In this document: positions 1-64,000 of the stretch, one piece after another
Layout of the letters: every line of letters begins with the position of its first letter
Numbering within the stretch: the first letter of the stretch is position 1
Virus record (IMG/VR): IMGVR_UViG_3300037067_026010
Coordinates: 32,001-96,000 of that record
Direction: 5' to 3' (one strand)
Origin: a virus
Taxonomy: Duplodnaviria > Caudoviricetes
Length of the DNA stretch: 64,000 bases
The notes under the pieces: generated by a model
The model's input: the letters and a program-made list of their open reading frames with translations, nothing else
Told to the model about the DNA's origin: nothing
Databases searched by the model: none
Translations under genes and position numbers: made by a program

Positions 1-766
1 CCCACGGGTACGGCGTCCAACCCTCCAGATCGCAGCACTCATCCTGGTCGTTAAGACTTTCCCGCTCGTATCCCGACGTCCAGAATTGCAAATTGTAGGC
101 GGCAATTCGCAGTAAATCGTCGTGGTAGAATGCCGTGATATTACAGCCCTCACCCGTGCCAAGCATGGCCATGAACGGGTCCAGGTAGATGCGCAGTCCC
201 GTTTCCGTTATAGCCCCCCACTCTCCGACAGTCGTGCCGTCGAAGGGCCGGCCCGCCAGCAGGTCGGGAATATAGCCGTTGGCGTTCATGCGCAGAGGAA
301 GCTTATGTGCTTCGTCAACGCGGTTGCGGCTGGCTTGGCAGATTACGTCGGCTAGGGCATAGTCACCAGTGCAGAATTGCGGCGACGGCAACACGCCTAA
401 GATGATGCCGTACTGATACTGCTGATGTACGAGGGCCACGACGGTCGTACCCGGCTGCAGCGTCCGTAGATCCCGTGTGCCGAAAAGAGAGTGGCTGGTC
501 GTAGAAAGCAGCGTGCACGGTATGACGTGCTGGCCCTTTTCGAACTGTACGCGGTAGACGTGCGCGATGGCACAGCTGTCGGTGATCGTGCCGACGAGCG
601 TTCTGGCTGTTTTATCGTGAGCGTGCAGCCATGCCGAGGTTTGGCTTTGAGGGTCCGATTTGAAAGCGTTCTGCGTCGGATCGTCCTGGACGTAATGCGA
701 CCGCAACTGCTCGCGGCGCAGTGCCATGCCGACGACGTCCTGCGGCTGTTGCACTTTGATGGACAT
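1..766 (-). CDS. Putative baseplate spike/hub protein (gpV/gp5-like OB fold), truncated by the window edge
   Basis: Not in the ORF track. My translation from ATG 766 stays open to position 1 (MSIKVQQPQD...TLVGTITDSCAIAHVYRVQFEKGQHVIPCTLL...FGTRDLRTLQPGTTVVALVHQQYQYGIILGVLP...), an OB-fold-like pattern. It lies directly after the tail tube gene. Confidence 0.6.
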   Translation of the reverse strand, partial: MSIKVQQPQDVVGMALRREQLRSHYVQDDPTQNAFKSDPQSQTSAWLHAHDKTARTLVGTITDSCAIAHVYRVQFEKGQHVIPCTLLSTTSHSLFGTRDLRTLQPGTTVVALVHQQYQYGIILGVLPSPQFCTGDYALADVICQASRNRVDEAHKLPLRMNANGYIPDLLAGRPFDGTTVGEWGAITETGLRIYLDPFMAMLGTGEGCNITAFYHDDLLRIAAYNLQFWTSGYERESLNDQDECCDLEGWTPYPW

Positions 767-787
767 AGCAACCTTAGTTCAAGGCGC

Positions 788-837
788 AAAAACATGGGCG
801 GCGGCCCGCCGCCCCGGCGACTCCGGCTGGAGTCGCC
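788..837 (-). terminator. Tandem GC-rich hairpins after the tail tube gene, probable terminator/attenuator
   Basis: GGCGACTCC/GGAGTCGCC (816-837) and GGGCGGCGG/CCGCCGCCC (796-814), followed on the minus strand by ATGTTTTTG. Confidence 0.55.
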
Positions 838-853
838 CAATAGGCACTGCTGG

Positions 854-1300
854 CTACTGCACGTTTAAATTAACGTAAATGAATTGGAGTTGTTCGTGGA
901 TGACGATATCCTGGGCAGCCACGGTTTGTGCGATCGTCGTCAACACGACGCCGCTGAGCGTATAGGTAGAACCTTGGAAGGTACTGCCTTGGCAACCGCC
1001 GCTCGCTTTGAACGTTAAATTGCTTTTATTGCAAATATCGCCGTAGCGCTGCAACAATGCCGTGGTCGCTTGGGACGGCCCAACAATGCGAGACACGCCC
1101 GCATTGCCGGAGGCGCGGCCACCGACGAAATACACGGCGGCGGAACCGATCTCGTAAAGCGTGGTAACCTGCTGCGTGTAATTGAATTGAATATTCTGCA
1201 GTAGCAGGCCTTTCGCGTCGTACCCGGCAAACTGGACGCTTACCTTGTCCGCGCGGAAGGAGCCTTGGAGCTGCTGCTCGACGCCAAAAATATTGGCCAT
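854..1300 (-). CDS. Tail tube protein
   Basis: 148 aa with an LQNIQFNYTQQVTTLYEIGS...GRASG pattern typical of myophage tube proteins; immediately downstream of the sheath; GGAGG RBS. Confidence 0.75.
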   Translation of the reverse strand: MANIFGVEQQLQGSFRADKVSVQFAGYDAKGLLLQNIQFNYTQQVTTLYEIGSAAVYFVGGRASGNAGVSRIVGPSQATTALLQRYGDICNKSNLTFKASGGCQGSTFQGSTYTLSGVVLTTIAQTVAAQDIVIHEQLQFIYVNLNVQ

Positions 1301-1353
1301 GTGCGTTTAACCTCCGTGTCAAACCGCCCTTACGGGCTTGATGGTTGTAAGTT

Positions 1354-1388
1354 GCAAACGCCTGCCCACAGTGGGGCAGGGCGTTTGC
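1354..1388. other. Intergenic hairpin between sheath and tube genes
   Basis: GCAAACGCCTGCCCA-CAG-TGGGGCAGGGCGTTTGC with no U-tract; more likely an mRNA-stabilising/processing hairpin than a terminator. Confidence 0.5.
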
Positions 1389-1435
1389 GCGAGATTCTAA
1401 ACAAAAACAGTCCCACAGCGGGTTGTCATATTACC

Positions 1436-4303
1436 TCAAATGACCAAATGTAATTCTATGTGATTTAAGGGCGCCGGCACGGTCAAGTTCAGCACCACAT
1501 AAATCCGGTCCCGCAACAAATCGTGAATCTTGATCTGGGCAATCGAGCCGTCGATCAGTTGCGACCCCAACTGTGCCGTGGTGCCGTTGGTCTTGAGCGT
1601 GTCGATAATGGTGTTAATCTCGTGCTCGAGGAGATTGACCATGGACGGCGTGGCATTGCAACGTCCGATGTACGGGCGCAACAAGTTGAGGAAGACGTAG
1701 GAAATGGAGTCTACGTTGCGCCGGATCATCTCTTCGCGACGATTCAGATCCGTTACGTCCGTAGTTAGGGCGTGACGTGTGTACGGCGTACCGTTGTTAT
1801 CCGTTGTGCAAATCCATACGCCGCCATCCGTAAGGTCGTTCAACTGGCTGTTGCTGAAGAACTGCCGTGTACGAGCAAAATCGTCGAAACCGGCGACCTC
1901 AACGTTCGTAAGCGGCTGATGCGGCAACACGCCGGAAACGAGGCCGGCGAGCGCGGCGGTAAGGAAGTACCCTTCTTGGGTTACGCCGGCTGTACCGACG
2001 TAATCGGGCCAAACCATGCAGACACGCGAGCTATTGAACGTCTGTGCTTGCGACTGCAGATCGTCAACGACCTCGGCCTTGGTCAGCGTTCGCCAGATTT
2101 CGACCTTTTGGGCGCTATTTACTGCCGCCCCGTAGTCCTCGAGAAGCAGCAAGGTATTGTTGGAGAGTACGCTGTCCACGGTGAATTCGCTGTAGGATGC
2201 CGTACCCCAGGCGTCGATCGTGAAAATGAATCGAACGATGTCGCCCGCGCGCACGCCGTAAGTGATAAACCCGGCATTACTGCCGGCACTCAGCAAGGTG
2301 TACTGGATGCTGGTCGCGTCGGGATTATCCTCGAGCGTGGCCAGGACGACTTCGCCGTCTGTGGACGTCGGATGCAGCAATTGCTGCGCTGCCGTGGACT
2401 GGCCGACGATTAGTTTGCTGCTGGCCGCCTGCAACGCACCGAACATCGCTTTCCAGTTGCCCGCTTCCGGCGAGGATTCCGTGGCGACATGCGCAGCAAA
2501 CAAGTTCAGCACCTCGGTGTCGAACGTCAGGGGTACGAAATTGTACATGTCATTGCGCCCGTCCACGCGTTCGATAACGTCCTGCCAGCTGTCCAAATCG
2601 TCCGGATCGGCTACTGCCGTATATTTGATTGCAGTGCCGTTTGCATTTTGCAGCGCGCGGAAGATGCCCCATTTTAACGGATTCTCCGGGTCCAATGGGC
2701 CCGGGACGTCATCCAGACTGGCCACGTCTTCGATGGTGTAAACCGCGTCGGCTTTGGTCGGCAACCACTCTCGGTACTCGATATACACGTCGCCGCCGAG
2801 CACGGGCATGGCCAAAGGTACGCTGCTGTCCGTATAGGATGCGTCATATGCCGTAATACCCGCCTTGGACACCAACTGCGTCGTTTCCTTTTCGTAATTG
2901 ACATTGGGCGGGTCGCTGAGCCGGTTTTCGGTGACCTCGATATCTTTGCGGATATACAAATCCAGATCGAGATCGCTGACGCTGCGCATGGCCGTGGGTA
3001 AATCGTCCTGCAGAATCAGCGTACTGACACGCCCGGTTCCCTGCCCGGTAACGTGCACGTAAAACTGATCGCCGTACCGTAATCCCGTGAGAATGTCTGA
3101 GAGACTGATCGAAGCTTGTTCGTCGGTCATGTCGTATCCGCCGACGCCTACCGGCAAAGTCAGCGGCAACCCGCTGGGTTCGCCTGCGATACTGTCGAGC
3201 TCGCATCCGCCGAAGGAAATGGTCAAACCTTGCGTGCCGATCGGAATTGCCACGGATTGTCCTGTGACAATCGTTGGGCCGGAAGCGTCCAGTCCCTTGG
3301 ATGTCGTAACGGTAATCTCCGGCGATGCCGCCCAGTTGCCGCCTTTGGTCACGCGGACAATGTAGGTATCGTCCGCCGCGCCGGTGTACGTTCCCCCGGC
3401 TTGGCAGCAAGTGCGTTCGTAGGCCTGCAGCACGGACACGGTCCAGATCTGGCCGACTGTCAACTCTTCGTCGACAGCTTGGGTGAAGGTTACGGTAAGT
3501 CCCCGCGTGCCGATGGCTGTGGCAACGCCCCAGCTGCCCGGGGTGACTTCTTCCTGGTTGTCTGCGCCGCTTGCCGTCGTTACGCGCAGCCTGGCAGCTG
3601 CACAACCGACAACGGAAGACGCGGTAACTTCGATCGTATAAACGTCGCTGATATAACCGCTTGGCAAACCGTCGTAAGCGGTGCTGTCCGCGGTCATGGT
3701 GATTCCGTCTTGGGCTATGGCCGGTGCGACGGTGCAGTCTGCGGATTGCGTAGCCGGGTTGTATAGATCCGGTTCGCAATCGTCGACTGTGCCGATGACG
3801 GTTTCAGAAGCGAAACCGGCGACGGTAGTCCAGAGCTCCACTTCCAGGCAGGCGTCGTCCGGATCGCTAATGCCGCGAAGATAAACGACGTCGCCGATGG
3901 CTACATCGCGGTCGTAAAATCCAGCGCTGCGCAGGTAGGCGCCGTTGGTGCGGAAGGCGAGCGTGTCGGACCGTATCCAGTTCTTTTTGTTGGCGACTGG
4001 CGCGATCGTACTGCCGCTGTTGATGGGGTCCGTGAAATAACGCAGCAAAGCGTCATCAATGAAAAGACGTACGCTGTCGAGATCGACAAGACCACCGGCG
4101 GTGCGCCCGGGCCATAGGTAATTGTCGTCGTTCAACGGGTCGTAGGCACCGACGCTTATCGAAATTTTTTCCGTTGCGTCGCTGTAGCGATGCAACATGG
4201 CGTTGGGCCCGGAAATATGGGCGCGTAACGGAGCCGACATCTCCGTCGGAACAATCTGAAAGTCCTGGTAAACCAGTACCTGGGGGGTGACGATCGTGGG
4301 CAT
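1436..4303 (-). CDS. Tail sheath protein (large, with inserted domains)
   Basis: 955 aa; C-terminal sheath signature (RHALTT...RNVDSISYVFLNLLRPYIGRCN...IYVVLNLTVPAPLNHIELHLVI); N-terminal PQVLVYQDF. Confidence 0.85.
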   Translation of the reverse strand: MPTIVTPQVLVYQDFQIVPTEMSAPLRAHISGPNAMLHRYSDATEKISISVGAYDPLNDDNYLWPGRTAGGLVDLDSVRLFIDDALLRYFTDPINSGSTIAPVANKKNWIRSDTLAFRTNGAYLRSAGFYDRDVAIGDVVYLRGISDPDDACLEVELWTTVAGFASETVIGTVDDCEPDLYNPATQSADCTVAPAIAQDGITMTADSTAYDGLPSGYISDVYTIEVTASSVVGCAAARLRVTTASGADNQEEVTPGSWGVATAIGTRGLTVTFTQAVDEELTVGQIWTVSVLQAYERTCCQAGGTYTGAADDTYIVRVTKGGNWAASPEITVTTSKGLDASGPTIVTGQSVAIPIGTQGLTISFGGCELDSIAGEPSGLPLTLPVGVGGYDMTDEQASISLSDILTGLRYGDQFYVHVTGQGTGRVSTLILQDDLPTAMRSVSDLDLDLYIRKDIEVTENRLSDPPNVNYEKETTQLVSKAGITAYDASYTDSSVPLAMPVLGGDVYIEYREWLPTKADAVYTIEDVASLDDVPGPLDPENPLKWGIFRALQNANGTAIKYTAVADPDDLDSWQDVIERVDGRNDMYNFVPLTFDTEVLNLFAAHVATESSPEAGNWKAMFGALQAASSKLIVGQSTAAQQLLHPTSTDGEVVLATLEDNPDATSIQYTLLSAGSNAGFITYGVRAGDIVRFIFTIDAWGTASYSEFTVDSVLSNNTLLLLEDYGAAVNSAQKVEIWRTLTKAEVVDDLQSQAQTFNSSRVCMVWPDYVGTAGVTQEGYFLTAALAGLVSGVLPHQPLTNVEVAGFDDFARTRQFFSNSQLNDLTDGGVWICTTDNNGTPYTRHALTTDVTDLNRREEMIRRNVDSISYVFLNLLRPYIGRCNATPSMVNLLEHEINTIIDTLKTNGTTAQLGSQLIDGSIAQIKIHDLLRDRIYVVLNLTVPAPLNHIELHLVI

Positions 4304-4347
4304 CCTTGCGGCCTCCTATCCGGGTCCTCGGTGAGGGTGTAATTCCT

Positions 4348-5052
4348 TTACAAGATCAAATCCGCCACCTGGAAACGTACTTGTTTTAATCGTGGAGCTT
4401 CAATCGTTAAATTCCATCGCTCCTCGGCCAAGTATTCACAGCTGACGGGTACGACGTAATGTTCCGTCGCTTCTTGGACGGCCGCTAACTCGCCGATCGC
4501 CGTTAACTGAAAACGATGCAGCGAGAGTTGGTCCGCCAAAAGCGGCCCGAAGAACACCAGGAGTTTGGCAACTTCCGTGGCCAACACTTGGGTCTCGGCA
4601 CCCTGTTTACCCAGGGCAAAAATCGTGTGCGTACCGTGCCAGACAGATAAAAACCCTTGCGTTCCGGTACATGCGTCAACACCTGCCTGGTTTCCGATCG
4701 TCACCCGTTCGTGCCTCCAGCCGCCTTCTTTGAGAAGTAGGGCCGGACGCGCTTCCGTAAGTTCCGGACGCCAACGCGCGAGACTTTCGATATACAAACC
4801 CGTGTTGGCTTCCGATGTCCAGGCGCCTTCTTGTTGCAAGTAAGAACGCAAGGACGCGCTTCGAACATTCTCCGCATTACAAAAATGTTGCACCAATATC
4901 TGCCGTAGCGCCCCGGTCATTATCAGCGGCGTCTGTCCGATCGAACACAACGCACTTAGCTTGTCGAAACGTATTTCCGGTACGCTTCCATTCGGGTAAA
5001 GCGCCTCCACTTCTTCGGGGTTCGCGGCAGGCGTTGGACAAGCTGTAGTCAC
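4348..5052 (-). CDS. Putative tail terminator/completion protein
   Basis: 234 aa between the neck genes and the sheath; the call rests on synteny. Confidence 0.5.
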   Translation of the reverse strand: MTTACPTPAANPEEVEALYPNGSVPEIRFDKLSALCSIGQTPLIMTGALRQILVQHFCNAENVRSASLRSYLQQEGAWTSEANTGLYIESLARWRPELTEARPALLLKEGGWRHERVTIGNQAGVDACTGTQGFLSVWHGTHTIFALGKQGAETQVLATEVAKLLVFFGPLLADQLSLHRFQLTAIGELAAVQEATEHYVVPVSCEYLAEERWNLTIEAPRLKQVRFQVADLIL

Positions 5053-5064
5053 GCTAATTGTGCC

Positions 5065-5214
5065 TCAAATGGGTGTACGTAGGCGGAATATTCTTGGTGG
5101 CTTATAGCGGTACAGGCTTAATTTCGGTAGCAGCCCGGATCGTACCTTTTCGGCCCAGTCCGTGTTGGGCGGCATGGGTCGTTCGTCCGGCGGCTTGTTT
5201 ACGGCTTGTGTCAT
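5065..5214 (-). CDS. Small hypothetical protein (49 aa)
   Basis: My translation MTQAVNKPPDERPMPPNTDWAEKVRSGLLPKLSLYRYKPPRIFRLRTPI fills the intergenic gap; below the ORF-track cutoff. Confidence 0.3.
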   Translation of the reverse strand: MTQAVNKPPDERPMPPNTDWAEKVRSGLLPKLSLYRYKPPRIFRLRTPI

Positions 5215-5254
5215 TTATATTCCAAGATAGGCCGATTATCCTCAAAACGCAATC

Positions 5255-6514
5255 TCAAAAGATGCCGAAGTCCGGTATGGTTGTCCATGCCGGAGCAACC
5301 GCAGGCGGCGTGGCCACGAGCGGCTGATCGGTATTTTCGACTGAAACGGTTTCTGTAACCGGCTCCACAACGGTTATATCCACCACGTCAGGGCCGTACT
5401 CTCCCTGCTTTTCGTAGACCAGTACATATTCGCCAGGGTCCAGACCCATGGCCTCCGCCCAGGTGCCATTACCGACGGTGTGAGTTGCTGCAACGATCGC
5501 AGAGGCGTCCGGTGCGCCTAGGGCTTGATCGTAGTCCTCTTTCCGGTAAGCAGTTACGGTGGCGCCGACGATCGGGCACGGACACTCTCCGGTATCGTCG
5601 ATATAAGCCAGCGCGTTTTCGCCGCCGTAGTCGTGGTTTACGTAAATGCTGCCGCATCCAGCCAGGGACAGATATTCGGTCATGCGGGCTTGTGAAATCT
5701 GCAGGCCCTTGACCGGCAGCCTGTAAATCACATCCGTGAATTCGGCCAGGCGCAAGGTTACGTCCAGGACGAGCGGCACACTGCGGATACCGGCTTTTTC
5801 TTCCACGGAGTCCACGAACCACCGCTCGTCGGAATCCGCGTCGACGAAGATGTCTTCTTTGTTCAGCATGGGAAATGCCGTAACTCGGCAATGCTGTACG
5901 ACCTCACGGCTCTGCCCCGGCGGCGCAGCGCCATTACGGCGCTCCGTGTGCGAAGCACTGCCGGTTTCGAGCATCCAGGTAAAGGCCAGCGGAGGATGGT
6001 ATCCCGTACTGAAGCCGGTTCCGAAACATTCCGGGCAGCGGCTGTTGGTAATTTCCTCGGTCTGCGGGTCCAGGCAGTTTTGGCAACGCTGCCCGTACCG
6101 CAATCGCTTTAACAGGTACCCGCTCTTAGCCGCTTGCTTCCCTAAGAGCAATTCCTTGCGCACAATCTCGCGGGCGAGTATCCAATCCTTGTCCGACAGG
6201 CTGCCGAAACAGTAAATCGGCTCTGACACGTATTGCTGGACGGGCGTCGTTAGGACGACGCGGTAAAATACGTCGAGTGTTTTACCGTAGAGCCGTTTCT
6301 GCGTATCCACGGCCATCAAGCCATTGACCACAGGATCAGCGACATTTTCCCAGTCGGCTGCCGTAGAGGCGTTAGTGCGGCCGGCCTGGAGCTGAAAAGT
6401 GTACGGGCCGGGGTCGAGCAGATGCTCGGCTATCTCCCACCACACCTGCGTACCGCCTTCCACGACATGGTTGACGCGTAACCGGCGAAAAGGGAAGGAG
6501 GAGGTGTTGGGCAT
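5255..6514 (-). CDS. Putative neck/head-closure protein with CxxC...CxxCxGxG motif
   Basis: RCQNCLDPQTEEITNSRCPECFGTGF resembles myophage neck proteins; located between adaptor and sheath. Confidence 0.6.
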   Translation of the reverse strand: MPNTSSFPFRRLRVNHVVEGGTQVWWEIAEHLLDPGPYTFQLQAGRTNASTAADWENVADPVVNGLMAVDTQKRLYGKTLDVFYRVVLTTPVQQYVSEPIYCFGSLSDKDWILAREIVRKELLLGKQAAKSGYLLKRLRYGQRCQNCLDPQTEEITNSRCPECFGTGFSTGYHPPLAFTWMLETGSASHTERRNGAAPPGQSREVVQHCRVTAFPMLNKEDIFVDADSDERWFVDSVEEKAGIRSVPLVLDVTLRLAEFTDVIYRLPVKGLQISQARMTEYLSLAGCGSIYVNHDYGGENALAYIDDTGECPCPIVGATVTAYRKEDYDQALGAPDASAIVAATHTVGNGTWAEAMGLDPGEYVLVYEKQGEYGPDVVDITVVEPVTETVSVENTDQPLVATPPAVAPAWTTIPDFGIF

Positions 6515-6534
6515 GGGTGTTTGTCGGATAAAAG

Positions 6535-6550
6535 CGGTGCTTAATTACCG
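6535..6550 (-). repeat. 16-bp quasi-palindrome CGGTAATTAAGCACCG, copy 1 (reverse orientation)
   Basis: Plus strand reads cggtgcttaattaccg; about 20 bp upstream of the 6514 start. Confidence 0.9.
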
Positions 6551-6559
6551 CGGCTTGCT

Positions 6560-7654
6560 TTATTTGCACACATATCCACCACTATTTCTTTGCGCATAGC
6601 CGTACAGCGCGTATCCGCTGCCGATACCGCCCCAGCATGCCTCCAGATTCAATTCAGCCTTCTTGCGGCGTACGAATTCCGTGTAGGTGCTCCACCGGCG
6701 TGCAGCAGCGGCTTCGTAGTTCTGCTCCTTGTCCTGATCGTCGATATTAACCCCAGCGGCGCTGTACTGCAGCCGGTTCGCCCGGAACTGCTCCGCTGCC
6801 ATCATGAAGAGTTGCCCGCAGATCCCCTCCAGCCAGTGGTAGCGGTAGGGCATAGTCTGCGAAGTGTGTTGTACGATGTCCGGAGGTATTTCATTCCAAT
6901 AGGCCAGGGCATTTACGGCGGCAGACGCGATTTCAGCGTCGTCGAATTTTATATTGTCCAACAAGAAATTTTCGTTTCCGTCGCTGTCGCGCAGGTGCAA
7001 GCGCACTTCTGCAATCGACGGCGGCCCGTGCGGCCCGCGCCGCGACCAGAGGCTTCGATCGATATACAGGTAAAAAATGTTCGAAAAAAGAATATATTCC
7101 GCGGCTTCTGCATCGTCGTCGTTGACCAGCGCCATCTCCGCGAAATAAACGCCAGGCTGATTCGTCGCCTCCGCCGGTATGGTTGCGGAAACGACGCCAT
7201 TTGGCGCGTCGATGATCGTCGCTGGAAACTCATGCCTGCTCATGTCCACCAACTCGTTATACCCGACTGCCAAATACTCATGAATGCGCAATTTCAGGTG
7301 GTACGGCGCCTGGCAGGCCTGCCCGGCATTTGGATCTTCCTCCGGCAAGGTCTCGCCGTCCGGCGTCAAAAGGATTTGTTCCGAATCCAATTCCGTGGCA
7401 CACTCCAGACAGTCCGTCAGATCCACCGGATTGCCGGTGCGGTCCTGCATCGTCCAGCGAATTACGGCTTGCTGGCCGCTGCGCACCGTAATGGCCCGCA
7501 TACGGCTCAAGATCGGACGTTTATTTACTGTGGACAACGGCGCCGTTAGAATGTTTTGGCCGCCGCAGAACTGCGGGGTCAAACGCACCGGTTTTGGACT
7601 TGGCGCGTCGCATGGCGACTGCGCGGTAAGTGTCGGGGTAGCATTTACGGCCAT
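6560..7654 (-). CDS. Putative head-tail adaptor/neck protein with N-terminal Ig/BppU-like domain
   Basis: EVRLHLRDSDGNENFLLDNIKFDDAEIASA...GVNIDD resembles head-tail adaptor proteins; AAGGAG RBS. Confidence 0.6.
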   Translation of the reverse strand: MAVNATPTLTAQSPCDAPSPKPVRLTPQFCGGQNILTAPLSTVNKRPILSRMRAITVRSGQQAVIRWTMQDRTGNPVDLTDCLECATELDSEQILLTPDGETLPEEDPNAGQACQAPYHLKLRIHEYLAVGYNELVDMSRHEFPATIIDAPNGVVSATIPAEATNQPGVYFAEMALVNDDDAEAAEYILFSNIFYLYIDRSLWSRRGPHGPPSIAEVRLHLRDSDGNENFLLDNIKFDDAEIASAAVNALAYWNEIPPDIVQHTSQTMPYRYHWLEGICGQLFMMAAEQFRANRLQYSAAGVNIDDQDKEQNYEAAAARRWSTYTEFVRRKKAELNLEACWGGIGSGYALYGYAQRNSGGYVCK

Positions 7655-7707
7655 GTTCGTGCTCCTTGCAATAACATTGTATCAGACTGCTGCCCCCCGC
7701 CATAGCT

Positions 7708-7733
7708 AAAAAAAGCCGGGCTTGTAGCCCGGC
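7708..7733 (-). terminator. Rho-independent terminator
   Basis: Minus strand GCCGGGCT-ACA-AGCCCGGC followed by T7. Confidence 0.85.
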
Positions 7734-7752
7734 ACACGCTTTAAATCAGCCG

Positions 7753-8247
7753 CTAACGCCGCACATCTTGTTGCAACCGCAAGATATCGCGAATGCGCAC
7801 GGTCTCCGTTGCGGCCAAGCGTACATACCACCTGGTCAACGGCTGAGCCGCGTCTGCGTCGCGGACGGCATTCAAGCCTAGGCAGACGTGTCCTGGCGAC
7901 CAGGGAAGCTCGGTGTATAGTATATAGTGCACCGCAGGCAGCGTTTGCAGCGCCAGCAGCCAGCCTGGTAAATCTTGCATAGGCAGTTCTTGCCCGTTCA
8001 AGGCGATGCCGGCAAGGCGACCGTCTACAAGGGAAAACTGCAGTACATCGCACGGCCGTAGGCACACGTACAGTAACCCGAGTTTACGCTGCACCAGGCA
8101 CGCGAGCACGAGCGCGACAACTGCACCGAGTAGACTCAGGTAAGACACGTAGCTGGGCCAGTGCGGAGCGCACGACGGCAGCACGGCGGCGGCGATTAAA
8201 AGCACCGCGAAGCTTATCAACGCCAGACATTGTCGCAAAATTTCCAT
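7753..8247 (-). CDS. Hypothetical membrane protein (2 TM)
   Basis: Two hydrophobic helices at the N-terminus; start moved to ATG 8247, which has a GGAG RBS. Confidence 0.6.
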   Translation of the reverse strand: MEILRQCLALISFAVLLIAAAVLPSCAPHWPSYVSYLSLLGAVVALVLACLVQRKLGLLYVCLRPCDVLQFSLVDGRLAGIALNGQELPMQDLPGWLLALQTLPAVHYILYTELPWSPGHVCLGLNAVRDADAAQPLTRWYVRLAATETVRIRDILRLQQDVRR

Positions 8248-8310
8248 GCTATTGCTCCAAATCAGTTGGGAGGCCGAATCCTGGCCTCGACTTATGCACA
8301 AAACGCCCCG

Positions 8311-8511
8311 TCAGTCTTTCTTGCCCGGCGGGCAGCTCGCCAATCCCGCCACGATGCCCACAACGATACTCCATGAGGGCGTGGCAAAGAAAGGCCAACG
8401 AGGTGTCGAGACAAAACAGCTGATAAGATAAAACATGCCGTAAGACCCGAGGCAGGCGGCCGCCGCAGCGACTGCCAAGCGTATCGCGTAGGTAAGAGAA
8501 TAACGACTCAT
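8311..8511 (-). CDS. Small membrane protein
   Basis: 66 aa, two hydrophobic segments, AAGGAG RBS. Confidence 0.6.
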   Translation of the reverse strand: MSRYSLTYAIRLAVAAAAACLGSYGMFYLISCFVSTPRWPFFATPSWSIVVGIVAGLASCPPGKKD

Positions 8512-8547
8512 AACAAAAACTCCTTAGTTAAAAAGTAAGATGATCGC

Positions 8548-8784
8548 CTATTCGTGAAATCTCCCCGATCGCCACTTGGAATAACGTAAACATAACGCCA
8601 AGCGGACGATCACGCACCGGCCACCCGGCCAGAAGAAGGCACGCAACGCCCGGAACCACCACGTACGGGGAACTACCATGTTGCCATTGACCACCGGGTA
8701 TCGCCGTATGAGGATTTCGATAAAAATTTCCGTACAGAGGAGATACGTGCACACTGCCGCCAAAATGTACAGAACGTATATCAT
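8548..8784 (-). CDS. Small membrane protein
   Basis: 78 aa, hydrophobic N-terminus, purine-rich RBS. Confidence 0.5.
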   Translation of the reverse strand: MIYVLYILAAVCTYLLCTEIFIEILIRRYPVVNGNMVVPRTWWFRALRAFFWPGGRCVIVRLALCLRYSKWRSGRFHE

Positions 8785-9031
8785 TTGCCGCTGCCTTTCT
8801 CCGCCCGGACGGTAAAGTTTTGAAGTAACATTTTCTTCAATCCTCGCTGAAGGGGTATAAAATGATTTGTCTCCTTAAAATAACGGATTGCCGTATATAA
8901 ACATCGCCGCGTCGCAGCGGGTTATGCATGGTACACCTCCTTTGTGGTGAATTGGCAACTGTGCCGTTAGATAAATGCGCATCATCTATTCAATATGCCC
9001 GATTTATGCGCATTTTTTACTGAGAAGACCT

Positions 9032-9066
9032 AAAAGAAAAGCGGACCTCTTGCGAGATCCGCTTTT
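9032..9066 (-). terminator. Rho-independent terminator, possibly bidirectional
   Basis: Minus strand GCGGATCTC-GCAA-GAGGTCCGC-TTTTCTTTT; an A-tract flanks the other side. Confidence 0.85.
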
Positions 9067-9120
9067 CCGAGCAACGGTCCTACTGGATAGTCTGGACGCA
9101 GGTATGCTAAGTAGCGCGCG

Positions 9121-9501
9121 CTAGGCAGAGGCAAATACCGAAGATCCTTCTTCGACGCCCCATTCCCAGCTCGGGTCGATGATCCCCAAGACGCCGTTGC
9201 GCAGCGCGGGCACCTTGGAGGGATCGGTTGCGAGCGGATCGTTGAGCACGGGAGGTGGTGTACTGACCACCGTCAACGACGGCGTGCGTTGTCCGGAATC
9301 GCCGGTTAGGGCGCGGGCCAACGCGTTAAACTTGCGCCGGCTGGTGCCTACCGCCAGTTTGGTCAGAAGGTTTCCGGGTTCCGTATAGGCTTCCGCCGCG
9401 CCAAGCCGCCGGCCGTGTACGCCCAGAAAACTGAACGTGCGATCGACTCCGGAGTTATTGACGACGGTCGTATAGAGGTCAGCTGCAGTAGGTGTGGACA
9501 T
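9121..9501 (-). CDS. Hypothetical protein, probably capsid-associated
   Basis: Start ATG 9501 with AGGAG RBS; located in the head cluster. Confidence 0.6.
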   Translation of the reverse strand: MSTPTAADLYTTVVNNSGVDRTFSFLGVHGRRLGAAEAYTEPGNLLTKLAVGTSRRKFNALARALTGDSGQRTPSLTVVSTPPPVLNDPLATDPSKVPALRNGVLGIIDPSWEWGVEEGSSVFASA

Positions 9502-9599
9502 GACTGTCTCCTGATGGACTGGTAATGGGCCGAGACCCAGCATTAGCGGCAATAATGACGGCAACATACTGGGCTAAACCGCTAAAAGGCATTTAATGG

Positions 9600-9959
9600 T
9601 TACGCGGCCGGTTGCGCGGCAGCGAACAAACTCAACACGGCATTCGCCAATTGCGGATCGCTTGCCGCCTCGGTGGCGGCTTGTTTGATCACGGCAGCGT
9701 CGGCAGGCGCCGTTTGGCCGCCGAGTTGCGCTTGCAACTGCGCAGCCGCGGCCTTCAGCAAATTTTTGCTGCTCGGCTGCGCCTGATGGTACGCCGTGCG
9801 CAATTGCTCTGCCATGCCCAACATTTGTCTGGCTTCCTCGGCGTCCGCCGGCTGGATGCCGTAATCCTGGGCAAGCTTCGCAAAGAAACACGGATTGTAA
9901 ACACGCTCCTGGATTGCGGCAAATGCCGTTTCGGGGGCGAGGGGTTGGGTAGCGGGCAT
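9600..9959 (-). CDS. Hypothetical head protein with KxA motifs
   Basis: 119 aa containing LKAAA and IKQAA. Confidence 0.65.
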   Translation of the reverse strand: MPATQPLAPETAFAAIQERVYNPCFFAKLAQDYGIQPADAEEARQMLGMAEQLRTAYHQAQPSSKNLLKAAAAQLQAQLGGQTAPADAAVIKQAATEAASDPQLANAVLSLFAAAQPAA

Positions 9960-10111
9960 GGCAAGGGTCTCCGGGTGAGAACGAAAATTTTACGAACTTT
10001 TGCGTAATTTACGGTCGGCGCACTTGTGGCAAGTTGGACAACATACGCGGTAGCTCGCTGGGAGACTTAGTACTGCATGGCGTACATTGTCCGAATTGTC
10101 AAAGAGCAGGT

Positions 10112-10149
10112 CTCGGACCTGGCGTCGTAAGTGCAACGCCAGGTCCGAG
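10112..10149. other. Perfect 14-bp stem-loop downstream of the capsid gene
   Basis: CTCGGACCTGGCGT-(10 nt)-ACGCCAGGTCCGAG. Confidence 0.7.
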
Positions 10150-10205
10150 GTAGGCATGTGTCCGAAATGTGCCATTCAAACGGTTAGGCACATTGATTGG
10201 CTTGC

Positions 10206-11135
10206 TCAACTGAAGTCTGCGCGGGCGATACCGCCGGAATGCCCGATGGCGCCACCGCAAGTCTCATAAGAAAAGAATTCGAGCATGAATGCTTCTCTTT
10301 TGACGTACATAGTGGTGTCTTCCAGCAGATACGATTTCCCGATAAATTTCGGGTCCGCGAACATGAAAATCGTGTCGTCGGGAACCAGATCGCGTTTGAT
10401 CGTGATAACCCAGGTGCAACCGAGGAAGTTGACCTCGGCCCAGCCGTTCTTGACGATATCTTGCGAGAAATCGCCGCCCATCTCGTCACGGCCGAACTTC
10501 ATCGGTTCCTTGATCGTGACATTGTTGATGAGGCAGGTGTGCACTTCGAGGTGCGACGGTCCGCGCGGCATGATTTTGAGCATGTCGCACAGCGATTCAC
10601 GCGTGATGCCGCCTTCGATGGTTTCCCATTGAACCTGGTTGCCGTTGTACGGCACCGGAACGTCGGGACCGATCATTACCGCGTTGCACGCGGTAATATA
10701 TTTAGAATCTTCTTCCGCCAGCATGTCCTTTATGGCATTGTCCGAAAGGACTTGGCGGATATCCATGACCCACGTACGCAATTCGTCGACGTCCTTCGTG
10801 AATCGCGGTGTAACGATTCGGTCGAACATGACGCGGTAGCGCGGGCCGCGGATGTAGATATTGATCGGCAGCGTGGCGAACGGGATCGAAATCGCTGCGG
10901 GGGAGTCCGGTTCTTTATCGACGACTTTAACCGGCTTGTCGGTATCGACTTGACGGTCAAGTTCGTCGTTGCTGAGCTGGAGCGGCGGCAAAATACGACG
11001 GTAAAAACCGTCTTCACGCATCTTGGTGCGCGTGAAGTCGTTGACCGCGTCGATGGCCTGTTTCTCCATGCCCGGCGTCGAGAGCTGCTCAAACAAAGTC
11101 TCGTTGAGCAGTTGCGTATCGGCTCGAGAAGCCAT
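10206..11135 (-). CDS. Major capsid protein (HK97 fold)
   Basis: About 309 aa from ATG 11135 (GGAGG RBS); RTKMREDGFYRRILPP...DIRQVLSDNAIKDMLAEEDSKY has the HK97-type spine-helix pattern; follows the protease, scaffold and decoration genes. Confidence 0.85.
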   Translation of the reverse strand: MASRADTQLLNETLFEQLSTPGMEKQAIDAVNDFTRTKMREDGFYRRILPPLQLSNDELDRQVDTDKPVKVVDKEPDSPAAISIPFATLPINIYIRGPRYRVMFDRIVTPRFTKDVDELRTWVMDIRQVLSDNAIKDMLAEEDSKYITACNAVMIGPDVPVPYNGNQVQWETIEGGITRESLCDMLKIMPRGPSHLEVHTCLINNVTIKEPMKFGRDEMGGDFSQDIVKNGWAEVNFLGCTWVITIKRDLVPDDTIFMFADPKFIGKSYLLEDTTMYVKREAFMLEFFSYETCGGAIGHSGGIARADFS

Positions 11136-11224
11136 GGGCTTAACCTCCATGTTGGTGTCAAAGCGCCCGTAATGAGCGCTGGGCTAACGGATTGAACAAA
11201 TAATGTGGCTTGAGCTACGGCCTA

Positions 11225-11791
11225 TCAGGCGTAAGCGCCGGGCAGCCAGACCGGCCAAAAGTCGAGTACGTAAACACCGTGACTGTTGCGGAACGCGCCG
11301 TCGGCGACGACACCGCACACGGGGTCGACGAACTGTTGTACGTCACCATTCACCCCCGTCCCTACGTTGGTGAGCACACCGCCGGTGGCCAACGTGGTGT
11401 TGGCTACGGTGGCCGTCAGCAAATCGCCGGTGACGTAGGATTGCGTGGCGTCGAATTCGGTCGACTGGATTTCATAGCCGCCCGTGGCGACCAGGCCCGA
11501 CATAACGCCGGTGGGGGCAATGGCCTGTTGCATGAACAGCCCGCTTGCCGTGGTACCGGGATTGGCCACGTCGAAGTCGTTGCTGGCTTGCAAGAGGAAA
11601 ATGGCCATGTCCGTTTGGCCGACACCGGTTTCGAATTCACCGGCGCTATTCAGGTGGACCACGCGGCCCGCCGGAAGGTCAAACGTCACGTTGGCGGACA
11701 ATTTCGCCGATTTATCGAGAGCCGCCGGTTGGAACCACCCCTTCGGGACGTCCAAACCGTGCTCGAACATAAGTCCAGGAGTTGCAGGCAT
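11225..11791 (-). CDS. Head decoration/cement protein
   Basis: 188 aa, Gly/Thr-rich (AGRVVHLNSAGEFETG...YVTGDLLTA...CGVV), directly upstream of the MCP. Confidence 0.65.
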   Translation of the reverse strand: MPATPGLMFEHGLDVPKGWFQPAALDKSAKLSANVTFDLPAGRVVHLNSAGEFETGVGQTDMAIFLLQASNDFDVANPGTTASGLFMQQAIAPTGVMSGLVATGGYEIQSTEFDATQSYVTGDLLTATVANTTLATGGVLTNVGTGVNGDVQQFVDPVCGVVADGAFRNSHGVYVLDFWPVWLPGAYA

Positions 11792-11851
11792 TGGATAAAA
11801 CCTCCATGTCTATGGTGTACGGGAATTCAAACTCCCGCTTTTCGCTATGAA

Positions 11852-12277
11852 TTAAACCGTCGGCGGTGCCAAACCGAGCCGACGGAACAGGTTCACGTCT
11901 GATTGCTTGACCCGGGTGCTGCGCTGGCCGACATACGGGTTGCTCAGGGATGCGCCGGGATCGTAAGCGGCGGTCTTTAATTGACCGTCGGCCGGTTCGC
12001 CCAGCCGCTGTTCGCCGGCGTTGCGGTGCTGTGCCACATGGGCCAGCAACTCCAGCGCCTTGACCGGATCGGCCAGGGTGGCCGCGGCCTTTTCGCGTTG
12101 CTCCGGGAGAATCCGCTCGTTTTCGACCAAAGCGTCGACAACGCCGGGGATAAGGGCCTGGCAAGCCGCTTTAACACGGTCCGTTTGGGCTATGGCCGCT
12201 GCCGCTTTTTCCAGAGCCGCCGAGGAATAACCGATGTGCTCCACGATCTTTTCGGGAAGCGTAAGTTGGGTAGCCAT
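11852..12277 (-). CDS. Scaffold-like head protein
   Basis: 141 aa, helical, with EKAAA and LKTAA motifs. Confidence 0.55.
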   Translation of the reverse strand: MATQLTLPEKIVEHIGYSSAALEKAAAAIAQTDRVKAACQALIPGVVDALVENERILPEQREKAAATLADPVKALELLAHVAQHRNAGEQRLGEPADGQLKTAAYDPGASLSNPYVGQRSTRVKQSDVNLFRRLGLAPPTV

Positions 12278-12347
12278 TCAAAAATCCTCCATGATCAAAG
12301 GCCGTGCTAATCCGTCCCTCGATTGCTTTTACAAGAGAAAGGATGCG

Positions 12348-13571
12348 TTATGACAGGCGCAATAATTCGCGGATCGTTGCTTTCATGCTGTCGCGGAGAT
12401 CCCGCGCACGTTTTGTGCTGGCGGCCTTGATCTGATAACGGCCGGAACGCTTGAAGGCAATAACGCGTTGCGCGGCGAGTTTCAGGCCTTCGGCCGGTCC
12501 GGCGCCACCGGCATCGGGTGTAGGCACAGCAGGTCCTGCCGGCGGAATTTCCGGGGCGGGTTCCGGATTGCCTGCGGCCGGGTTGGCTGCGGCCGCTTCG
12601 GCCAAAGCTTCCGGCGGAATGCCCAACTCCTCGAGAGCTGCGGCAAGTTCCTGCAAGGCCTCTTCCTCGGACGGCTGTGCCGGAGCAGCGGGTGCACCGC
12701 CGAGACCAGCATCTCCGCCGCCTCCGCCGGCACCGAGAAGTGCACCAAGATCGCCGGCACCTGCTTCAGGGGGCGGCGCGCCAGCACCAGCCTCGGGCGG
12801 TGGTCCGCCGGCATCGACGGGCACCGTCGGGTCACGCGGCTTGTCATCCGCCTCGGCTTCCGCCGCCTTTTTGCAGTATTCCGTATAGTATCCGCCGAAG
12901 AGATCGGCGTCGGTGTGGGCGTCACGAATGGTTTGTGCGAGGCAATCCTCGACGGTTTTTTGGGCAGCCGTCTTTTGCAGGCCAAGCACGGTTGCTAACT
13001 CGTATCCGGCTTGCGCGGCGGCGTCCGCTGCGGATGGCGCAACCGTGGCGGGCGCAGTCGCTTGTTTTTGCAAGCGTTCCCCGAAGCCGTTGGCGAGATC
13101 CGCCAAAATATCGTTTGCCAGCGCCGCGGCCTTGGAACGTCCGGCGGCAAAGCTGACGGAGCTGTACTTTTCGCCGTCTTCAGCGTTGGCGGGATGCGTG
13201 GTACCGGGGTCGTCCTTCGTGCCCTTGTAGGCGTCTTCCGTGGACGGGTCTTCGCCGGTTGGTGATTTGGTGGTGCCGATCTGCACTTGTTGATCCTGGG
13301 ATTCGCCAGGTTTTGCTTCCGACATGCTGTCGACGCCCGGTGCGCCCTGATCTTTTTTCACGTCCGCCGCGTTTTCGGTGGAGCGCGCGCCCTCAGTGGC
13401 GTTCTGCACGTTATTGTCCACGTCCTTAACGGGATGCGTGGTATCGCCTTGATAGCCGCCGGGATCATCGGGCGTAGCGGCTGTTTTTGAACGCGCGGCC
13501 GCCTGCTTTTGCACCTGAATTTCCTCGGTCATAGCATGCAGGGCTGCGAAGAGGCTCGTTTTTTGACTCAT
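12348..13571 (-). CDS. Scaffold/prohead core-like protein
   Basis: 407 aa, acidic and low-complexity, with many KxA motifs; between the protease and the MCP; AAGGAG RBS. Confidence 0.6.
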   Translation of the reverse strand: MSQKTSLFAALHAMTEEIQVQKQAAARSKTAATPDDPGGYQGDTTHPVKDVDNNVQNATEGARSTENAADVKKDQGAPGVDSMSEAKPGESQDQQVQIGTTKSPTGEDPSTEDAYKGTKDDPGTTHPANAEDGEKYSSVSFAAGRSKAAALANDILADLANGFGERLQKQATAPATVAPSAADAAAQAGYELATVLGLQKTAAQKTVEDCLAQTIRDAHTDADLFGGYYTEYCKKAAEAEADDKPRDPTVPVDAGGPPPEAGAGAPPPEAGAGDLGALLGAGGGGGDAGLGGAPAAPAQPSEEEALQELAAALEELGIPPEALAEAAAANPAAGNPEPAPEIPPAGPAVPTPDAGGAGPAEGLKLAAQRVIAFKRSGRYQIKAASTKRARDLRDSMKATIRELLRLS

Positions 13572-13617
13572 TGGTATGTCACTCCTTTGACAGGTTGGGC
13601 AGGCAGTCGTTACTGCA

Positions 13618-15081
13618 TTAGCTAGTACGATTATGCAGCATGGCCGCTTTTGCCGTCAAGATGAACTCGGATTCCGGAACGCTTGCGGCGTACGCGAGCG
13701 TATACAGTGCATATTCTTCCGCGAGCCGTTCGGCGGCGTCGCGTGGTTGTGCGAGCTTTACCAGATCTGGCGAACGTAGCGGCGCCGGCTCGTTGCGCAG
13801 CGCAGCTCTAATGCTGCGTTGCTGCAGGCCAGCCTCCGTCCAAGCGTAATCTTCCGCCTGTTTTTGCGCCCACAATCTGAACTGGGCATTCGTTGCATTG
13901 GCGGGCAGATACGGGTTGTGCTCGACGCGCTCGACGAAGTCCGGTCGGGCAATCAGGCGGGAGTAGATGCCCGGTAAATGCGGTCGGATAGCCCCTGCGA
14001 TCTTTTCCGAATTGCCACCGAGCATCGCCGACAAAAATTGCTCGAGAGGCCAGCAGATGCGCACGTCCGTCAAGGCCCGTAACACGGATGCAAATTTTTC
14101 TTGAAACAGCGGTGGCAGTGTCGGCAGTGCGGCCTCGCTGTGGACAGAGGCTGCAAATGCCATATCCACGTCCTGTTGTTCCATATCCACGAGTTGGTGG
14201 GCTGCCTTGAGCATACGGCGAACGATCGCAGGGTGCCGTGCTTCAATGCACAGGTCGTATGGCATGGTGACACCGAGACGCTCCGCCAATTCCGCTCCCG
14301 AGATGCAACTGGCAGATGCCGCCTTCAGCAATCCGGTCACGTAGGCAATGCGGTCGGCCGGGCGAAATACGTGTGAAATGTCAAAAAAGGTACCGTCGGG
14401 ATTATCCGCGTGCAGGTGATGCAATACGGATTGGCCGTCTTTCTCCATCTCGACCAGTTCGCCGATGTGGTGCTTTAAACCACCGGCCTTGCAGTGACCG
14501 CCATGGTCGATATGGTTGCAATACTCGGCACGCGTGGCAGCCTTATTGTAACACCAGCTGCACTGATCAAACGGGACGCGGATGGCCATCGATACCGGCA
14601 GTTCTTCATTCTTGGCCAGCTTTTCGAGTTCTTTGTCGGCTACCAAGCCGCCGTTGCGTCGCGCGGCCTCTTTTGAGCCGTTCAGCGCCACAAGTAATTC
14701 CACGCGGCGCATGGCCTCGTTGTATGCCGAGGCCTTTACGATCCCGTAGCTTTTCGAGGGATCTTTATTTTGATGATCCCGGTAAAACCTGGCGTGTTTT
14801 ACGAAGGTGGGGTGGCAACGGCGAAGCATCGCCGCGAGGAAGCCGTCGCCATTCCGGTTCGGGCCTACACCTTCCGTCGCACCCATTGCCAACAGGTGGA
14901 CCAGCGGTTCATCCGCCGCCGTTTTGATATGCAACAACTGTTCGAACAATGCAGTCGAAGCCCGCTTTTCCAAAATGCCGCGATCAGCACCGATCAGGCC
15001 ACGGCTGGAGATCTTCACCAGCTGCACGATAGGCTCTGCGAAACTCTGCGAACCACTGTCGATAAGCTTGATCATGCTCAT
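13618..15081 (-). CDS. Prohead (capsid maturation) protease, HK97/assemblin fold with Cys/His insert
   Basis: NRNGDGF, FYRDHQNKD (His), LPVSMAIRV (Ser), CSWC...YCNH, FFDISHVFRPAD; start ATG 15081 overlaps the upstream stop (ATGA). Confidence 0.8.
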   Translation of the reverse strand: MSMIKLIDSGSQSFAEPIVQLVKISSRGLIGADRGILEKRASTALFEQLLHIKTAADEPLVHLLAMGATEGVGPNRNGDGFLAAMLRRCHPTFVKHARFYRDHQNKDPSKSYGIVKASAYNEAMRRVELLVALNGSKEAARRNGGLVADKELEKLAKNEELPVSMAIRVPFDQCSWCYNKAATRAEYCNHIDHGGHCKAGGLKHHIGELVEMEKDGQSVLHHLHADNPDGTFFDISHVFRPADRIAYVTGLLKAASASCISGAELAERLGVTMPYDLCIEARHPAIVRRMLKAAHQLVDMEQQDVDMAFAASVHSEAALPTLPPLFQEKFASVLRALTDVRICWPLEQFLSAMLGGNSEKIAGAIRPHLPGIYSRLIARPDFVERVEHNPYLPANATNAQFRLWAQKQAEDYAWTEAGLQQRSIRAALRNEPAPLRSPDLVKLAQPRDAAERLAEEYALYTLAYAASVPESEFILTAKAAMLHNRTS

Positions 15082-15941
15082 TGTGGGGCTCCGGCATTTT
15101 GTGCAGCTGCTCGGGCGGCAGCTTCGGCATTGGCCTGATGGCGTAAGTACTCCTCTGTGGCGCCCAGCGCAAAACCCAGCCACGGTACGCGCCGTAATGC
15201 ACGCACGCCTGGTATCTTGCTAAACATGCCCTGTGATGCCGCACGGCGCGCGGCGGTATCCAAAGCTCGTGCTTGCGCGGGTGATAATGCTGCAGGCCGT
15301 CCGCGCAGTCGATCCATGAGCCGCTCGCGCCAAGTCGCACTGTTTATCGACGTGGCCAGTCTACGGCTTTCCAGAGGTATTGCCCCCGGGGCGGTATCCA
15401 GTTCTTTAATAATCTGCTCGGTCGGCAGCGAGCGTATTCGACCCGCGCGTCCGAGATGCGTCGTCGCTGCGGACACGGCCGGACGCGCCGCCAGTTGGAT
15501 GCCGGCGCCGGCAACGCCGCCGGCTAAAGCCTGCTCTGCTCCTGTGGCTCTGGCCAGCGGGCTGTATAGTCCGAATGCGCCAGGTTCGACTTTCGGCGGT
15601 GGTGCGTTTGCCGTCTGCGGATTTGGCAGAGTGTGCCCTAATAAAGTACCGCCCGCGCCCAAGGCTCCGCCGGAAATCAACCCGCGCATGGCGCCGCGTC
15701 GCGCAGCTTCTCCGGTGTCTTCGTCTTCGTCGGCGTGCAGAGCACCCAGGAGTGCGCCGCCGCCAGCGCCCAAGCCGGCACCGATTAAAGCATTTCGCAG
15801 CGCGCCTTCCGCCGGGGTTTTACCCAAAAGCGTTTCGCGCCAACCCGCCGCAAACTTTGCAAAGCCTCCGATGGCTTGGCTGGCCATACGCCGTTTCGCG
15901 AGAAGCTCTGCGGCAGTGTCTAGGGATATGTTTTCCAACAT
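15078..15941 (-). CDS. Glycine-zipper membrane protein, putative virion internal protein
   Basis: NALIGAGLGAGGGALLG and GLISGGALGAGG; AKFAA site near the N-terminus. Confidence 0.6.
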   Translation of the reverse strand: MLENISLDTAAELLAKRRMASQAIGGFAKFAAGWRETLLGKTPAEGALRNALIGAGLGAGGGALLGALHADEDEDTGEAARRGAMRGLISGGALGAGGTLLGHTLPNPQTANAPPPKVEPGAFGLYSPLARATGAEQALAGGVAGAGIQLAARPAVSAATTHLGRAGRIRSLPTEQIIKELDTAPGAIPLESRRLATSINSATWRERLMDRLRGRPAALSPAQARALDTAARRAASQGMFSKIPGVRALRRVPWLGFALGATEEYLRHQANAEAAARAAAQNAGAPQ

Positions 15942-15951
15942 AGGCTCATTC

Positions 15952-18030
15952 CTAAAACAGTTTTAGGGTGCTTTCCGGTTTCGGCGCGGCAGGTGCAGAC
16001 AACGGATCGTCTGGATTGCGGTACTGGTTCATCGCCTCGCTGTGAATATCCAGTTTATCTTCCAGAATGGCACGCGCCGCATCCGGATCCGGCATGCCGG
16101 CCACCTGTCTGGATAGTTGTTCCGTACGCAATGGGTGCAGCTCCTGGCGTTGTTGTGCCTCTTCGCGGCGCCAACCGTGCGCCTCCGTCTGCTGCTGCAA
16201 CGCTGCTTGTTCGCGCTCCTCGCGGGCACGCCGTCTCTCTGCTTCTTCCGAGGCCCAACCGTGCTGTTCGGTACGTTGTCCGTGTTCCGTAACGTCGCGT
16301 CCTTCCTGTACGGCTTTGCGTTTTGCCTCTTCCTCCCGTCGCCGATCTTCCGGAGTAGTAACGACATTACCGGTGGTAGGGTCGTACGTTTTGCCGCCCG
16401 CCTCGAGCTGCCGTTGTGCCAGCTCCTGCGCGGCCTGCACGCGGTTTGCCTCGTTGTGGCCGAGCATTTCTTGTAATTTCTTCTCTTCGAGTTGCCGCAG
16501 CACGTTGTCGCGGGCAATCTGGTCCCGCCGCTGTTGCGTATGCAGCCCGTATTCCGCAGCATGCAGCTGATGCTCGCGCTCGCGCTGTGCCCGCTCGTGC
16601 CGCAGACGTTCGCGGTCCAATTTCAACCGGTCGCTTTCGGACATCTGCCGCGACCTGAACTGTGCTTGGCCTTGCGCCATCTCGCGCATTTTCAATTCGC
16701 TGCCGCTCGGTTCGCGGCCCGCCCGCAGTTTTTCGCTCATATTCAACAACTGGTCGACTTCATGCGTATCCAGATCTCCGCCCAGCTTTTTCTTGAGGAG
16801 TGGCCGGATGAGCAGCATCTGGTCGGCCGCTTGCGGCGCGGCATCTACGATTTCGTTATAAGCCGCCAATACCTCGTCCGGATCGTGCCCGGCAATGTCC
16901 GGGTCGTTTTGCATCAAGTACTGTAGCAGCGCTTCCGACCGTACATCGCGCAGTTCCTGCTCATACTTCGGATCTGTCAGTTCCTGATATGCCCGCTGCA
17001 CTTGCTCAGAAGGCGGTGCGCCTTGCAGGGTGCGGGCCAACTGTGTCGTCGCTTGATTTATCGTGCTTTCCCCGCTGCCAAAGGGCATAAAAGCCCACGC
17101 CTGTTTTTCAGTCGAAGGACCATCGAGTACAGACGCGCACCGGGGCCCGCCGGCAAAAGGGGCGAGCAGGACCTCGGCCTGCTGTGCATTGGTCTTTGCG
17201 GTGCTTAAATACCGCGCCTGGGCTTCTTTGTAGTGGGTAATATCCGTCAACAGCCGTTCGACAAGGTCGTATGCCGGCCCTCGCGCCGACAAATCCTGCC
17301 GTGAACAGATTCCGCGGCGATGCTGCGCCATCTTCGCCAGTCCGGGAGTGACATTCAGCAATTGTTCGAAAACTTGTCCGACTTTTTCGCCGTGCAGCAA
17401 CACGGCGTTGTCGCGTACTACGGGTATCGGCACGCAGTCGGGCCTACGGAAGTAATCCGTCAATTCGCAGAAGGTGTAACCCATCTTGTCAAAAGCCGCG
17501 GCGGCCTGCCTGCGCAGTTCTTCCGTGGCGGTCTGCAACCGTCGGGCACCGGCTGCGGCCTTGCACATGGCCGCGGCGGGATCGGTCGGCAGGCTCTCCG
17601 GCTTTGCACCCATGCTCCAATCCGGTTGACGTGCTTGTTTTTCGCGGGCGGCCTTGCGCGCCAGCACGCCAGCCGGAGAAAGCGCGTATTCTGTGGACAC
17701 GGTGCAGGCATGATGCTGGGCCGACGCGGTCTTGGCAGTCGTCGGATACATTAGTTCCAGCACTTCTCCCGTATCGGCGAGGTCAAAGTCCGCCGCCTTT
17801 TCTTGTACGGTCGTCCCCAGCTTGCGCTGTTGATTGGTACGCCCGGTATTGTAGGCATAAACGAGCTGAGCAATGTGCCCGGCCGGCACACCCTGGGCCA
17901 TCGCCGACTTGGCGATAGCGGCATTCGGGTGCGTACCCGCATTAACGGCTTCTGCGATCTTTTCGAGAGTCGCGAGTAACCGTGCTTCAGCTTCCTTGCT
18001 CAAGGCTTTGCTCATCGGTGCACCTTTCAT
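15952..18030 (-). CDS. Large helical head/internal protein with multiple KxA sites
   Basis: 692 aa containing SKEA, EKAA, AKTAS, EKQA and AKMA; Q/E/R-rich coiled C-terminus. Confidence 0.7.
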   Translation of the reverse strand: MKGAPMSKALSKEAEARLLATLEKIAEAVNAGTHPNAAIAKSAMAQGVPAGHIAQLVYAYNTGRTNQQRKLGTTVQEKAADFDLADTGEVLELMYPTTAKTASAQHHACTVSTEYALSPAGVLARKAAREKQARQPDWSMGAKPESLPTDPAAAMCKAAAGARRLQTATEELRRQAAAAFDKMGYTFCELTDYFRRPDCVPIPVVRDNAVLLHGEKVGQVFEQLLNVTPGLAKMAQHRRGICSRQDLSARGPAYDLVERLLTDITHYKEAQARYLSTAKTNAQQAEVLLAPFAGGPRCASVLDGPSTEKQAWAFMPFGSGESTINQATTQLARTLQGAPPSEQVQRAYQELTDPKYEQELRDVRSEALLQYLMQNDPDIAGHDPDEVLAAYNEIVDAAPQAADQMLLIRPLLKKKLGGDLDTHEVDQLLNMSEKLRAGREPSGSELKMREMAQGQAQFRSRQMSESDRLKLDRERLRHERAQREREHQLHAAEYGLHTQQRRDQIARDNVLRQLEEKKLQEMLGHNEANRVQAAQELAQRQLEAGGKTYDPTTGNVVTTPEDRRREEEAKRKAVQEGRDVTEHGQRTEQHGWASEEAERRRAREEREQAALQQQTEAHGWRREEAQQRQELHPLRTEQLSRQVAGMPDPDAARAILEDKLDIHSEAMNQYRNPDDPLSAPAAPKPESTLKLF
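17199..17214 (-). repeat. 16-bp motif, 1-mismatch copy (reverse orientation, intragenic)
   Basis: Plus strand cggtgcttaaataccg versus cggtgcttaattaccg. Confidence 0.7.
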
Positions 18031-19004
18031 TAAGGCGTTGGCAATGCGACATTCGGCGGCACAGGGAACGTCAAGTCCTGCAAGCTTTCCGCTTCCAGCA
18101 GCGGTTGGCCTACTGCGCCTCGTAAATTTTCTTCGAAAGTAAGCTCGATGGCGCTTGTACGGTATTGTGCCGTCAACCCGCGCGCCACGCGCGCATGCTT
18201 GTTGCGTGGATCTCGGCCCGACACATCGAACGGCAACTGCGACATCATCGCCGAAACGTGCTCCATCAGCTGGCTTTCCGCCTTTTGCGTACTGTCGCTG
18301 GACCGCTCCACGTCCACGAACGCCGTAAACGCATTGATCAGGTCCATCTGCGTCTCGGCATTAACGTTCACAGTCTTGGCAGCCAGCATGGCCTTCAGCT
18401 TCAGGGTACTGATGGCGTCGCTCTCAATCGCGGCGCTGACACCGTCCGGATTATCGACCCACACGGGATTCACAAATCGCTGCGATAGCGCCGCGAACAT
18501 TTCCGGACCGTAAAAGTAGGCATACAGCTTCCAGAGCAGCGAGGGGTTATCCGCCTGAAAGCCACCGCGCACTGCCTGCCGCAAAATGCATTTTACCACC
18601 AACTCCGTGTGCAGCAGCCTGTCGCGCACGTTAAAAAATACGCCTTCGTATGCCTCGACCACGCGGGGATCCAGGCCACAACGAAAACCTATGCTCCGGT
18701 CGCTCTCGCGGGCCAGGATTAAGGCGTCGACCGTCCAGTGCAACGGCCCGTCATCCTGCCACAAGTCGTACGCCCAGTATAGTGCGGCGCGCCCGCGGCG
18801 CTCGGATAGCTGATACTTCTCTAGGGGCGTCGTACAGGCTTGGTACTCCGTATGGAAGCGCATTGCCGCCTTGACCCACTTGTGGCCACGCGGACCGTCG
18901 CGTTGCATACTCGCCGCCGGCTGCAGGCCGTCTAAAATGCCGATTGCTCGGAGCCACCGCCATTCCGGCATACGTTGTGCATTGTGGAAATTACATTCGT
19001 CCAT
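18030..19004 (-). CDS. Hypothetical protein
   Basis: 324 aa, tightly packed in the operon. Confidence 0.75.
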   Translation of the reverse strand: MDECNFHNAQRMPEWRWLRAIGILDGLQPAASMQRDGPRGHKWVKAAMRFHTEYQACTTPLEKYQLSERRGRAALYWAYDLWQDDGPLHWTVDALILARESDRSIGFRCGLDPRVVEAYEGVFFNVRDRLLHTELVVKCILRQAVRGGFQADNPSLLWKLYAYFYGPEMFAALSQRFVNPVWVDNPDGVSAAIESDAISTLKLKAMLAAKTVNVNAETQMDLINAFTAFVDVERSSDSTQKAESQLMEHVSAMMSQLPFDVSGRDPRNKHARVARGLTAQYRTSAIELTFEENLRGAVGQPLLEAESLQDLTFPVPPNVALPTP

Positions 19005-19019
19005 CGTAAAAACATGTCG

Positions 19020-19499
19020 TCAAATCGTTATCGGCAATTCGATTTCCAGGGCAAATTCCCAACCCGTCGCGGCACTGCCGGCAGGCGTGATTCCGAGGTA
19101 CAAACGCCGTTTGCGGTTCGTGGGTCCGCCGCCGTCGCGGTTTTGATAGGGGTACTGCGTGTCTTCGCCGTATTCCGTGTACAGACCGGTTGATCCCGTA
19201 TACGTCTTCTGGCCGAAGACCGAATACATGGCGCGGTTGCCGAAAATGGCCACGTCGTCCGTCAGTTCCAGCGGCTCCGACGGGTGATCCGGCACTTGTT
19301 GGCTGGCTTCTTCGAATAGCGACGTCCCTATGCAGGATTCCGCAGTAAACACTTCGAATGTCGCGTCGACCGCAGCGCCGCCCACCTGCATCAGGCGTAT
19401 TGCCCGGATCGTGCCGCGGCTCGGCACTTTAAGTACGATGAACGTCTCGACGCCACCCTCGGCCTCAAACTTGAACGGCCCGGCACTGTAAGGAATCAT
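19020..19499 (-). CDS. Hypothetical protein (beta-rich)
   Basis: 159 aa with GAGG RBS. Confidence 0.7.
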   Translation of the reverse strand: MIPYSAGPFKFEAEGGVETFIVLKVPSRGTIRAIRLMQVGGAAVDATFEVFTAESCIGTSLFEEASQQVPDHPSEPLELTDDVAIFGNRAMYSVFGQKTYTGSTGLYTEYGEDTQYPYQNRDGGGPTNRKRRLYLGITPAGSAATGWEFALEIELPITI

Positions 19500-19516
19500 A
19501 GATGACCTCGTTATAA

Positions 19517-21850
19517 TTAGGCGACTTCGCCCAGATCAGTGGACGTGCTGGTTTCCTCGGGGTACGGTTCGATCGTTTTTTGCTTCAAAAACATGATGAC
19601 GTCGCCCAAGTCTTCAAAACTGTTCCTTAGGGCATCCTCGAGTTCGCTCATGTCCGCCTTGCCATAGCGTTCGGAAAAGCGGTCGCCGTGCCAGTAAAAG
19701 GCAAATAGCAGTCGCCCAAGGCGGTCCATGCCCTTCACCAGGTCCGGGATATGCCGCTCGATCATCGTGTCGTCGCGCGTGCTTTTCAGCAAGCTGCCGA
19801 TCATGGCGGTATCGAAAATTTCCTTTTGGCCCGACTCCGCGGCACTCTGCAGTCGCTGTGCATCCATCGGATCGCCGACCGACGCTGGGCTGGGGTTGTA
19901 AATCGCCCGATCCGTTTGGGCGGCGGACAGCTCCGGTATCGTCAGATGCTGCTCCATGAGCCCTTGTGTCGGCGCCGTGGACCCCATGATGTTGTTTTCG
20001 CCGTACGGCGGGTCGGGAATGAACGGCGCCGTCGGCCCATCCTGCGTCAAATAAGGCGCCGCGTACTTGACACGGCAGCGCAGCACGCGTTTCACGGCAG
20101 CCTGCTTCATGAGTTCGCGGGCAACGTCTTCCCGGAAGCCGTGGTCGCGTACGAGCGTCAACAGCGTAGGAAGCGGGGACTGCGTCGCCGCATTGTTGAT
20201 GCTGTACTGCGTACCGTCGAAATGAACCTTCAAGCTCGCTGTTTTCGTAATGATGCCTATCTCGGCATCGATGTAATCTCCCGGGCGCAGCGGCATCGTG
20301 CTACTACGCGCACTACTACCGCAACAGGGTTCGGTGGATTTGGCGTCAGCATCGACCTGTGCCTGCTGGACTTTCAGAAGTTTTGCCCCCTTCGGCACCC
20401 AGACATCGCCGCGCACAACGCGGAAGCTCGTGCCGTCTTTGCCGTTGATATGCACCCGTTGTCCGTCGTAGGTTCCGCAGCAAGGGCCGCAGCACGATGT
20501 TACAGGGTAGGGCCGTTTGTCCAGACCGTATTCGCAGTAATCGCTAAAGTTCACGTCGTAGCTCGCGCGATCGTTCTCCGTGCCTAGGGAGAGGTCGACG
20601 CGGAACGGCAGCGTCGCTGCGCCGCGCTGGCCAAGCAGCATATAACGATTATCGCTTTTTTCCAGGGAATCCGGCGTCGGCAGGGCATCCCACCATTTCG
20701 TATACTCGGCGTCTTCGATCTTACTGACGCACCATATACGCGACGGGTGCGCATTGCACCAATCCGCCTCGCCTTCGACGCGCACGAGCGTCGCGAAATG
20801 CACCTGGCCGCCGGCACCGTACGGCTGCATAGCGATGAAACATTTCTCGAAAGTGCCCGGCTTGGTCAATACCTGGTACAGGCCGGTTTCCGTCGGATTG
20901 AACAGCTTGCGCTGCACTTGGATGCTGTAGGGCACGGACACCTGTTCGCCGGTCCGGCGATCGCGAATCAGCACGGTATCCTTGAGCAGCTTCTCCTGAT
21001 CCTCTTCCGTCAGCCCGTTAGGCAGTTCCGTCTCCTGGGTGGCGTCGTAGGTGATGATTTGAAGTTCCCCCGTTTTCACGGGGTGCTGTGCACGCGGCAC
21101 ATCCAGCACCGAACCGTAAAGCGGTGGAGCTTTACGTGGTTGTGCATTTGGAGCCAACACGCTGTTGGCGCGAATACCCGCTGCCTTGATGGCGGCATGG
21201 ACGGTCTCCAGACCGTGATACTCGTCAAACGCTGCAGCGATTTTCGGGTGCGTCGTGAGGAACTCGACCAGCGTCTCCAATACCCGTAGATCCGCCTGCT
21301 TGAGAAACGCGGGCATATTCAGGGCCTCCCCGACGTCTTGCATCGCCTTTCGCGTATCCAATAACGCCGTATGGGCAAATGCCGGCACGGCCGGCTGTGC
21401 CCAGGACGCGAACTTATGCGGCGACATCGACAGCCGGTTCAGCTCGGGCTGCCGGACGCCGAGACTGCCCGTATTGCGTGGGGTACCTTTGCCCAAGCCC
21501 GCCGGTTTGCGATTCAGCAGGTAATTGAGCCAGTTTTCCTTGAGCGGCATAAACAGATCGCTGTTCTTCAGATACAGCATCTCCGTGCCTTTCACGTTCC
21601 CCTGCAGGAAAAAGATTGGCACGAAAATCTGTTGACTGCCAACCTTGAATCCGACGACTCCCACCGCACGGTCGTTGTCATCGCCGCGCTCGAGCAGTTG
21701 AAAACCCTGCTCGTAGTCCAGCAGGGTGGGACACTTGTCCTTGAGCACGGCATGGGCCAGGGAAGAAAGGCTCGCTTCGAAATTGCCGGAATTCCCGTCC
21801 TCGCCGAGAGTTGCCATTTTCTGCCGCTGCGACTGCATAAGATAGGTCAT
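19517..21850 (-). CDS. Large virion/internal protein with multiple KxA sites
   Basis: Start ATG 21850 preferred; QKMAT, HKFAS, LKQAD, TKTAS, MKQAA and VKYAA divide the protein into segments. Confidence 0.7.
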   Translation of the reverse strand: MTYLMQSQRQKMATLGEDGNSGNFEASLSSLAHAVLKDKCPTLLDYEQGFQLLERGDDNDRAVGVVGFKVGSQQIFVPIFFLQGNVKGTEMLYLKNSDLFMPLKENWLNYLLNRKPAGLGKGTPRNTGSLGVRQPELNRLSMSPHKFASWAQPAVPAFAHTALLDTRKAMQDVGEALNMPAFLKQADLRVLETLVEFLTTHPKIAAAFDEYHGLETVHAAIKAAGIRANSVLAPNAQPRKAPPLYGSVLDVPRAQHPVKTGELQIITYDATQETELPNGLTEEDQEKLLKDTVLIRDRRTGEQVSVPYSIQVQRKLFNPTETGLYQVLTKPGTFEKCFIAMQPYGAGGQVHFATLVRVEGEADWCNAHPSRIWCVSKIEDAEYTKWWDALPTPDSLEKSDNRYMLLGQRGAATLPFRVDLSLGTENDRASYDVNFSDYCEYGLDKRPYPVTSCCGPCCGTYDGQRVHINGKDGTSFRVVRGDVWVPKGAKLLKVQQAQVDADAKSTEPCCGSSARSSTMPLRPGDYIDAEIGIITKTASLKVHFDGTQYSINNAATQSPLPTLLTLVRDHGFREDVARELMKQAAVKRVLRCRVKYAAPYLTQDGPTAPFIPDPPYGENNIMGSTAPTQGLMEQHLTIPELSAAQTDRAIYNPSPASVGDPMDAQRLQSAAESGQKEIFDTAMIGSLLKSTRDDTMIERHIPDLVKGMDRLGRLLFAFYWHGDRFSERYGKADMSELEDALRNSFEDLGDVIMFLKQKTIEPYPEETSTSTDLGEVA

Positions 21851-22005
21851 GAAATTCGTCCTTGAATCGTGGCCGAGCCGGGAAATACCCACGAACCCTT
21901 CTAATAGCCTAACAAATCATTCCCCGCGCCGCTATCCAAATTCCGGCAGCTGGTTTACGGCGCAGCAACGTGGGCAGATAGTTTTGCCGGATGGCTACAC
22001 GCTTG

Positions 22006-25000
22006 CTACCAGCCCTTCGTAGCACCCGTCCGTCCGAACTCGGTACCGGCGGCTAACGCCGGTACATAACTGGTGCCGCTGGTGTCAGATACATCCCCAC
22101 GGGCCACACCCTTGAGCAGGCTTTTTTTCTGATCGCCAGCCAAGAACCTCGTCATCCAGTCCGGGTCTTGGGCGGCGTTGGCCACTCCACGGATCATTTC
22201 CGGGGCGAAGGGCGGCGGATCTCTGTGGGCAAATATGCGTGTAACGCCGTACCGCTCCATAGCCGGCAACATGGACGGCTGCACCTTGGTGCCTATCGTA
22301 TGCTGGAGCACCGGTCGTTCCAAATAGTAGCCGACGGCTTGTTTCGGCGGTGCGATGATGTGACCCGGCCGCGGCATCCATTCTCGCTCGAGTGTCTGGT
22401 ACGGCACGACGTCGTCCGGCGCCCAATGCCCGTATTCCTCGGCAAGCCGCACATGATTGATCAAACCGCGCGCCAGCAACTCGATGTTCCTTCGGTGCGC
22501 CGAGACACCGGAGTCCGCCAACATTTTACGAAAGGCATCCACAAAATACCGACGGCCTTCGCCGATGCCCTTGTGTTTGACTATTTCCGCCGGATTGGGC
22601 GTACCGCCGCTCAGGATATCGCCGGCTTCCGCGTAGTCCCCGACTTTGACCTGCAACTTGCGATCGGCCGGCACGTAATGGTCCTCGCCCTCGATCGTGA
22701 CGTACGAGCCACCGGCAGGTGCTTCGCGTATATGGTTGATGCGACCATCCTTTTGTGCATGGGTGGCGCCGCCGGGAAAGTGTTTGGGAACCTGAATCAG
22801 GGCGTCAATGCCTTTAAAACCGGCGATAGCTCCGGCTTCGGCTGCACCGGCTACTCCCCCGGTGTGCTTCGAGGAGTTGGAGACGATTAGGCCATTTGCC
22901 AGAACAAAGAGATGCGAAGCATGATCCACTTCGAGATCATAAGTCTGCTGTAAACCGACCGGTGCCATTTCTTCACGCAGTAACTTGTAATAAGCGTGTG
23001 GCCGGATTACTTGCCAATTAGCAAGTTTCTCGGCCAAAACACGCTGCTTAACCCCGTAAAGGGGAATGGCTGCGGCACAACGGCGGATGCCGTCTTCGTG
23101 GGTAATGTCAATTTGATAAAGCGTACGTTTTCGGCCACTGTTATTATGGTACGGCCCGGTAGCGTATACCCCGAAACGCCAAGCTAGCAATTCCCTTACT
23201 TTGCGTGCCATAGCTAGTGACGTAGACGCAAAACCAAGATAGGGCTTGGCTCTGTCCGCATAACAATCCGGGGTGAAAACCGAGCCATCTGTGACCATGA
23301 GCCCGCCCAACAGGGCTGCAATAGATCGATTGTTCCAGCTGTCGATGGCTGCCGGCAATTCTTTTTCGTGAGCATATTTACCAAGCATCTCGTGGTCATG
23401 CAACCAGCGTCGAATTGGGTTAAGATAACCTTCCTTTATGCGTCCCTGACTATCCCGCGGTGCCGACGCCTGCACGAGCTGGCTTACCCGATAATACCCC
23501 GTATGCCCGGCTAAGCGTGTTAATTTCAAATTCAAAGGGGACAATTCTGCTTTCAAATCTTCAATCAGACTTGGATCATAACAACTGAAATTGACGCCAT
23601 TCGCGGCGTCCGTGTAACAACCGTCTCCAAGTACTAATCCCACTAGGAGAGCCATTGGCTCATCAACGTAACGTGCATCGTCGTCAAAAGCAATGGGCAA
23701 TACGGCGCGCAGTCGCCGCGTACGCAGCCCGACAGGGTATTGCATCGGTACGCCGTTAAAAACGTCCGCCTTGCAATTGGACGTGTAACGGATACCGAGG
23801 ATTTTGTGCTCCACCGTAGAGACCAGTGTTACACCGCTGTGGTCTCGCCTGAAGGGGTACCGGAAAAATGTACGGTAGCATGACCGCAAGCCGTTGTCGA
23901 AACAGCGTAGTACCTGTACCGGGAAGGTACGCCCGGTTTCATCCGCACCCAAAATCCAATCACCTGGGCGGACACGCTCGATCGCTTTTGTTGTCCAATC
24001 CGCCATGCGCACCAGTGTGCCCTGCGCCAGACAGATTTGCGCCTGTGTGATCGGCGCCGACAGTGCATGCGCCGCCGCCACGCCAATGAAGTCGCCTGTA
24101 GGCGGTATGCCGCCTCGCTCGCGCCTTCCGGCGTCACGTGCATAGACACCGCCGTCGGATGGGCCGCCCACCGTCGTACTGCGCACCAGGATTTCGTCGA
24201 CGCCTTTATTTTTTAGATCTCGGAGTATTTTCGGAGTGAGTTCCGTATTGCGGTTGTAGCCGCCGACGGCATGCGCCAAAAGCGCCCCGGCATTGTCCGG
24301 GTCGTCCGTGGCTATGGGCATTCCGCGCGGCATGGCCTCGTCGTAGGGCCGGTCGTCGTCGAGAGCGGAGACGAGTAGTCGGTGATTTGCCGCCACGAGC
24401 TGTTTCCCGAGGAAACCGGCTTTTGCGGTGGAAGCCTTCAAGTCAAGGATCCCCTTTCGTGCCCCGTAAGCTCCTGCAAAGTACTCGACGGGCGATAAAC
24501 CCTGGCTGTAACTGCGCGTGACGGGGACGGGCAACACGTTGCCGCGATGGTCCGTATACAGCAAGTCCGCCCCCACCAGGCTCGAAAGAAACTGTTCCCC
24601 CTGCTTGCTGCGGGCTCCACTGGCCACTTGGCGCCACAACGGGTTGTCCGTCTCAGCCAGCTCTTTGAGCAGCCTGGGCAGCATCTTGTTCTTCGCCATG
24701 CCTGCCGCGTGGATAACTCTGTCGTTCCGTTCGCTTTCCGACAGTTTGGGGTCCGAGAGGATGCGCTGGATTTCCGAACGCAGCTCCAGCTGCATTTGCT
24801 TGGCTGCCAGGGTGCTCTGCAGATGCTTGAGGCCGAAAGAGTAGCCGCCGGTGCTGTAGGCCGCATCCCGGCCTACGTCCGACAGCTTTTTCGAGACTTC
24901 GCGATATTTGTCCGGATGCTTTTCCGCTACGACCTGCAGCAACTTCTTCTGCATCTTGCCGTCGAGTACGCGGTCGTAGTCGCGCATATCCTCCGGCAAG

Positions 25001-25041
25001 GCTTCGTTGACGAGCAGTTGTCCGACGGTGGTTTTGAGCAT
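22006..25041 (-). CDS. rpoC: Phage multi-subunit RNA polymerase, beta' C-terminal part, intein-containing
   Basis: Bridge helix EYFAGAYGARKGILDLKASTAKAGFLGKQL; trigger loop AAAHALSAPITQAQI-[intein]-SSKHTGG; HRRNIELLARGL; DWMTRF...LLKGVARG. Confidence 0.9.
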   Translation of the reverse strand: MLKTTVGQLLVNEALPEDMRDYDRVLDGKMQKKLLQVVAEKHPDKYREVSKKLSDVGRDAAYSTGGYSFGLKHLQSTLAAKQMQLELRSEIQRILSDPKLSESERNDRVIHAAGMAKNKMLPRLLKELAETDNPLWRQVASGARSKQGEQFLSSLVGADLLYTDHRGNVLPVPVTRSYSQGLSPVEYFAGAYGARKGILDLKASTAKAGFLGKQLVAANHRLLVSALDDDRPYDEAMPRGMPIATDDPDNAGALLAHAVGGYNRNTELTPKILRDLKNKGVDEILVRSTTVGGPSDGGVYARDAGRRERGGIPPTGDFIGVAAAHALSAPITQAQICLAQGTLVRMADWTTKAIERVRPGDWILGADETGRTFPVQVLRCFDNGLRSCYRTFFRYPFRRDHSGVTLVSTVEHKILGIRYTSNCKADVFNGVPMQYPVGLRTRRLRAVLPIAFDDDARYVDEPMALLVGLVLGDGCYTDAANGVNFSCYDPSLIEDLKAELSPLNLKLTRLAGHTGYYRVSQLVQASAPRDSQGRIKEGYLNPIRRWLHDHEMLGKYAHEKELPAAIDSWNNRSIAALLGGLMVTDGSVFTPDCYADRAKPYLGFASTSLAMARKVRELLAWRFGVYATGPYHNNSGRKRTLYQIDITHEDGIRRCAAAIPLYGVKQRVLAEKLANWQVIRPHAYYKLLREEMAPVGLQQTYDLEVDHASHLFVLANGLIVSNSSKHTGGVAGAAEAGAIAGFKGIDALIQVPKHFPGGATHAQKDGRINHIREAPAGGSYVTIEGEDHYVPADRKLQVKVGDYAEAGDILSGGTPNPAEIVKHKGIGEGRRYFVDAFRKMLADSGVSAHRRNIELLARGLINHVRLAEEYGHWAPDDVVPYQTLEREWMPRPGHIIAPPKQAVGYYLERPVLQHTIGTKVQPSMLPAMERYGVTRIFAHRDPPPFAPEMIRGVANAAQDPDWMTRFLAGDQKKSLLKGVARGDVSDTSGTSYVPALAAGTEFGRTGATKGW
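22876..24033 (-). mobile_element. Intein (386 aa) with LAGLIDADG homing endonuclease, in the beta' trigger loop
   Basis: Starts CLAQGTLVRMAD, has block B STVEH, LLVGLVLGDG and LLGGLMVTDG motifs, and ends HLFVLANGLIVSN followed by Ser. Confidence 0.9.
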
Positions 25042-25083
25042 GGTGCTATTTCCGGCTGTCGTACTGCAGCCGGTCGTACAAAA

Positions 25084-25099
25084 CGGTAATTAAGCACCG
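25084..25099 (+). repeat. 16-bp quasi-palindrome CGGTAATTAAGCACCG, copy 2
   Basis: Exact match; about 42 bp upstream of the beta'-C start. Confidence 0.9.
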
Positions 25100-25360
25100 C
25101 TATCCGATAAGCTGTGCCGTATCGAAGCGCACCTGGGCCAACGGCGTCTGCTCCGGCTGCGTGCAGATCACCGTTTGCGCGACGCCGAGCTGCCGAAGCA
25201 GTTTGTCGAAGTCCTTATCGCCGACCCGTGCGACGTAGTAACCCTGGGTATCCCACTCCATCGCCATAATCAGCGGATTTCGGTGTGTATCGTAGACGAC
25301 CACGCGCGTGCACGGAATGCGCTGCGGGGCCCCCAGGCCGTTATGTATTTCTGCGATCAT
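25100..25360 (-). CDS. Hypothetical protein between RNAP genes
   Basis: 86 aa with AAGGA RBS. Confidence 0.7.
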   Translation of the reverse strand: MIAEIHNGLGAPQRIPCTRVVVYDTHRNPLIMAMEWDTQGYYVARVGDKDFDKLLRQLGVAQTVICTQPEQTPLAQVRFDTAQLIG

Positions 25361-25373
25361 CGAAACGGTTTCC

Positions 25374-26096
25374 TTAACCTGCCGCCCTCGTACGGCTGCG
25401 CATTAACGCCGCCAAAGCCGCCGCCCCCGTCGTCGGCGACGGTATCTCGGCCTCCGTCCTATCGATGGGACGACCGACGTAGGCCACCTTTGCTGTGTCC
25501 TGCTGCGCCAACTCGGGGCTGGCCCCCTGCATCGGTTCGATCGCCTGGATGGCGCTTTGCCCTGCGCCTTGTCCCGGGCTTTGTCCCTGGCTCTGCCCCT
25601 GGCCTTGTGCCATCGGATCGTTTGGTCCGCCCGGCAGTGCGGATTCCACCGGCGGAGGCCCGAATTGCCCGGGCGGCATGACCAGGGCCTCCGGCGGCAT
25701 CTGAATTTGCAGTGAATTCATGATAGCCGTCAGCATTTGCTGCAGATTGTACATGCGGTAGTCGAGCTGCGTCATCATCTCTTCGGGCTTGCGCTTTACC
25801 GGAGCAGGAGCTGCGGCTTGTCCCGGCATTTGTCCCGGCATTTGTCCCGGCATTGGCGGAGGCATTCCCATCATAGCCGTCGGATCCATGCCCGGCATCG
25901 GAGCTGCCGGCGGCGGTGCGCCAGGCATTCCCGGAGCACCCCCCGCGCCTGCCATCGCTGCAGGGTCCTGTTGCATCGCCGCGGGGTCCTGCGGCATCGC
26001 CGCGCCGGCGCCCTCGGGCGGCTGAAAGGCCTCCTTGGTTTGTTGCTGCCAGACGCGTTCTCTGGCCAAAGCGAGCAGTATGGGGTTGACGCTCAT
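25374..26096 (-). CDS. Pro/Gln/Met-rich disordered protein with KxA sites
   Basis: 240 aa; TKEAF and AKVAY; MPGQ and QGQS repeats; AGGAG RBS. Confidence 0.7.
   Translation of the reverse strand: MSVNPILLALARERVWQQQTKEAFQPPEGAGAAMPQDPAAMQQDPAAMAGAGGAPGMPGAPPPAAPMPGMDPTAMMGMPPPMPGQMPGQMPGQAAAPAPVKRKPEEMMTQLDYRMYNLQQMLTAIMNSLQIQMPPEALVMPPGQFGPPPVESALPGGPNDPMAQGQGQSQGQSPGQGAGQSAIQAIEPMQGASPELAQQDTAKVAYVGRPIDRTEAEIPSPTTGAAALAALMRSRTRAAG
25818..25853 (+). repeat. 12-bp tandem repeat x3 (encodes MPGQ)
   Basis: TTGTCCCGGCAT repeated three times. Confidence 0.9.
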
Positions 26097-26115
26097 GGTT
26101 TACTCCTGCGATTCG

Positions 26116-29100
26116 CTAATTGTGAACGACGACCTGGCGGTCTACGTTGATTTTTCCTTGACGATAAGCACGTACAGCGTCCGCTACTGTAGCAAAGTGT
26201 ACCGGTTTATTCTTTTTATCGATAGCCCCAGATGCCTCGTAAAGGCCTGCCGTGTATTCTTTACCGGGCGTTTGGTGCACCTGGAACGTCGACGGCGAGA
26301 AGAGATTGGAAGACGGCAGCATTTTCTCCAGGGCCTCCTGGGCCGCTTCGTCGGTGCCGGGTACGTGAAATTGCATCGTATTGCTTAGGAATACGCCGTC
26401 TACATCCATAAATGTTTCCGGTCCGGGCACGGTTAAATCGTATCCCGTCACGCATTGCTCGCCGACTTCGACGTTCGCGACCTGCTCCCATGTAATATCG
26501 GTGTTTCCAACGATATTTTGCCATAGCTCCCACTCTGGATGCATCGCAGCCTTGGTTACATCAACAAACTTGGTTATTCGTTCAGCGGATTGTCGTGTAA
26601 CGTAACCACTATGCCGCGCTCGCATAAATGCCATATAGATAGCTTCTTGCCCAGCCGGCCACTTTTTGTGATTTTTCGGCGTATACATAAGGCCTGTCAG
26701 CCACTTGGCTAATTCAAAGCTAACCGGAATAAGGTCATGGCGAACAGCGGCGGGCGTTGCCTCCACAACAATCGAACGCAGCTTCTGTAATTTGTCCGTA
26801 TGTACCATCACTGCACCGCCCCACTTCGCAATATCACCGTTGGCAAAAGATAATTGCCAAAAAGGCAGGCCTGCCGGCGTGTTGCTCGGCGTAATCCGGC
26901 CACGTATGCCTAAAGAAGCAGCCAACAGCCGCACTTCTTGCACAAGGCGCAGACTGCGACTGGAATAGCCTGACATCAGCTGCGGTTTTTTGCCCTTTGC
27001 CCTGGCTATTGAAATCGACCCATCCGTATCCATACAACCGGCGAATAATCCCATACGTGCCGCTCGCGGCGCTGCTAAGAACCAGCCCGGAAGATGCTTC
27101 GCCTCGGCAGTATGCCCGATCATAGGCGCCAATAGCCGCGCCAAGGTCACGCTATTGTAGGTGATCCGCTGGCTGTGACCATACGACGCGGTACTTATGA
27201 TATGTACGCCTTTTGGCCCGTCGCCTGCAAACAACGATGCAATAATCCGGGCAATTTTCTCCTGAACTTCACCGCTGATGCCTGCTAAACTGAAATCGCG
27301 GATAACTCCTCTCAAGCGTGTTGTCCACCCGTCGCCTACTGCACAACCGCACAAATAGCCAAAATCCTCGTCTAAGGCAATTTGTGGCTTGAGCCATAGC
27401 GGCTGTACCGTGTCTGGCAGCGGTGGCCGCACAATTTGCAATTCCGCGTGTTCCAGCGAAGCCAGATGGGCCGCGCGCGGCACCATAAATTTGCGGGACA
27501 GTGCGTCCTGCGGACGCGCTCGTGTAAGTGCCAGCGTGCCACAGGCTACACCATAAACCGCCCGAGGGTCGTCATCCGTGAAAATCTGGCGACCGGACTG
27601 TAACGTAACTGCGATCATCGGGCAATCGCGATGCACGGACCACACCGTCGGATGCCGCCAGACGGCTGCGCCAGTCACCGGGCAATGCGCCAGTACCTCC
27701 ACATCCTCCGGCACAGCGAACCAATCGATCGGACCATGTTGCCCGCGTGTTCGGTGCAGCAATTCGCCGTGTGGGAAATCTTGCAAATGCGTAAGAAATA
27801 CGTCGTAGCCGCGGCAATGCGGCAGCGCAACTTTAAAGCGTGCAGACATTTTGTGCTCCTGTAAAAATGTGGACGATTTCGTACTAGTCCGCATTATAAC
27901 ATCGAGCTTACTTTTTCTGCAACGCCAAAATACATGGGAAAATTGGCTATCGCCATCGAAGTCGGCGCTTAGACCACCGATAATCAACGGGCTAATCCTC
28001 AACACGTCCCCCTTTGCCAACTGCGGCTTTGCCGCCATCAGTCCAAAGCGGTGGAGCGTGGGTGCCCGGTTGATGATAACCGGCCGGCTTTCCATCTCTT
28101 CGAGGAGCGCCTTCCGAGCGGTCGGTGATCGATCTTCAACGAGGGCATTTGCCCGGAGCGTGGGGACGTTATTGCGCCGGAGATTGCGGATGACGAAGGG
28201 CTTATAGATTTCCCAGGCTTTGTCCTCGGGGAGACCCACCGTGTCCATATCCAGTTCAGGATCCGGCACAATAACCGCCCGGCCGACCAGGTCGACGCTT
28301 CCCCCGAGCAGCCTACGTTGCACCGACCCGAATTTTGGGGAGTGGCTAAAGACTTCGCGCAGGATGCCCCGGACATTGCGCTCTCGATTCTTGGGATGGA
28401 TGGGGTCGCCGAGGCCGACGACGCCCTTGAATGCGTTGTAGACATTTTGATGCTCCTCGCCGACGTTGTCGCCTAACTGCTCCTGTGCCTGTTTAAGCAA
28501 CTGCACGGAGTCGAACAATTCCTTATAAAGTAGATTTGCGTCATCCACCAAAGGCAGTTTCTTGGCACCGAGCGTGCTTACCGGCCGGAAGAACGGCGGA
28601 AGCACGGGAACCTTATCGAGCATCCATTCCCGCGGGTGAAGCTGCAGTTCCTGAGCACTTTTGAGATAGCCCAGCCGGCGCACCGCGATATCGCGCCGAG
28701 ACTTTTTGGCGCTGCGGATATCTTCGCGGCAACGCTCGATTTCCTTATCCACATTGATGTTGGCGAGCGCCGTGCCGATCGCTTGCGGCCCGGTCGTGCC
28801 GTTCAGTTGCAGCTTGTTCCCGATAATGTCTTGAAACTGCTGCTCCGTAAGCCCCAGCATCCGTCGGATGGGATCCTCCATGGCCGGGTTTGGGACGGGG
28901 TAGGGTAACGCAATATAAGCCCAATTCCTGCCGCCGTGTCCCCCTGTAGTAGCAGGGTCGAAGAGTCCTCCCGGAACCGGGCTGAGATCTTTCCAGTCCA
29001 CGGTTTCCAGCGTCAAGCCGCCGCGGCCGTCCGGAGTTCCCTTGATCTCGCGGTCGCCGGCAAGCTGCTCGACGTCGCGAGAGGTCAGCGCCATGATCTG

Positions 29101-32100
29101 CGTACGTTCGTTCGTTCGCACCGGGTGAATGCCGGAGGCGCGCAATTGGTTGATGAATTTTTCGTAGGCGACCGGCACGCGCGGCGTCGCCGGCTTGTGC
29201 CCCTGCATGTATTGTGCCCAGTAATCGGGATTGGCCTGGCCGCGCAGCAATTTCATGTCGCGAAGCACTTGCGTGCTGCCGTACGAAAGAAGGGCGCCTG
29301 ATTCCAATAACCCAAGCCGTTTGGAATTTGCAACCAGCGCCTGTCCGGCTATGTAAGTATGCGTATCCGCCACGGTAATATCGTATACATTCACTTCCGT
29401 TATTCCTGCTTTGTCGTGACGGTAAGGCCGGATACTCGCAATGCGCATAGGCACCAGGCCTAAACGGCTTACGCTGTCAATAGGCCGGGGCAACAAGTTA
29501 TGCTGCGCGTCCGCCACAAATCGTCGCAGGAAGGGTTTGGAGCCAGGAATAGCTGCGGCAGGCACCCATTGGGCGACAATTTCCGCCAATTTTCGACAGG
29601 CGTCCGCAGAGAGGCAAATATTTTTATCCTGCCCTAATGTGCATGTCGTGGCGTAGCGGGTATTGAGCCAATCCAATAGCAACTGACACGAGACATTGTC
29701 AAAGCCCATCGTACAAAGCTTACCCGTCAGGTGTACTCGACCTTTCTTCTTTGCTCGATTGGTAATAGACCCGTCATCCAATACCCAGGCGGCAACGCTT
29801 AAATCCGATAGTTGCTGTAACCATTCGACTGTTACGCGCTTTATATGGTTATCATCATAACAGGTCCGCTGTAGTGTGGCACATACATGATCTTCGTTAA
29901 TCCACAACACCCGACTATGATGCCGTTTACGTTTACCGCGCCCGTCGCCATGCACCGAGTCACAACTGCCTGGGCAGAGACCTCCCAGAATTTTACGTTT
30001 CCATTGCAAATACGCGCTTTGTTTTATCGAATGTTCGCAGCTGACCGCGTTGTTGTCTACCGTAGCGTCCCCCAACATAGTCCCATACAAAAAGGCCCAT
30101 TGCTGTGCCGTAGGTAACAGGCCCCACGTGATCAGCTGATCGTTTTGCCGTAACTCGCTCACCGGAATACGCCCGCGGGTATACTCAAAAATTTCATGGT
30201 TCCGCGTGGCATACAGGCAAGATCGTGTTCTATTTACGCGTGAGGTCTTTTCGCAAGGTCCACCGATCGTTTCAATTGTCACGATGTCGTCGATGTTTGC
30301 CCGATAAATAAACCAATCAATTACCGGGCGGTAGACCCACTCCTGTAACTGCGGCGAAAAGGTACGGACTTGTACGCCCAGTTGTTTTTCACAAATAGCG
30401 GCAATATCCATGCTGCCGCGTATCGTGACAATCTGCTGTTTAGCCGTAAAACAGCCTGCAGCGCCACCTTTCGCCGGCGCCATGTCCATCGTGTAAGCGC
30501 CTAGTCCACGACCTTGCAGTTTGTGTTCGGCTTGATGGTGCAGTTTCATCATGAAGATGTTTCCGGCCAGCACGCCGCTGATCTTGCGATCGGTCGTCGG
30601 GTCGGTGATGTCTTCGAGATCGCTTATGCCGTGTTTGCGGCATTCTTCCAATGCCCACGCCGCCAGATCCTTTTGGTCGTCGAAGTCGGGAACCTTGTAC
30701 GGTTTCCCCGTTTTTTCGGCGATTTTACCGAGCGCAACTTCGATAACCTGCGCCGGATTGGTTCTCGACAATATGCTCAGGGGATCCATGAGCACCTCGA
30801 AGGGCCGGCCGTCGGCGCCGTGCGGCATTTCGCCGTCGGGAATGATGGCGGACACGACCATCTTATTGCCGTGCCGGCCCGCCAGCTTGTCCCCCACCTG
30901 CATCTGCGCCGTGCTCTTGACGATGACGTTGATTCCTTTGGGCGATACGTCCACGTCGGTCACCAAACCCGGATTATGGTGCTCCCACAATATAGATTCA
31001 TCAATGGGCGTCAGTTTGCGATGCACCTGCTTGGCAGTCGCAGCGCGTTTGCGCGCCACGAGGACCAGCGGCTCCCCTGGTTGCACTGTCGTCCCGGGTT
31101 TGATGACGCCGCGTTCGTCGAAATTCGCCAGGATCTTGCGATCGAATTTGCCGGGAAACATGCTCCGAAAATAGGACTTGTCGGTGCGGACCGTGCTGTC
31201 GTCCAGGTCGAGACCGTGCTGATACATATGCTCGGATACCAGCCGCTTCGCCGCGCTCTCGGAGATAACGGTAGCGTCCTCGTGGTTCAAACCGCGGAAA
31301 GGAATGTACGCCGCGCGCAGATTCCGCCCGATGGCCATCGTCCCCTGTGCATCCGTATAATTCGACTTGGCCAGGAGTTGACCTGGTTGTACGACATCTC
31401 CGGGGCGCACGGCCGGAGTCTGGTGCCAGTACGTTTTGCGATTTGACGGGAAGTGGTTGTACAGCTCGTGCGTTTCCGTGTTGCCGTCCGCACGGCGGAC
31501 CACAATGCCGTCCGGCGTGACGCTTTCCACCTTTCCCGGCTTGTCCGCGTACAAAGCCCCCATGTATCGCGAATACTCCTCTTCGTACGAGCGATCGGGC
31601 CGTTCCGGCATGGCATTCTGCACGAGTGGTGCCTCGGGATCGATCAATGGGAGCGCTTGGGCGATCATGCGTGAAGACATTATTGCCCTCTGGCCTTTTA
31701 CTAGACTCTTGAGGGGCACGAGGTTGCCCAGCGGGCTGAAGGCATGCTCCATGTACGGCAATTCAAATGCAACTTCCGCGCGCGGCACATTTTTGATTTT
31801 GCCGTTGACGACTGCAGCGACGTACGGGCTATTGCGCCGGAGTTCGTTCGGAAAAGCTACGGCTTGGCCTACCAGGTCCTGCGGGGTTTTATAGACGGTT
31901 CGGCCTTGCATGTCCTGCAATTGCGCGTAGAGCTTGCCGTTCGGGCCTTTCCTGGTATGCACCGCCATGCGCAAGTCGATTCCCGACTTGGTCGACTCCG
32001 GCGTACGTAGAAAGTCCACAAGAGCGAGTTGACTGGCGTGGACGACCCTGGATTCCTGCGGAACCGCCTCCGAGGACAGGCCGCCCTCGCCCAAGCGCGT

Positions 32101-33243
32101 TACGCGCGTCTGGTGATCCAAGAGTTCGGCAGGATTGACCTCCTCGGGAGATTGGCCCAAGCCGCTCGTCAGCAGCGCGGACTGCAGCGCGCCATTGAAC
32201 ATGCCGGGTATCAGATGTTCCAGATTGCCGCGTGCGCTCGCTTTCCATAAAAGCTTTTGCAGCGTGCCGCGATCGCGCTTGATGCGTTCCGCAAAAATAT
32301 CCTCGGGGCCGAGGATGCGCTGGTAGGCCATGTCGTCGCGATCGTCGACCTCCGATTCGCGCCGATTCACGGCAATAAGCTTTTTAGTCACGGCCAGCAG
32401 CGTGTCGGGGGTCACGCGCGTAAACGGCTGACCCAGCGTTCGCTGCGTCACGACGGGATCGATCTCCATGCGTTCGAATACTTCGCGCAGCGATTGCTCC
32501 TGGGCTTCATAAGGAGCGTTCGGGTCGCTGTATTTGCACAGCCGTTTGTAGAGCGCCTGGATTTTCTTCGGGTCGTCTTTCTGCATATTCGCCGCGGTCA
32601 GCTCGTTGCCCCAGGCGTCCCGTATAGCCTTTTCGGAAAGACCGAGCGTCTTCAAAAGCGGGAAAAGCGGCAGTTGCGCCTGGCCGATCTGCATCGTGAA
32701 GATGCCGGTGGACGGCTCCAGCGAAATCCTGTGCCCCAGACCCTTGGCGACGTTGACGTGCGCTTCGATCTCGCCGTTGGCCTTTTCCCGCGTAAATACG
32801 CCGGGCAACAGACGCAATTGATGCGCCATGCTGTATTCGGTGCCGTTGTGGATAAAGGTGCCGCGTTCCGTCAAGTGCGGCACCGTCCCCAGCGTTACTT
32901 TGCGCCGGGCCGTTTCCTGCCCATTGGCGCCGGTCAGCACAAAAGTACCGCGCAACCGTCGGCCGGGCGAGCCGCGCCCAAGAATGGCCTGCTTTTGCGT
33001 GGCCAGCGAGAACTTATCCGGATCGGCATAGTGCACGTCGGTAAGCGCGAGGGTGTGGAGGGCGTTGCTGACGGGGGCCATATCGCGCGCGGCCTGCAGT
33101 GCGTTGTCGTAAAGCAGCTTTCGCGTGGCCGGCGCGTCGGCAAAGCGCCGCGAATCGGGTATTTCCGGCGTCGGCGGCAGAAACGGTTGTTCAGGAGCTG
33201 CCGGCGGCGTCATGGAATCAAGAATACTGTTGCTCATAGCCAT
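26116..33243 (-). CDS. rpoB: Phage RNA polymerase beta subunit fused to beta' N-terminal/catalytic part, with two inteins
   Basis: Beta motifs GTFIHNGTEY, RTPES, GLNHEDA, GDKLAGRHGNK and KLHHQAEHK, then beta' motifs VPVLPPFFRP, LLGGSVD, NRAPTLH and ADFDGD. The likely start is ATG 33243, since the longer ORF overlaps the upstream gene. Confidence 0.92.
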   Translation of the reverse strand: MAMSNSILDSMTPPAAPEQPFLPPTPEIPDSRRFADAPATRKLLYDNALQAARDMAPVSNALHTLALTDVHYADPDKFSLATQKQAILGRGSPGRRLRGTFVLTGANGQETARRKVTLGTVPHLTERGTFIHNGTEYSMAHQLRLLPGVFTREKANGEIEAHVNVAKGLGHRISLEPSTGIFTMQIGQAQLPLFPLLKTLGLSEKAIRDAWGNELTAANMQKDDPKKIQALYKRLCKYSDPNAPYEAQEQSLREVFERMEIDPVVTQRTLGQPFTRVTPDTLLAVTKKLIAVNRRESEVDDRDDMAYQRILGPEDIFAERIKRDRGTLQKLLWKASARGNLEHLIPGMFNGALQSALLTSGLGQSPEEVNPAELLDHQTRVTRLGEGGLSSEAVPQESRVVHASQLALVDFLRTPESTKSGIDLRMAVHTRKGPNGKLYAQLQDMQGRTVYKTPQDLVGQAVAFPNELRRNSPYVAAVVNGKIKNVPRAEVAFELPYMEHAFSPLGNLVPLKSLVKGQRAIMSSRMIAQALPLIDPEAPLVQNAMPERPDRSYEEEYSRYMGALYADKPGKVESVTPDGIVVRRADGNTETHELYNHFPSNRKTYWHQTPAVRPGDVVQPGQLLAKSNYTDAQGTMAIGRNLRAAYIPFRGLNHEDATVISESAAKRLVSEHMYQHGLDLDDSTVRTDKSYFRSMFPGKFDRKILANFDERGVIKPGTTVQPGEPLVLVARKRAATAKQVHRKLTPIDESILWEHHNPGLVTDVDVSPKGINVIVKSTAQMQVGDKLAGRHGNKMVVSAIIPDGEMPHGADGRPFEVLMDPLSILSRTNPAQVIEVALGKIAEKTGKPYKVPDFDDQKDLAAWALEECRKHGISDLEDITDPTTDRKISGVLAGNIFMMKLHHQAEHKLQGRGLGAYTMDMAPAKGGAAGCFTAKQQIVTIRGSMDIAAICEKQLGVQVRTFSPQLQEWVYRPVIDWFIYRANIDDIVTIETIGGPCEKTSRVNRTRSCLYATRNHEIFEYTRGRIPVSELRQNDQLITWGLLPTAQQWAFLYGTMLGDATVDNNAVSCEHSIKQSAYLQWKRKILGGLCPGSCDSVHGDGRGKRKRHHSRVLWINEDHVCATLQRTCYDDNHIKRVTVEWLQQLSDLSVAAWVLDDGSITNRAKKKGRVHLTGKLCTMGFDNVSCQLLLDWLNTRYATTCTLGQDKNICLSADACRKLAEIVAQWVPAAAIPGSKPFLRRFVADAQHNLLPRPIDSVSRLGLVPMRIASIRPYRHDKAGITEVNVYDITVADTHTYIAGQALVANSKRLGLLESGALLSYGSTQVLRDMKLLRGQANPDYWAQYMQGHKPATPRVPVAYEKFINQLRASGIHPVRTNERTQIMALTSRDVEQLAGDREIKGTPDGRGGLTLETVDWKDLSPVPGGLFDPATTGGHGGRNWAYIALPYPVPNPAMEDPIRRMLGLTEQQFQDIIGNKLQLNGTTGPQAIGTALANINVDKEIERCREDIRSAKKSRRDIAVRRLGYLKSAQELQLHPREWMLDKVPVLPPFFRPVSTLGAKKLPLVDDANLLYKELFDSVQLLKQAQEQLGDNVGEEHQNVYNAFKGVVGLGDPIHPKNRERNVRGILREVFSHSPKFGSVQRRLLGGSVDLVGRAVIVPDPELDMDTVGLPEDKAWEIYKPFVIRNLRRNNVPTLRANALVEDRSPTARKALLEEMESRPVIINRAPTLHRFGLMAAKPQLAKGDVLRISPLIIGGLSADFDGDSQFSHVFWRCRKSKLDVIMRTSTKSSTFLQEHKMSARFKVALPHCRGYDVFLTHLQDFPHGELLHRTRGQHGPIDWFAVPEDVEVLAHCPVTGAAVWRHPTVWSVHRDCPMIAVTLQSGRQIFTDDDPRAVYGVACGTLALTRARPQDALSRKFMVPRAAHLASLEHAELQIVRPPLPDTVQPLWLKPQIALDEDFGYLCGCAVGDGWTTRLRGVIRDFSLAGISGEVQEKIARIIASLFAGDGPKGVHIISTASYGHSQRITYNSVTLARLLAPMIGHTAEAKHLPGWFLAAPRAARMGLFAGCMDTDGSISIARAKGKKPQLMSGYSSRSLRLVQEVRLLAASLGIRGRITPSNTPAGLPFWQLSFANGDIAKWGGAVMVHTDKLQKLRSIVVEATPAAVRHDLIPVSFELAKWLTGLMYTPKNHKKWPAGQEAIYMAFMRARHSGYVTRQSAERITKFVDVTKAAMHPEWELWQNIVGNTDITWEQVANVEVGEQCVTGYDLTVPGPETFMDVDGVFLSNTMQFHVPGTDEAAQEALEKMLPSSNLFSPSTFQVHQTPGKEYTAGLYEASGAIDKKNKPVHFATVADAVRAYRQGKINVDRQVVVHN
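26380..27948 (-). mobile_element. Intein (523 aa) with LAGLIDADG endonuclease, inserted immediately after the catalytic ADFDGD
   Basis: ADFDGD|SQFSHV...YLCGCAVGDG...FAGCMDTDG...YDLTVPGPETFMDVDGVFLSN|TMQFHVP; removing it restores ADFDGDTMQFHVP. Confidence 0.88.
29326..30453 (-). mobile_element. Intein (376 aa) with LAGLIDADG endonuclease, in the beta C-terminal conserved region
   Basis: KGGAAG|CFTAKQQI...ATRNH...YGTMLGDA...WVLDDGS...VYDITVADTHTYIAGQALVAN|SKRLGLLE. Confidence 0.9.
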
Positions 33244-33245
33244 TG

Positions 33246-34286
33246 CTACGCCTGGGCGAATTCTTCGGGGGTAACGACATCTGCCACGGCCACGGGCGGC
33301 GTGGGCCTGCCAGCGCGCTCCATCCGTCGTTGCCGCAGGGCTTCTTCGAGGGCGTGGGCTTTGCTCCGCGATCGCGTCCATTGATAAGTGCCGATGCCGG
33401 ATCCGACGGCCAGCAGCCCCATCAGCGTCGCCATGGCACCTTCCGTGTAATTTGCCGCGGTGCTTACCGGTTGCGGCGCGAGTTGGCCGAGACTGGGCAC
33501 AGAGATAGGCGCACCGGTAAACGGATTCGTATAATCCGCGCATTTGCTCCAGGCGTCGGCCAGTTGCTGCATGGTGGCACCGATTCCCGCACTCGCGGTT
33601 TTGGCAGGCGGCAGCATAGCGGCATATTGCTCGTTTAAAGCCGCACGGTACTCCGATTTGCTTTGTTGCAGTTTCTTCGCCAGTTCGGCTTTGCGGCGTT
33701 TTGCCAGCAGCCAGTCCACCAGTTTCCAACCGCCGAACACCGATAGTCCGGCAGCCCCTAAACCGATAGGGATGTACGCAGCGCTAAACCTGGGATCGGG
33801 GGCCGGCATCCCGGCAACATCCGCCGTACCGGGTGCAACCGGTTCCAATTTTTTTGCCAGCCAGCCGCTGATACCGTCGTCCGCGGCCTGTTTGGCCAGA
33901 TCCGCAGCAAGAGTGTCGAGAGAGCCATACTTGTAGGCTGGTGCACGCTGCGCCTGTAAGGCCAGCCGCCGTAAATCCGAATCGGGCGTCAGTCCCAGCC
34001 GCGCTTTGTCCTCGACATCCTGGGCTTCTTGCTGCACTACTGGGATACGCAAAGTGCGCGGCAGCACGGGACTGGCGTCCTGCGGTGGTTTTGCCCCCGA
34101 TAAGACGCGCATAAGCTCCAATGCTCCCCGGCCGACCATGCCGGCTCCAAGGGCCGCGCCGGACGCGTTGAGAACGGCTTTGAGCGCCTGGACCTTGCGG
34201 GCTTGTTCCGCAGCGTCCTCCGCCAGTTTGCGAAGCTCACGCGGCCCCACCTGGGGCAAGCGGGAAAGTGTAGGTGTCGGCAGCAT
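33246..34286 (-). CDS. Glycine-zipper membrane protein with KxA sites
   Basis: Three hydrophobic Gly-rich segments separated by RKLA, AKQAA, AKTAS and SKCA. Confidence 0.7.
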   Translation of the reverse strand: MLPTPTLSRLPQVGPRELRKLAEDAAEQARKVQALKAVLNASGAALGAGMVGRGALELMRVLSGAKPPQDASPVLPRTLRIPVVQQEAQDVEDKARLGLTPDSDLRRLALQAQRAPAYKYGSLDTLAADLAKQAADDGISGWLAKKLEPVAPGTADVAGMPAPDPRFSAAYIPIGLGAAGLSVFGGWKLVDWLLAKRRKAELAKKLQQSKSEYRAALNEQYAAMLPPAKTASAGIGATMQQLADAWSKCADYTNPFTGAPISVPSLGQLAPQPVSTAANYTEGAMATLMGLLAVGSGIGTYQWTRSRSKAHALEEALRQRRMERAGRPTPPVAVADVVTPEEFAQA

Positions 34287-34659
34287 CGTGACTACTCCCT
34301 GGAGTTTTACCGTTTGGCTGTTCGCCGTAGATTTGTACCCACTCTAGCCAGACGGTCAGGCCGTTGTTCGTAGTGTCCCACTGGTCCACGCGTTTATGCT
34401 GCATGTACCAGCCGTTGACGATACGGTCCATGATCTCGTCAAAATTTTTCTTCTCGTCCTCCGCCCATAAATGAAAGAGCCGAGAATGATAATCCATTCG
34501 AACCGGCAGCGCTTCGAATTCATCTTGCCGCAGGTTCGGAGGGATACCTCCGCGAAACGGGTAGCCGTCGGCGGTGCCAGGCCAATGCAGTTTATCGCCA
34601 TGCCCGGTTTCCGGACCACCTTGGTCCTGAAAATATTTAAGCATCGACGTTTCCGGCAT
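34237..34659 (-). CDS. Hypothetical protein
   Basis: Start ATG 34659 with GAGGT RBS. Confidence 0.7.
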   Translation of the reverse strand: MPETSMLKYFQDQGGPETGHGDKLHWPGTADGYPFRGGIPPNLRQDEFEALPVRMDYHSRLFHLWAEDEKKNFDEIMDRIVNGWYMQHKRVDQWDTTNNGLTVWLEWVQIYGEQPNGKTPGSSHDAADTYTFPLAPGGAA

Positions 34660-34681
34660 ACGACACCTCGTGCAAAACAGG

Positions 34682-34705
34682 GCGCCCCGGGCGAACCCGG
34701 GGCGC
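34682..34705 (-). terminator. GC hairpin with UUCG loop, possible terminator
   Basis: Minus strand GCGCCCCGGG-TTCG-CCCGGGGCGC then CCTGTTTT. Confidence 0.55.
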
Positions 34706-34721
34706 ATCTTGTCTATCAGCT

Positions 34722-34943
34722 TCAGCTAAGGACCTTCAGATCCTTTTCGGTAAAGCGGTTTCCACCGCTGGCAGCACCGTCTTGTCGGACGATGGCGAAG
34801 GGCCCGACCGTGCATTCGGGCGAGTTGCCTTGCCAATCCGTATAAGACGTATTGTCCAGCGCCGTAACTACACCAGTTGTCTTACGAAACTGGCTGTTTT
34901 GGCTCATGACACGAACGCGTTGCGCGACACTGGGAAGCGACAT
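34722..34943 (-). CDS. Small hypothetical protein (SH3/KOW-like pattern)
   Basis: 73 aa, GGAGG RBS; AQRVRV...TTGVVT. Confidence 0.6.
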   Translation of the reverse strand: MSLPSVAQRVRVMSQNSQFRKTTGVVTALDNTSYTDWQGNSPECTVGPFAIVRQDGAASGGNRFTEKDLKVLS

Positions 34944-34961
34944 AATTAAACCTCCATGTTT

Positions 34962-35327
34962 TTAGCGTGGTGTGAGCATAAACTCCGGCCGTGGTTGCCG
35001 GAAACCTCTGCGGGCGCGTGCCTGCCGTACCCGTTCCGCTTGGAGCTGGTAAGCCTGCATGAGCTCGCGGCGCTTTTCGTCTTCAACATCTGCCTCGGGC
35101 TCGGTTGCCTTTGCCGCGAGGTACCCGCCGCCGGCGCCGACGCCGATGGCACCAAGCATGCCAGCCGTCGTAAGACCGTAAGCAGTATTCGCCAATTCTT
35201 TCCAAAAACCGCGTTTCTCCAATAGGTCCACGGCGGTCTTGGCACGTGCTACCGTCTCTTCGGCCGATAACAATTCGTCCGTGCAACGGGCTAAAAATCC
35301 GAACTGGAAAGCTTCGTGCGGAGTCAT
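34962..35327 (-). CDS. Small glycine-zipper protein with KxA/KxG sites
   Basis: AKTAV and EKRGF, then GMLGAIGVGAGGGYL. Confidence 0.7.
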   Translation of the reverse strand: MTPHEAFQFGFLARCTDELLSAEETVARAKTAVDLLEKRGFWKELANTAYGLTTAGMLGAIGVGAGGGYLAAKATEPEADVEDEKRRELMQAYQLQAERVRQARARRGFRQPRPEFMLTPR

Positions 35328-35336
35328 GGCGTGTCC

Positions 35337-35885
35337 TTAAATATCCAAGAGGAGGCCTGTCCTATTTTTCTTGCGTGGCGGCCTATGCAGCCGTACGTGC
35401 GAGGCATTTGCCGCTACGGCATCCCGGACGGCGTCCGGTGTAGCCGTTCTGCCGGTAAATTTTCCGCGCGGCAGACTTGGCAACTGCGGGTAACCAGCTG
35501 CGTCACTGCCGGCGCTGAGCGACACCGTAGCGTTGCGTCGATGTTTTGTCCAGTACGCCTGGATTGCCGGGTCGCTCGGGTCGCCCATAAATCGCGCTTC
35601 TTTGATCGTTTCCGACAGGTCGTTCGCGGCCTTTTCGCAGAGGCGAGCTTCTTCGCGCATCCACGGACTGTCGTCCGCCGCAATTTGCTTTGCGAACTGG
35701 CCCAACGCCCGCACACGTTCGAGGGCCTCCGCAGGGGTAATAACGCAATATTCATGCTCTTGCTTATTCTCGCGTTCGTCGTACATCGCGAGGAGGCCCT
35801 CGCACGCAAAAAATACAAGCTGTTTGTGCCGGCGCAGCGGGCCTTGCCGCGCACCAATGGACCAAGCGGGTTTCTGGGTAATCAC
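35337..35885 (-). CDS. Hypothetical protein
   Basis: 182 aa, GTG start with GGAG RBS. Confidence 0.7.
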   Translation of the reverse strand: MITQKPAWSIGARQGPLRRHKQLVFFACEGLLAMYDERENKQEHEYCVITPAEALERVRALGQFAKQIAADDSPWMREEARLCEKAANDLSETIKEARFMGDPSDPAIQAYWTKHRRNATVSLSAGSDAAGYPQLPSLPRGKFTGRTATPDAVRDAVAANASHVRLHRPPRKKNRTGLLLDI

Positions 35886-35900
35886 GATAGCGTCTCCACA

Positions 35901-35916
35901 CGGTAATTAAGCACCG
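35901..35916 (+). repeat. 16-bp quasi-palindrome CGGTAATTAAGCACCG, copy 3
   Basis: Exact match; 15 bp upstream of the 35885 start. Confidence 0.9.
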
Positions 35917-36022
35917 AACCGTATGCATCTTATCGCATTTCCGACTGCAGAGCCATACGAAAACGGCTGCCGCGGACGAAGCCGGGCAGCCCGTATTTTA
36001 ACGCGGCGCACAGGTCGTAAGC

Positions 36023-36445
36023 CTATACCGGTGGTGCCGGTGGTGCCGGAGGTTGCGGTTGCGGCGCCAAGTTTGGCGAAGGTGGTGGTAAATTTGGCGG
36101 CGGCGGGTAGCTGGCCACGGTGAATCCAACCCATTGTTGGTAGAGCCGCACGAAAACCGCAAGGGCCGCCATAATCGGCGGCAGCAGCTTCTGCAACGTG
36201 CCATGTGCCGCCAACCATTCCGCGTCAATATGGCGCAATGCCTCCCACGACATCCAAGCTACGGCCAGCCAGAAGGATTTCGAACGGAGCAAACCGCTCA
36301 GATGTCTTCGCAGCCGGCGTAACCGGCGCAAGGCAATGCGGTCGGCATCCGCAGTAGTTGATGCACGATATGTCGTTTTTGCCCGACGTCGCTTCCGTTT
36401 AAGCGGATGCGTGGGCGGTACGTCGTGTAGGTGTGGGTCTTCCAT
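36023..36445 (-). CDS. Putative holin-like membrane protein
   Basis: LLRSKSFWLAV resembles the R-x-K-x-F-W start of several phage holins; two hydrophobic segments and a Pro-rich tail. Confidence 0.4.
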   Translation of the reverse strand: MEDPHLHDVPPTHPLKRKRRRAKTTYRASTTADADRIALRRLRRLRRHLSGLLRSKSFWLAVAWMSWEALRHIDAEWLAAHGTLQKLLPPIMAALAVFVRLYQQWVGFTVASYPPPPNLPPPSPNLAPQPQPPAPPAPPV

Positions 36446-36454
36446 GACGGCACC

Positions 36455-36964
36455 TCATTTTCGGTTTTGCGGGGCCGGCTGTGCGTACACAGGCTCCCAT
36501 TTACACGCTCCCGCATTACAGGTTTTTCGATAGTATAAAATACGACCTTGCTGTGCGGACGGTACCTTCGCCGGAACGGTTTCCGGTACTACAGCTTTTG
36601 GCAGCACCACTGGCAATTCGCCCGGATCTTGCGAGGCTGCTGGAGGTAACGGCAAATCCGGCACCACGGCATCACCGACCTCTTGTCCGGAGTCCGGAGC
36701 TGGTTTTGGCGGCTGCGGTGCCGGCGTCGGGCGGTCTGTATGCTTTAACAGGATCAACCCCATATCTGTGGCTGCCATGTCAAGATACACAGGATCTACC
36801 ACGATTGGCCCAGGTGTCGGGTGTGGTGTCGGGCTCGGCGTAGGCTGTGGTGCAGGTTGTGGCGTTGGTCGCGGCGGCACAGGCCTCGGACGACGATGAC
36901 AGCCACTTGCCGCAGGCCAAGCCAGGGCAAGCATAACGACAATTATGAGACAGCGGTTATACAT
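36455..36964 (-). CDS. Putative Pro-rich lipoprotein
   Basis: From ATG 36964 (AGGGAG RBS): MYNRCLIIVVMLALAWPAASGC, a signal peptide with a lipobox-like ASGC, followed by PTPQP repeats. Confidence 0.55.
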   Translation of the reverse strand: MYNRCLIIVVMLALAWPAASGCHRRPRPVPPRPTPQPAPQPTPSPTPHPTPGPIVVDPVYLDMAATDMGLILLKHTDRPTPAPQPPKPAPDSGQEVGDAVVPDLPLPPAASQDPGELPVVLPKAVVPETVPAKVPSAQQGRILYYRKTCNAGACKWEPVYAQPAPQNRK

Positions 36965-36975
36965 GGCACACTCCC

Positions 36976-38643
36976 TTATCCGAACACCTTTTTGGGAAAT
37001 CCAAAAGTGGTAAGTTTCAGCAATGGCCAGCCTTCCACGAAACTGGTCGTGAAGCAATCCCCCTGTTGAAGGACAGGCTGAATGTATCGCGCCGCCGGCA
37101 TCCAGGCGCCACAAGCGGCATAGCTATCGGGTACGTCGAATGGCCCCTTGGGGCCGGAGACGTGGTTGCCGTGGCCTGTGTTGGCCACCCAGAAATATTG
37201 CGGTGCGGCCTTGCCGTCGTAGCGTACCCCGGTGATCGTCATGCAATGCGCACCGCTCTTGAAGCGATTCGCTACGCCGTTGGCATCCCGAGAAAGCCCC
37301 CAGGTGGTGTAGCCGCAATACTGAATGGCGTAACCGGATTGAACCAAGGCACCGGCGGCTTGAATATCGGTTACGGCCACGCGGTCGCGGCAGCGATGCT
37401 CGACCGCGTACTTTTCGAGGGCGTCCGGTACACCGTTGCCACCCTCGCCCCAGGACTTCGCCCTGCTGCCGCTATATCCTGCACTCAAATCCATTTCCGG
37501 ATAGGCAGAGTAATACAGGGTACCGTACTTCTCCCACGCCCGCATCGCGTCGATGCCAGCCATTCCCATGCCGTGGTAGCGATAGGAATTGAACAGCTCA
37601 CATTTACCAAAACCGTAAATACTTTCGCGGCAGATCAGTGCATCCGGTTTACGCACTTTGCCTGCCAGAGCAAATACGGCAAGGATAACATCCCCTAAAT
37701 GGCCACTCCCCCAAGAGACGCAGTTGGATACGGCAATACCGTTAGCAATAAAGGAATGATCTTCCTCAACCTCCAGGCAATACACCGAGATATTCCTGAC
37801 GGTGCTTCGGGTAATTCGCCGTATACTCCGAGCCAGCCCTTCGGCAGTTACGATCCGTTTACTCGGGCGTGTTGTCACCGCCGCTGCCTGCAATTCCGGG
37901 TAGACGGCAAGGGTAGATTCCCCGCCAAGATTAACCTCCCAGGCTGGTTTCCAGGTAGTGGCATGTGCATCTTGCCGTGTACGACACCGCAGTTTTGGCT
38001 GTAAGCGGCATTGTAACGCGAGGCGGCACACGCCACGGGCCAGTGACGGGCTAGCCAAGGTTTCTGAAACATCGTAAGATTTTTTATCCAAGTATCCGTG
38101 CGGGATTAAAACACGGTCGCCTACGCACAGTTCTCCGGAAGGCCGCCATGATAGTTCCTGCGTCGTCGTGCTTTGCCCTCCTGTTAGTTTGGCGGAAGGG
38201 GTTCCAGCATAAACGACGTACTTGTGGTCTGGCGTCGATGTGAGTCCACCGAAGTGCCCGGTTACCTCTGTTGTCACCAGTTCGCCAGAGTAAGGTTTCT
38301 TGATCGTTCGCAGAACACGGCGCACGTGATTATTATGCGTAATCACGTATTCGCCGACGCGAACTTCCTCAATAGCACGCTCTGTGCCATCCGCCATCAA
38401 TACACGAGTGCCTGCAACGTGGCAGTCTCCTGTACCCTGGAAGCCGTACTTCCAATTGGGCCAAAGCTCGAACAGCGCATTCCACAACACCGTGTCCTGG
38501 TGTTCGTCGGCGCCAATGATATACGGCGCGGCTTCCATGATGTTGCGCCGCGGTATAGCCGCCGATTCCGGCGTCAAATGGTAGCCGTAATTGCGTTGAT
38601 TTTCCGGTAGATTATTCAAACTGTCTAAATATTCAGTCGACAT
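36976..38643 (-). CDS. Papain-like (C1A) cysteine peptidase interrupted by a mini-intein
   Basis: The spliced product reads FQGTGD-CVSW (oxyanion Gln and catalytic Cys), GAHCMTITG (His) and FWVANTGHG (Asn); start ATG 38643 with GGAGG RBS. Confidence 0.8.
   Translation of the reverse strand: MSTEYLDSLNNLPENQRNYGYHLTPESAAIPRRNIMEAAPYIIGADEHQDTVLWNALFELWPNWKYGFQGTGDCHVAGTRVLMADGTERAIEEVRVGEYVITHNNHVRRVLRTIKKPYSGELVTTEVTGHFGGLTSTPDHKYVVYAGTPSAKLTGGQSTTTQELSWRPSGELCVGDRVLIPHGYLDKKSYDVSETLASPSLARGVCRLALQCRLQPKLRCRTRQDAHATTWKPAWEVNLGGESTLAVYPELQAAAVTTRPSKRIVTAEGLARSIRRITRSTVRNISVYCLEVEEDHSFIANGIAVSNCVSWGSGHLGDVILAVFALAGKVRKPDALICRESIYGFGKCELFNSYRYHGMGMAGIDAMRAWEKYGTLYYSAYPEMDLSAGYSGSRAKSWGEGGNGVPDALEKYAVEHRCRDRVAVTDIQAAGALVQSGYAIQYCGYTTWGLSRDANGVANRFKSGAHCMTITGVRYDGKAAPQYFWVANTGHGNHVSGPKGPFDVPDSYAACGAWMPAARYIQPVLQQGDCFTTSFVEGWPLLKLTTFGFPKKVFG
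37723..38424 (-). mobile_element. Mini-intein (234 aa) with only a remnant endonuclease
   Basis: CHVAGTRVLMADG...STPDH...VYCLEVEEDHSFIANGIAVSN followed by Cys; no intact LAGLIDADG pair. Confidence 0.88.
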
Positions 38644-38645
38644 AC

Positions 38646-39095
38646 TTAACCTCCTGCCGCCCAGGCAAATGCCTGATAGCATTCGATGACTTTGTTGCGC
38701 CGCTCCGGCGTAATCGGCCCGGGGTCGTCGCCGGCCCACTTCAACATGGCACTGTTCATGGCGTCGCTTAATCCCGGCACGGGCTTAAATTCAGCGCCAA
38801 AACGCAGATTGGCGACATTGTCGTTGTAAGCGCTTAACGTACCGGCGTCTTTGATCAAATTGCCGGCGTCGCGCTGAATCATCGCCGCCGTCGCAAGGCA
38901 GTAATTGGCAAATTCGATGCGTTGCGGGTGTTCCGCCATATCCCGCTTGATTCCGGCGACGAGCGTTTGCAGCTCCGCCACGGGTTCGGAGACGACGGAC
39001 GCCGTCGATGATTCTACGATATAAGGCGCTGCAAACGGCGCGCCGACGCCGACGACGATTAGGATTGCTAAAACCCAATTTAACAATGGTTTCAT
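38646..39095 (-). CDS. Membrane-anchored/secreted protein
   Basis: 149 aa, N-terminal hydrophobic signal/anchor. Confidence 0.7.
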   Translation of the reverse strand: MKPLLNWVLAILIVVGVGAPFAAPYIVESSTASVVSEPVAELQTLVAGIKRDMAEHPQRIEFANYCLATAAMIQRDAGNLIKDAGTLSAYNDNVANLRFGAEFKPVPGLSDAMNSAMLKWAGDDPGPITPERRNKVIECYQAFAWAAGG

Positions 39096-39111
39096 GAGCC
39101 CTTTCCCTTTT

Positions 39112-39309
39112 CTAAAAATTGCTTGGGCTAAGTAGCCAACAAATGCTGAGTAATATCAAGCCGCCCAGAATCACTGGGGGCAAGATTACGGAAAGGATCA
39201 AGGCGCCGATGACCGACCAAATCGAGTCCCAGTTATCGTACATGAACGACACGAAAAGCTTTATCGACGCGCATGACCAAGCAGTAATTAACAAAATGAG
39301 CCAAATCAT
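39112..39309 (-). CDS. Small membrane protein
   Basis: 65 aa, almost wholly hydrophobic; ATGA overlap with the upstream gene. Confidence 0.6.
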   Translation of the reverse strand: MIWLILLITAWSCASIKLFVSFMYDNWDSIWSVIGALILSVILPPVILGGLILLSICWLLSPSNF

Positions 39310-39659
39310 TTGCCACCTGTACCGGTACCAGCGGTCTCCTCGTTGACGATCAGCAAAAGCACTTGCTGCATACCGGCTTTTGCCTCGGCATTTGCTTGAA
39401 TTGTGGGCTTACGCCACAACTGCATCCACGCATTTACGTCGCCGTGAAGTATGTCCTCCGGAACAGCTTGCTTGATGTCTGCAGCTGCAGCCTGTTTAGC
39501 GGCAGCTTGCGCCCGCAGGTTCTGCCACCAGGTTCGTATCGAGCCGCGATTGGCCCATAGCAGAACGATAACCGCTGCTACGGCAAGGACCCAGGCGTAA
39601 TCACTGAGCATGGAAAAATCTAAAGAAATTTGGGAAAACATGTCGCTTGTCTCCATCAA
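39306..39659 (-). CDS. Single-TM membrane protein
   Basis: YAWVLAVAAVIVLLW. Confidence 0.6.
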   Translation of the reverse strand: MMETSDMFSQISLDFSMLSDYAWVLAVAAVIVLLWANRGSIRTWWQNLRAQAAAKQAAAADIKQAVPEDILHGDVNAWMQLWRKPTIQANAEAKAGMQQVLLLIVNEETAGTGTGGK

Positions 39660-40218
39660 GGTTATCTGGGGTTACCGCAGCACTCCATATGCCACGCCGT
39701 GCTTTCTTGGCCACCACTTCGGCGGCCTTCCAATCAGGATACTCCGTACCGACGACCCAGGCCAATCCGGCGCGCACCTGTTCCAGATTGGCCACAGTGC
39801 CTTCGGGCGTCGTAACAACGCCGGTAAGCGCTTCTGAACCTAGCCGCTTGCCATCCGTGATCTTCGTACGCACCGTACGACCGCACAACATTCGATCCAG
39901 TGCGGCTTGGGATTCTTCTGCCCACGGTTCGCCTGGTAAAGGTACTGCAATACCCTCCAGGAAAATATGCCGCTCGCGGCGCCCCGCAAGACCAGCCGGT
40001 ACGGTAAATTCGCGGCCACTAATGACCTTGGCCACCTCGTCAGTGCGTTCGTGCGTTCGGTTAAAAAAAGGCCGGGCACGGCGGCAGTTGCATTGGCTCG
40101 TAAGCAGCTGCCAGCAAACGATGATCAATACCGCGAAAACGATATATTGTTTAAACGGCTCGATAATCTTCCAAAGTGTCCCAGCAATCGTTCCGAGTAT
40201 CGCAAGAACCGTAGCCAT
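39601..40218 (-). CDS. Membrane-anchored thermonuclease (SNase)-fold protein, probably inactive
   Basis: NLEQVRAGLAWV...AEVVAKKARRGIWS is the SNase C-terminal signature; the catalytic motifs are degenerate. Confidence 0.75.
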   Translation of the reverse strand: MATVLAILGTIAGTLWKIIEPFKQYIVFAVLIIVCWQLLTSQCNCRRARPFFNRTHERTDEVAKVISGREFTVPAGLAGRRERHIFLEGIAVPLPGEPWAEESQAALDRMLCGRTVRTKITDGKRLGSEALTGVVTTPEGTVANLEQVRAGLAWVVGTEYPDWKAAEVVAKKARRGIWSAAVTPDNLDGDKRHVFPNFFRFFHAQ

Positions 40219-40275
40219 AGTCGCCACTCCGTTTGGGAAAGCTGTCCTGCATTGTGCTACTGCCGAGCCAAGGCG

Positions 40276-40677
40276 TCAATCGCAAGCCAGCTGCTCCGAG
40301 GATTCTGCAGGGTCGGTCAGCCAATGATCCTGTGGGCAGTCTCCGCAACAGAGCCAGGCTTCCCAGACGTCGCGCCCGGGGGCATCGCCGCCGTCAGCCC
40401 ATCGACAGTAGCCATTGGCAGTGTCGTAATGCTCGCAAGCGCCGCAGATCATTTGCAAGCGCAACTGCACGGCGTCGGCTCGCGAAGGCAGTGCCGCGGC
40501 GGCGTCTTCGCCTGGCTGACTCTGCGGCAGCGCGCCCGCCGCAGTCACAGACTGACCGGGCCGGCATGCCCGAACGCACGTCGGACGTATCCAGTAGCGT
40601 TCGTTGCCGCAGACGCTGCAGGTCAATTTGAACCTGCCGTCGGCCGCGGGTTCGGATATCCACTGGCAGTAGTTCAT
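40276..40677 (-). CDS. Cys-rich hypothetical protein
   Basis: CSVC, RLQMICGACEHY and CPQDHW. Confidence 0.6.
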   Translation of the reverse strand: MNYCQWISEPAADGRFKLTCSVCGNERYWIRPTCVRACRPGQSVTAAGALPQSQPGEDAAAALPSRADAVQLRLQMICGACEHYDTANGYCRWADGGDAPGRDVWEAWLCCGDCPQDHWLTDPAESSEQLACD

Positions 40678-40688
40678 AGTTTCGTGGT

Positions 40689-41153
40689 TTAACTCGTCAG
40701 TGAACCACCGCCTGGAGGGTCAGGCGTAACGCCAAAAGACGACGGATCACCAGTTAATGTAACGGAAAGCTCGTCGCAACGTGTCGTACCCGAGAATGTT
40801 CCCTCCCAACCAGCGGACCAGAAAACAAAGCCTGGCGCACAGGTACCCGTAGACCACGCCACGCCTACAGAGCCGTTCAAGATTATTGCCGTAATCGTCG
40901 TATAGATACCACAAATTGATAACTCTAGAAAATAACAACACGGATAGTTCGTAGGATCAGGACGTGTTAGCACGTAATCGCCTGCCGGTAGTACACAATC
41001 CGGGTCACAGGTAGTACAGGTTACCGAAGGCAACGTCACGGTAACCTCGTCTGGCATGCTGCCTACGCAGCCGCAGTGGCAGCAACATTCGAGATCCTGC
41101 GTAACCTTGTCGCCGACCAGCAGTAGTTTGTCTCCCCACTTGACCAGCGCCAT
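40689..41153 (-). CDS. Cys-rich hypothetical protein, possibly virion surface
   Basis: ECCCHCGC, CTTC and PCCY. Confidence 0.6.
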   Translation of the reverse strand: MALVKWGDKLLLVGDKVTQDLECCCHCGCVGSMPDEVTVTLPSVTCTTCDPDCVLPAGDYVLTRPDPTNYPCCYFLELSICGIYTTITAIILNGSVGVAWSTGTCAPGFVFWSAGWEGTFSGTTRCDELSVTLTGDPSSFGVTPDPPGGGSLTS

Positions 41154-41154
41154 G

Positions 41155-42315
41155 TCAACCCCCGAAAAGCGATCCGACGATGCCGCGGATCATACCGCCC
41201 CAGAGACCCATCGTTTGTAGCTTTTCCTGTGCAGCCGGTGTCAGCCCGCCAAGGGCACCCAAGACGCCGCCAACGACGTGTGCCGTGGCAAGATCCACGC
41301 CAGCCGTCGCCAAGCCTTTGATGAAATGCTTTGGATTTAAATACTCTGGTCCACCGTATTGCGCCCCGATCCCACTGACGACCCCGGAGGCTGCCGCGGC
41401 CATCGCAGGCGGTGTACCCATCGGCTGTTCGTTCGTACCCCAAGGACTCTTCGTACCGTAAGGGTTGCTCCTCGCCGCCGAGTAATTGCCCACGTCATTC
41501 CAAATGGCCTGATTGAAAGCGTCCAGCGGCACGGCCGGCAGATTCGCCGCACCCGTTTCGCCGTAGCGTTCAGCAACTTTACGCATCCACGGGTCGCTAG
41601 GGAACTCGCGCAGGGCTGCGGCTGCCTTATCGAGAATGTGGTTTCTGCTGGTCTGAATGCGGTCGTTTTCCAGTTGCGCCTGTATGGCGGGATCCTTCGG
41701 CAAGGAGTTGAGCGACGATAGCCAACCGCGCGTCCAACCGACCGGTTTGCCTGATGCATCTTGCATCCTGGCGCGTGCCGATGCGGTCCAAATACCTGGA
41801 ACTGCCCCAAGACCTGCGCCGAGAAGTCCTAATGTTTTACGCAGCTTGCCTCGCCGCAGATATCGCTCCGGAAAAAGATGCTCCAGCATTGCCCCGGCAC
41901 CGTAGCCCAGGCCCCCTGCCAGTAAGCCGCCGCCCAGGGTCGTCGCCAAGGCATTGGGGCTTTCCCATGCCGCCTTATAGAACGGATTGAAAGATATGCC
42001 CAGTGCGTTTGCACGCTTGATATGCACCCAGTCGTCGCGGTTCGGTGGATGGCACTCTGCGACTACTTCAACGGTCTTTACGCCTGGCACCGCTTGCAGA
42101 GCATTATGGTATTTATTGTATACCGCCTGATCGTCGCCGTCGCTCAGCACTGCATGCACGGCCTTGTCTTCGGGATGCCAGAATAGATAACCGTAACCCG
42201 GATCGGCAGCCGGCGGAAGCTTTTGCAAAACGCGGCGCAAGCACATGACCTCGCCGGCCGCCTCCTTGACGAGCTGCGATACGCGTGCCGGTACGTCCTG
42301 CCAAGTGATGCTCAT
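41155..42315 (-). CDS. Glycine-zipper membrane protein with KxA sites
   Basis: VKEAA, IKRA, DKAAA and RKVA; LGGGLLAGGLGYGAG and VVGGVLGALGG. Confidence 0.7.
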   Translation of the reverse strand: MSITWQDVPARVSQLVKEAAGEVMCLRRVLQKLPPAADPGYGYLFWHPEDKAVHAVLSDGDDQAVYNKYHNALQAVPGVKTVEVVAECHPPNRDDWVHIKRANALGISFNPFYKAAWESPNALATTLGGGLLAGGLGYGAGAMLEHLFPERYLRRGKLRKTLGLLGAGLGAVPGIWTASARARMQDASGKPVGWTRGWLSSLNSLPKDPAIQAQLENDRIQTSRNHILDKAAAALREFPSDPWMRKVAERYGETGAANLPAVPLDAFNQAIWNDVGNYSAARSNPYGTKSPWGTNEQPMGTPPAMAAAASGVVSGIGAQYGGPEYLNPKHFIKGLATAGVDLATAHVVGGVLGALGGLTPAAQEKLQTMGLWGGMIRGIVGSLFGG

Positions 42316-42572
42316 GAAGGACCCTTTCGCGGTTGCATTGCGCCCAGGTCTTCAGCGTACCATATCAGGGGGTATGCATCCAGGCCAGCACCCACGCTGG
42401 GAAACGTCGCATTGCCGTGCGCGGCGAATCTTTGATATTCACCGTCTCCTGACGCCACAACTCGTGTAGGGCACGGTATCGCTGCCAGTGTCGCCAGCGC
42501 GCCCGATGCCGCAGACTCTGCCGCATGGCAGACCTGCAAAATTTCAAAAATTTGTTTTTACGACGATGCAGA

Positions 42573-43313
42573 CTACGGGCTGCCGGTTGTGGCCGCACAT
42601 ATTTCTGTTGTGTTCGCATGGGTGGTAAAAGTGTTAATAGAGGGGGATAACCAGTCCGGAGCGCGTCTTGCCGATAATAATTCCGGATCTATGTTACGAC
42701 ACTGTTTGTGTAAGCGGCTTACCGCTGCTCGGATTAACGCATTCACGTAATGCCGCGAGCATTGCAATTCTTGCGTTATCTCGCCACGCGACATGCCGGC
42801 CAGCCGCATTTCGAGAGCCTGGCGCTGCCGAAGCGACAGCCTGGTAACCGCAATGCGGAAAGCGTGCCGACTTTCCTGCTGCAAAAGACGGCGTATCGGC
42901 GGATCCTCGTACCAGCCCTGTACCGAGGTTGCATAAATTTGCCGGGGCGGCCGGCGGCGACTGTTTGGCCTGCGGACATACTGTTCCGTGCCTTGCTGCT
43001 TCCTGGCGTTTTGAATGGCCTGGCGAATCCAATAGGCTGCATAATTTGCAAAACGGTGTCCCCGACCCTCCTGCCAGCGTTCGATAGCCACTATCAGCCC
43101 CAAGATGCCGTCTTGAAAAAGATCTCGTAGAAGTTCACGAGGTTGTCGCAGGCCGCGGGCTATGTGCCAGACAAGACGCTGATTGCACAAAATAAGTTGC
43201 TCTCTAGCCTTGCCACAACCGTTGTGGGCGGCCCGTAGATAGGCTAATTCTTCGTCCGCCGTCAAAGGCGTTGCCGTAGTCGCATTATCGAAGACGCACT
43301 TCCCTGCCGTCAT
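42573..43313 (-). CDS. Sigma70-family RNA polymerase sigma factor
   Basis: Region 1.2 LTADEE; region 2 AREQLILCNQRLVWHIA...DLFQDGILGLIVAIERW...RFANYAAYWIRQAI; region 4 LSLRQRQAL...HTH. Start ATG 43313 (ATGA overlap). Confidence 0.88.
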   Translation of the reverse strand: MTAGKCVFDNATTATPLTADEELAYLRAAHNGCGKAREQLILCNQRLVWHIARGLRQPRELLRDLFQDGILGLIVAIERWQEGRGHRFANYAAYWIRQAIQNARKQQGTEQYVRRPNSRRRPPRQIYATSVQGWYEDPPIRRLLQQESRHAFRIAVTRLSLRQRQALEMRLAGMSRGEITQELQCSRHYVNALIRAAVSRLHKQCRNIDPELLSARRAPDWLSPSINTFTTHANTTEICAATTGSP

Positions 43314-44284
43314 GGTTTTCGCGGTAATTGCGGTAAAAGTTGCACAGGTTCGTGTTGCAACAGGCGATCGACCGGGTGCTGGACCATAGCGGACCCTCCG
43401 GCCAGATATGCCTGCGTCTGCCGTATCGAGCGTTGCGGATCCATCGCATTCTGCATCCGGTCCCACGTTTTGGCTTCGGCGATCGCCCTGTCGCCACGCT
43501 GTTTTATCGTAGCCGCGTGACGTTGTAAAGCGCCGAGTAGTCCTTCACCGGCGTTATAAACCGGTTTGCGTCCGCGCAGCAGCTCCGCCCCATGTCCGCG
43601 CGCTGCCTCGGCGTAGAAACTCTGCGCCGCTTTTACCGGTGCGGGCGGATTCAAAAAATCTTCAACGTCGCCAACGGTTTTCAGCCTCGTTGCACTGTCC
43701 GGATCAATATCGAGATCGATCCAATGCTCCGCCAGTTCCGACGGATCCGCGCCGTAATCTTTCGCGTAGTCAGCTTCGCGATAGACCTGATCCGCCGGCA
43801 CATTAAATCGCTGCATCAGCAGTCGCTGCAACGCCTTATTTTGCAATGGCGTCTGCTCCAGCGTCACCGCCGGCTTATTCGATACCAAATCGGATACGGC
43901 CCCGAGGGCGATGTCGTCCGCCGCGCCGGTCGCCAAGGCCATCGGCGATTTCAATAGGCCGAGTACGCTTGTTTTAGTCAGCGTTTTGGAGATATCCGCC
44001 GGTACATGTGTCTTGGGCAGATGAAAGCGATAGCCGGTCGGTCGATGGGTAATGCCATAGAACCGCTGCAGCTCCTCGTCGATGTACCAGTTTTCCGGAT
44101 TGGAAAGCATCAACTTGCGCAGCTGCGCGCTTTTGGCGGCATAAGCACGGTTGTCGGAGAGCTGCTGAATAAACTGTAGCTGCTCAAGAAGTGGGTGCCC
44201 TGCATCGGGCGGCAGTGCGGCCGTTTTCACAAAAGCCGCCGCGCACGCTTCTACTGCGGCACATTCCATAATGGTGCATGCCAT
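43310..44284 (-). CDS. Modular KxA-punctuated protein containing an acyl-carrier-protein-like domain
   Basis: Start ATG 44284; VKTAA, TKTS and VKAA; ACP-like LQRLLMQRFNVPADQV...DYGADPSE...LKTVGDVEDFL. Confidence 0.65.
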   Translation of the reverse strand: MACTIMECAAVEACAAAFVKTAALPPDAGHPLLEQLQFIQQLSDNRAYAAKSAQLRKLMLSNPENWYIDEELQRFYGITHRPTGYRFHLPKTHVPADISKTLTKTSVLGLLKSPMALATGAADDIALGAVSDLVSNKPAVTLEQTPLQNKALQRLLMQRFNVPADQVYREADYAKDYGADPSELAEHWIDLDIDPDSATRLKTVGDVEDFLNPPAPVKAAQSFYAEAARGHGAELLRGRKPVYNAGEGLLGALQRHAATIKQRGDRAIAEAKTWDRMQNAMDPQRSIRQTQAYLAGGSAMVQHPVDRLLQHEPVQLLPQLPRKP

Positions 44285-44381
44285 GGTTGTCCCGTTCCTA
44301 AAATGAAACCGGCGGCACGGAAACCGGCCGCCGGATTCGGACGTTCTTCCACAAATTGACGGGATCCATCCCGCTACACGC

Positions 44382-44876
44382 TTACGCTTCCGGCGTAGTC
44401 GGAGTTTCCGGGACGGTTGGTGTTTCCGGGACGGTTGGCGTCTCCGGAGTAGCCGGAACTTCGGGAGTTTCCGGCGTGGTTGGCGTTTCCGGCGTTGCCG
44501 GGACTTCGGGAGTCTCCGGAACTGTCGGAGTTTCCGGCACAGTCGGCGTGAGATCACGCTCGGTAATCTCGCCAGACTGCACGCCAAGGTTGACGGCTTC
44601 GCTTGCCACGACGGCAATGTCGTAAGTGCCGACGAGCGGGCGTTCGCCGAGGCTCATATCCGCATCGGCGGTAACGACGATTTGGGCCGTGCCGAGACTG
44701 CCGGTCGTTACGGCAAGACAGCTGAGGCCGTCTTCGGCAGGCTGCAGAACGAGAATGCCCGGGTCGGATCCTTGGATCGCCCAGGCCGGTACGCCATCAA
44801 TCCGCGCGGGGTTACCGACGGCATCGACGGGCCTGATGGACAACGGAACTTGCTGGATGTCAGTAAGTTGTAACAC
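44382..44876 (-). CDS. Ig-like domain protein with PETPTV/PATPET repeat tail
   Basis: GTG 44876 has an AAGGAG RBS (ATG 44996 also possible); Ig-like pattern ...GTAQIVVTADAD..., then a repeat C-terminus. Confidence 0.65.
   Translation of the reverse strand: MLQLTDIQQVPLSIRPVDAVGNPARIDGVPAWAIQGSDPGILVLQPAEDGLSCLAVTTGSLGTAQIVVTADADMSLGERPLVGTYDIAVVASEAVNLGVQSGEITERDLTPTVPETPTVPETPEVPATPETPTTPETPEVPATPETPTVPETPTVPETPTTPEA
44385..44550 (-). repeat. Degenerate 9/18-bp coding tandem repeats (P-x-T-P-E-T)
   Basis: Repeated ccggagacgccaaccgtc-like units encoding TPTVPETPTVPETPEVPATPET... Confidence 0.85.
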
Positions 44877-45023
44877 GTCAAGACTCCTTTGCGATGGGTG
44901 GACATTCGAAACGGGTCCAGCTACCCATTTGAACCGGACCGCGCGCGGTCGTCTGAATTTGTGCATAGGTAGTTCCTCACTTGACCAGACAGCCATCGTT
45001 GTACCGCATCCGTACTACGCTGT

Positions 45024-48000
45024 CTAGGGCGTCCAGTCCTCGTGCGGCGCCAGCAATACCGGCGCGCGATGCGCACCTGAAGCAAACTGGCCTTGCGAGC
45101 GAATTTTCGCAACGCGGCCGCGATAGATATCCGGCTCTCGCCATAGCTCGCGCCGCAGCTCGTCCGAGATTCCCGTACCGACTCTGCCGACGGTTTTACC
45201 GCCAGGCGTCAGCGCGTACTCGAAACCGCCGGCGCCGATGCCGCGGTACTTGCCGCGTCCGGGATAAACGCCGGTAATGTGCACATCAGATTCTTCAAGC
45301 AGCTTGCCTTTCTGCGGCACGCCTGTTGCCGGATGCAATACGATGCCCTCTCGCGTCAACGGGTGCTTGCTGCTGCGAATGCGATCCCACAGCTGTTGTG
45401 CAGATTCGGGCGTTTCCGCAGCCTCCGAAAGATGGAAGTAGTCCGCAGGCAAATGCGGCAGTACTTGCTCTAGGAGTTTGCGGCGCTCGGCGCGCGGTAG
45501 ATCCTGCACGGGTTGTTTGCCCAACTGTGGAATGTCGTACAGCATATTGCGCAACTGGATATTCCCGGCGCGCTGCTTTTCCAAGGCATTAGCGACGGTA
45601 GCATTGAGAATACCGCCCAATTCGTGCGCCGGCAGCACTTCGGGTTTCTTGCCTTCAGGATTTCGAAGTCCGTAAAGCTCGCCTTTCAATACCGTGCCTC
45701 GTAAGGCTTTCGGGATCGGCGTGGACGGCCTGCCACCAAACATTCGCTCGGAATATACGATAGGCTGGCCATTGTTTTTTGCCGTACGATACGAGGTCAC
45801 TTCGATACCGTCCTTGAGCAATTGCACGAGGCTGCTGGCACCGTCTACTTTGGCTTCGGCGGTCGACCCCGGCTGCATTTTGGCGAGAACGTTCTCGATC
45901 TGCTGCGCGGGTATTTTTTTGAAGTGGACTTTTTCGTGCTGTGCTCCCACCGGCACCGTCGGCGTCGTATTGACGAGTAGCCAGTTCTTCGATTTCGGAT
46001 CGCGCGGTTTGAGCAGTACGAACCGCTCCGGAAAGCGCGCGCTTGCTTGAGTAAAATGCACGGCGTCCGGTGTGACCTTCGTAATCAGCACTTGCCCCTC
46101 TTCCGCCTTCGAGACCGTGCCTTCTCCATAACCTTTTTCTATCCGGCCCTCGAAATCTTTGTAGCTATAGTCGTGCAGCGGTTGATGTACCGCGAGCCGT
46201 TTCTCGCCCGGTTTGGGCATCTCCTTGCGCATGGCCCAACTGTGTAGGCCGGAGGGGTCGCCGATTCGCAGATCAAAGTGCCGTTTTGCCCGTGCCGCAT
46301 CGTGCAATTGCCGCAGCAACGTGTAAACGTTTCCGGCCCGTAAATCCGTCAGTGGCTCTCCGTAATTCGACCGATCCGGTAAACCTGGAATTGGCGCTGC
46401 AGTCTTTGCCAGCGCGGGGGAGGGCGTTTGCACGAGTTCCAACATGCGCCGTAACAATTGCTGTCTGTCCTCGCCCTGAATATTTTTCAATGCCGCTGCG
46501 TCCCGATTTTCCGGAGTGACTTTTGCCGGATCAATCTTGCCATCGGCTGGTGCGGCAATCTGAGTCTTTTGAAGCCATGCATTCCAGGCCTTGTCCGCAG
46601 CTTCAGGCGTATCCACCTGTTGGCCGGTGGCTTTCACGTACTGCCGTTTGGCCTCGGCAAGGCGCGGATCGAGCTCATTTGGCGTGCCTGCGTAGGCATA
46701 TCGGCTTTCAGCCGTAGGCGCCAGCCACAGCCCTCGAGCGTTGTTGGCAGCGAAAGGCAGTCCTTCCGGTTTGGCCCGCTCCACCGGTATAAGCGGCGTA
46801 GTCGCTTCCTCGTCCGATTGCCGCAAGTAGTTTGGTCCCAAGGCCGCATGCGTTAATTCGTGCTCCAAGAGCGCTTGAGGTGCGCCAGGCGCCAGACTGA
46901 CTGTGCCCGTGCGGTGGTCCATCATACCCTGTCTACCGACCAGTGGCGTGTCCTTGGTGCCGGCGATTTCCTTATCCAGCGCCGACGGACGCCACCGACT
47001 AAAGCGTGGGTTATGTCCTGGTACTGCCAATTGTGCCTGTGCTTTCTGCACGGCCGCGTCGAGGCCACCCGGAGCTTTCGCATAATAGGGTGCAATTTGC
47101 TGTCGCAGCGTTGTCGTAAAATCCTTCGGCGCCGGCGTCACCGTTGCTCCGGCCGGGGGTACAACGGCCGGCTTGGCACCGGCGCCTGTCGGCCCCTTCA
47201 CCGGGGCCGCGGTACTGCTGGGAGTACCATTGCCAGAGGCAGGCGCAGCGCTGGCCCCTTCCGTTGCCGGAGCTTTTGGCGTAGTTGCCTCGGCAGCGGT
47301 TTTGGCCGACGGTTCGGCATTGCCGGTAGGCCACCACGCTTCAATGGCCAAATGCTGGTATGTCTGCCCGTCATATTCGCGATTACGCCAGCGCTTTTCG
47401 AACTCCGCAACCGACAGATAGCCATATTGCTTGCGGTCCCCGGCCATGGCGGGATCGGCAAAGTAAACGCTCTCGTCATCCATGCCGATGACGACGCTGT
47501 AGTGGCCGCTCTGCAGCTGCTTATAGTCCGCAGGGTCTCCCCAGGCTTGCAGCGAGACGATGACCGGATGCCGCTTATCGAGAATAGCACGCAACCCGGC
47601 GAGATCCAGGTTCTCGTGAAAGAGCACCTCCAACCCGAGCTTCCGTGCCGTTTGCACAAGATCCTCCGGATCCGTGCCCTTCTGCTTGCCGCTTTCCGAA
47701 CGTTCCGCCAATTGCGCTTCGGTGACGCTCAGCCCGTTGCCTTCCGCCACTTCGCGTAATGCACCGGGACCGCAGGTGCAATCGGTCTGCTGCCGAAGAT
47801 GCGGTACAGGCGCTTGGACGTTTGCGTCTCGCATGCCGATCGGTTCTTCGGCATCCTCGGGGCCGCGCGCCGACGGGCCGTTGCCGTCAGCTGCTGCGGG
47901 TCCGCCGTGGCTACCGGGCATCAGATTCTGATCTAAGGGCACTTGATCGGCCTGTCGGGTAACGCGGGTGCTGGTCATTCGCGGATCGTCCGTGCACATC

Positions 48001-48398
48001 TTGCTATCCAGGGCCGCCGCCTTCGTAACCTTCCCATCCTTGGTCCAATCGCCGAACTCGGCGAGCGTCATTGCCGTTACGCTGCCGAGACCCTTCCAGC
48101 CCTTCGAGTAGTTCGCCAGATAGACCTGCCGTGCTTCGTCCTCCGACAGACATCGATAATGCATTTGTGCTCGTCGAACTTGCCGGTGGCCGGAGCGTTC
48201 TGGTTGACGACATGCACCAGCTCGCTTTCCAGATGCGGACCTATGAAAACATCTAAATGGTCTTTGTCGCGGCCGAGGATGCCCTTGAAATAACCATAAT
48301 CGTTGGCCATGGTTATAGACCAGGTTTTGCCGTTCCTGTCCGTGCCGGAGCGTTCGCTGCCCTTGGGATTTTCGATGGCTATGCCAAAACCGGCCCAA
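45024..48398 (-). CDS. Polyvalent protein, main part: end of iPPase-like domain, C39 peptidase, HExxH metallopeptidase, LigD phosphoesterase, ATP-dependent DNA ligase
   Basis: QQTDCTCGPGAL...GHYSVVIG...FADP (C39); EHELTH; HFDLRI...LHSWAMRK...RLAVHQPLHDYSYKDFEG (LigD PE); EAKVDG, LKGEL, LYDI, EGIVL and VGTGISDELR (ligase). The true N-terminus is in another frame upstream of about 48154. Confidence 0.85.
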   Translation of the reverse strand: MGRFWHSHRKSQGQRTLRHGQERQNLVYNHGQRLWLFQGHPRPRQRPFRCFHRSASGKRAGACRQPERSGHRQVRRAQMHYRCLSEDEARQVYLANYSKGWKGLGSVTAMTLAEFGDWTKDGKVTKAAALDSKMCTDDPRMTSTRVTRQADQVPLDQNLMPGSHGGPAAADGNGPSARGPEDAEEPIGMRDANVQAPVPHLRQQTDCTCGPGALREVAEGNGLSVTEAQLAERSESGKQKGTDPEDLVQTARKLGLEVLFHENLDLAGLRAILDKRHPVIVSLQAWGDPADYKQLQSGHYSVVIGMDDESVYFADPAMAGDRKQYGYLSVAEFEKRWRNREYDGQTYQHLAIEAWWPTGNAEPSAKTAAEATTPKAPATEGASAAPASGNGTPSSTAAPVKGPTGAGAKPAVVPPAGATVTPAPKDFTTTLRQQIAPYYAKAPGGLDAAVQKAQAQLAVPGHNPRFSRWRPSALDKEIAGTKDTPLVGRQGMMDHRTGTVSLAPGAPQALLEHELTHAALGPNYLRQSDEEATTPLIPVERAKPEGLPFAANNARGLWLAPTAESRYAYAGTPNELDPRLAEAKRQYVKATGQQVDTPEAADKAWNAWLQKTQIAAPADGKIDPAKVTPENRDAAALKNIQGEDRQQLLRRMLELVQTPSPALAKTAAPIPGLPDRSNYGEPLTDLRAGNVYTLLRQLHDAARAKRHFDLRIGDPSGLHSWAMRKEMPKPGEKRLAVHQPLHDYSYKDFEGRIEKGYGEGTVSKAEEGQVLITKVTPDAVHFTQASARFPERFVLLKPRDPKSKNWLLVNTTPTVPVGAQHEKVHFKKIPAQQIENVLAKMQPGSTAEAKVDGASSLVQLLKDGIEVTSYRTAKNNGQPIVYSERMFGGRPSTPIPKALRGTVLKGELYGLRNPEGKKPEVLPAHELGGILNATVANALEKQRAGNIQLRNMLYDIPQLGKQPVQDLPRAERRKLLEQVLPHLPADYFHLSEAAETPESAQQLWDRIRSSKHPLTREGIVLHPATGVPQKGKLLEESDVHITGVYPGRGKYRGIGAGGFEYALTPGGKTVGRVGTGISDELRRELWREPDIYRGRVAKIRSQGQFASGAHRAPVLLAPHEDWTP

Positions 48399-48520
48399 GA
48401 AACGTGCCCCTTCGCATAATTACCGGCTTCGATCTGCCCCGGCGTGGGCTCGGTATTTACGGCGGCGCGGGCTTGCCGGAGTTCTTTTTCGTCCAACGCT
48501 CTCTTTTCGCGCACCAGCAT
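48077..48520 (-). pseudogene. N-terminal part of the polyvalent protein (inorganic-pyrophosphatase-like domain), frameshifted at about 48154
   Basis: PTPGQIEAGNYAKGH...IENPKGSERSG...YGY...DKDHLDVFIG...FDEHK; the domain continues in the other frame (SEDEARQVYLANYSKGWKG). Confidence 0.75.
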
Positions 48521-48537
48521 CCCAAGATTGCGCGCGT

Positions 48538-49038
48538 TTAATCCACGGACAGCCAACGCCCCTGAAAGTAGATCGGCTCCCCAAGCTGCGCGATCAACTG
48601 CAGCTCGTTTTGCAGCCAATCCACATGCGCCTCCGTCTCGTCGAGAATTTTCTGCAATACGGCGTAAGTCCCAAAATCCTTGGCTGCCAAGGCTGTCTGC
48701 GTCCAACCCGTATACTGGTTCGCCACCTCCACTTCGCCGTCCAAGTCCTCGGAGAATTGCGTCTTTAAGTTGCCCTCGACCGCCTCGATCACTGACGGAG
48801 CCGTCTTTGGCGCGCCGTCCAGGAAGATCATCCGATCGGCCACCAGCTGCGCATGCCCCCTCTCCTCCGTAGCTTCCTTCTCGTACATCTGCGCCAGTTT
48901 TTTGACACCATTTCCCTGCCAATACACTGCCCGTGCCCAGTAATGATTGGACACCGTCATTTCGGTGTTCAGCGCCTGTTGTAGCACTGTTAATAGTTCG
49001 CCGTTCTGCTGTATCGTCGTTTGCTGCTTCTCGGCCAT
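48538..49038 (-). CDS. bfr: Bacterioferritin
   Basis: LQQALNTE...NHY...EERGHA...RMIFLDGAP...DLDGE...AKDFGT...HVDWLQNELQLIAQLG aligns by eye with Bfr. Confidence 0.88.
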   Translation of the reverse strand: MAEKQQTTIQQNGELLTVLQQALNTEMTVSNHYWARAVYWQGNGVKKLAQMYEKEATEERGHAQLVADRMIFLDGAPKTAPSVIEAVEGNLKTQFSEDLDGEVEVANQYTGWTQTALAAKDFGTYAVLQKILDETEAHVDWLQNELQLIAQLGEPIYFQGRWLSVD

Positions 49039-49159
49039 TCTGTATCCCTCCTGCAGCCTGCTTGTGCGAGTTCACGGTACAAAGAACTTCAGCGCCGCCG
49101 CCCTTCTCTGTCGGCCGCGGGGAAATTGCGGCGGCTTGGCCAAAGTCCTGATGCATGGA

Positions 49160-49774
49160 TTACTTCTGCTGTGTCGTTACGGGCGGCGGATTTTGCATAT
49201 GTGCGGGAACATTTGCCGGTGCGTGCTGAAAGAACTGAAAGCACCCGAAAATAAACGCCACGCCAGCCCATTGCAACAATGTCGGCACCGCTGCAATCAG
49301 CGTGCGCCGGAAAGTTTCCCGCTTATCCGCATTTGCCGCCTCCGTTGTGGTTTTCAATGTATCCACGTCCTGAATCAGATTACGGATGCGGGCAGGGTCG
49401 ATTTGCGCATGATGCGCGGCCATCGACTCCTCGACAAGCGACATGCGCATGACCAGTGACCGCCCGGTTTCACCGCCCTCCAATAGTCGACATACTTTGG
49501 TCAAACCGTCGTTCAGCATGTCCAATTTGCTGGTCAACACGCGATAGTCCGCCTCGCGGGAGGTAAGGGCGGTCTGTAACGCATTGATCTCCACGTGCAT
49601 GTTGCGGCGGCACTCCTGGCACGACTTGTCGAACTGCTGCTGCAGTCGTGACGTACTGGTGGCCAGTTGGGCGTCCACGTAGGCACGAAACTCCGAATCG
49701 CCGGCCATAGTGCTCTCCACTAGTTTTTTCGTAAGGGTAGTTGGCATGACTCCGCACTGATTACACTTATGCAA
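49160..49774 (-). CDS. Coiled-coil protein with C-terminal TM segment
   Basis: 204 aa; LIAAVPTLLQWAGVAFIFG. Confidence 0.65.
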   Translation of the reverse strand: MHKCNQCGVMPTTLTKKLVESTMAGDSEFRAYVDAQLATSTSRLQQQFDKSCQECRRNMHVEINALQTALTSREADYRVLTSKLDMLNDGLTKVCRLLEGGETGRSLVMRMSLVEESMAAHHAQIDPARIRNLIQDVDTLKTTTEAANADKRETFRRTLIAAVPTLLQWAGVAFIFGCFQFFQHAPANVPAHMQNPPPVTTQQK

Positions 49775-49988
49775 GCCCCCGGGAATCCCCTACTCCCGGA
49801 TCCGGTTCGAACACGATAAGGTGTTCGAACGACTGCGGCGCCATCTGGAGCACAGGCGCCACTCCTCCTTCCTGCCTCACGACTTTTATCACAGGCAGTT
49901 GCCGATAGCAAAATGCCCGCATCCTGCGGAAATTTCGCTCACTAACCGGCCGGTGCTGCGGCCAACTTGCATTCCCCCTCTGTAGCAT
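49767..49988 (-). CDS. Hypothetical protein
   Basis: 73 aa, packed between its neighbours. Confidence 0.4.
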   Translation of the reverse strand: MLQRGNASWPQHRPVSERNFRRMRAFCYRQLPVIKVVRQEGGVAPVLQMAPQSFEHLIVFEPDPGVGDSRGLA

Positions 49989-49991
49989 ATT

Positions 49992-50228
49992 TTACGCTGG
50001 CAAACCAGCGGAACTTTTATAAGGGTGGTCCCGACGCTGTAACGCGGTAATTAAGCACCGCGCAGCCTCGCAGGCCTCGGCGCAGTGTTGTTGCAACTGC
50101 AGCCCTTCGTAAATGTGGTAGCCGTCGCTACGAGCGTAAGCCGTCGTATTGCCGATGACTTGCGTCACGCCGTGGCTTAGCAAGCAGGTAAACGCCTCCA
50201 GGAGGTCATCCGCACATTCCGCTGCCAT
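49992..50228 (-). CDS. Hypothetical protein
   Basis: 78 aa with AGGAG RBS. Confidence 0.55.
   Translation of the reverse strand: MAAECADDLLEAFTCLLSHGVTQVIGNTTAYARSDGYHIYEGLQLQQHCAEACEAARCLITALQRRDHPYKSSAGLPA
50045..50060 (+). repeat. 16-bp quasi-palindrome CGGTAATTAAGCACCG, copy 4
   Basis: Exact match with arms extended to CGCGGT/ACCGCG; inside the 3' end of 49992..50228. Confidence 0.9.
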
Positions 50229-50244
50229 GTCGGACTCCTGTATA

Positions 50245-50512
50245 AAAGCGCGGGCTGGATGCCCACAACGGGGCCGCTCGCACCCCGTTTATGCTCGATC
50301 GTTAGGCCGGAGCAACCTCCCGTCAGGTATAAGGGCCGGCTATGGGCATCCGGGATCGCAGGCGTATCGGGTTGACCTGGCCGGCAGGAAAGTAAATCCG
50401 GCCGGGGCGATCCTACGCACGCCATCCGCTTATGAGCCAGTTGGCACGCGTCCCTGAGCCGCTGGCCCTACCGGCGGACGGGTGCGATTCGTCCATTCCG
50501 GCGCCACCTCGG
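50245..50512 (-). ncRNA. Candidate structured non-coding RNA
   Basis: About 270-nt gap with nested stems: 50257-65/50343-51, 50267-73/50283-89, 50353-59/50407-13 and 50376-84/50398-406. Family not recognised; strand assumed from the operon. Confidence 0.4.
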
Positions 50513-50516
50513 CTGC

Positions 50517-52634
50517 TCACCCGCTAACATGCATCGCTAAATCTTTCAACCGCGTCGCTTCCTCCAGCGACATGCCTCCGTTCGAGGCAATACGCTCTGG
50601 TGTTGCTGCGCTGCTTTGCAGCAAGGCTAAGTTGTCCGGCGGCAATCCGCGTACTAATGGCATCAGTTGCGCGTCCGGCAGTTGCAGCAGCTGCGCCCGT
50701 GCCTGCGGGTTGTTCAGCACTTGATCCATTTTATCCGCATCCACACGGCCGTCGGGGCCAATTAACTGCGTAACGTCGAATGCTTGCCCAGGCGCAGCGG
50801 CAGGGCTGGTCGATGTCCCAGCTTGTGCAGTCGGTGCTTTGGGCGCAGCTTGCCCGCCAAAGAGTTGCCGGGCTTGGGCATAAAGCCCCTGTGCGCCCTG
50901 TTGTGCGCCCTGGCCAAAAACTCCGCCAAGTGCACCGCCGGCTCCGGCCACGCCCAAGCCGAGGAGCGTCATCAGTACGCTACCTATGCCGCCTTCTCCG
51001 CCTAATAACGAGATGAGTCCGACGAGGCCCAACGGCAGACCGATGCCGAGCATCCATTTGGATTCTGTCGGCAGCTGCCCCCACATCTCCATAAACCCCT
51101 GTGGGTCTTGCTTTGCCATATCCGGATTGGCCTTGGCCAGGTTCTCCTGGCTCGGTTGCACCAAATCCCCGGGCAGCTTGCCCTGTTCCAACATGGCGCG
51201 ATCGATACCGTAGCGTTTGGCGATTATCGCCCGCTGATCTTGCGGAATTTGTATATTCTTGGCCAGTTCCATGGCTGTCGCCGAATCCCCTTTGCTCAAG
51301 GCATCGTGCGCTTGCCGCAATAACGCCTGCTGATCCGGCGCTATTTGTGCATCGGCAGTTTGCTCCGCGGTTTCTTCGCCTCGAATGCGCTGGTAATTCG
51401 TGTGTTCCTCGGGCGTCATGGACACGGATTGCGGCGCTGGCGACGGTTGTTGCTTTTGCTTCGAGAAATTCATCGCCTGCTGCAGCGAATCTTCATCATC
51501 TTCACGCCACAGGGTGTTCTTTGCGTTCTCGCGACGGAGATCGAGTATCTCCTTATTTCGCTCGGCGATACGCTGCTGTGCGTCGGGCGCAACCGGCACT
51601 GTAATATTGGCCGGCGGCTTCGGTGCGGGTGCCGGGGCCGGCGTTGGCACTGGTGCTGGTGCTGGTGCTGGTACCGGCGGGGTGGCAGACGGTGGTTTCA
51701 CTGCCGGTGTCGTCGCGCCGACAGCAGGAGACACCGGAGGATGCACCATATTCGGCAGATCGGGCAAGGCTGCTCCGGTAGCTGCGGCCGGATCGGGCTG
51801 CAAAAACCCTGCTGCGGTCTTTTCGGTCCGTCGGCGGCGCGATTTCATCTGGTTGTATAGCCCGTAGAGACCAGCAGCACCTAAACCAGCACCTGCGTAC
51901 GCCGGCCAGTATTTCGAAAGATGCTCCGTTACACCCCCCGCAGGTGCCGGTGCTGAAACTTCTCCGGCTCGTTGGGAATCCGCTGCAGACGTTTGCGGAG
52001 CGGCTGCTGGAGGATTATCACCGCCCATCAGCGAAGCCGCACCCAGGCCCCCTGCCGTCATGGCAGCCCCGCTCATTAAATGCCCTGGCAGTGCCCTGGT
52101 AAAGGCAGGGGCCGCTGCTAATGCGGCAGGTACCGCTGCGGGGACCGCTGCGGCCGCCCCGGCTAACAGCCCGGTAGCGCCACTTACGCGTCCGGCGGTA
52201 CGTAATGCCGCTTCGCCGCGCGAATCAACATCGGGGATGTTCGGATTTGGCGAGCGCCAGGGATTGTACCACTTGTTTAGATAATAGCCCCAGCTCGGGT
52301 CGACGTCGTCGAGGCTGCATTTGACGAGCTCCGCCCTGAAATCCGGCATCGCTGCAGCCGCTTTCTGAAGGCCGCAGCCGATTTCCTGTTCGCTGCAGCC
52401 GGTTTCGCCGCATGCCTGCAAGAACCCGGCAAACAACGGATACCGGGAGCGAAAACGTCTTAATGCAGCCTGTTTGGCTTGCTGCTTGAACTTATCTCCG
52501 CTCCGATCGCGGCCGGAAACGCTTTCCCACGCCTGTTCGCCGCTTAATGCCGGCAGACTCGGTACCTTGTAACCGGCGGGTCTTTCACCGAAGGCAAACG
52601 GTCGCGTCGCCATAGTGCCCAAACTGCTCGGCAT
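50517..52634 (-). CDS. Large glycine-zipper/Pro-rich virion internal protein with KxA sites
   Basis: AKQAA, QKAA, VKCS and EKTAA; several Gly-rich TM-like segments; ATG 52634 has a GGAGG RBS. Confidence 0.7.
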   Translation of the reverse strand: MPSSLGTMATRPFAFGERPAGYKVPSLPALSGEQAWESVSGRDRSGDKFKQQAKQAALRRFRSRYPLFAGFLQACGETGCSEQEIGCGLQKAAAAMPDFRAELVKCSLDDVDPSWGYYLNKWYNPWRSPNPNIPDVDSRGEAALRTAGRVSGATGLLAGAAAAVPAAVPAALAAAPAFTRALPGHLMSGAAMTAGGLGAASLMGGDNPPAAAPQTSAADSQRAGEVSAPAPAGGVTEHLSKYWPAYAGAGLGAAGLYGLYNQMKSRRRRTEKTAAGFLQPDPAAATGAALPDLPNMVHPPVSPAVGATTPAVKPPSATPPVPAPAPAPVPTPAPAPAPKPPANITVPVAPDAQQRIAERNKEILDLRRENAKNTLWREDDEDSLQQAMNFSKQKQQPSPAPQSVSMTPEEHTNYQRIRGEETAEQTADAQIAPDQQALLRQAHDALSKGDSATAMELAKNIQIPQDQRAIIAKRYGIDRAMLEQGKLPGDLVQPSQENLAKANPDMAKQDPQGFMEMWGQLPTESKWMLGIGLPLGLVGLISLLGGEGGIGSVLMTLLGLGVAGAGGALGGVFGQGAQQGAQGLYAQARQLFGGQAAPKAPTAQAGTSTSPAAAPGQAFDVTQLIGPDGRVDADKMDQVLNNPQARAQLLQLPDAQLMPLVRGLPPDNLALLQSSAATPERIASNGGMSLEEATRLKDLAMHVSG

Positions 52635-52673
52635 GATCCCCTCCATGGTGCATGTTGCCAGTAATCTTGCACA

Positions 52674-52883
52674 CTACGGTAACGGCCGCACGCGTATTGC
52701 GCGTGGCCCTCGATCGCTCTGCTCCGTTTCGAAGGAAACGCGTTGCTCTGCGCGCAAATCGTCGAAGTTGCAATCCGGTGCCATGCCGGTTACGTGGAAA
52801 AACAGGTCGGGGCCGCCGGTACTCTGCTTGACAAAACCGAACCCGCGCTCGGTAACCAGTCGCTTAATTGTGCCTTGTGGCAT
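52674..52883 (-). CDS. Cold-shock domain protein (Csp family)
   Basis: GTIKRLVTERGFGFV (RNP1), DLFFH (RNP2) and RGPRAIRV. Confidence 0.93.
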   Translation of the reverse strand: MPQGTIKRLVTERGFGFVKQSTGGPDLFFHVTGMAPDCNFDDLRAEQRVSFETEQSDRGPRAIRVRPLP

Positions 52884-52979
52884 GTCTCGTCCCTCAAATA
52901 GCTAAAAAAATATACCTACAACGGATAAGATCAGTGTAATCGCGCACCACCTGCCTGTCCACGGCAGATTCCCCAGCCA

Positions 52980-53414
52980 TTAGCCTGGAAGCACGATCTC
53001 ATAATAGGCAAAAACCAATTCGGCTTCGGCATACTCCTCCTCCAAGCGCAGTTCCAACTGCAACGGCCCGTAAATACGCGGCGCCGGGGCACGCGCGGCT
53101 TCTTTAATCAGCACCATCAGAATATCGACCAGCAAACGCATGATTTGCAAGCCGCGAGGCTCGGTTTCGACGAGGCGGATGCGCCCTTTCTCGCCGATCA
53201 GCCTACGCCGCCGCGTAAAGGTGAAATTAGAGAGCTTCTGGTACTCCCGCGGCGTCACGGTAATCATGCGAGGATGCTCGCGCGTGCCCGTGTCCCACAG
53301 CTCCAGCAAAGACGTGCGCAGCTGCCCACGCAGCTTGTCGGACAGCACGGTCCCCGGCGTTAAAGCGCTCAGTCGCGTTACGATGTCTTCTTGTACGTCG
53401 TCAGCCATGATCAA
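52980..53414 (-). CDS. Hypothetical protein
   Basis: 144 aa. Confidence 0.65.
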   Translation of the reverse strand: MIMADDVQEDIVTRLSALTPGTVLSDKLRGQLRTSLLELWDTGTREHPRMITVTPREYQKLSNFTFTRRRRLIGEKGRIRLVETEPRGLQIMRLLVDILMVLIKEAARAPAPRIYGPLQLELRLEEEYAEAELVFAYYEIVLPG

Positions 53415-53464
53415 CCAGCTCTGTTCCTGGGTTCATATCGAAGTTGAAGTTGTGCAATAGCCGA

Positions 53465-54187
53465 CTAATGTAGTGAAGTTTCTGCCGACGTACAGAGGAA
53501 TCCGTCCACATCGAACCACGGTTTCGTAACGCGGCCGTGCCAGTTGCGGCCGATCTCGCCCAGATGCACGGTTCGCCGCTCTGGCAATATTGCGTCGCGG
53601 CAGCGTTCCGTAAAAAGCAATTTGCGATCGGCTTCCGGCCATTGTACATCCAATCCGCGTACATAATCCGCGGGCATTGACACCGCGGGGAAACGCATCG
53701 GATGCGCCTTCTGATTCCAGAGTTGGAAGTGTCGCGTTAGGTATCGCAGATCACGCTTTGACGGCCATTCAAGTCGCGGGCGCAGTTCTTGTGCTCTATA
53801 CTGCCGCCACGCCTCGGGAGAGCTGACAATGCGCCGTAGCGCCCCGTATAGCTTTGTCGCACAGAGCGCGCGAGGGGCTAGAACCTCCTTGGCGCTCGCC
53901 GGCAGCAGAATATCGGCATCCAACGCCAATATCCAGTCCAATCTGCCGCACCGATCCGCCAGCAACTTGTGCAATCCAGCCTGCAGCCCGACGGCCTTAT
54001 TGAACGGGGTTCCCCAATCTGCCAGCGTAAAACACGCAACATTGTAGCGCCGGCAAACCGCTCGTGTGTCTTCGTCACCCGGCGTGGTTATAATCAGCGG
54101 CTCGTCGCTTACCGCCAGGACGCACGGCAGCGTCATTAAAAGAAAATCCGCGTAATTAACACAAGGTATCAGCGCCCTCAGCACCAT
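53465..54187 (-). CDS. GT-A fold glycosyltransferase
   Basis: CVNYADFL...FNKAVGL...WILALDADI; start ATG 54187. Confidence 0.75.
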   Translation of the reverse strand: MVLRALIPCVNYADFLLMTLPCVLAVSDEPLIITTPGDEDTRAVCRRYNVACFTLADWGTPFNKAVGLQAGLHKLLADRCGRLDWILALDADILLPASAKEVLAPRALCATKLYGALRRIVSSPEAWRQYRAQELRPRLEWPSKRDLRYLTRHFQLWNQKAHPMRFPAVSMPADYVRGLDVQWPEADRKLLFTERCRDAILPERRTVHLGEIGRNWHGRVTKPWFDVDGFLCTSAETSLH

Positions 54188-54215
54188 GGTTACAGCTCGA
54201 ATCCGGTTGAAGTTG

Positions 54216-55193
54216 TTAGCGTTTTGGTGCGTGCCGCCGCAGATACCGCTCGAACGCCAGATCTCGGACAGCACCTACGTCTATGCGCTGCATCGGATGT
54301 TGCACAGCCCGTGGTTTTACAAGTTTAGACGCAGGCGGCGGTACCACAGCCGGGCGCTTGAAGACTTTGGCCGGTTGTCCTCGAGTATGCGCCGGGGCAG
54401 GTGCCTGCGCAGGCGGCACTCTTGGTGTAACGTACAGGCCAGGCACAGCCGCTGGGCAGGGCAGATACTGCCCATTCCACGGCTGCTGCGGAGTATAGAC
54501 CCAGGGACCTGTCGAGGCGCAAAATACGCCTTTAATACGTTTACTGTTCAGCAGCCTGCCGGACGGGCCGAAGTCGTGATTGGCTCTGGGATGCTCCTGG
54601 TGCAACCCCAGAATTGCAGAATACTCCGGCTGCGACTTGGCGCCGTGAATTAGACAATCGGAAAACCACCAATCTTCGCACCCGACCGTAACGAAGTCTG
54701 GGTCGTAACCGCCTACCCTGTAAACATCTTCTCGCGAACTCGAACCCAGGAAGAACAGCGGATTGTTTACAGGATGCGTATTCCACGAAGGCGTATAGCG
54801 CGGAGCAATTTGTCCGGTAGCTACGTCATAACCGTACACGGTGCCAATCAGAAATCTGCTGGGCTTCAATCCAGCCGTAAGCCGCTCTATCGTATCCTGT
54901 GCAACATGCAACACGTCATCAGATTGCTGAATAACAACATCGCCAAGTGCTGCCTGTAGCGCCACGTTGCGTGCACGGCCCGGTACATGCGCCGCCAGTC
55001 TCGGCAGCTGTATGACCCGCACTTCCGGATACTTTCCGAGGATCTCCTGTGTATTGTCATTTGCCCCGTCATCGACGACAATCACCTCCCAAGCGAATGG
55101 CGGCTGTTGGCAGAATATGCTCGCCAGCGTTCGGTCCAACAGCCCGGCATGGTCACGCGTGGTAATGCAGACGGAACAACGCACGATAGCCAC
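54216..55193 (-). CDS. Glycosyltransferase family 2
   Basis: EVIVVDDG, ARNVAL, QQSDD, GGYDPDF and EDWW. Confidence 0.88.
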   Translation of the reverse strand: MAIVRCSVCITTRDHAGLLDRTLASIFCQQPPFAWEVIVVDDGANDNTQEILGKYPEVRVIQLPRLAAHVPGRARNVALQAALGDVVIQQSDDVLHVAQDTIERLTAGLKPSRFLIGTVYGYDVATGQIAPRYTPSWNTHPVNNPLFFLGSSSREDVYRVGGYDPDFVTVGCEDWWFSDCLIHGAKSQPEYSAILGLHQEHPRANHDFGPSGRLLNSKRIKGVFCASTGPWVYTPQQPWNGQYLPCPAAVPGLYVTPRVPPAQAPAPAHTRGQPAKVFKRPAVVPPPASKLVKPRAVQHPMQRIDVGAVRDLAFERYLRRHAPKR

Positions 55194-55199
55194 TCCTTA

Positions 55200-55928
55200 T
55201 TACGGCGATTTTTGTTGCAACCCCATTCCCGGTGCGTATGGCCAAGGGCTATCCGCAGAACGAAACTTGCCTGCCTTGCGCTTTGCCGCCCACAACGCAT
55301 ACCCGTCAGCGCAACTATACCCCGGCCTGGCGTGATGCTGGTGTATCCCCAGCACGGGAACGTAGCGCGGCTTCAGGCCGAGTCCGTGAATCAGGCATTC
55401 TCCGAACCAGTCGTCGTCGCAGCCCACCACGGTATCGAAATCCGGATCGTAGCCGCCTATTTTATAAACATCCTCGCGCCAGTGCGCCCCCAGAAAGAAT
55501 AACGGCCGTTTGATGTTATTGGCCAGTACGGACGGCGTATAGCGTTCGACGATTGCCCCTGTGCTAAAGTCATAATCGTAGACCGTTGCAATGACGAACT
55601 CGCCGCGCTGTAGCTTACGTACCAACATCTCGATCGTGTTGGCAGCAACATGCAACACGTCGTCGGATTGTTGCAGAATCACATCGCCACAGGCTGTCTG
55701 CATCGCCAAATTCCGGGCTTTGCCTGGGGCAAAACCGGGACGTCTTGGCAAATCAAGGACACGCACGTTCGGATATTTTTGCAGGATTTCGGCGGTATTG
55801 TCGTTGGCGCCGTCATTAACGACGATTACCTCCCAGGCGAATGGCGGCTGTTGCCGCAGTATGCTGGCAAGCGTTGCATCCAGAAATGGAGCGTGATCCC
55901 GCGTGGCGATGCATATCGAACATTTCAT
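55200..55928 (-). CDS. Glycosyltransferase family 2 (paralog of 54216)
   Basis: EVIVVNDG, ARNLAM, QQSDD and GGYDPDF; ATG 55928 overlaps the upstream stop. Confidence 0.88.
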   Translation of the reverse strand: MKCSICIATRDHAPFLDATLASILRQQPPFAWEVIVVNDGANDNTAEILQKYPNVRVLDLPRRPGFAPGKARNLAMQTACGDVILQQSDDVLHVAANTIEMLVRKLQRGEFVIATVYDYDFSTGAIVERYTPSVLANNIKRPLFFLGAHWREDVYKIGGYDPDFDTVVGCDDDWFGECLIHGLGLKPRYVPVLGIHQHHARPGYSCADGYALWAAKRKAGKFRSADSPWPYAPGMGLQQKSP

Positions 55929-56725
55929 TGTAGGCATTTGCGAATAGTCCCGGCTATATACTTCAGCCAATAGGCCATTGTAAGCCTAGCACGATCCCGA
56001 ATTCCGCCGAGCCGGCGCTGTTCCGCCACCAAGAATGCCGGTGTAACCTCCGACCAGTCGTCCACCCAGGCTACCGGCAGCCCCTCGAAAACCCGCACCA
56101 GTCCTGGATAGCGTTTCATAACCGGCCAACGCCTCAGATATAACGCTTCCCAGCTGCGATGGCAATCCAAACCGTGGCCTCGCGGAGCTATGACGAACTG
56201 GTGCTCCAGCAGCTCTCTGCAGAATGCCTCGTAACCCTCGAAGCCCGACGAACCCTGGATGCCGCGCGCCTCCGCGTCATGCTGGCGCGCCGTACACCAC
56301 GGCTGTTGCCCGAAATACGCATAAGCCGGTTGCCGATCCGGCGGAAAAGTCCAGATGCTGCAGTTCAGATAGGCCAGCTTCGTCGGCGCGATACCGGCAG
56401 CGGCCAGTTCGAAAAGCCTCTGGTTCTTGGCAGGCTGCCCCGGGTTATAATCGTTCTCCAGGCCGATGGGCAACGGATGTACGCGCGGGTCGTTGCACTC
56501 GATATTCTGGCCAAACCAGCACTTTAAGCGCGGGTACCTCGCTACGAGATCTGGTGTAATCGCGCGATCACCGTTGTGCGTCACAATACATTCAGCGGTC
56601 GTTGGCACTCTGGCTTCAACCTGATAGCTATCGGCATAGTACGGTCGCATCCCGCGATAGGCTGCTTTAAATTTGTTGCCGCAGATGAGATCTTCATAAG
56701 CATAGGGTCGGCCCGTCATCGTCAC
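55925..56725 (-). CDS. Exostosin/GT47-like glycosyltransferase
   Basis: FVIAPRGHGLDCHRSWEALY. Confidence 0.75.
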   Translation of the reverse strand: MTMTGRPYAYEDLICGNKFKAAYRGMRPYYADSYQVEARVPTTAECIVTHNGDRAITPDLVARYPRLKCWFGQNIECNDPRVHPLPIGLENDYNPGQPAKNQRLFELAAAGIAPTKLAYLNCSIWTFPPDRQPAYAYFGQQPWCTARQHDAEARGIQGSSGFEGYEAFCRELLEHQFVIAPRGHGLDCHRSWEALYLRRWPVMKRYPGLVRVFEGLPVAWVDDWSEVTPAFLVAEQRRLGGIRDRARLTMAYWLKYIAGTIRKCLQ

Positions 56726-56733
56726 CTCCGCTT

Positions 56734-57519
56734 TCAGAACGGGGCCAAAGCCTGCAGCGCCTTACCGATTACGCCGAAGGGCTGATAATTTGTAGGGGAT
56801 ATCAAACCATTCCGTTGCTGACTTTCCGGGTGCGCCCCGAACCAATGGACCCCGATTGTTTCTTCGGATAATGCAGTTGCGTCCGTCCACATGCCGGTCA
56901 CCTGTAAATAACTGAACGGGTAAACCGTTGCCGCCGGCAGCGTGACCACGCGCAACAGCGGATAATGCCGAGCCATGCCTTGCGCCGGATCACCAAAGCG
57001 GCCAGCTACGGCATTGACGCCGGTACTCTGATAGCGATCCGGCCTGTATCCTTTGCGCGCCGCCTGATATACGGCTGCCCATGCCGGGTTACGCGGGCTG
57101 CCGCCTAAGAACCCTACGCCGAAACCGGTAGGCGTATAACAGAGGAAGACATCGCCGTCGACTACGGGCATGGGCCGCACGTATAGGATGTCCATGTCGC
57201 TGAACCAGCCGCCCTCCGTGCTCAATACGTGCCATTCGCACAAGTCGCAGGCATGCGCCGGTGGCAGGTTCGGCAACGGCAGCACTATACTCTTGTGCTC
57301 GACGCGCAGTGCTTTGACGCGATCCATGTAGTCTGCGCCGTGATAATCCTGCGAATCCGAGGATTCCCAACCTCTCCAAGACTTCGCCTTAACTACGGGC
57401 GCCGACCATAGCCGCATGGTCCAGTCCGGATTGTAATAACGGAAAGACTTCAACGTCATATACCGCAGGAATGACATCGGGCCGCCCGCCCAGAAGAAAT
57501 TCATAACCTTAGGTGGCAC
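56734..57519 (-). CDS. GT32 (DxD, OCH1-like) glycosyltransferase
   Basis: PKVMNFFWAG...SFRYYNPDW...GGWFSDMD...VHWFG. Confidence 0.8.
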   Translation of the reverse strand: MPPKVMNFFWAGGPMSFLRYMTLKSFRYYNPDWTMRLWSAPVVKAKSWRGWESSDSQDYHGADYMDRVKALRVEHKSIVLPLPNLPPAHACDLCEWHVLSTEGGWFSDMDILYVRPMPVVDGDVFLCYTPTGFGVGFLGGSPRNPAWAAVYQAARKGYRPDRYQSTGVNAVAGRFGDPAQGMARHYPLLRVVTLPAATVYPFSYLQVTGMWTDATALSEETIGVHWFGAHPESQQRNGLISPTNYQPFGVIGKALQALAPF

Positions 57520-57539
57520 GGTTTGTCCTTTCTCGCGAT

Positions 57540-58244
57540 TTATCGCACGCGGCCTAAAAGCACCAATGCAGGGTTCGTGTCGGGTATTACGATCGGTAAT
57601 TTACATTCCGGAACGGGGTTGGAGGCATTTGGCCAGGCACGGCAACCGACGAAATCGTGAGCGCGATAACCGTCGTTATGTTTTCGCCAAATAAAGTAAG
57701 GTTCGCTGCCGTGCGTCATCGGATCTGCCACTGTGGTCCTTTCAGCAACAAGCCGATCTTGCAACAGTCCGTCCTCCTCTGCGAAGGTCTGGCCGTATCC
57801 TCCTGCGCGACGAAACGCGGAAACGCGCAACGCCCAGGAGGCATGCATCACGTAACCGCCTGCGGACACACCGAGCATCCGTGGCGCACTCCCCGGTTCT
57901 GCAACATAAATCAAGCTCGGCTTGATCCAGTCGCCGTAGGCCAGTGCCCGTGCTGCAGCGGAGAGCGTCCAGGGAAGATAAAGATCGTCATCGTCCATAA
58001 CCTGCAGGGCTTCGACGTCGTTCGAGACTAGCGCAACGGCGGCATCGCGTTTCGCACCCAGATTGGGGTATCGTTGCGTGGTCGACACGAGCCGCCAGCC
58101 GTTGCCCTCCTGGGACTCGTACTGTCCGGCGTCGTCCAGGATCACGAGTTCCTTGTGCGGGTGGTCCTGGTCCAGGAAGCAACGAATAATGCCGCCCAAA
58201 TATTGCGGACGCAGGTAGGTACAACAAACCATCGCGAGCTTCAT
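57540..58244 (-). CDS. Glycosyltransferase family 2
   Basis: CCTYLRP, ELVILDD, LGAKRD and MDDDD. Confidence 0.82.
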   Translation of the reverse strand: MKLAMVCCTYLRPQYLGGIIRCFLDQDHPHKELVILDDAGQYESQEGNGWRLVSTTQRYPNLGAKRDAAVALVSNDVEALQVMDDDDLYLPWTLSAAARALAYGDWIKPSLIYVAEPGSAPRMLGVSAGGYVMHASWALRVSAFRRAGGYGQTFAEEDGLLQDRLVAERTTVADPMTHGSEPYFIWRKHNDGYRAHDFVGCRAWPNASNPVPECKLPIVIPDTNPALVLLGRVR

Positions 58245-58274
58245 TGCCGCTCCTCAAGTGCACTTAGGCGGTCG

Positions 58275-59162
58275 CTACTTGGCGCTATTGTAGTAATCGC
58301 ACCGTGCGCACACGGTAGAGGGTTGCTTCCAGAGTGCCCTGAAGTTGGCCTCTAAAGTCTCCCAGGAATTCACCAGGAGATTGCCGATGCCGGTCTCCAG
58401 CCTGCCGTCGTACGTACCGAAGAAGTCGTAGGCGCAGAAACCGCAGTCGCCATTCGGCCGAACCTGGAGCACGCCGCGCATGCCGTCGCAAAGTAGCCCG
58501 GTCTGCGCGTTACGCAATAGCGGCCCGGTCAACCGTTCCGGATTTTCCCAGTCGATATGCGGGTCGGTTTCGAAACTCACTCGGTAGCCCGCAAAGGCTG
58601 CGCGCACTGCCTGCATGTCCGCGCCGGGCACCTGGTTGCAACCGATGAAAATATTGAATTCCGGCCGGTTCGCATCGCGATAACGAATAAAGTCCAGGAT
58701 CCGCGGATAGATCTTTGCCCAGCTGCCGTTGCCCGTAAGCCGGTCGTATGCCGCACCGACGTTGAACACAGAGAAGACGACTGAAGGAAAGAGCTGCAAC
58801 AACGGCTCGTATTTATCGGGCGTCAGCAGGCTGGCATTGGTATTGAACCCGATATAGCCACCGGGCTGAATAACGTCGATAGACCGGGCGTAGCGCATCT
58901 TCTCGAAGATACCGTCGTCCATCAATGGTTCGCCGCAACCGAACATAGCCCCGATCAGAATGCCGCGCTGCTTGACCTTATCGGCGACGCCTACGAAGGT
59001 CTCGTAAGTCATAACGCCGCGGAAGCGGCGCATGTGTTCGTTGCCGCAGGAAAGGCACCTGTAATTGCAGGTGGAACTGGTTTCGACGTAGGCCACCGTC
59101 GGCCAACGGCGCAACGGATCGTCCCAGGCATGGCACACGCGTTTTTGGGGGTCACAAGTCAT
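58275..59162 (-). CDS. Radical SAM protein with SPASM/twitch-like C-terminus
   Basis: CNYRCLSC, GEPLM, TNASLL; C...VRPNGDCGFC...CARC. Confidence 0.9.
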   Translation of the reverse strand: MTCDPQKRVCHAWDDPLRRWPTVAYVETSSTCNYRCLSCGNEHMRRFRGVMTYETFVGVADKVKQRGILIGAMFGCGEPLMDDGIFEKMRYARSIDVIQPGGYIGFNTNASLLTPDKYEPLLQLFPSVVFSVFNVGAAYDRLTGNGSWAKIYPRILDFIRYRDANRPEFNIFIGCNQVPGADMQAVRAAFAGYRVSFETDPHIDWENPERLTGPLLRNAQTGLLCDGMRGVLQVRPNGDCGFCAYDFFGTYDGRLETGIGNLLVNSWETLEANFRALWKQPSTVCARCDYYNSAK

Positions 59163-59907
59163 GATGTCGGCAGACCTCGGAAAACGTATTGTCGAAGGAT
59201 TTATAGTTGGCTTCCGTGAGCTTGTTCACCCACACGCCGGCCAGATGCGAGCCCGCGAACCAATGGATGCCGATGCTCTCCGCAGGAAGCGGCGTCACGC
59301 GGTCGAAGATCTCCGGCTGTTCGTAAAATACGAACGGGTGCACGTAATTTTTCGGCAGCAGCCGCACCGCGTCGGGCAACGCGGCAAACGCGGCGCGCAG
59401 CATGCGCGTACCGATGCACTGGTAGTCAGCGGGATTCAGAAAATCCGGCGCCAGCGCCAGCAAGGCGCGGCAAGTTTCGCTGCCGCGATTGCCCGCGACG
59501 AAACCTTGCTGGTAATAGTCCTCGATCCTGGTGATGTAGAAATCGGCCGCCGGCAGTTCGCAGGAGCCGAAGCACAGGATGTCGGTGTCCGCATAGATCC
59601 CGCCCTCGTCGTAAATCGCCCGCAGCCGCACGTAATCCGAGCGCGTCACGTCGTGATAATCCCGCACCAGCGGTTCGTCGACCACGGCCACTTCGTCGAA
59701 CAGTTCCCGGGCGCGGGACAGGTAGTCGTCGCCGATGAAGGGATAGTCCAGCTCCTTGGTGCCCCAGGTGATCGCCGTATTCGGCGCCGCCGTCGTCCAT
59801 AGTTTCAAGACGTGTTGCGGGTGCATCCGGCGAAACGAGCGAATGCACAAATACCGAATGAAGGGTAACGGACTGCCTCCCCAATAAAAATGTATTATGC
59901 GTTCCAT
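59152..59907 (-). CDS. GT32 (DxD) glycosyltransferase
   Basis: From ATG 59907: IIHFYWGG...RSDYVRL...GGIYADTD...IHWFAG. Confidence 0.85.
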   Translation of the reverse strand: MERIIHFYWGGSPLPFIRYLCIRSFRRMHPQHVLKLWTTAAPNTAITWGTKELDYPFIGDDYLSRARELFDEVAVVDEPLVRDYHDVTRSDYVRLRAIYDEGGIYADTDILCFGSCELPAADFYITRIEDYYQQGFVAGNRGSETCRALLALAPDFLNPADYQCIGTRMLRAAFAALPDAVRLLPKNYVHPFVFYEQPEIFDRVTPLPAESIGIHWFAGSHLAGVWVNKLTEANYKSFDNTFSEVCRHHDL

Positions 59908-60500
59908 CGTAGCTTGTTTATATGTACCGTGACGCAGCGCATGTGCAATTCGGGATGCTCGGCAAAAACGTGCCGGTGGCAAATGCAACCCCCCGCCTGC
60001 CGGACGATGGCCGCGAATTGCGCCGCAGACCGCAACATCAGGCCGGAAACCCCGTGGATCCATTCGTCGGGCTGGCCCACGCGATTGTCGATTTCCGCAT
60101 TGCTGTCCAATTCCTCGTTGTAGTGGATCGCCAGATAGCCGGAGGGCGCCAAGGCCATGGACAGCACCATGGCCAACAGCTCGGCCAGCTGGATGTCCGA
60201 CATGTGCGGCACGACCCACAAACATAAGGCGACATCCGCGGTATTACAGGGCAAGGCCGTATCGGCGACATCCGCGACGCCTTGCAAGGCCGTCGGGGAA
60301 ATATCGTAAACATGCACTTTCGCCACGCGCGCCGCCAGCTCCCGGATCCACGTGCCGGTGCCGATGCCAATGCAGAGCACGCGGTCCTGCGGCGTGAGTT
60401 GCACCGCCAAGTCCCGCAGATGCGTGTCCAGCGAATGGCCCGACAGCCGCTGGATGTCCTGCAGCTGATGCGCTTCTTCCCAATGTTGCAAACTATCCAC
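59895..60500 (-). CDS. Class I SAM-dependent methyltransferase
   Basis: VLCIGIGTG, YDIS, VVPH and ALAPSG. Confidence 0.82.
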   Translation of the reverse strand: MDSLQHWEEAHQLQDIQRLSGHSLDTHLRDLAVQLTPQDRVLCIGIGTGTWIRELAARVAKVHVYDISPTALQGVADVADTALPCNTADVALCLWVVPHMSDIQLAELLAMVLSMALAPSGYLAIHYNEELDSNAEIDNRVGQPDEWIHGVSGLMLRSAAQFAAIVRQAGGCICHRHVFAEHPELHMRCVTVHINKLRWNA

Positions 60501-61206
60501 TTACGAACTCCCAGGGGCCGCCGGCGGCGCAAAAAACGCCGGCGGCAACTTTTGCGTGATACAGCGCGCGGCTGATTTCCCAATCGTGCTGCGGCCGCGG
60601 ATGCGCTTGGTGCAGCCCGAGGACCGGCACGTACGACGGCGTCAGGCCCAAGCCGCGCATCAGACAGTCCGCATGCCAATCGTCGTCCCAGCCGGCGGTT
60701 TTGAAATCTTCGTCGTACCCGCCGATTTTATAGACATCCTCCCGCCAGCACGACCCCAAAAAGAACAGCGGCCGCCAATCCCCCTCGCCTTGGAACCGCG
60801 GCGTGTACTGGTCCCCCCGCAGGCCGCTCTCCGTGTGAAAGTCATATACCGTCGCGATGCAGAACGCGCCGGGCCGGAGCGCGGCTACCAGGGCCTCCAG
60901 GGTGTTGGGTTCGGCATGGAGCACGTCGTCGCTCTGCTGCACGAGGATTGGAGCGCGCGCCGCGCGCAGCGCCGCGTTGCGGGCCGCGGACGGATTGGTA
61001 AAGCCCGGCGGCCGCTCCCGGCGCAGATAGCGCACCGGAAAGGCGGCGCAGGCGTCGCGCGCCGCCGCCGTCGGGCTGCCGTCGTCCACGACAAGCACCT
61101 CGAAGGAGAACGGTGGACGTTGCCGAAAGATGCTCTCCAACGTGCGGCGTAGCAACGGCGCCTTATCGTAAGAAGCAATCGTCACGCTAACCTGCGGCAG
61201 GGTCAT
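60493..61206 (-). CDS. Glycosyltransferase family 2 (paralog)
   Basis: EVLVVDDGS, ARNAAL, QQSDD, GGYDEDF and DDDW. Confidence 0.88.
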   Translation of the reverse strand: MTLPQVSVTIASYDKAPLLRRTLESIFRQRPPFSFEVLVVDDGSPTAAARDACAAFPVRYLRRERPPGFTNPSAARNAALRAARAPILVQQSDDVLHAEPNTLEALVAALRPGAFCIATVYDFHTESGLRGDQYTPRFQGEGDWRPLFFLGSCWREDVYKIGGYDEDFKTAGWDDDWHADCLMRGLGLTPSYVPVLGLHQAHPRPQHDWEISRALYHAKVAAGVFCAAGGPWEFVSG

Positions 61207-62069
61207 GACGCCCTCGCTTGGACGTGCTGCACGGCGACTCCGGGACGGTAAGGCCAGCTATGCTGCAGATACTTGCCCGCCGCGCATTTCTGCCGGTAAA
61301 TCGCCCGAGCCGGCGCGGAGTCGTACTGCGGCGACGGATGTAGCTGGTGCAACGCCAGGGCGGCCGTATAGACGGACTGCAACCCCAGGCCGGCCGTCAG
61401 ACACTTGCCGTGCCAGTCGTCGTCGTACCAGACCACGTTGGCGAACGCCTCGTCGTAGCCGCCGATCTTGCAGATGTCCTCGCGCCAGCAGGCCCCCAGA
61501 AAAAACAGCTGCCGCTGGTAGCGGCCGTTGCGCGTGATGCGCCCGCTGGCGGGATCGCGGTCGCGCACGTCCGCGAAGACGATCGTACCGGCGCGCAAAG
61601 ACTGCAACAGCTGCGCGATCACGTCCGGGCCGGCGTGCAGCACGTCCGAAGACTGCTGGATCACCACGTCGCCGCGGGCGGCGCGCAGGCTTACGTTCTT
61701 GGCGTAGACGCCGTTGCGGTAGGTGTTGTTCTCCAGCCGGTGGTATTCCACCGGATATTTTGCCAGCATCGCCGCCGTGCCGTCGCTGGAGCCGTCGTCC
61801 GTGACCACGATCTGCAAGGGGAAGCCGTGCTGTTGGCTCAAGATGCTCTGCAACACCGCCTCGAGGAGCGGCGCCTGGTTGCGCGTGGCCATACAGATCG
61901 AAACCAGCTCGCCGGGGCGCACGAGTTTGCGGGCGGTCTGGTAGTTGCCGGTAGGGGCGGCACGCGGACGCGTCAGCGCCACCCGCGGCCGTGTCAGCGC
62001 CACCCGCGGCGGCGGGCGTTGCCGCGCGGTCACAAAAGATGGAATACGCAGTTTACCGGGGGAAAGCAT
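61203..62069 (-). CDS. Glycosyltransferase family 2 (paralog)
   Basis: VVTDDGSSDGT, QQSSD, GGYDEAF and DDDW; the N-terminus has a duplicated PRVALT unit (61972-62010). Confidence 0.88.
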   Translation of the reverse strand: MLSPGKLRIPSFVTARQRPPPRVALTRPRVALTRPRAAPTGNYQTARKLVRPGELVSICMATRNQAPLLEAVLQSILSQQHGFPLQIVVTDDGSSDGTAAMLAKYPVEYHRLENNTYRNGVYAKNVSLRAARGDVVIQQSSDVLHAGPDVIAQLLQSLRAGTIVFADVRDRDPASGRITRNGRYQRQLFFLGACWREDICKIGGYDEAFANVVWYDDDWHGKCLTAGLGLQSVYTAALALHQLHPSPQYDSAPARAIYRQKCAAGKYLQHSWPYRPGVAVQHVQARAS

Positions 62070-62099
62070 GCTACGCCAGGCGATGATTTTGAATTGAGA

Positions 62100-63470
62100 T
62101 CATTCGTAGGTCGGAAATCCGCTTAGGTCCGCGACGGTTAGTTGATATGGCGTATTGCCGTTTGCCACTTCTCCGGCGGACAGTCCGGCGGCGTTGCTTA
62201 ATGTGGCCATCGCAGCGTTGATCGAAGTGTATCTAGCCGTAGTTCGCGTGAACGCGGCACTGATAATTCCCGCCAGACATGGCTGGCCGTCAACAATCGC
62301 GCACATTGCCGAGCCGGAATCTCCAAAACCGCAATAGCCGATCATCGCTGGGTAGTCCGGCGGAGCGTAAGTGTAGCCGGTTGGCACGTCGCCTGGATCA
62401 GTAGGCGGGTAAAGTGAACTGAAACTCGAAAAATATTGCGACGTGCTCGGTATTATTCCAACCACATCCACCTGCCTAAATCGACCAACATGAATCCCGT
62501 AGAGCGGGTGCGTTATCCAGTTCGTGCCCGTACACGTTGGCATATACGTCTCACTGACCGAGTCAATCGGCATGACGGACAAAGGCACTACGGTTGCGGG
62601 AACATCGTCGTCGAGAATACCCACACACAGATCGAGCTGTTCGCTACCGATTTGCATGTAATTGCTGCTCTGCGTAGGAAGCGCAGCCACAGTCCGCATG
62701 ACCATCTCGCCGTCGGAATCGAGGAAATACAGCCTGCAACCTACTGCGGGATGGTAGTGTCCCGCTCCGATGAAATGTCGCTTACTGATTAGTGTGGCAG
62801 TAACGCCCATGTTATTTCCTGGCAGTGGTCCGTTATAGACACTGCCGCTCGCATAACAGGCGAACGCGCTAAAATCCAGGTCTGCCGCCCAACAATTCGG
62901 GTTCAGTTGCATCTGGAATACCGAGTAGTCAGGGTCGTATGGCTGATGGAACTGTGTCCAGGCATTCGCAAGATAGATTCTTCCCGTCTTAAATCCATCG
63001 TTCCAGTTCTGCGAAGTGCATACCGCCGCTCTCTGCGCAAACCAATCATTAGCGTATTTCGCGTAGCACCCTTCAACAAACGAGTTATAGACGTAATGCG
63101 TCGCTTGCGCTGCGGAACTCACTGCAACTGAAATCTGTCGAGTTTGTCCCCCCGCCGTGACGTTGAATTTTGCCGTGCCCGTGCCAACGCGAATTAGGCG
63201 ATGGTTTTCATCAACCGTCGCAATTGTTGGGTTCAACGCTACTACAAAATCTACCTCCAACCCGATCGGATAGATATTTTGCAGCTCGAAATACCCATCC
63301 GAAGTCACTACCGCGTCGTAATGCACCGTGGCGTTTGTATCGAGATAAACAACATCCTCGGACGTTCCGCCAGCAAACTCGCTCTCGTCAATAAACACCG
63401 GCGTAAAATCGGCATTGCTCGGGCCGATCACTAGACCACTATCAGAATTTCCGTTGATGTTTACTGCCAT
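62100..63470 (-). CDS. Putative tail/virion protein: Ig-like domain plus trypsin-like serine protease
   Basis: From ATG 63470: NPTIATVDENHRLIRVGTGTAKFNVTAGG (Big_2-like); ATLISKRHFIGAGH (His), DLCVGIL (Asp) and GDSGS (Ser). Confidence 0.75.
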   Translation of the reverse strand: MAVNINGNSDSGLVIGPSNADFTPVFIDESEFAGGTSEDVVYLDTNATVHYDAVVTSDGYFELQNIYPIGLEVDFVVALNPTIATVDENHRLIRVGTGTAKFNVTAGGQTRQISVAVSSAAQATHYVYNSFVEGCYAKYANDWFAQRAAVCTSQNWNDGFKTGRIYLANAWTQFHQPYDPDYSVFQMQLNPNCWAADLDFSAFACYASGSVYNGPLPGNNMGVTATLISKRHFIGAGHYHPAVGCRLYFLDSDGEMVMRTVAALPTQSSNYMQIGSEQLDLCVGILDDDVPATVVPLSVMPIDSVSETYMPTCTGTNWITHPLYGIHVGRFRQVDVVGIIPSTSQYFSSFSSLYPPTDPGDVPTGYTYAPPDYPAMIGYCGFGDSGSAMCAIVDGQPCLAGIISAAFTRTTARYTSINAAMATLSNAAGLSAGEVANGNTPYQLTVADLSGFPTYE

Positions 63471-64000
63471 TACTGCTTCACCGTCAAAAGTACCTGCACG
63501 TTGCCGATTTCCAAAAGCTTGTTCGAGGTTCCGCCGGTGTCGTTCGCTACGCCGGTAAGCTCGATATCTAGCAAGTCGCCCGCAGCCAAGCCCGTGGGTG
63601 TGATCGTAAAATTGTAATCTGCAAAGGCATCCGTGATGGTCTGTGCCGCCGTGGCGCAGATATCGGAACCGACACCTGCCTCGCCGTCGCCCTTGAAGCA
63701 CGTCGCGTCGATGGTCTGTGCTGTGGCAACGTTGCCTGTCATGCGACACTTCACCCGCAACGTCACGGTCCCGCCCGCCGCGTACTCGGTCGGCAACGTA
63801 AAGAGGAATCGAGCCTTGTCCGTTTTTGAATCCCCGTTAGCCGCTTCGCCCACCAGTTTCGGCGATGCCGATCCGGACGTGCCATAGGTCAATCCGAACG
63901 CGCCCGCCGGGGTTCCGGCAGCGGTCCCAAGCAACGCGCCCGTGCCCGTGACCCGCAAATTATCGATCGCGACTGTCTGAATTTCTACAGCGTTGGACTC
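63470..64000 (-). CDS. Virion/tail-associated protein, 5' end beyond the window
   Basis: The frame is open to the window edge (ESNAVEIQTVAIDNLRVTG...); G/T/A-rich, beta-type composition. Confidence 0.6.
   Translation of the reverse strand, partial: ESNAVEIQTVAIDNLRVTGTGALLGTAAGTPAGAFGLTYGTSGSASPKLVGEAANGDSKTDKARFLFTLPTEYAAGGTVTLRVKCRMTGNVATAQTIDATCFKGDGEAGVGSDICATAAQTITDAFADYNFTITPTGLAAGDLLDIELTGVANDTGGTSNKLLEIGNVQVLLTVKQ

Follow-up and report, generated by a model that had tools for sequence, protein, structure and literature searches.

A near-invariant 16-bp quasi-palindrome dispersed over a 210-kb phage genome, a candidate site network for an orphan ParB-family protein

A near-invariant motif dispersed over the phage genome

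The window, a 64,000-nucleotide stretch of a phage genome of 210,569 bp, carries five copies of the 16-bp motif CGGTAATTAAGCACCG, four of them exact and one, at 17199, with a single mismatch, all at the coordinates and on the strands given in the original prediction (Table 1). In dinucleotide-preserving shuffles of the window, 0.02 matches are expected at up to two mismatches, and none of 100 shuffled windows reaches five, which bears out the earlier view that the copies are unlikely to have arisen by chance. A scan of the whole genome at zero to two mismatches, the check proposed at the time, finds 22 copies (12 exact, seven with one mismatch and three with two), and the motif is the top over-represented word of the phage genome.

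Table 1. Motif copies and associated features; coordinates are those of the window unless marked as genome positions
Feature	Position	Strand	Context
Motif, exact	6535..6550	-	Intergenic; 9 nt past the stop of a 364-aa gene (6560-7654); 20 nt ahead of ATG 6514 of a 419-aa gene
Motif, one mismatch (CGGTATTTAAGCACCG)	17199..17214	-	Within a 692-aa gene (15952-18030)
Motif, exact	25084..25099	+	Immediately after the TAG stop of an 86-aa gene (25100-25360); 42 nt ahead of 25041, where the intein-bearing RNAP beta'-C gene starts
Motif, exact	35901..35916	+	15 nt ahead of GTG 35885 of a 182-aa gene
Motif, exact	50045..50060	+	742-bp low-coding gap (49775-50516)
TATAAA, -10-like box	50016..50021	-	On the sense strand, exactly 23 nt downstream from copy 50045
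ParB-family protein gene	genome 106552-107424	minus	ParB_N and HTH_ParB; outside the window

At 35901, the central TAA of the motif ends the upstream 103-aa ORF (35907-36218), and at 17199 the mismatch, A6 to T, abolishes a would-be in-frame TAA. The exact copies had been predicted to lie 15-60 bp upstream of start codons, that of the RNAP beta'-C gene included; this holds for 6535 (20 nt), for 35901 (15 nt) and for 25084, which is the copy 42 nt ahead of the RNAP start, but not for 50045, where the next confident start (49774) is 270 nt away. The mismatch copy at 17199 is indeed intragenic, as first described. The 50045 copy lies within a weak 78-aa ORF.

The extended 18-bp logo, c-G-CGGTAATTAAGCACCG-C, is symmetric at seven of its nine base pairs, and the 22 genome copies are split between the two orientations, eight one way and 14 the other, while 224 of the 245 called genes lie on one strand (minus). 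This combination of a symmetric logo with both orientations, despite the one-strand gene layout, argues for a site that is read by a dimer at the DNA level. Positions 5-6 and 11-12 (AA versus GC), however, are asymmetric and nearly invariant, a feature that a plain homodimer does not explain. When compared directly with the parS consensus TGTTNCACGTGAAACA, the motif is identical at 5 of 16 positions, in agreement with the earlier statement that the two are unlike.

The motif is almost absent from other sequenced life, being found essentially nowhere else in exact-pattern scans that left out the phage's own record. Prokaryote genomes (596 Gb) hold 54 copies, each single; metagenomes (241 million records) hold 61 motif-matching stretches, of which 60 contain the motif once; and IMG/VR yields three matches. 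By blastn and tblastn, the metagenome and IMG/VR carriers are unrelated to the phage save for one weak protein match, in which an unrelated protein aligns with the phage protein L061 at 29% identity, and the prokaryote carriers were judged unrelated by record titles only. No close relatives of the phage were found by motif or protein searches. Single-protein searches of IMG/VR with ParB and RNAP beta'-C return nothing, megablast with the RNAP gene returns no phage, and tblastn with the RNAP protein and ParB gives distant matches only, all below 60% identity and mostly at about 25-35%.

Placement at gene junctions and promoter-like boxes

Copies with at most one mismatch lie mainly at gene junctions, 13 of the 19 being fully intergenic and four overlapping gene ends, as compared with a non-coding share of about 20% for the genome. 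The stop codon of the upstream ORF is provided from within the motif at 10 of the 22 copies and directly adjoins it at one more, and the next start is typically found 0-80 nt beyond. At genome copy 177966, the stop codon upstream and the ATG downstream both share bases with the motif.

Another reading is a nucleic-acid hairpin, either in the RNA, as an intrinsic terminator, a processing signal or a translational operator, or extruded from the DNA. The arms CGGT/ACCG and the flanking G and C can indeed pair, the flanks lengthen the stem at genome copies 160134 (which is followed by a U-tract), 100042 and 134227, and a terminator scan weakly flags the 6535 copy. However, the stem is 4-5 bp with a loop of 6-8 nt, extended stems are present at 3 of the 22 copies, and only 4 of 22 have terminator-like features nearby. 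Moreover, a hairpin would not require an invariant loop such as this one, and the RNA loops would differ between the two orientations. No Rfam family matches in the window, and we give the hairpin a slim chance.

Several copies are aligned with promoter-like elements. A -10-like box lies 23 nt downstream of genome copies 82045, 106519, 120127 and 126966, 22 nt downstream of 160134 and 33 nt downstream of 132657, and the motif-to-box spacing is found in both orientations; a strict count of boxes at one offset gives three against 0.15 expected. In these six box-linked copies, the motif stands directly against the -35 position. At 106519 it adjoins TTGCCC-N16-TGtTATAAT, a layout that reproduces the KorB operator geometry directly upstream of -35 (PMC11790492). 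A consensus scan finds no full sigma-70 promoters at four window copies.

The phage encodes its own RNA polymerase (beta'-C, window 22006-25041) together with sigma-70-like proteins, and many copies lie shortly ahead of starts, that of the RNAP gene among them, so that the motif itself might be a promoter, or part of one, for the multisubunit phage enzyme or for one of its two sigma factors. We consider this improbable. The 22-23 nt from the motif end to the -10-like box are too long for a -35 element, the spacing is identical in both orientations and one copy is intragenic, and mixed orientations (8 versus 14) are hard to reconcile with a near one-strand genome. The 177966 copy, overlapping a stop and an ATG, allows no leader. 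The hairpin promoter for the phage RNAP put forward in the original prediction is poorly supported for the same reasons of orientation and leader, and because its stem would have only 4-5 bp around an 8-nt loop.

A quasi-palindrome with an asymmetric centre, present in both orientations in a genome with three LAGLIDADG inteins, could in principle be a recombination or inversion core or a homing-endonuclease target. Neither fits well: no tyrosine or serine recombinase was found in the genome, which leaves the recombination core proposed earlier poorly supported, with about 20 copies, some inverted and some direct, the genome would be scrambled, and the motif has 8 or more mismatches in 16 positions to the joined extein junctions of all three inteins. 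A packaging signal, the remaining function of this kind, is normally single. We hold all of these to be very improbable.

An orphan ParB-family protein as the candidate binder

The phage genome encodes exactly one protein with both ParB_N and HTH_ParB domains (Table 1). It matches PF02195, the N-terminal ParB fold, at 34-37 bits, over its cut-off, and PF17762, a central HTH of the ParB type, at 28.1 bits (cut-off 22.6). In sequence and in fold it comes closest to Spo0J, ParB and Noc. The segment IDGERRLQA aligns with Spo0J GERRLRA and keeps GERR, the GxxR arginine patch, a box that is invariant in the orthologue alignment, while box III (ENxQRxDL) of the CTP pocket has diverged (ANFHAQ versus ENIQRE), with Asn alone retained. 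Over its N-terminal and DNA-binding domains, the predicted model matches ParB, Noc and KorB, with a TM score of 0.71 against KorB (8qa9_B, normalised by target), as well as the DNA-bound domains 6s6h, 6y93 and 1r71. Motif copies bracket the parB gene, one of them 99 nt ahead of the likely start codon and another 17 nt past the stop. The chance probability of this bracketing is roughly 0.005 for one named gene, and as a pointer to ParB we take it as suggestive only.

No ParA partner was found, the genome having no AAA_31 or CbiA match. The N-terminus of the phage ParB (MEKIKQAQSRL...) is free of LG(K/R)GL, the N-terminal ParA-binding motif of ParB (PMC12704722). With no ParA, no LG(K/R)GL and 5 of 16 positions shared with the parS consensus, we rejected canonical ParABS partition. 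Also rejected was the ParB-dependent thymine dioxygenase (5mYOX) system, a modification by a TET/JBP-type dioxygenase and a ParB without DNA-binding domain (PMC13229309): the genome gives no Tet_JBP match even at E <= 1, and the phage ParB has an HTH.

Orthologues of the phage ParB (35-50% identity) are present in Mu-like phages, with DDE transposase, MuB-like protein and GemA, and in bacterial loci, and a sigma factor often adjoins their genes. One 40.6-kb viral contig (G001), whose ParB is 39-40% identical to that of the phage, carries a dispersed 14-bp palindrome of its own, ATTTCGCGCGAAAT, in three exact and two one-mismatch copies, a parallel that speaks for ParB by association. About ten other orthologue contigs, mostly Mu-like phages and bacterial loci, have no repeated palindrome in the 2-21 kb examined, which counts against it.

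Among 181 small proteins, Pfam detects no other dimeric HTH regulators. About 85% of the phage proteins are without a family, which leaves room for a binder that went unrecognised. The sites would then form the operator network of a different phage regulator, for instance a class II-type activator or a repressor dimer that takes the place of the -35 contact or blocks it, with ParB unrelated. The symmetry and placement evidence applies equally to such a protein. Measured from the -10-like boxes, the sites are centred near -43.5, and lux-box and lambda cI OR2-type sites lie near position -42; the -35 hexamers are weak at most of the box-linked copies. The proteins encoded beside the sites are almost blank in Pfam and PHROGs, making further DNA binders likely. 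Yet no second candidate gene can be named, ParB being the sole recognisable site-specific dimeric binder and having its gene bracketed by the motif, and near-invariance of 16-18 bp over about 20 sites is commoner in parS, OB and NBS sites than in ordinary operators. We regard a different regulator as possible, though doubtful.

The explanation we favour, to which we assign about an even chance, is that the motif is the site of a dimeric phage protein, with ParB as the likeliest binder. One phage protein would recognise the motif as double-stranded DNA through a two-fold symmetric dimer, and the about 20 junction sites would together make up an operator or loading-site network spanning the genome, marking the phage DNA and tuning transcription. 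The single orphan ParB-family protein would probably behave as KorB does on plasmid RK2, or as Noc does, its CTP-type clamp loading at the motif sites. A site against the -35 of a sigma-70-type promoter may control initiation, and a site at a tight gene junction may serve as a loading point or roadblock. An operator or a parS-like loading site, both among the functions first proposed, fits the symmetry, the two orientations, the junctions, the -10-box spacing and the parB bracketing; ParB as the binder, its use of CTP and the direction of regulation are what we infer beyond these. More tentatively, in this jumbo phage with an RNA polymerase of its own and no integrase or ParA found, an orphan ParB-type nucleotide-switch clamp with about 20 phage-private sites could be both a genome-wide self-DNA marker and a transcription switch, the invariant asymmetric core encoding a second reading. 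Such a switch might, for example, turn off early promoters used by the host polymerase or pass the genome on to the phage enzyme.

Relation to known site networks

Phages and other mobile elements commonly carry orphan proteins of the ParB fold, mostly without a known role (PMC12704722). Here the phage offers a pair, i.e., one ParB whose DNA-binding domain is intact and about 20 sharply defined sites. If the binding is true, clamp regulation of the KorB/BisD type, so far a matter of plasmids and integrative elements, would reach large phages of lytic appearance, and the pair would be a ready-made orthogonal protein-site combination. If ParB is not the binder, the motif would still mark the regulon of some other global regulator of an uncultured jumbo phage.

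KorB of the IncP-1 plasmid RK2 is an HTH-bearing CTP clamp of the ParB family, and its OB operators are about a dozen near-identical dispersed palindromes (PMC11790492; PMC13768133). Similarly, the phage has near-identical palindromic sites dispersed over a mobile genome, and its predicted ParB model superposes on KorB. However, the KorB element is a plasmid, whereas here it is a 210-kb phage with a candidate binder; KorB acts in partition with the ParA-type IncC and has the clamp-locking partners KorA and TrbA, whereas no ParA or partner was found in the phage; and OB is a 13-bp true palindrome, TTTAGCSGCTAAA, whereas the phage motif spans 16-18 bp and its asymmetric centre is fixed. Noc, a ParB paralogue, is an orphan that has no ParA; its NBS, palindromes of 14-16 bp, are highly conserved and scattered in dozens of copies. 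The phage ParB is likewise an orphan without ParA, and its candidate sites are dispersed and highly conserved, yet the motif differs from both NBS and parS, and its junction and promoter placement points to transcription rather than division control.

Phage-wide repressor site networks are formed by the P1 C1 operators and the conserved inverted repeats of phiC31. Mycobacteriophage stoperators are repeated sites in short intergenic gaps, bound by one phage protein (PMC9283540, PMC6550527). Sites in these networks are 13-17 bp long and number about 17-30, and through them a single phage protein controls initiation or halts elongation. The phages concerned are temperate. Both stoperators and P1 operators are asymmetric and monomer-bound, stoperators being oriented with transcription, whereas the phage motif is quasi-palindromic and present in both orientations. 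A search of the phage found no integrase, resolvase or recognisable immunity repressor, and we rejected an immunity network of the stoperator or P1 C1 type on the symmetric logo (7/9), the orientations (8 and 14) and the lack of integrase and resolvase. The phage looks lytic, since no integrase was found.

BisD of ICEclc is a ParB-like CTP clamp that loads at parS-like palindromes and activates many distant promoters (PMC12409273). As in the phage, a ParB-like protein is carried by a mobile element, but BisD has only two loading sites, needs BisC at promoters and has an extra activation domain, whereas no such domain or partner was identified in the phage. The linear plasmid-prophage N15 has dispersed SopB centromere sites (PMC7205306) and, like the phage, thus keeps several separate palindromic sites in a phage genome instead of one centromere cluster; N15 has four sites and the SopA partition ATPase, whereas the phage has about 20 sites and no ParA. 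Taken together, our best reading is that the motif network joins the known KorB-OB, Noc-NBS and P1/L5 operator networks as a new case.

Recurrence and composition of the motif

A pattern search of the window returned exactly the five copies of the 16-bp motif listed in the original prediction, four exact and one with a single mismatch, and their claimed improbability by chance also stands, dinucleotide-preserving shuffles of the window giving 0.02 matches. When the scan proposed there, at 0–2 mismatches, was run over the whole phage record in IMG/VR, which is rated complete at 210,569 bp and of which the window covers bases 32001–96000, the motif proved to recur genome-wide, with 22 copies (12 exact, 7 one-mismatch and 3 two-mismatch). 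Motif-derived words head the over-represented 10-, 12- and 14-mers of the genome and are among the words most enriched in its non-coding DNA. In scans that excluded the phage's own record, the exact 16-mer was found at 3 places in IMG/VR, in 61 stretches among 241 million metagenome records (60 with a single copy) and at 54 isolated positions across 596 Gb of prokaryotic genome sequence. The IMG/VR and metagenome carriers show no blastn similarity to this phage, and their sole tblastn match is weak, an unrelated protein matching L061 at 29% identity; the 54 prokaryotic matches, all single copies, were judged unrelated from their record titles. The motif thus occurs about once per 17 kb in this phage versus about once per 11 Gb elsewhere, and given how scarce and apparently unrelated the outside occurrences are, the exact 16-mer is private to this phage genome.

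The motif logo extends to c-G-CGGTAATTAAGCACCG-C, an 18-bp site in which 7 of 9 base pairs are symmetric, with a chance of about 1 in 1000 by our own binomial estimate. The positions that break the symmetry hardly vary, with AA on one side facing GC on the opposite one. What variation there is consists mostly of transitions, at positions 1, 6, 11 and 16. A hairpin or terminator role is poorly supported: the inverted arms pair over 4–5 bp only, flanks extend the stem in just 3 of the 22 copies, terminator-like features lie near 4 of the 22, and the RNA loops would differ between the two orientations; a search of the window returned no Rfam families. On these grounds the motif most likely works in double-stranded form, as the binding site of a dimer. 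The suggestion of a recombination core was rejected, as no recombinase was found in the phage genome, and so was a homing site, as intein junctions are unlike the motif.

Gene junctions and promoter-like boxes

In a codon-usage gene model, 224 of the 245 phage genes lie on the minus strand, and relative to the sense direction the motif points one way in 8 copies and the other way in 14. Although non-coding DNA makes up no more than about 20% of the genome, 13 of the 19 copies with no more than one mismatch are wholly intergenic and 4 overlap gene ends. Open frames of at least 60 codons end at a motif-internal TAA in 10 of the 22 copies; one further copy, at genome 57084, directly adjoins a TAG, and the next start codon follows within 0–80 nt in most cases. 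At genome 177966, the upstream stop lies within the motif and a G16-to-A variant makes the downstream ATG. The sole deviation of the intragenic copy at window 17199 is at the base that would otherwise create an in-frame TAA, and it looks as though selection retains the nearest permitted version of the motif. The 742 bp of poor coding potential at window 49775–50516, which separate two large genes, may encode small RNAs or micro-ORFs.

TATAAT-like hexamers follow several copies in the sense direction at a recurrent distance (see table), and these copies include both motif orientations; under a strict box definition, three share one offset versus 0.15 expected. Together with an assumed 17-nt spacer, the 22–23-nt box distance means that the motif abuts the -35 position, its centre near -43.5. 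At genome 106519, the element 3' of the motif is a good sigma-70-type promoter (TTGCCC, 16 nt, TGtTATAAT). The remaining copies lack such a box, and at several of these the start codon is too near to fit an intervening promoter; in a consensus scan, none of the four exact window copies had a full promoter. The idea that the motif is itself a promoter, originally a hairpin one, for the phage polymerase is unlikely, since its orientation is mixed, one junction has no room for a leader, and box spacing is identical in both orientations. Outside the window, genome 105–135 kb, with many small genes, 6 motif copies and most of the good sigma-70-like promoters (e.g., CTTGCA-N17-TATAAT at ~113396), looks like an early region.

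Positions of motif copies, associated boxes and features near ParB genes
Feature	Position	Strand	Remark
Exact motif copy	window 6535	-	pattern search
Exact motif copy	window 25084	+	pattern search
Exact motif copy	window 35901	+	pattern search
Exact motif copy	window 50045 (genome 82045)	+	pattern search
One-mismatch motif copy	window 17199	-	intragenic; pattern search
Motif copy followed by TATAAT-like hexamer	genome 82045 (window 50045)		exactly 23 nt past motif
Motif copy followed by TATAAT-like hexamer	genome 106519		exactly 23 nt past motif
Motif copy followed by TATAAT-like hexamer	genome 120127		exactly 23 nt past motif
Motif copy followed by TATAAT-like hexamer	genome 126966		exactly 23 nt past motif
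Motif copy followed by TATAAT-like hexamer	genome 160134		22 nt past motif
Motif copy followed by TATAAT-like hexamer	genome 132657		33 nt past motif (one further helical turn)
Perfect 7-bp stem (CCGGCTG ... CAGCCGG) + GTACGAC direct repeat	window 25045-25083	-	between motif and RNAP beta'-C start
Poor coding potential	window 49775-50516		several small hairpins with U-tracts; one motif copy, then -10-like box
parB	genome 106552-107490	-	ParB_N + HTH_ParB domains, both above cut-offs
159-aa protein	genome 109728-110207 (L155:1728-2207)	-	no family
G001 palindrome copies	L089 2215, 6579, 12262; whole record 5642, 11325, 15689, 21889, 30095
G001 palindrome cluster	L089:9260-9460		~550-750 bp upstream of G001 parB
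L026 inverted runs and repeats	740-800, 1690-1830, 2490-2570		flank ParB/sigma pair
ParB orthologue beside sigma-70-family gene	L156:10001-11659		bacterial locus
L021 28-nt repeat copies	685-712, 1702-1729, 5245-5272		same orientation

ParB as the candidate binder

The parB gene gives the only ParB_N match in the phage genome. Compared by sequence with proteins of solved structure, its product, in which the GERR patch is retained, matches Spo0J, ParB, Noc and KorB best, and in an AlphaFold model (pLDDT 78) the N-terminal and DNA-binding domains both match ParB, Noc and KorB. The probable translation start is MEKIKQ, as judged from homologues and from a GGAAGGAAG ribosome-binding site. One motif copy lies 99 nt before this start and also provides the stop codon of a 69-aa gene that precedes parB, and another lies 17 nt past the parB stop; with about 17–19 of ~245 junctions occupied, we estimate the chance of copies on both sides of one named gene at roughly 0.005. 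No ParA was found in the phage genome, and the ParB N-terminus lacks the ParA-binding motif as defined in PMC12704722. The main alternative, which we hold possible though rather doubtful, is that an unrecognised phage regulator binds the motif and ParB is a bystander. Among 181 small and medium-sized phage proteins surveyed with Pfam, DNA-binding families were confined to two sigma factors, a ribbon-helix-helix protein and a cold-shock domain, and neither sigma gene adjoins a motif copy. A ParB-dependent thymine dioxygenase route (PMC13229309) was rejected because no Tet_JBP gene was found in the phage genome.

The family of the phage ParB is large: a threshold of E <= 1e-20 gives at least 294 members. 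Some are encoded in Mu-like phages, where they adjoin the genes for transposase, a MuB-like protein and GemA, and others in bacterial loci, repeatedly with a sigma factor as neighbour. G001, a 40.6-kb viral contig (IMGVR_UViG_3300014205_000382; L089 is a piece of it), encodes a ParB 39–40% identical to that of the phage and carries a perfect 14-bp palindrome, ATTTCGCGCGAAAT, dispersed in 3 exact and 2 one-mismatch copies 4–8 kb apart, whose half-site is similar to those of Noc and parS. The recognition helices, STCYVMQHAN in the phage versus SSCWVYQHLS in G001, differ in a manner consistent with different targets. No repeated palindrome was found in about ten other orthologue-bearing pieces (2–21 kb of each), nor was a close relative of this phage found, and the comparative evidence on ParB and the motif is thin.

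Several further features accompany these genes. Besides ParB, the 159-aa protein is the sole one common to the phage and G001 (46% identity, 86 aa); it lies 2–4 kb from parB in both and may be a ParB partner. In G001, long palindromes with GC clamps (GGGGTTTCTGCGCAGAAACCCC, GGGGTTTACGTAAACCCC) also lie clustered in a 200-bp stretch, perhaps forming a centromere-like array or stacked hairpins. A ParB orthologue adjoins a sigma-70-family gene in one bacterial locus and in L026, a 2.7-kb metagenome contig; on L026, inverted GGCTAGTGG / CCACTAGCC runs and GTTCAAGG repeats flank the two genes. A Mu-like contig with an orthologue, L021, has three copies of a 28-nt direct repeat, CTCCGTGACTCCGTGTCTCCGTGGTGAA, each at a gene boundary.

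Proposed mode of action and known networks

We propose that the ~20 sites are recognised by a dimeric phage protein, with the orphan ParB as the most likely candidate; being absent from any host genome, the sites would mark phage DNA. At sites abutting the -35 position, the bound protein would control initiation by a sigma-70-type polymerase, while sites at tight junctions might be loading points or roadblocks. KorB, bound to an operator immediately 5' of -35, controls initiation in this way, and as a sliding clamp loaded with CTP it can also work at a distance (PMC11790492). ParB-like clamps can also activate, as does BisD (PMC12409273), so the phage network could either repress or activate. 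Dimer binding does not account for the invariant asymmetric core.

Networks of sites that span a phage or plasmid and are bound by one protein are already known, KorB-OB and Noc-NBS among them. Phage examples include the P1 C1 operators and the phiC31 repeats. The N15 SopB sites (PMC7205306) and the stoperators (PMC9283540) are others. The phage studied here has its own RNA polymerase, and neither ParA nor an integrase was found in it; if the proposed binding is true, what would be new is an orphan ParB with ~20 private sites in a 210-kb phage.

Follow-up and report, generated by a model that had tools for sequence, protein, structure and literature searches.

A Lys-x-Ala motif conserved in the head proteins of an uncultured phage as the most likely cutting signal of its prohead protease

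The window analyzed here is a stretch of 64,000 nucleotides from the 210-kb genome of an uncultured phage. Its head module has the gene order protease, scaffold, two small genes, and capsid protein (Table 1). Exactly 14 open reading frames (ORFs) between 9600 and 52646 encode K-x-A-[AS], which agrees with the "at least 14 proteins" of a preliminary description, and all of the sites quoted there are present in the sequence. The capsid site, listed there as E-K-Q-A at K25, is present and invariant, but it lies at K30 when counted from the first ATG and lacks a trailing Ala or Ser.

Table 1. Features of the window and their K-x-A sites; the last column gives observed versus expected K-x-A-[AS]
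Feature	Position	Strand	Sites and remarks	Observed vs. expected
Tail-side genes	854..9567	-	Negative control; include 955-aa sheath (1436-4303, phrog_279 tail sheath)	
Small Ala-rich head-module protein, 119 aa	9600..9959	-	K28, 9867-9878; K69, 9744-9755; K92, 9675-9686	
Major capsid protein	10206..11150	-	phrog_2522 major head protein	
Capsid K-Q-A	11052-11063	-	K30 from first ATG; sole conserved K-x-A	
Small head-module protein, 141 aa	11852..12277	-	4 K-x-A; K101, 11966-11977	3 vs. 0.27
Scaffold-like protein, 407 aa	12348..13571	-	10 K-x-A, 7 followed by A/S; main sites K22, 13497-13508; K200, 12963-12974; K382, 12417-12428	7 vs. 1.17
Prohead serine protease, 487 aa from Met at 15081	13618..15081	-	Assigned from AlphaFold model and fold matches	5 vs. 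0.6
Protease linker K-A-A-S (K253)	14314..14325	-	Predicted self-release site behind catalytic domain	
Protease K-L-A (K442 of 487)	13747..13758	-	Near C-terminus; low-confidence loop preceding last two helices	
Core-like protein, 692 aa	15952..18030	-	K41, 17899-17910; K78, 17788-17799	
Conserved head-module protein, 791 aa	19517..21892	-	K25, 21809-21820; K160, 21404-21415; K550, 20234-20245	5 vs. 0.5
Intein-bearing RNA polymerase beta/beta' genes	22006..33245	-	Pfam domains; negative control, similar Lys/Ala content	
121-aa protein	34962..35327	-	K-T-A at K30, 35229-35240	
386-aa protein	41155..42315	-	N-terminal domain; K17, 42256-42267; K100, 42007-42018; Gly-zipper-like C-terminal part	
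43310 protein	43310..44284	-	K-T-A, 44216-44227, at end of possible 22-residue leader	
Polyvalent multi-enzyme gene	45024..48520	-	Pfam: InPase, C39-like peptidase (1.2e-12), LigD 3'-phosphoesterase, ATP-dependent DNA ligase	
Polyvalent K-x-A	48494-48505; 48012-48023; 47292-47303; 46395-46406	-	All four at domain borders	
709-aa low-complexity protein	50517..52646	-	K-x-A-A: K58, 52464-52475; K95, 52353-52364; K276, 51810-51821	
One gene beyond the window				7 vs. 0.6

The protease was modeled with AlphaFold (mean pLDDT 79.7) as a catalytic domain (residues 16 to 245), a disordered linker (245 to 271), and a helical C-terminal domain (285 to 486). The model matched T4 gp21 (5jbl_B) at Z 9.4 over 142 aligned residues (rmsd 3.3), the varicella-zoster virus (VZV) protease at Z 8.6, and the PRV protease at Z 7.8, compared with Z of about 5 for unrelated entries, and the best three Foldseek matches had probabilities of 0.97 to 0.99. 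By this model, the catalytic domain is of the T4 gp21/herpesvirus assemblin type. H103 and S164 were invariant in 47 sequences, with His before Ser as expected of candidate catalytic residues. At the sequence level, the protein had no Pfam match at E ≤ 0.01, including peptidase families S77, S78, and S21, no solved protease in the PDB was matched by sequence with the family profile, and the only PHROG match was phrog_2774, whose function is unassigned. The protease itself contains 13 K-x-A against 3.2 expected, and 11 of them are conserved across 16 relatives. The best conserved is the K253 site, located in a segment of pLDDT below 50 (245 to 265), where Lys and Ala were retained in 62 of 64 relatives and the flanking columns were about 30% conserved. 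The K442 site was conserved in 12 of 16 relatives, and the pLDDT was below 50 at residues 441 to 446.

The other head-module proteins carried conserved sites as well. The K-x-A of the capsid protein was invariant in 65 of 65 distinct relatives. Relatives of the scaffold had a mean of 5.3 K-x-A-[AS] per protein, with K22 retained in 13 of 14, K200 in 40 of 53, and K382 in 32 of 53, and a basic C-terminal tail of 23 residues follows K382-A-A. In the 11852 protein, K101 belongs to a K-x-A found in 52 of 55 relatives, with variable flanks and a conserved C-terminal segment behind it. The orthologues of this protein had 3.68 K-x-A per 100 aa, and the 9600 protein, in which all three sites are family conserved, had 2.97. 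The 12 K-x-A of the 15952 protein all lie within residues 1 to 310; K41 was kept in 52 and K78 in 53 of 53 relatives, and the orthologues averaged 5.5 K-x-A-[AS]. The 19517 protein, which gave no match in a fold search, is a homologue of gp218 of Salmonella phage Arash, a protein found in Arash virions. Its K25 and K160 were invariant in 16 sequences and lie in segments of pLDDT below 50 (1 to 35 and 129 to 191); K550, at a helix end, and K596 lie in helices of the model.

The polyvalent gene encodes, in order, InPase, a C39-like peptidase, an unknown domain, LigD 3'-phosphoesterase, and ATP-dependent DNA ligase, and it is broken in this assembly by a 1-nt frameshift near 48150 to 48165. The preliminary description had placed four sites between its domains. 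All four are at borders, but the first (K-R-A) is in the frame upstream of the frameshift. K-x-A was absent inside every Pfam-defined domain and from the last 456 residues. A fifth motif, K-P-A, is in a Pro-rich linker, and one further K-x-A precedes Met79 in a part of the ORF that is probably untranslated. Border K-x-A recurred in five relatives (G004, G005, G006, G007, and G016) despite other architectures. The polyvalent proteins of relatives contain 2H-SAK (2H phosphoesterase), GerD, SNF2/helicase, and PNKP-like domains, and homology blocks recombine among them. The N-terminal part matched segments of DarB-like and minor head PHROGs, and the PHROG matches to DarB-like, minor head, and virion structural families point to packaging indirectly. 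In addition, the K100 site of the 41155 protein was retained in 7 of 9 relatives immediately ahead of an indel-rich junction, and the 34962 protein had K-x-A in one shared column in 9 of 12 sequences. The 43310 protein probably starts at Met112 of its ORF (44284); residues 1 to 110 are Arg/Lys rich and resemble out-of-frame sequence. The 50517 protein has 3 motifs against 0.97 expected, and one relative, a partial one, was found.

Next, motif counts were compared with those in shuffled sequences. Across the whole genome, K-x-A-[A/S] occurred 77 times versus 38.5 in shuffles (z 6.3), and K.AA occurred 62 times versus 27 (z 6.7). The excess of K.A[AS] was unchanged when shuffling was confined to 20-residue blocks; thus, it is not due to stretches locally rich in Ala and Lys. 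The control patterns AA.K, KA.A, A.KA, K..AA, R.AA, and E.AA gave genome-wide ratios to shuffles of 0.85 to 1.3. In six head-module families, K.A was enriched 2.84-fold and K.A[AS] 6.5-fold, and requiring a hydrophobic residue at the second position ahead of Lys ([FLMI].K.A[AS]) raised the enrichment to 13.4-fold, whereas R.A, K.S, K.G, and A.K were at or below 1. E.A[AS] was at expectation; the fixed residues are Lys and Ala, not Glu at P1. The motif has K-x-A as its core, positions P5, P4, and P1' show preferences, and the residue after Ala need not be Ala or Ser, as in the capsid protein and at several other family-conserved sites. The excess was concentrated in a few proteins (Table 1). 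In contrast, the ratio was about 1 in tail and other families. Six tail-side families had 0.10 to 0.32 K-x-A per 100 aa, and no conserved K-x-A was found in them; the tail-side ratio to shuffles was 0.92. The tail-side genes contain a single K-x-A-[AS] (in 5255-6514), no copy is present in the glycosyltransferases at 53465-59162, and the RNA polymerase count fits expectation (15 K-x-A versus 17.3). These counts against a composition-matched background confirm the earlier impression, gained by eye, that tail and glycosyltransferase proteins are poor in the motif.

The position of the motif was kept in about 80 related uncultured phages, and an excess in the structural region was found in all 16 relatives tested (z 4 to 11.6). 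Among conserved residue pairs at a spacing of 2, K-x-A was the commonest with 27, and the runner-up had 10; conserved K,A pairs at spacings of 1, 3, and 4 numbered 2 each, and A-x-K numbered 3. Conserved Lys columns formed K-x-A in 26 of 65 cases, compared with 3 of 55 in RNA polymerase. The flanks of K-x-A were less conserved than those of other conserved Lys residues (0.55 versus 0.70, P = 9e-4), and indels were commoner around conserved K-x-A (P = 7e-3). The motif recurred in a sharper form in two distant cultured phages, Arash and Vibrio phage D69 (27% capsid identity). There it reads [LMI]-x-K-x-A-[SA] and is present at the N-terminus of the capsid protein as well as in scaffold-like proteins and the protease homologue; counts for most tail-side proteins of the two phages were at or near expectation. 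Both capsid proteins have K-E-A at residue 27, the same spot as in this phage, and the gene order from protease to capsid is identical.

Altogether, the Lys-x-Ala tag most likely marks where the phage's own capsid-maturation protease cuts, and the rule would be to cut after alanine, as in herpesviruses. We consider it probable that Φ-x-K-x-A↓(A/S), where Φ is Phe, Leu, Met, or Ile, is a new specificity of the known prohead-protease kind that also cuts packaged polyproteins. Sequence and model comparisons support this assignment, as the motif is order specific, head confined, conserved in position, and border marking beside a gp21/assemblin-fold protease, which is how a prohead-protease code should look. 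The protease would recognize Φ-x-K-x-A followed by Ala or Ser, and we infer a cut after Ala, which makes Lys P3 and Ala P1. Inside the procapsid, about 32 residues would be trimmed off the capsid N-terminus, the scaffold would be cut with loss of its C-terminal tail, and the small core proteins (9600, 11852, and 15952) would be chopped to peptides. By cutting the linker site, the protease would set its catalytic domain free and afterwards destroy itself. Co-packaged proteins would be clipped at short leaders and interdomain linkers, and the polyvalent protein may be split into pyrophosphatase, C39-like peptidase, unknown-domain, and phosphoesterase-ligase modules. The preliminary description had proposed both the K-x-A code of this protease and the packaged polyprotein. 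The first idea is partly supported by the signatures above, although the cuts themselves are predicted; the second is supported by border K-x-A that persist under changed domain order, although packaging is presumed. Its suggestion that the motif would predict virion cargo is not borne out for K-x-A-[AS] alone, which is too loose: of the 39 sites with the strict motif genome-wide, 19 fall beyond 9.6 to 52.6 kb.

Alternatively, K-x-A could be a conserved docking or assembly motif, with few sites cut at most, that tethers head-interior proteins to a common partner such as the scaffold, the inner capsid surface, or the protease through its helical C-terminal domain. The mapping of sites on domains speaks partly for this explanation. 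Sites fall at polyvalent borders and in the protease linker, but 9 of the 11 conserved protease sites are in confidently folded parts, including five within the catalytic domain; together with the helical sites of the 19517 protein, this means that not all sites can be accessible cut sites. Another short motif is also common to unrelated proteins in the same genome. Moreover, the protease homologue and scaffold-like proteins of Arash are among 116 proteins listed from virion preparations, a data set with protein-level coverage only and no gradient step mentioned, which is silent for or against processing. However, sites at leader ends and domain borders that survive domain shuffling, in disordered, indel-prone, and weakly conserved contexts, argue against docking. 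Scaffold, protease, and capsid N-terminus are classical protease substrates, and the layout of fixed P3 and fixed P1 fits the known substrate logic of the family. Docking is therefore considered unlikely.

Cutting by another protease, either a host enzyme or the C39-like peptidase of the polyvalent protein acting on itself, is less likely still. Such a peptidase domain is present, and Iyer and colleagues are said to have proposed in 2017 that polyvalent proteins process themselves via embedded peptidases. However, C39 peptidases cut after Gly-Gly, not at K-x-A, and the motif reaches its highest density next to the prohead protease gene, in the capsid leader, the scaffold, and the prohead protease. 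Two relatives (G008 and G009) encode the C39-like module as a small ORF of its own, outside any polyprotein, and have an equal motif excess. Finally, a functionless consequence of helices or low-complexity stretches rich in Ala and Lys, as the Ala content of several carriers (14 to 28%) and the sites in predicted helices might suggest, is very improbable and largely refuted by the z above 6 that persists in within-protein and block shuffles, the flat reversed and permuted motifs, positions that hold at 30 to 45% identity while flanks drift, and an RNA polymerase of similar composition without excess.

Proteases of this family follow a rule of fixed P3 and P1, with L/I-x-E in T4 and V/L/I-x-A↓S in herpesviruses. 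The present system shares with T4 gp21 the fold, a short code of this layout, and sites, here predicted, in the capsid N-terminus, scaffold or core, the protease itself, and leaders of packaged proteins. It differs in having Ala instead of Glu at P1 and Lys instead of Leu/Ile at P3, and in a 487-aa protease with a four-Cys insert, a large helical C-terminal domain, and no recognizable sequence match to any known peptidase family. Herpesvirus assemblin, a relative by fold, also has Ala before and Ser or Ala after the cut, which is predicted here, and a protease domain tied to a helical C-terminal part by a cleavable linker, again predicted here. Scaffold K382-A-A-S, 23 residues from the C-terminus, resembles the maturation site and K253-A-A-S the release site, a parallel that rests on motif position, not on demonstrated cuts. 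Here, however, P3 is Lys and not aliphatic, the scaffold is a separate gene, and the predicted substrates are far more numerous. As with phiKZ gp175 and SPN3US gp245, a jumbo-phage head with many substrates is involved (PMC10052503, PMC5694885), motif copies are repeated inside propeptides, and the protease cleaves itself, with the substrates, propeptides, and self-cleavage being predictions here; relatives likewise have a virion-associated RNA polymerase. Those enzymes cut after Glu at (S/A/G)-x-E or A-x-E, the latter being the SPN3US code (PMC10052503). The cleavages identified for SPN3US gp245 all yield N-terminal propeptides, self-cleavage excepted (PMC10052503, PMC5694885), whereas several sites are predicted here between domains of one long protein. 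Like the polyvalent proteins of phages and conjugative elements and the packaged proteins of the phage P1 DarB type (PMC9024508), this protein joins several enzymatic domains that are shuffled among relatives; in contrast, the presumably packaged protein is predicted to be processed at its K-x-A linkers, with the prohead protease as the enzyme.

The preliminary description held that at least 14 proteins carry K-x-A sites (Lys, any residue, Ala); all of its quoted sites are present in the sequence, and exactly 14 ORFs with K-x-A-[AS] lie in 9600-52646. Its expectation of enrichment over a composition-matched background also held. Genome-wide, K-x-A-[AS] occurs 77 times and K-x-A-A 62 times, with 38.5 and 27 expected from shuffles (z = 6.3 and 6.7, respectively); 20-residue-block shuffles left these figures unchanged. 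Reversed or permuted patterns, and patterns with Arg, Glu or Gln replacing Lys, gave 0.85 to 1.3 genome-wide. Observed and expected numbers of K-x-A-[AS] were 7 and 1.2 in the scaffold, 5 and 0.6 in the protease, 5 and 0.5 in 19517 (unnamed genes are designated by their window start), 3 and 0.3 in 11852, and 7 and 0.6 in one gene outside the window. The densest carrier beyond the head module was the ORF L131:579-1832, with seven K-x-A-[AS] (P = 2e-6), for which a PHROG scan gave no Pfam or PHROG match. Pooled over the head families, the excess over shuffles was 2.84-fold for K-x-A, 6.5-fold for K-x-A-[AS] and 13.4-fold for [FLMI]-x-K-x-A-[AS]. Because R-x-A, K-x-S and K-x-G were at or below 1, both Lys and Ala are specific. 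The site logo read Phe/Leu/Met/Ile at P5, Glu/Val/Ile at P4, Lys at P3, any residue at P2, Ala at P1 and Ala/Ser at P1'. The K-x-A observation is confirmed.

The capsid protein used as query returned 80 related loci on viral contigs of about 30 to 235 kb, with capsid identities of 64 to 87%; an RNA polymerase piece returned three loci and the polyvalent (multi-enzyme) protein none. Seven head-module alignments of 42 to 65 sequences each were examined, with identities of 30 to 50% in all except the capsid protein. Among conserved residue pairs at spacing 2, K-x-A ranked first with 27 positions (runner-up, 10), while Lys and Ala at spacings 1, 3 or 4 gave 2 conserved positions each and A-x-K gave 3. 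In the head families 65 Lys columns are conserved and 26 of them are K-x-A, versus 3 of 55 in RNA polymerase; the surroundings of K-x-A were less conserved and more indel-prone than those of other conserved Lys residues. Complete sequences were retrieved for 16 relatives; across their 61-kb structural region, K-x-A-[AS] exceeded shuffles 1.9- to 3.7-fold (z = 3.9 to 11.6) with flat controls. K-x-A density separated the proteins into two classes. It was 2.6 to 3.7 per 100 residues in 9600, 11852, the scaffold, the protease and 15952 and 1.1 to 1.4 in 19517, 34962 and 41155; as previously noted by eye, it was low (0.1 to 0.4) in the tail-side genes, and likewise in 18030, 11225 and 34237. The capsid protein carries a single, invariant K-x-A. 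Judged from these alignments, K-x-A is a family-wide signal conserved in position.

The phage is uncultured and its genome is 210,569 bp long; the window spans bases 32001-96000, and nearly all genes are on the minus strand. In the order of transcription, glycosyltransferases are followed by a poorly annotated set (including a sigma factor, an SNase homologue and a ferritin-like gene), the multi-enzyme gene, the RNA polymerase genes, the head module and, 3' of it, tail genes including the sheath. Hint/intein and LAGLIDADG domains interrupt the RNA polymerase ORFs (22006-25041 and 26116-33729), and a third intein-bearing ORF lies at 36976-38739; relatives carry far shorter versions of these genes. 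Most head-module proteins had no Pfam or PHROGs match.

Coordinates of the features considered (window positions unless stated)
Feature	Coordinates	Strand	Remark
Head module	from 19517 down to 9600
RNA polymerase beta/beta' genes	22006-33245		intein-bearing
Staphylococcal-nuclease homologue	39601-40227		placed among candidate cargo genes
Sigma-70 family factor	42573-43466		placed among candidate cargo genes
Multi-enzyme gene	45024-48520	-	between poorly annotated set and RNA polymerase genes
Ferritin/Dps-like gene	48538-49038		placed among candidate cargo genes
418-aa ORF, L131:579-1832	genome 204078-205334 (outside window)	+	12 K-x-A (2.8 expected)

Megablast of 20 kb against a phage collection gave no match. 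The nearest cultured phages, Salmonella phage Arash and Vibrio phage D69, are remote relatives: their capsid proteins share 27% identity with that of the window phage, and the gene order is the same. Both have K-E-A at residue 27 of the capsid N-terminus, 7 or 8 K-x-A in the protease homologue and 8 to 11 in scaffold-like neighbours, mostly as [LMI]-x-K-x-A-[SA], and most of their tail-side proteins are at or close to expectation. The motif is sharper in these two phages. The 86.6% coverage of the Arash capsid protein, which would fit a lost N-terminus, was rejected as evidence because the same proteome also gives 100% for a protein with 2 unique peptides, counts 116 proteins and mentions no gradient purification. 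In addition, distant protease homologues of Bacillus phage G (L147; gp19, 8 versus 2.4; gp21, 7 versus 2.8) and Mycobacterium phage Alice (L148; gp90, 19 versus 8.8) showed a mild K-x-A excess, with a pooled z of about 3 that is not robust to multiple testing. No earlier description of a K-x-A prohead motif was found in a literature search too limited to prove absence.

The protease (487 aa from 15081) falls outside the Pfam peptidase families, and its family profile matched no solved protease among PDB sequences. In its structure model (mean pLDDT 79.7), residues 16-245 matched T4 gp21 with Z = 9.4 and herpesvirus proteases with Z up to 8.6; H103 and S164 are invariant. The catalytic domain has a zinc-ribbon-like insert formed by four invariant Cys residues (C174, C177, C188 and C197; window 14490-14562); T4 gp21 is not known to have such an insert. 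The best-conserved K-x-A (62 of 64 sequences) lies inside the disordered linker 245-271 and a second in the low-confidence loop 441-446, whereas nine further family-conserved sites, of which five fall within the catalytic domain, lie in confidently modeled structure. We read these nine as late self-destruction sites of the type known for T4 gp21 and HK97 gp4. They are also the main point against a simple reading in which every K-x-A is cut, and only part of the sites may be used. In 19517, the two invariant sites (K25 and K160) lie in disordered segments.

The multi-enzyme protein comprises an InPase, a C39-like peptidase, an unknown domain, a LigD 3'-phosphoesterase and an ATP ligase. As previously proposed, its K-x-A sites lie at domain borders: one is 16 residues ahead of the InPase, one where the InPase ends, one behind C39 where a Pro/Ala/Thr linker begins, and one ahead of the phosphoesterase; none lies within the Pfam domains or the last 456 residues. 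Relatives reshuffle these blocks with 2H phosphoesterase, GerD-like, SNF2 helicase and PNKP-like domains, and the borders retain K-x-A. The sites before LigD_N and after the InPase each occur in four genomes, and the border after the ligase carries K-x-A only when further domains follow (related phages G004 and G016). We infer cargo packaging only from matches in the minor-head, virion and DarB-like PHROG families and from the broad Arash virion proteome.

Several gene models and families were also noted. A 1-nt frameshift at 48150-48165 inside the InPase domain (N-terminal 100 residues in frame 48155-48484, remainder in that of ORF 45024-48398) may stem from misassembly or be a genuine lesion. 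For 43310-44617 and 45024-48398, taking the longest ORF adds Arg/His/Lys-rich stretches at the start (44285-44617 and 48165-48398) that look like out-of-frame sequence; the true starts are likely Met112 and the upstream frame, respectively. In the 41155-42315 family, a globular N-terminal part is followed by a conserved K-x-A at residue 100, which immediately precedes an indel-rich junction; after this comes a Gly-zipper, membrane-like C-terminal half. 15952-16700 is a Glu/Arg/Gln-rich C-terminal extension (about 230 residues) of a core-like protein, absent from relatives of about 465 aa. Foldseek gave no credible fold for the 19517 model.

The proposal that K-x-A is a prohead-protease code for packaged polyproteins is partly supported, and K-x-A is best read as a code with a new specificity that also covers interdomain processing: motif excess, conservation and border sites argue for it, while cleavage and packaging are inferred. 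By analogy with T4, SPN3US, P1 and herpesvirus assemblin, the cut would follow Ala, with Lys at P3 and Ala at P1, although it could instead follow Lys. Signal peptidase I (A-x-A) was rejected as the cutter because Lys at -3 does not suit its specificity. Tentatively, and with somewhat more doubt than belief, we propose that a large, mostly uncultured clade of 140- to 230-kb phages, including Arash and D69, has a herpesvirus-like prohead protease cutting after Ala, that K-x-A doubles as a modular junction, and that DNA-end-repair and other early enzyme domains are made as polyproteins that are cut apart after loading into the capsid. New cargo domains would then be swappable at K-x-A linkers and the injected proteome readable directly from sequence. 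If the Lys-x-Ala rule holds, the mature capsid protein, disposable core proteins and packaged, probably injected proteins would be predictable from sequence alone for hundreds of uncultured large phages; here the cargo would be a ligase, 3'-phosphoesterase, pyrophosphatase and C39-like peptidase in one polyprotein. The cultured Arash and D69 open the rule to direct test.

The T4 prohead protease recognizes L/I-x-E and herpesvirus assemblin V/L/I-x-A|S. The SPN3US protease motif is A-x-E (PMC10052503), and the P1 protease cuts after E120 (PMC9024508). The phage prohead proteases with mapped sites considered here (T4, SPN3US and P1) cut after Glu, whereas Lys-x-Ala is predicted here; this rule would be a new specificity in the gp21/assemblin fold, nearer the herpesvirus Ala|Ser rule. 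The predicted protease linker site and a scaffold site lying 23 residues short of the C-terminus resemble the herpesvirus release and maturation sites.

Follow-up and report, generated by a model that had tools for sequence, protein, structure and literature searches.

The polymerase genes and their surroundings

The window analysed here is a stretch of 64,000 nucleotides (positions 32,001 to 96,000 of the IMG/VR record IMGVR_UViG_3300037067_026010) belonging to a virus genome of 210,569 bp, which is rated 100% complete and has a portal gene, a terminase gene and a structural block in common with Salmonella phage Arash. On the minus strand of the window we observed two genes coding for multisubunit RNA polymerase subunits, surrounded by the following features (window coordinates, except where the genome is named):

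19517..21892, minus strand: gene for a 791-aa protein, a relative of Arash gp218 (structural by proteomics); it opens a block collinear with gp218-gp236
22006..25041, minus strand: beta'C gene (bridge helix, trigger loop, C-terminal domains), 1011 aa encoded
25085..25098, minus strand: candidate promoter of the phage, a copy of the 14-nt motif CGGTGCTTAATTACCG that stands 44 nt ahead of the beta'C start codon
25100..25360, minus strand: 86-aa ORF just upstream of beta'C, not omega-like by sequence
25374..26096, minus strand: 240-aa ORF between the polymerase genes, rich in P, A, G, M and Q, of low complexity, with one conserved helix and no cysteine
26116..33243, minus strand: beta::beta'N fusion gene (RpoB plus RpoC residues ~1-555), 2375 aa encoded
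33246..34286, minus strand: 346-aa ORF directly upstream of the fusion gene, its position kept in relatives (290-366 aa)
35902..35915, minus strand: nearest copy of the CGGTGCTTAATTACCG motif upstream of the run leading into the fusion gene; candidate promoter of that run
42573..43466, minus strand: sigma-70 family gene with regions 2 and 4 (Sigma70_r2 and r4_2), 8 cysteines
Genome 21687-22550, outside the window: second sigma-like gene, resembling Arash gp10 (Sigma70_r3), zero cysteines

The fusion gene starts with the ATG at 33243, from which the N-termini of the homologues align; a longer frame opening with TTG and reaching 33729 was rejected, as it overlaps the upstream gene. With the inteins removed (two from the fusion, one from beta'C), the products measure 1476 and 625 aa, respectively. 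In BLASTP comparisons with E. coli K-12, the fusion matched RpoB 115-1336 followed by RpoC 144-550, and beta'C matched RpoC 662-1261, at 25-30% identity. The Pfam families found were Rpb2_6, Rpb2_3, Rpb1_2, Rpb1_5, LAGLIDADG_2/3, Intein_splicing and Hint. Translation, BLASTP and Pfam therefore bear out the initial annotation, which had described a beta subunit fused to the N-terminal part of beta', with beta'C as a separate gene and spliced lengths of ~1476 and ~625 aa.

According to the alignments, the exteins have kept their catalytic residues. The beta double-psi barrel is present (Pfam Rpb2_6, E 4e-49), the lysine motif GDKLAGRHGNKM aligns with E. coli residues 1064-1075 (GDKMAGRHGNKG), and the GDK..GRHGNK and NRAPTLHR motifs are retained. 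As the annotation had stated, and as both translation and alignment confirmed, the Mg-binding DxDGD loop of the fusion reads SADFDGD instead of NADFDGD (followed by T once spliced); the first residue of this loop, N in the usual motif, is G in 95 of the 119 homologues. The fusion ends 87 aa past DFDGD. Both the bridge helix (YFAGAYGARKG) and the trigger loop (TQAQI/SSKHTGG, the slash marking an intein site) of beta'C align with E. coli and fall in Pfam Rpb1_5. In the rifampicin pocket, Q513, H526, R529 and L533 are conserved in the alignment, with the changes D516E, S531T and F514S. The cysteines of both beta' zinc sites are missing, again as first described: the zinc ribbon (E. coli C70/C72/C85/C88) is deleted, and the second site (C814/C888/C895/C898) aligns with D/G/Y/D.

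A six-frame HMM search of the complete genome gave a single Rpb2_6 locus. Over the same 210,569 bp it gave neither alpha (PF01000) nor omega (PF01192), for which 14 of 14 control genomes were positive, and at this level the reported lack of recognisable alpha and omega subunits held. A T7-type polymerase (PF00940) had no match in the genome either, with a control set that was unable to give a signal. As judged from these searches, the predicted two-chain enzyme is the sole RNA polymerase of the phage.

The small ORFs lying between the two genes are also conserved. The 240-aa ORF has 96 representatives, all similar in size, and keeps its position in six relatives. The 86-aa ORF had no Pfam match and a word-index homologue search returned only the ORF itself, but five homologues taken by position from the contigs of relatives are 27-35% identical to it, with 12 invariant columns. 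A complex prediction of a 79-aa positional homologue with an intein-free beta'C (the pair of contig L012, with alignments) scored 0.00, which carries no weight either way. Pfam matches among 20 neighbours were limited to sigma domains, an SNase and an intein belonging to a different gene, whereas PHROGs, searched with ten neighbouring proteins, gave one match, to a family of unknown function. The genome contains two sigma-like genes. The CGGTGCTTAATTACCG motif occurs in 22 copies genome-wide (up to 2 mismatches allowed in the 14-nt core), 18 of which lie between ORF calls and one of which stands ahead of the portal gene. It had no match in the examined loci of relatives and appears to be specific to the genome of the window.

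Three inteins in the polymerase genes

Both genes are interrupted by inteins:

29326-30453, minus strand: intein 1 (376 aa), fusion residues 931-1306, in the beta C-terminal motif GG..G/SKRLG
26380-27948, minus strand: intein 2 (523 aa), fusion residues 1766-2288, directly behind the Mg-binding DFDGD
22876-24033, minus strand: intein 3 (386 aa), beta'C residues 337-722, in the trigger loop TQAQI/SSKHTGG

Intein 1 has Cys1, a TRNH block B, the end AN/S and a LAGLIDADG endonuclease (Pfam LAGLIDADG_2), and its GC content is 0.504 as compared to 0.59-0.61 in the exteins. Intein 3 has Cys1, a TVEH block B, the end SN/S and a LAGLIDADG endonuclease (Pfam Hint and LAGLIDADG_3); about one tenth of the beta'C homologues contain an intein here or four residues further on. 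Intein 2 deviates more, having Ser1, TDDD where TxxH is expected and the end SN/T, together with a LAGLIDADG endonuclease. All three carry class 1 termini (C...N/S, S...N/T and C...N/S), and Pfam LAGLIDADG_2/3 matched each of them, the motif pairs ending GDA/DDG, GDG/TDG and GDG/TDG. A sequence search of the PDB with inteins 1 and 2 returned only marginal matches, to the DnaB intein C-terminus and a LAGLIDADG endonuclease.

All three homing inteins interrupt catalytic motifs and would have to be spliced out before the polymerase could work; we assume here that all of them splice. If they were dead, above all the one in the Mg loop, the polymerase genes would be decaying and the enzyme inactive. 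This could explain why the penultimate His is missing from all three (A, S and S stand in its place), why intein 2 combines Ser1 with TDDD and a Ser ahead of the terminal Asn, and why, of its splicing blocks, Pfam matched only the C-terminal one. We nevertheless consider decay very improbable, considering that no stop interrupts the frames of 7.1 and 3.0 kb and that the extein catalytic residues are intact in what is the only polymerase of the genome. Moreover, 11 IMG/VR contigs carry homologues of intein 2 (35-46% identical) at its insertion site; a 42%-identical one has retained the TDDDP block, and the block IFTDDDPRAVYG is kept in contig L260. In some relatives intein 2 is split and the gene is cut in two, so that an intact catalytic loop could only arise by trans-splicing. 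Within intein 2 of the window, AGGAG stands 6 nt ahead of an in-frame ATG at 27849.

The fused family among other RNA polymerases

The layout of the window is common to at least 120 protein clusters, many on contigs of ~200 kb, and metagenomes contain the family in abundance. Clusters of homologues that agree in size and domains number at least 119 for the fusion and at least 106 for intein-free beta'C, and the gene order (fusion, ~240 aa, ~85 aa, beta'C, ~800 aa) is conserved. Salmonella phage Arash (gp206 and gp216, OQ632216) and Vibrio phages D69, D148 and D181 likewise encode a fusion (1525-1527 aa) and a beta'C (606-609 aa). Their subunits align end to end with those of the window at 24-33% identity (31-33% in the case of Arash), the zinc ribbon is missing from the corresponding position, beta' is split 87-90 aa past DFDGD, and sigma-family genes are present. 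In addition, the structural block gp218-gp236 of Arash, verified by proteomics, is collinear with the genes downstream of the beta'C gene of the window. With a pair of ~1450-1530 and ~600-650 aa, a deleted ribbon and this position of the split, the window locus is of the Arash type. However, the second zinc site has four cysteines in Arash and D69 and none in the window clade, the catalytic loop is AADYDGD in Arash and the Vibrio phages as compared to SADFDGD, and their polymerase genes are free of inteins, whereas those of the window contain three. In Arash, furthermore, the portal gene adjoins the fusion gene, nine genes lie between the subunit genes, and the 240-aa and 86-aa intervening ORFs of the window were not found. 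The Arash paper labels the genes plainly as beta and beta', with no mention of a fusion (PMC10585845), and our literature search found no paper describing the fused and split layout. Moraphages, considered separately as a source lineage, were ruled out, as those phages have no polymerase genes (PMC12619734).

Polymerases of the phiKZ/AR9 type resemble that of the window in being phage two-barrel enzymes devoid of alpha and omega, and one phiKZ set is packaged in the head. They are, however, divided into four or five polypeptides and lack a homologue of sigma-70 (PMC7598289, PMC13282480). When compared with the window beta, the beta subunits of AR9/PBS1 gave only 10-12% coverage of the query (E 2e-7) and that of Staphylococcus phage SA1 gave 17% (E 6e-7), whereas in the same search full-length bacterial RpoB genes gave 61-66% coverage, with E from 1e-23 to 1e-52.

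Head-to-tail fusions with a short linker exist in the rpoB-rpoC genes of Helicobacter and in engineered beta::beta' proteins of E. coli, and beta' also tolerates being divided internally, as it is in cyanobacteria and plastids. In all of these enzymes alpha, omega and the two zinc sites are retained, none of which is found in the window. The position of the split also differs, being 153-159 aa past DFDGD in cyanobacteria as compared to 87-90 aa in the family of the window. A split shortly behind this loop is shared with a long-branch group of viral sequences whose ORFs cover beta'N only, where the distance is 64-80 aa.

A tree of the beta' catalytic region was built with 36 bacteria of 20+ phyla and with contigs sampled by scanning DNA for a degenerate NADFDGD[QE]M pattern; the identified phiKZ and crAss polymerases were left out because they are too divergent for the alignment used. 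The fused family formed a clade (SH-aLRT 99) outside every sampled bacterial phylum, the basal branches of which are complete beta::beta' fusions (L049, L060/L063 and L085). Nesting within an ordinary bacterial rpoBC clade was thus absent among the 36 sampled bacteria, and these sequence comparisons support the fused family as a distinct lineage. A recently captured bacterial rpoBC operon, or a bacterial contig, would share the bacterial domain order and beta-then-beta' order observed here, and Helicobacter provides natural rpoB-rpoC fusions. Such an origin is extremely improbable, considering that the identity to E. coli is just 25-30%, that the family lies outside all the sampled bacteria (although bacterial monophyly itself is supported at only 73-92), and that the surrounding 210-kb virus genome contains the portal, terminase and structural block shared with Arash.

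The initial annotation had gone further, suggesting membership in the mReC lineage of uncultured large tailed phages, whose bacterial-type beta and beta' also fall outside Bacteria, as those of the fused family do (Weinheimer and Aylward, 2020, PMC7481178). Built without constraint, the tree united the fused family with mReC-a, mReC-b and the short-beta'N viral groups in one clade, sister to Bacteria (SH-aLRT 95; FastTree 90), and the zinc ribbon is lost in mReC-a too. This would be expected if the window enzyme were a polymerase of the published mReC lineage with its genes re-partitioned, a reading to which we give little credence. In fact, mReC a+b formed a clade of their own (support 94), separate from that of the fused family, and the published mReC contigs L032 and L077 fell in a different clade; a tree in which the fused family was joined to Bacteria instead scored slightly better and was not rejected (AU p 0.56). 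The fused architecture is found in no mReC entry: mReC beta is a separate protein of ~1000 or ~1365 aa and beta' has ~900-1010 aa, with no ~1476 plus ~625 aa pair among the published contigs. Many mReC genomes carry two polymerase sets, as compared to one here. In contrast to the window enzyme, mReC-b keeps both zinc sites and mReC-a the second one, and mReC beta' contains 8-21 cysteines. The mReC capsid protein is of the T4 gp23 type, and PF07068 and VOG11186 had no six-frame match in the window genome, a weakly controlled result in that the control genomes were unable to give a signal; a tblastn search of this genome with Arash gp226 (307 aa) gave no match, and these searches revealed no capsid gene. 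Of the lineage claim, the distinctness of the enzyme is supported, on the basis of its low identity to E. coli and the well supported clade, while membership in mReC as stated is not, on the basis of architecture and of the separate clade.

Cysteine loss, proposed virion packaging and their possible meaning

The loss of cysteines extends well beyond the zinc sites. The spliced enzyme contains 3 cysteines in 2101 residues, as compared to ~2-2.2% genome-wide according to crude ORF calls made for this analysis (binomial P about 5e-15), and spliced beta'C contains none. No cysteine is present in 112 of the 119 fusion homologues and in 105 of the 106 beta'C homologues. The zinc-free state is found also in L060/L063, and the four cysteines of the second site are retained in Arash, D69, L005 and L049. 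Cysteine depletion is not a general trait of virion proteins, since the gp218-like, gp222-like and portal proteins of the window genome have a normal cysteine content. It affects the polymerase, one sigma factor and a few large proteins selectively, and not the genome as a whole. In Arash, gp206, gp4, gp229, gp10 and gp217 have 0-2 cysteines each and gp216 has just the four zinc ligands; TerL, RNR alpha and primase of the same phage have 1.2-2.4%. The two sigma-like proteins of the window phage are divided in the same way (0 cysteines in the gp10-like one and 8 in the other), and this split is repeated in Arash. The phiKZ virion polymerase has 0.61% cysteine vs. 1.16% in its non-virion paralogue (Fisher p 0.043), though it still contains 16 cysteines.

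Virion preparations of Arash contain the homologous enzyme: gp206 gave 3516 spectra, the top count and more than the major capsid protein, being the most abundant protein, and gp216 gave 1210, with gp216, gp217 and gp218 similarly high; the sigma factor gp10 was detected and gp196 is absent from the table (PMC10585845). Together with the collinear structural module and the cysteine depletion, these data on a relative with 31-33% identity make the packaging proposed by the annotation plausible, by indirect evidence, and the window enzyme is probably packaged in the virion. We infer that the zinc sites and nearly all cysteines were most likely lost because the enzyme is packed in the virion; packaging would not require the loss of zinc, since Arash packages a polymerase that still holds the second site.

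On the other hand, the Arash preparation contained 116 of the 252 proteins, including ribonucleotide reductases and helicases, and its authors raised the carry-over of abundant intracellular proteins (PMC10585845), which makes carry-over possible in these data. The enzyme might then be purely intracellular and serve middle and late genes, the Arash signal being the carry-over of a very abundant protein of infected cells, and the loss of zinc and cysteine might come from an oxidising or metal-poor habitat or from relaxed constraint after the fusion. The CGGTGCTTAATTACCG motif found ahead of both the portal and beta'C genes fits such ordinary late expression, and is silent on packaging. A purely intracellular role is nonetheless unlikely, considering that gp206 out-scores the major capsid protein and that gp216, gp217 and gp218 are similarly high, that the depletion is selective, and that both phages have the pair of cysteine-free and cysteine-bearing sigma factors.

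The explanation that we favour overall, and regard as probable, is that of a sole two-chain polymerase of the fused family that lost its zinc sites and cysteines, is packaged with the cysteine-free sigma factor and is delivered for early transcription. The ancestor would have been a complete beta::beta' single-chain fusion, in which a short linker joined beta to beta' (in the present fusion, to residues ~1-555). As suggested by the tree, the split of beta' would be a single event on the branch from which Arash, the Vibrio phages and the window clade derive. The family lost the zinc ribbon, and the window clade subsequently the second zinc site and nearly all cysteines. Since the fusion would hold the two barrels together, the core might work without alpha and omega, and it would use the phage-encoded sigma-70-family factors. 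Made late and packed into the capsid alongside the cysteine-free sigma factor, the enzyme would be delivered with the DNA and could transcribe the early genes independently of the host. A metal-free and thiol-free protein might better tolerate the oxidising extracellular world and the unfolding and refolding during delivery, and the cysteine-bearing second sigma factor might redirect freshly synthesised enzyme at a later stage of infection.

Few enzymes are as conserved as the multisubunit RNA polymerases, in which the beta' zinc sites and the alpha-dimer platform are usually taken as fixed. That a clade of ~200-kb phages packages a zinc-free, nearly cysteine-free two-chain polymerase lacking alpha and omega together with its own sigma factor, and injects it, is a possibility that we advance tentatively. 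If the packaging with sigma is true, this would be the first virion RNA polymerase to depend on sigma, and a natural example would show that neither of the conserved beta' zinc sites is essential. Provided that the loss of cysteine is indeed linked to packaging, cysteine content would be a cheap predictor of virion cargo or ejected proteins in uncultured phages. These questions are directly testable, since the family is abundant in metagenomes and has in Arash a cultured, tractable member. The relatives form a natural series, from a complete fusion through a new split and the loss of one zinc site to the loss of both and of nearly all thiols, from which structural and biotechnological studies could draw a minimal bacterial-type core free of cofactors. 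For the phages themselves, the enzyme would represent a third route to host-independent early transcription, beside the single-chain virion polymerases of N4 and crAss and the multi-piece one of phiKZ, from all of which the proposed use of sigma would set it apart.

Polymerase genes, sigma genes and a candidate promoter

The virus record, of which the window is bases 32001-96000, is 210,569 bp long and rated 100% complete; the genes are almost all on the minus strand. The Rpb2_6 domain of the beta subunit matched one locus in the whole record. The polymerase is encoded by a fusion of beta with the N-terminal half of beta' and by a separate gene for the rest of beta' (beta'C):

33243..26116, minus strand: fusion gene, 2375 aa as encoded, 1476 aa spliced; Rpb2_6, Rpb2_3 and Rpb1_2 (Pfam)
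25041..22006, minus strand: beta'C gene, 1011 aa as encoded, 625 aa spliced; Rpb1_5 (Pfam)

LAGLIDADG and Hint/intein domains were also found across both products (Pfam). The fusion gene starts at the ATG at 33243, from which homologue N-termini align; the initial stretch of a longer minus-strand frame (33729..26116) overlaps the gene upstream. With respect to E. coli K-12, the spliced fusion corresponds to RpoB 115-1336 followed by RpoC 144-550, and spliced beta'C to RpoC 662-1261, all at 25-30% identity. A short linker joins beta to beta', and the fusion chain ends 87 aa past the DFDGD loop. The strings quoted in the initial annotation are all present in the 2375-aa and 1011-aa translations, and its spliced sizes (about 1476 and 625 aa) agree with those given by the intein limits (1476 and 625 aa). 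Translation, Pfam, alignments and genome-wide searches show that its observation as a whole was right.

This includes the claim that both beta' zinc sites lack their cysteines. Aligned with the family and E. coli, the protein has no counterpart of the loop that bears C70, C72, C85 and C88: GGLFD..TGGHGG.RNW runs directly into the next conserved strand. The residues C814/C888/C895/C898 of the second site are D/G/Y/D. The annotated catalytic motif, SADFDGD, was seen in both alignment and translation; this Mg loop is followed by T once intein 2 is spliced out. The enzyme keeps NRAPTLHR and the lysine motif of beta, together with the bridge helix and trigger loop. As had been claimed, no alpha or omega was recognisable: six-frame HMM searches of the whole genome gave no match to either, with 14/14 controls positive. 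Two sigma-70-family genes were found, the second resembling gp10 of the cultured Salmonella phage Arash:

window 42573-43466: sigma gene 1, regions 2 and 4, eight cysteines
genome 21687-22550: sigma gene 2, gp10-like, region 3, no cysteine

A 16-nt motif, CGGTGCTTAATTACCG, occurs in 22 genome copies at ≤2 mismatches in its 14-nt core, as compared to a chance expectation of about 0.002 exact copies. By our own ORF calls, 18 of the 22 copies lie between ORFs, many of them 1-100 nt ahead of a start codon. Copies within the window are at 6536 (+), 17200 (+), 25085 (-), 35902 (-) and 50046 (-), two of which lie upstream of polymerase genes or of the run leading into them; a further copy precedes the portal gene.

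25085-25098, minus strand: motif copy, 44 nt upstream of beta'C
35902-35915, minus strand: motif copy, heading the gene run that leads into the fusion gene

We infer that the motif is a candidate phage-specific promoter. Several copies are on the strand opposite the local genes, and a simple promoter reading leaves these unaccounted for. The motif was sought in the fetched loci of relatives and none was present there.

Spread and relationships of the fused family

With the beta extein as query, at least 120 clusters were obtained among the matches listed (1364-1488 aa, 52-56% identity); all 120 listed have Rpb2_6 and Rpb1_2, and many are on 190-230 kb contigs. The beta'C search returned at least 119 clusters among the matches listed, mostly of 620-655 aa. 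Six fetched relatives share the window's gene order, with occasional insertions; in them it reads ~300-aa ORF, fusion, 227-263-aa low-complexity protein, 79-85-aa protein, beta'C, ~800-aa protein. The closest cultured phages are Arash (fusion gp206, 1525 aa; beta'C gp216, 606 aa) and Vibrio phages D69, D148 and D181. The layout of fusion plus separate beta'C is a family trait, not peculiar to the window. A 208-aa ORF with a staphylococcal-nuclease domain (E 7e-8; 39601-40227, minus strand) is found in the gene block that separates the polymerase genes from the sigma gene.

Beta' sequences were gathered from IMG/VR and GTDB species genomes with degenerate DNA patterns for NADFDGD[QE]M, and included two published contigs of mReC, the RNAP-encoding tailed phages described from metagenomes (L032, 149,482 bp; L077, 29,248 bp). 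The tree (67 sequences, 423 columns around the catalytic loop; bacteria one per phylum, viral groups by representatives) was built by a short search in IQ-TREE under LG+C20+F+G4 (PMSF). Bacteria (SH-aLRT 92), the fused family (99) and mReC-a plus mReC-b, the two mReC beta' groups (94), each formed a single group. The fused family, mReC-a/b and long-branch ORFs with beta'N only made up a clade sister to Bacteria (95), without internal resolution. In a tree of Bacteria, Archaea and the fused family only, the family fell outside all 36 bacteria, with bacterial monophyly at just 73. Grouping the family with Bacteria instead of mReC was not rejected by the AU test (p 0.56), and the tree so constrained scored 2.7 log units higher. 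The distinct-lineage idea of the initial annotation is thus supported: in the beta' trees the family is a long-branched lineage outside all sampled bacteria, and not an ordinary bacterial rpoBC.

The further proposal of mReC membership is not supported as stated, given the different architecture, the separate clades (99 vs. 94) and the AU result. Published mReC phages have unfused beta and beta' genes, often two sets per genome, whereas those of the window are fused; zinc sites persist in mReC (both in mReC-b, the second in mReC-a), whereas the window enzyme has neither. By architecture the fused family is not mReC.

In mReC genomes (L029/L079, which are one contig, L032, L042, L077 and similar loci) the two polymerase sets differ in zinc content: beta' of ~900 aa has both sites and 19-21 cysteines, while in that of ~1005 aa the zinc ribbon is gone and cysteines number 8-13. 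This difference is reminiscent of a division of labour between virion and non-virion enzymes.

The basal branches of the fused family are complete single-chain beta::beta' fusions (L049/L090, L060/L063, L085), 33-34% identical to the window enzyme; those of L060/L063 exceed 2000 aa and their beta' part, too, contains no cysteine, and the L085 frame continues into beta'C. What remains of the family is one branch (SH-aLRT 84) that holds the split forms: L005, Arash/D69, L036 and the window's clade. On the simplest reading, a full fusion would have come first and a single split, 87-90 aa past DFDGD, later; the cyanobacterial and archaeal beta' splits lie instead 153-159 and 409-447 aa after it.

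Inteins in the catalytic motifs

All three polymerase inteins are inserted in catalytic motifs, with limits set from flanking conserved motifs (a slash marks the insertion point):

fusion residues 931-1306: intein 1, in the beta C-terminal GG..G/S motif
fusion residues 1766-2288: intein 2, directly after DFDGD
beta'C residues 337-722: intein 3, inside the trigger loop

Their first residues are Cys, Ser and Cys, the last is Asn and the +1 residues are Ser, Thr and Ser; each has two LAGLIDADG motifs. Their GC content (0.50-0.54 vs. 0.59-0.61 in most extein DNA) fits the expectation for mobile inserts. The penultimate His is missing from all three, and in intein 2 TDDD stands in place of the usual TxxH. 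Eleven IMG/VR contigs carry relatives of intein 2 (35-46% identical) at the same DFDGD/T site, and its IFTDDDPRAVYG block is kept in L260, the sole relative aligned. Despite its non-canonical residues, intein 2 can be assigned on these grounds to a real intein family.

In 8 of the 11 contigs (L262-L269, IMG/VR sample 3300045988) the C-terminal piece has its own ATG, preceded by in-frame stops. The L262 beta'N gene (L262:144-1925) stops 13 residues into the intein (DFDGD/CQWGHVFVCIRNS, then stop); a 158-aa ORF follows and, ~1 kb downstream, a separate gene (L262:2953-3927) encodes the remaining intein (~220 aa) and the C-extein TMNVHVP. The other seven loci have the same separate C-terminal gene with in-frame stops ahead. 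These loci make a candidate for a natural split intein located in the active site of a polymerase, its N-fragment being very short; an intact catalytic loop would then be obtainable only by trans-splicing of the two halves.

The contiguous homologues in L259, L260 and L261 (near position 3001 in each) start with Gln (DFDGD/QQ...) and so have no N-terminal nucleophile (Cys or Ser), yet keep SN/T at the C-terminus. In the window (27847-27860, minus strand), AGGAG stands 6 nt ahead of an in-frame ATG at intein-2 residue 34. This position, 14 residues ahead of the conserved GYxVFL motif, is near that of the start of the separate C-terminal gene in the split relatives, where the distance is 21 residues; the ATG could be either a remnant or an internal start still in use.

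In about one in ten beta'C homologues an intein occupies the same trigger-loop position as in the window, or one four residues further on. The L005 fusion (L005:9977-15391, 1804 aa, 36% identical to the window's) carries at the lysine motif of beta (GDK..GNK) an extra ~350 aa, probably an intein, and is followed by an HNH-like 211-aa ORF in place of the low-complexity protein. The genome is intein-rich: besides the three in the polymerase, there is one in a 587-aa ORF (36976-38739, minus strand; Hom_end_hint, Hint_2 and Intein_splicing matches) and one in a 1447-aa terminase outside the window.

Cysteine loss and possible virion packaging

The zinc ribbon is deleted in all fused-family members examined. 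Arash, D69, L005 and L049 still have an intact second site; the window's clade and, apparently independently, L060/L063 have lost it. In the window's clade this loss is part of a near-total purge of cysteine: of 106 beta'C homologues free of inteins 105 have none, as do 112 of the 119 homologues of the fusion. The spliced window enzyme has 3 scattered cysteines in 2101 residues, against about 2.2% in our own ORF calls for the genome (binomial P about 5e-15). The other cysteine-free proteins above 200 aa are the gp10-like sigma (the second sigma has eight cysteines), a 1021-aa protein and the 240-aa ORF located between the fusion and beta'C genes.

The 1021-aa protein (genome 25426-28491; L255:4427-7492, minus strand) is encoded just outside the window and has no Pfam match. 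Its place upstream of the gp10-like sigma matches that of gp4 in Arash (1097 aa), a cysteine-free and very abundant virion protein; by this analogy it may be an internal or ejected component of the virion.

Packing of the polymerase into the virion, suggested in the initial annotation, is plausible on indirect evidence but unproven. In gradient-purified Arash particles gp206 is the top protein (128 peptides, 3516 spectra), gp216 gave 1210 spectra, and sigma gp10 and helicase gp217 were detected, while the other sigma, gp196, is missing from the virion proteomics table; 116 of 252 proteins were detected, and the authors warn of possible carry-over of abundant intracellular enzymes (PMC10585845). 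Genes downstream of the window beta'C are collinear with the proteomics-verified Arash structural genes gp218, gp222, gp233, gp234 and gp236. The most abundant Arash virion proteins are nearly cysteine-free (gp206, 1; gp4, 0; gp229, 2; gp10, 0; gp217, 0), and the only cysteines of gp216 are four zinc ligands; the Cys content of TerL, RNR alpha and primase is 1.2-2.4%. Among phiKZ polymerase paralogues, the virion set has 0.61% Cys vs. 1.16% in the non-virion set (p 0.043), and internal head proteins have 0.37%, a trend in the expected direction, yet modest. As evidence to the contrary, the Arash polymerase retains a zinc site, and cysteine content is ordinary in several of the structural proteins encoded by the window's genome.

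No description of the fusion plus beta'C layout was found in the literature searched. In the Arash paper the two genes are called beta and beta' and their products are reported from virions, with nothing said on fusion, split or zinc sites (PMC10585845); the mReC paper is silent on fusion, inteins, zinc and virions (PMC7481178). Jumbo-phage polymerase reviews of 2020, 2021 and 2026 do not describe the fused family, and that of 2026 states that phage multisubunit polymerases are without sigma homologues. The polymerase of the window is a genuine variant of phage multisubunit RNA polymerase, well conserved and little described.
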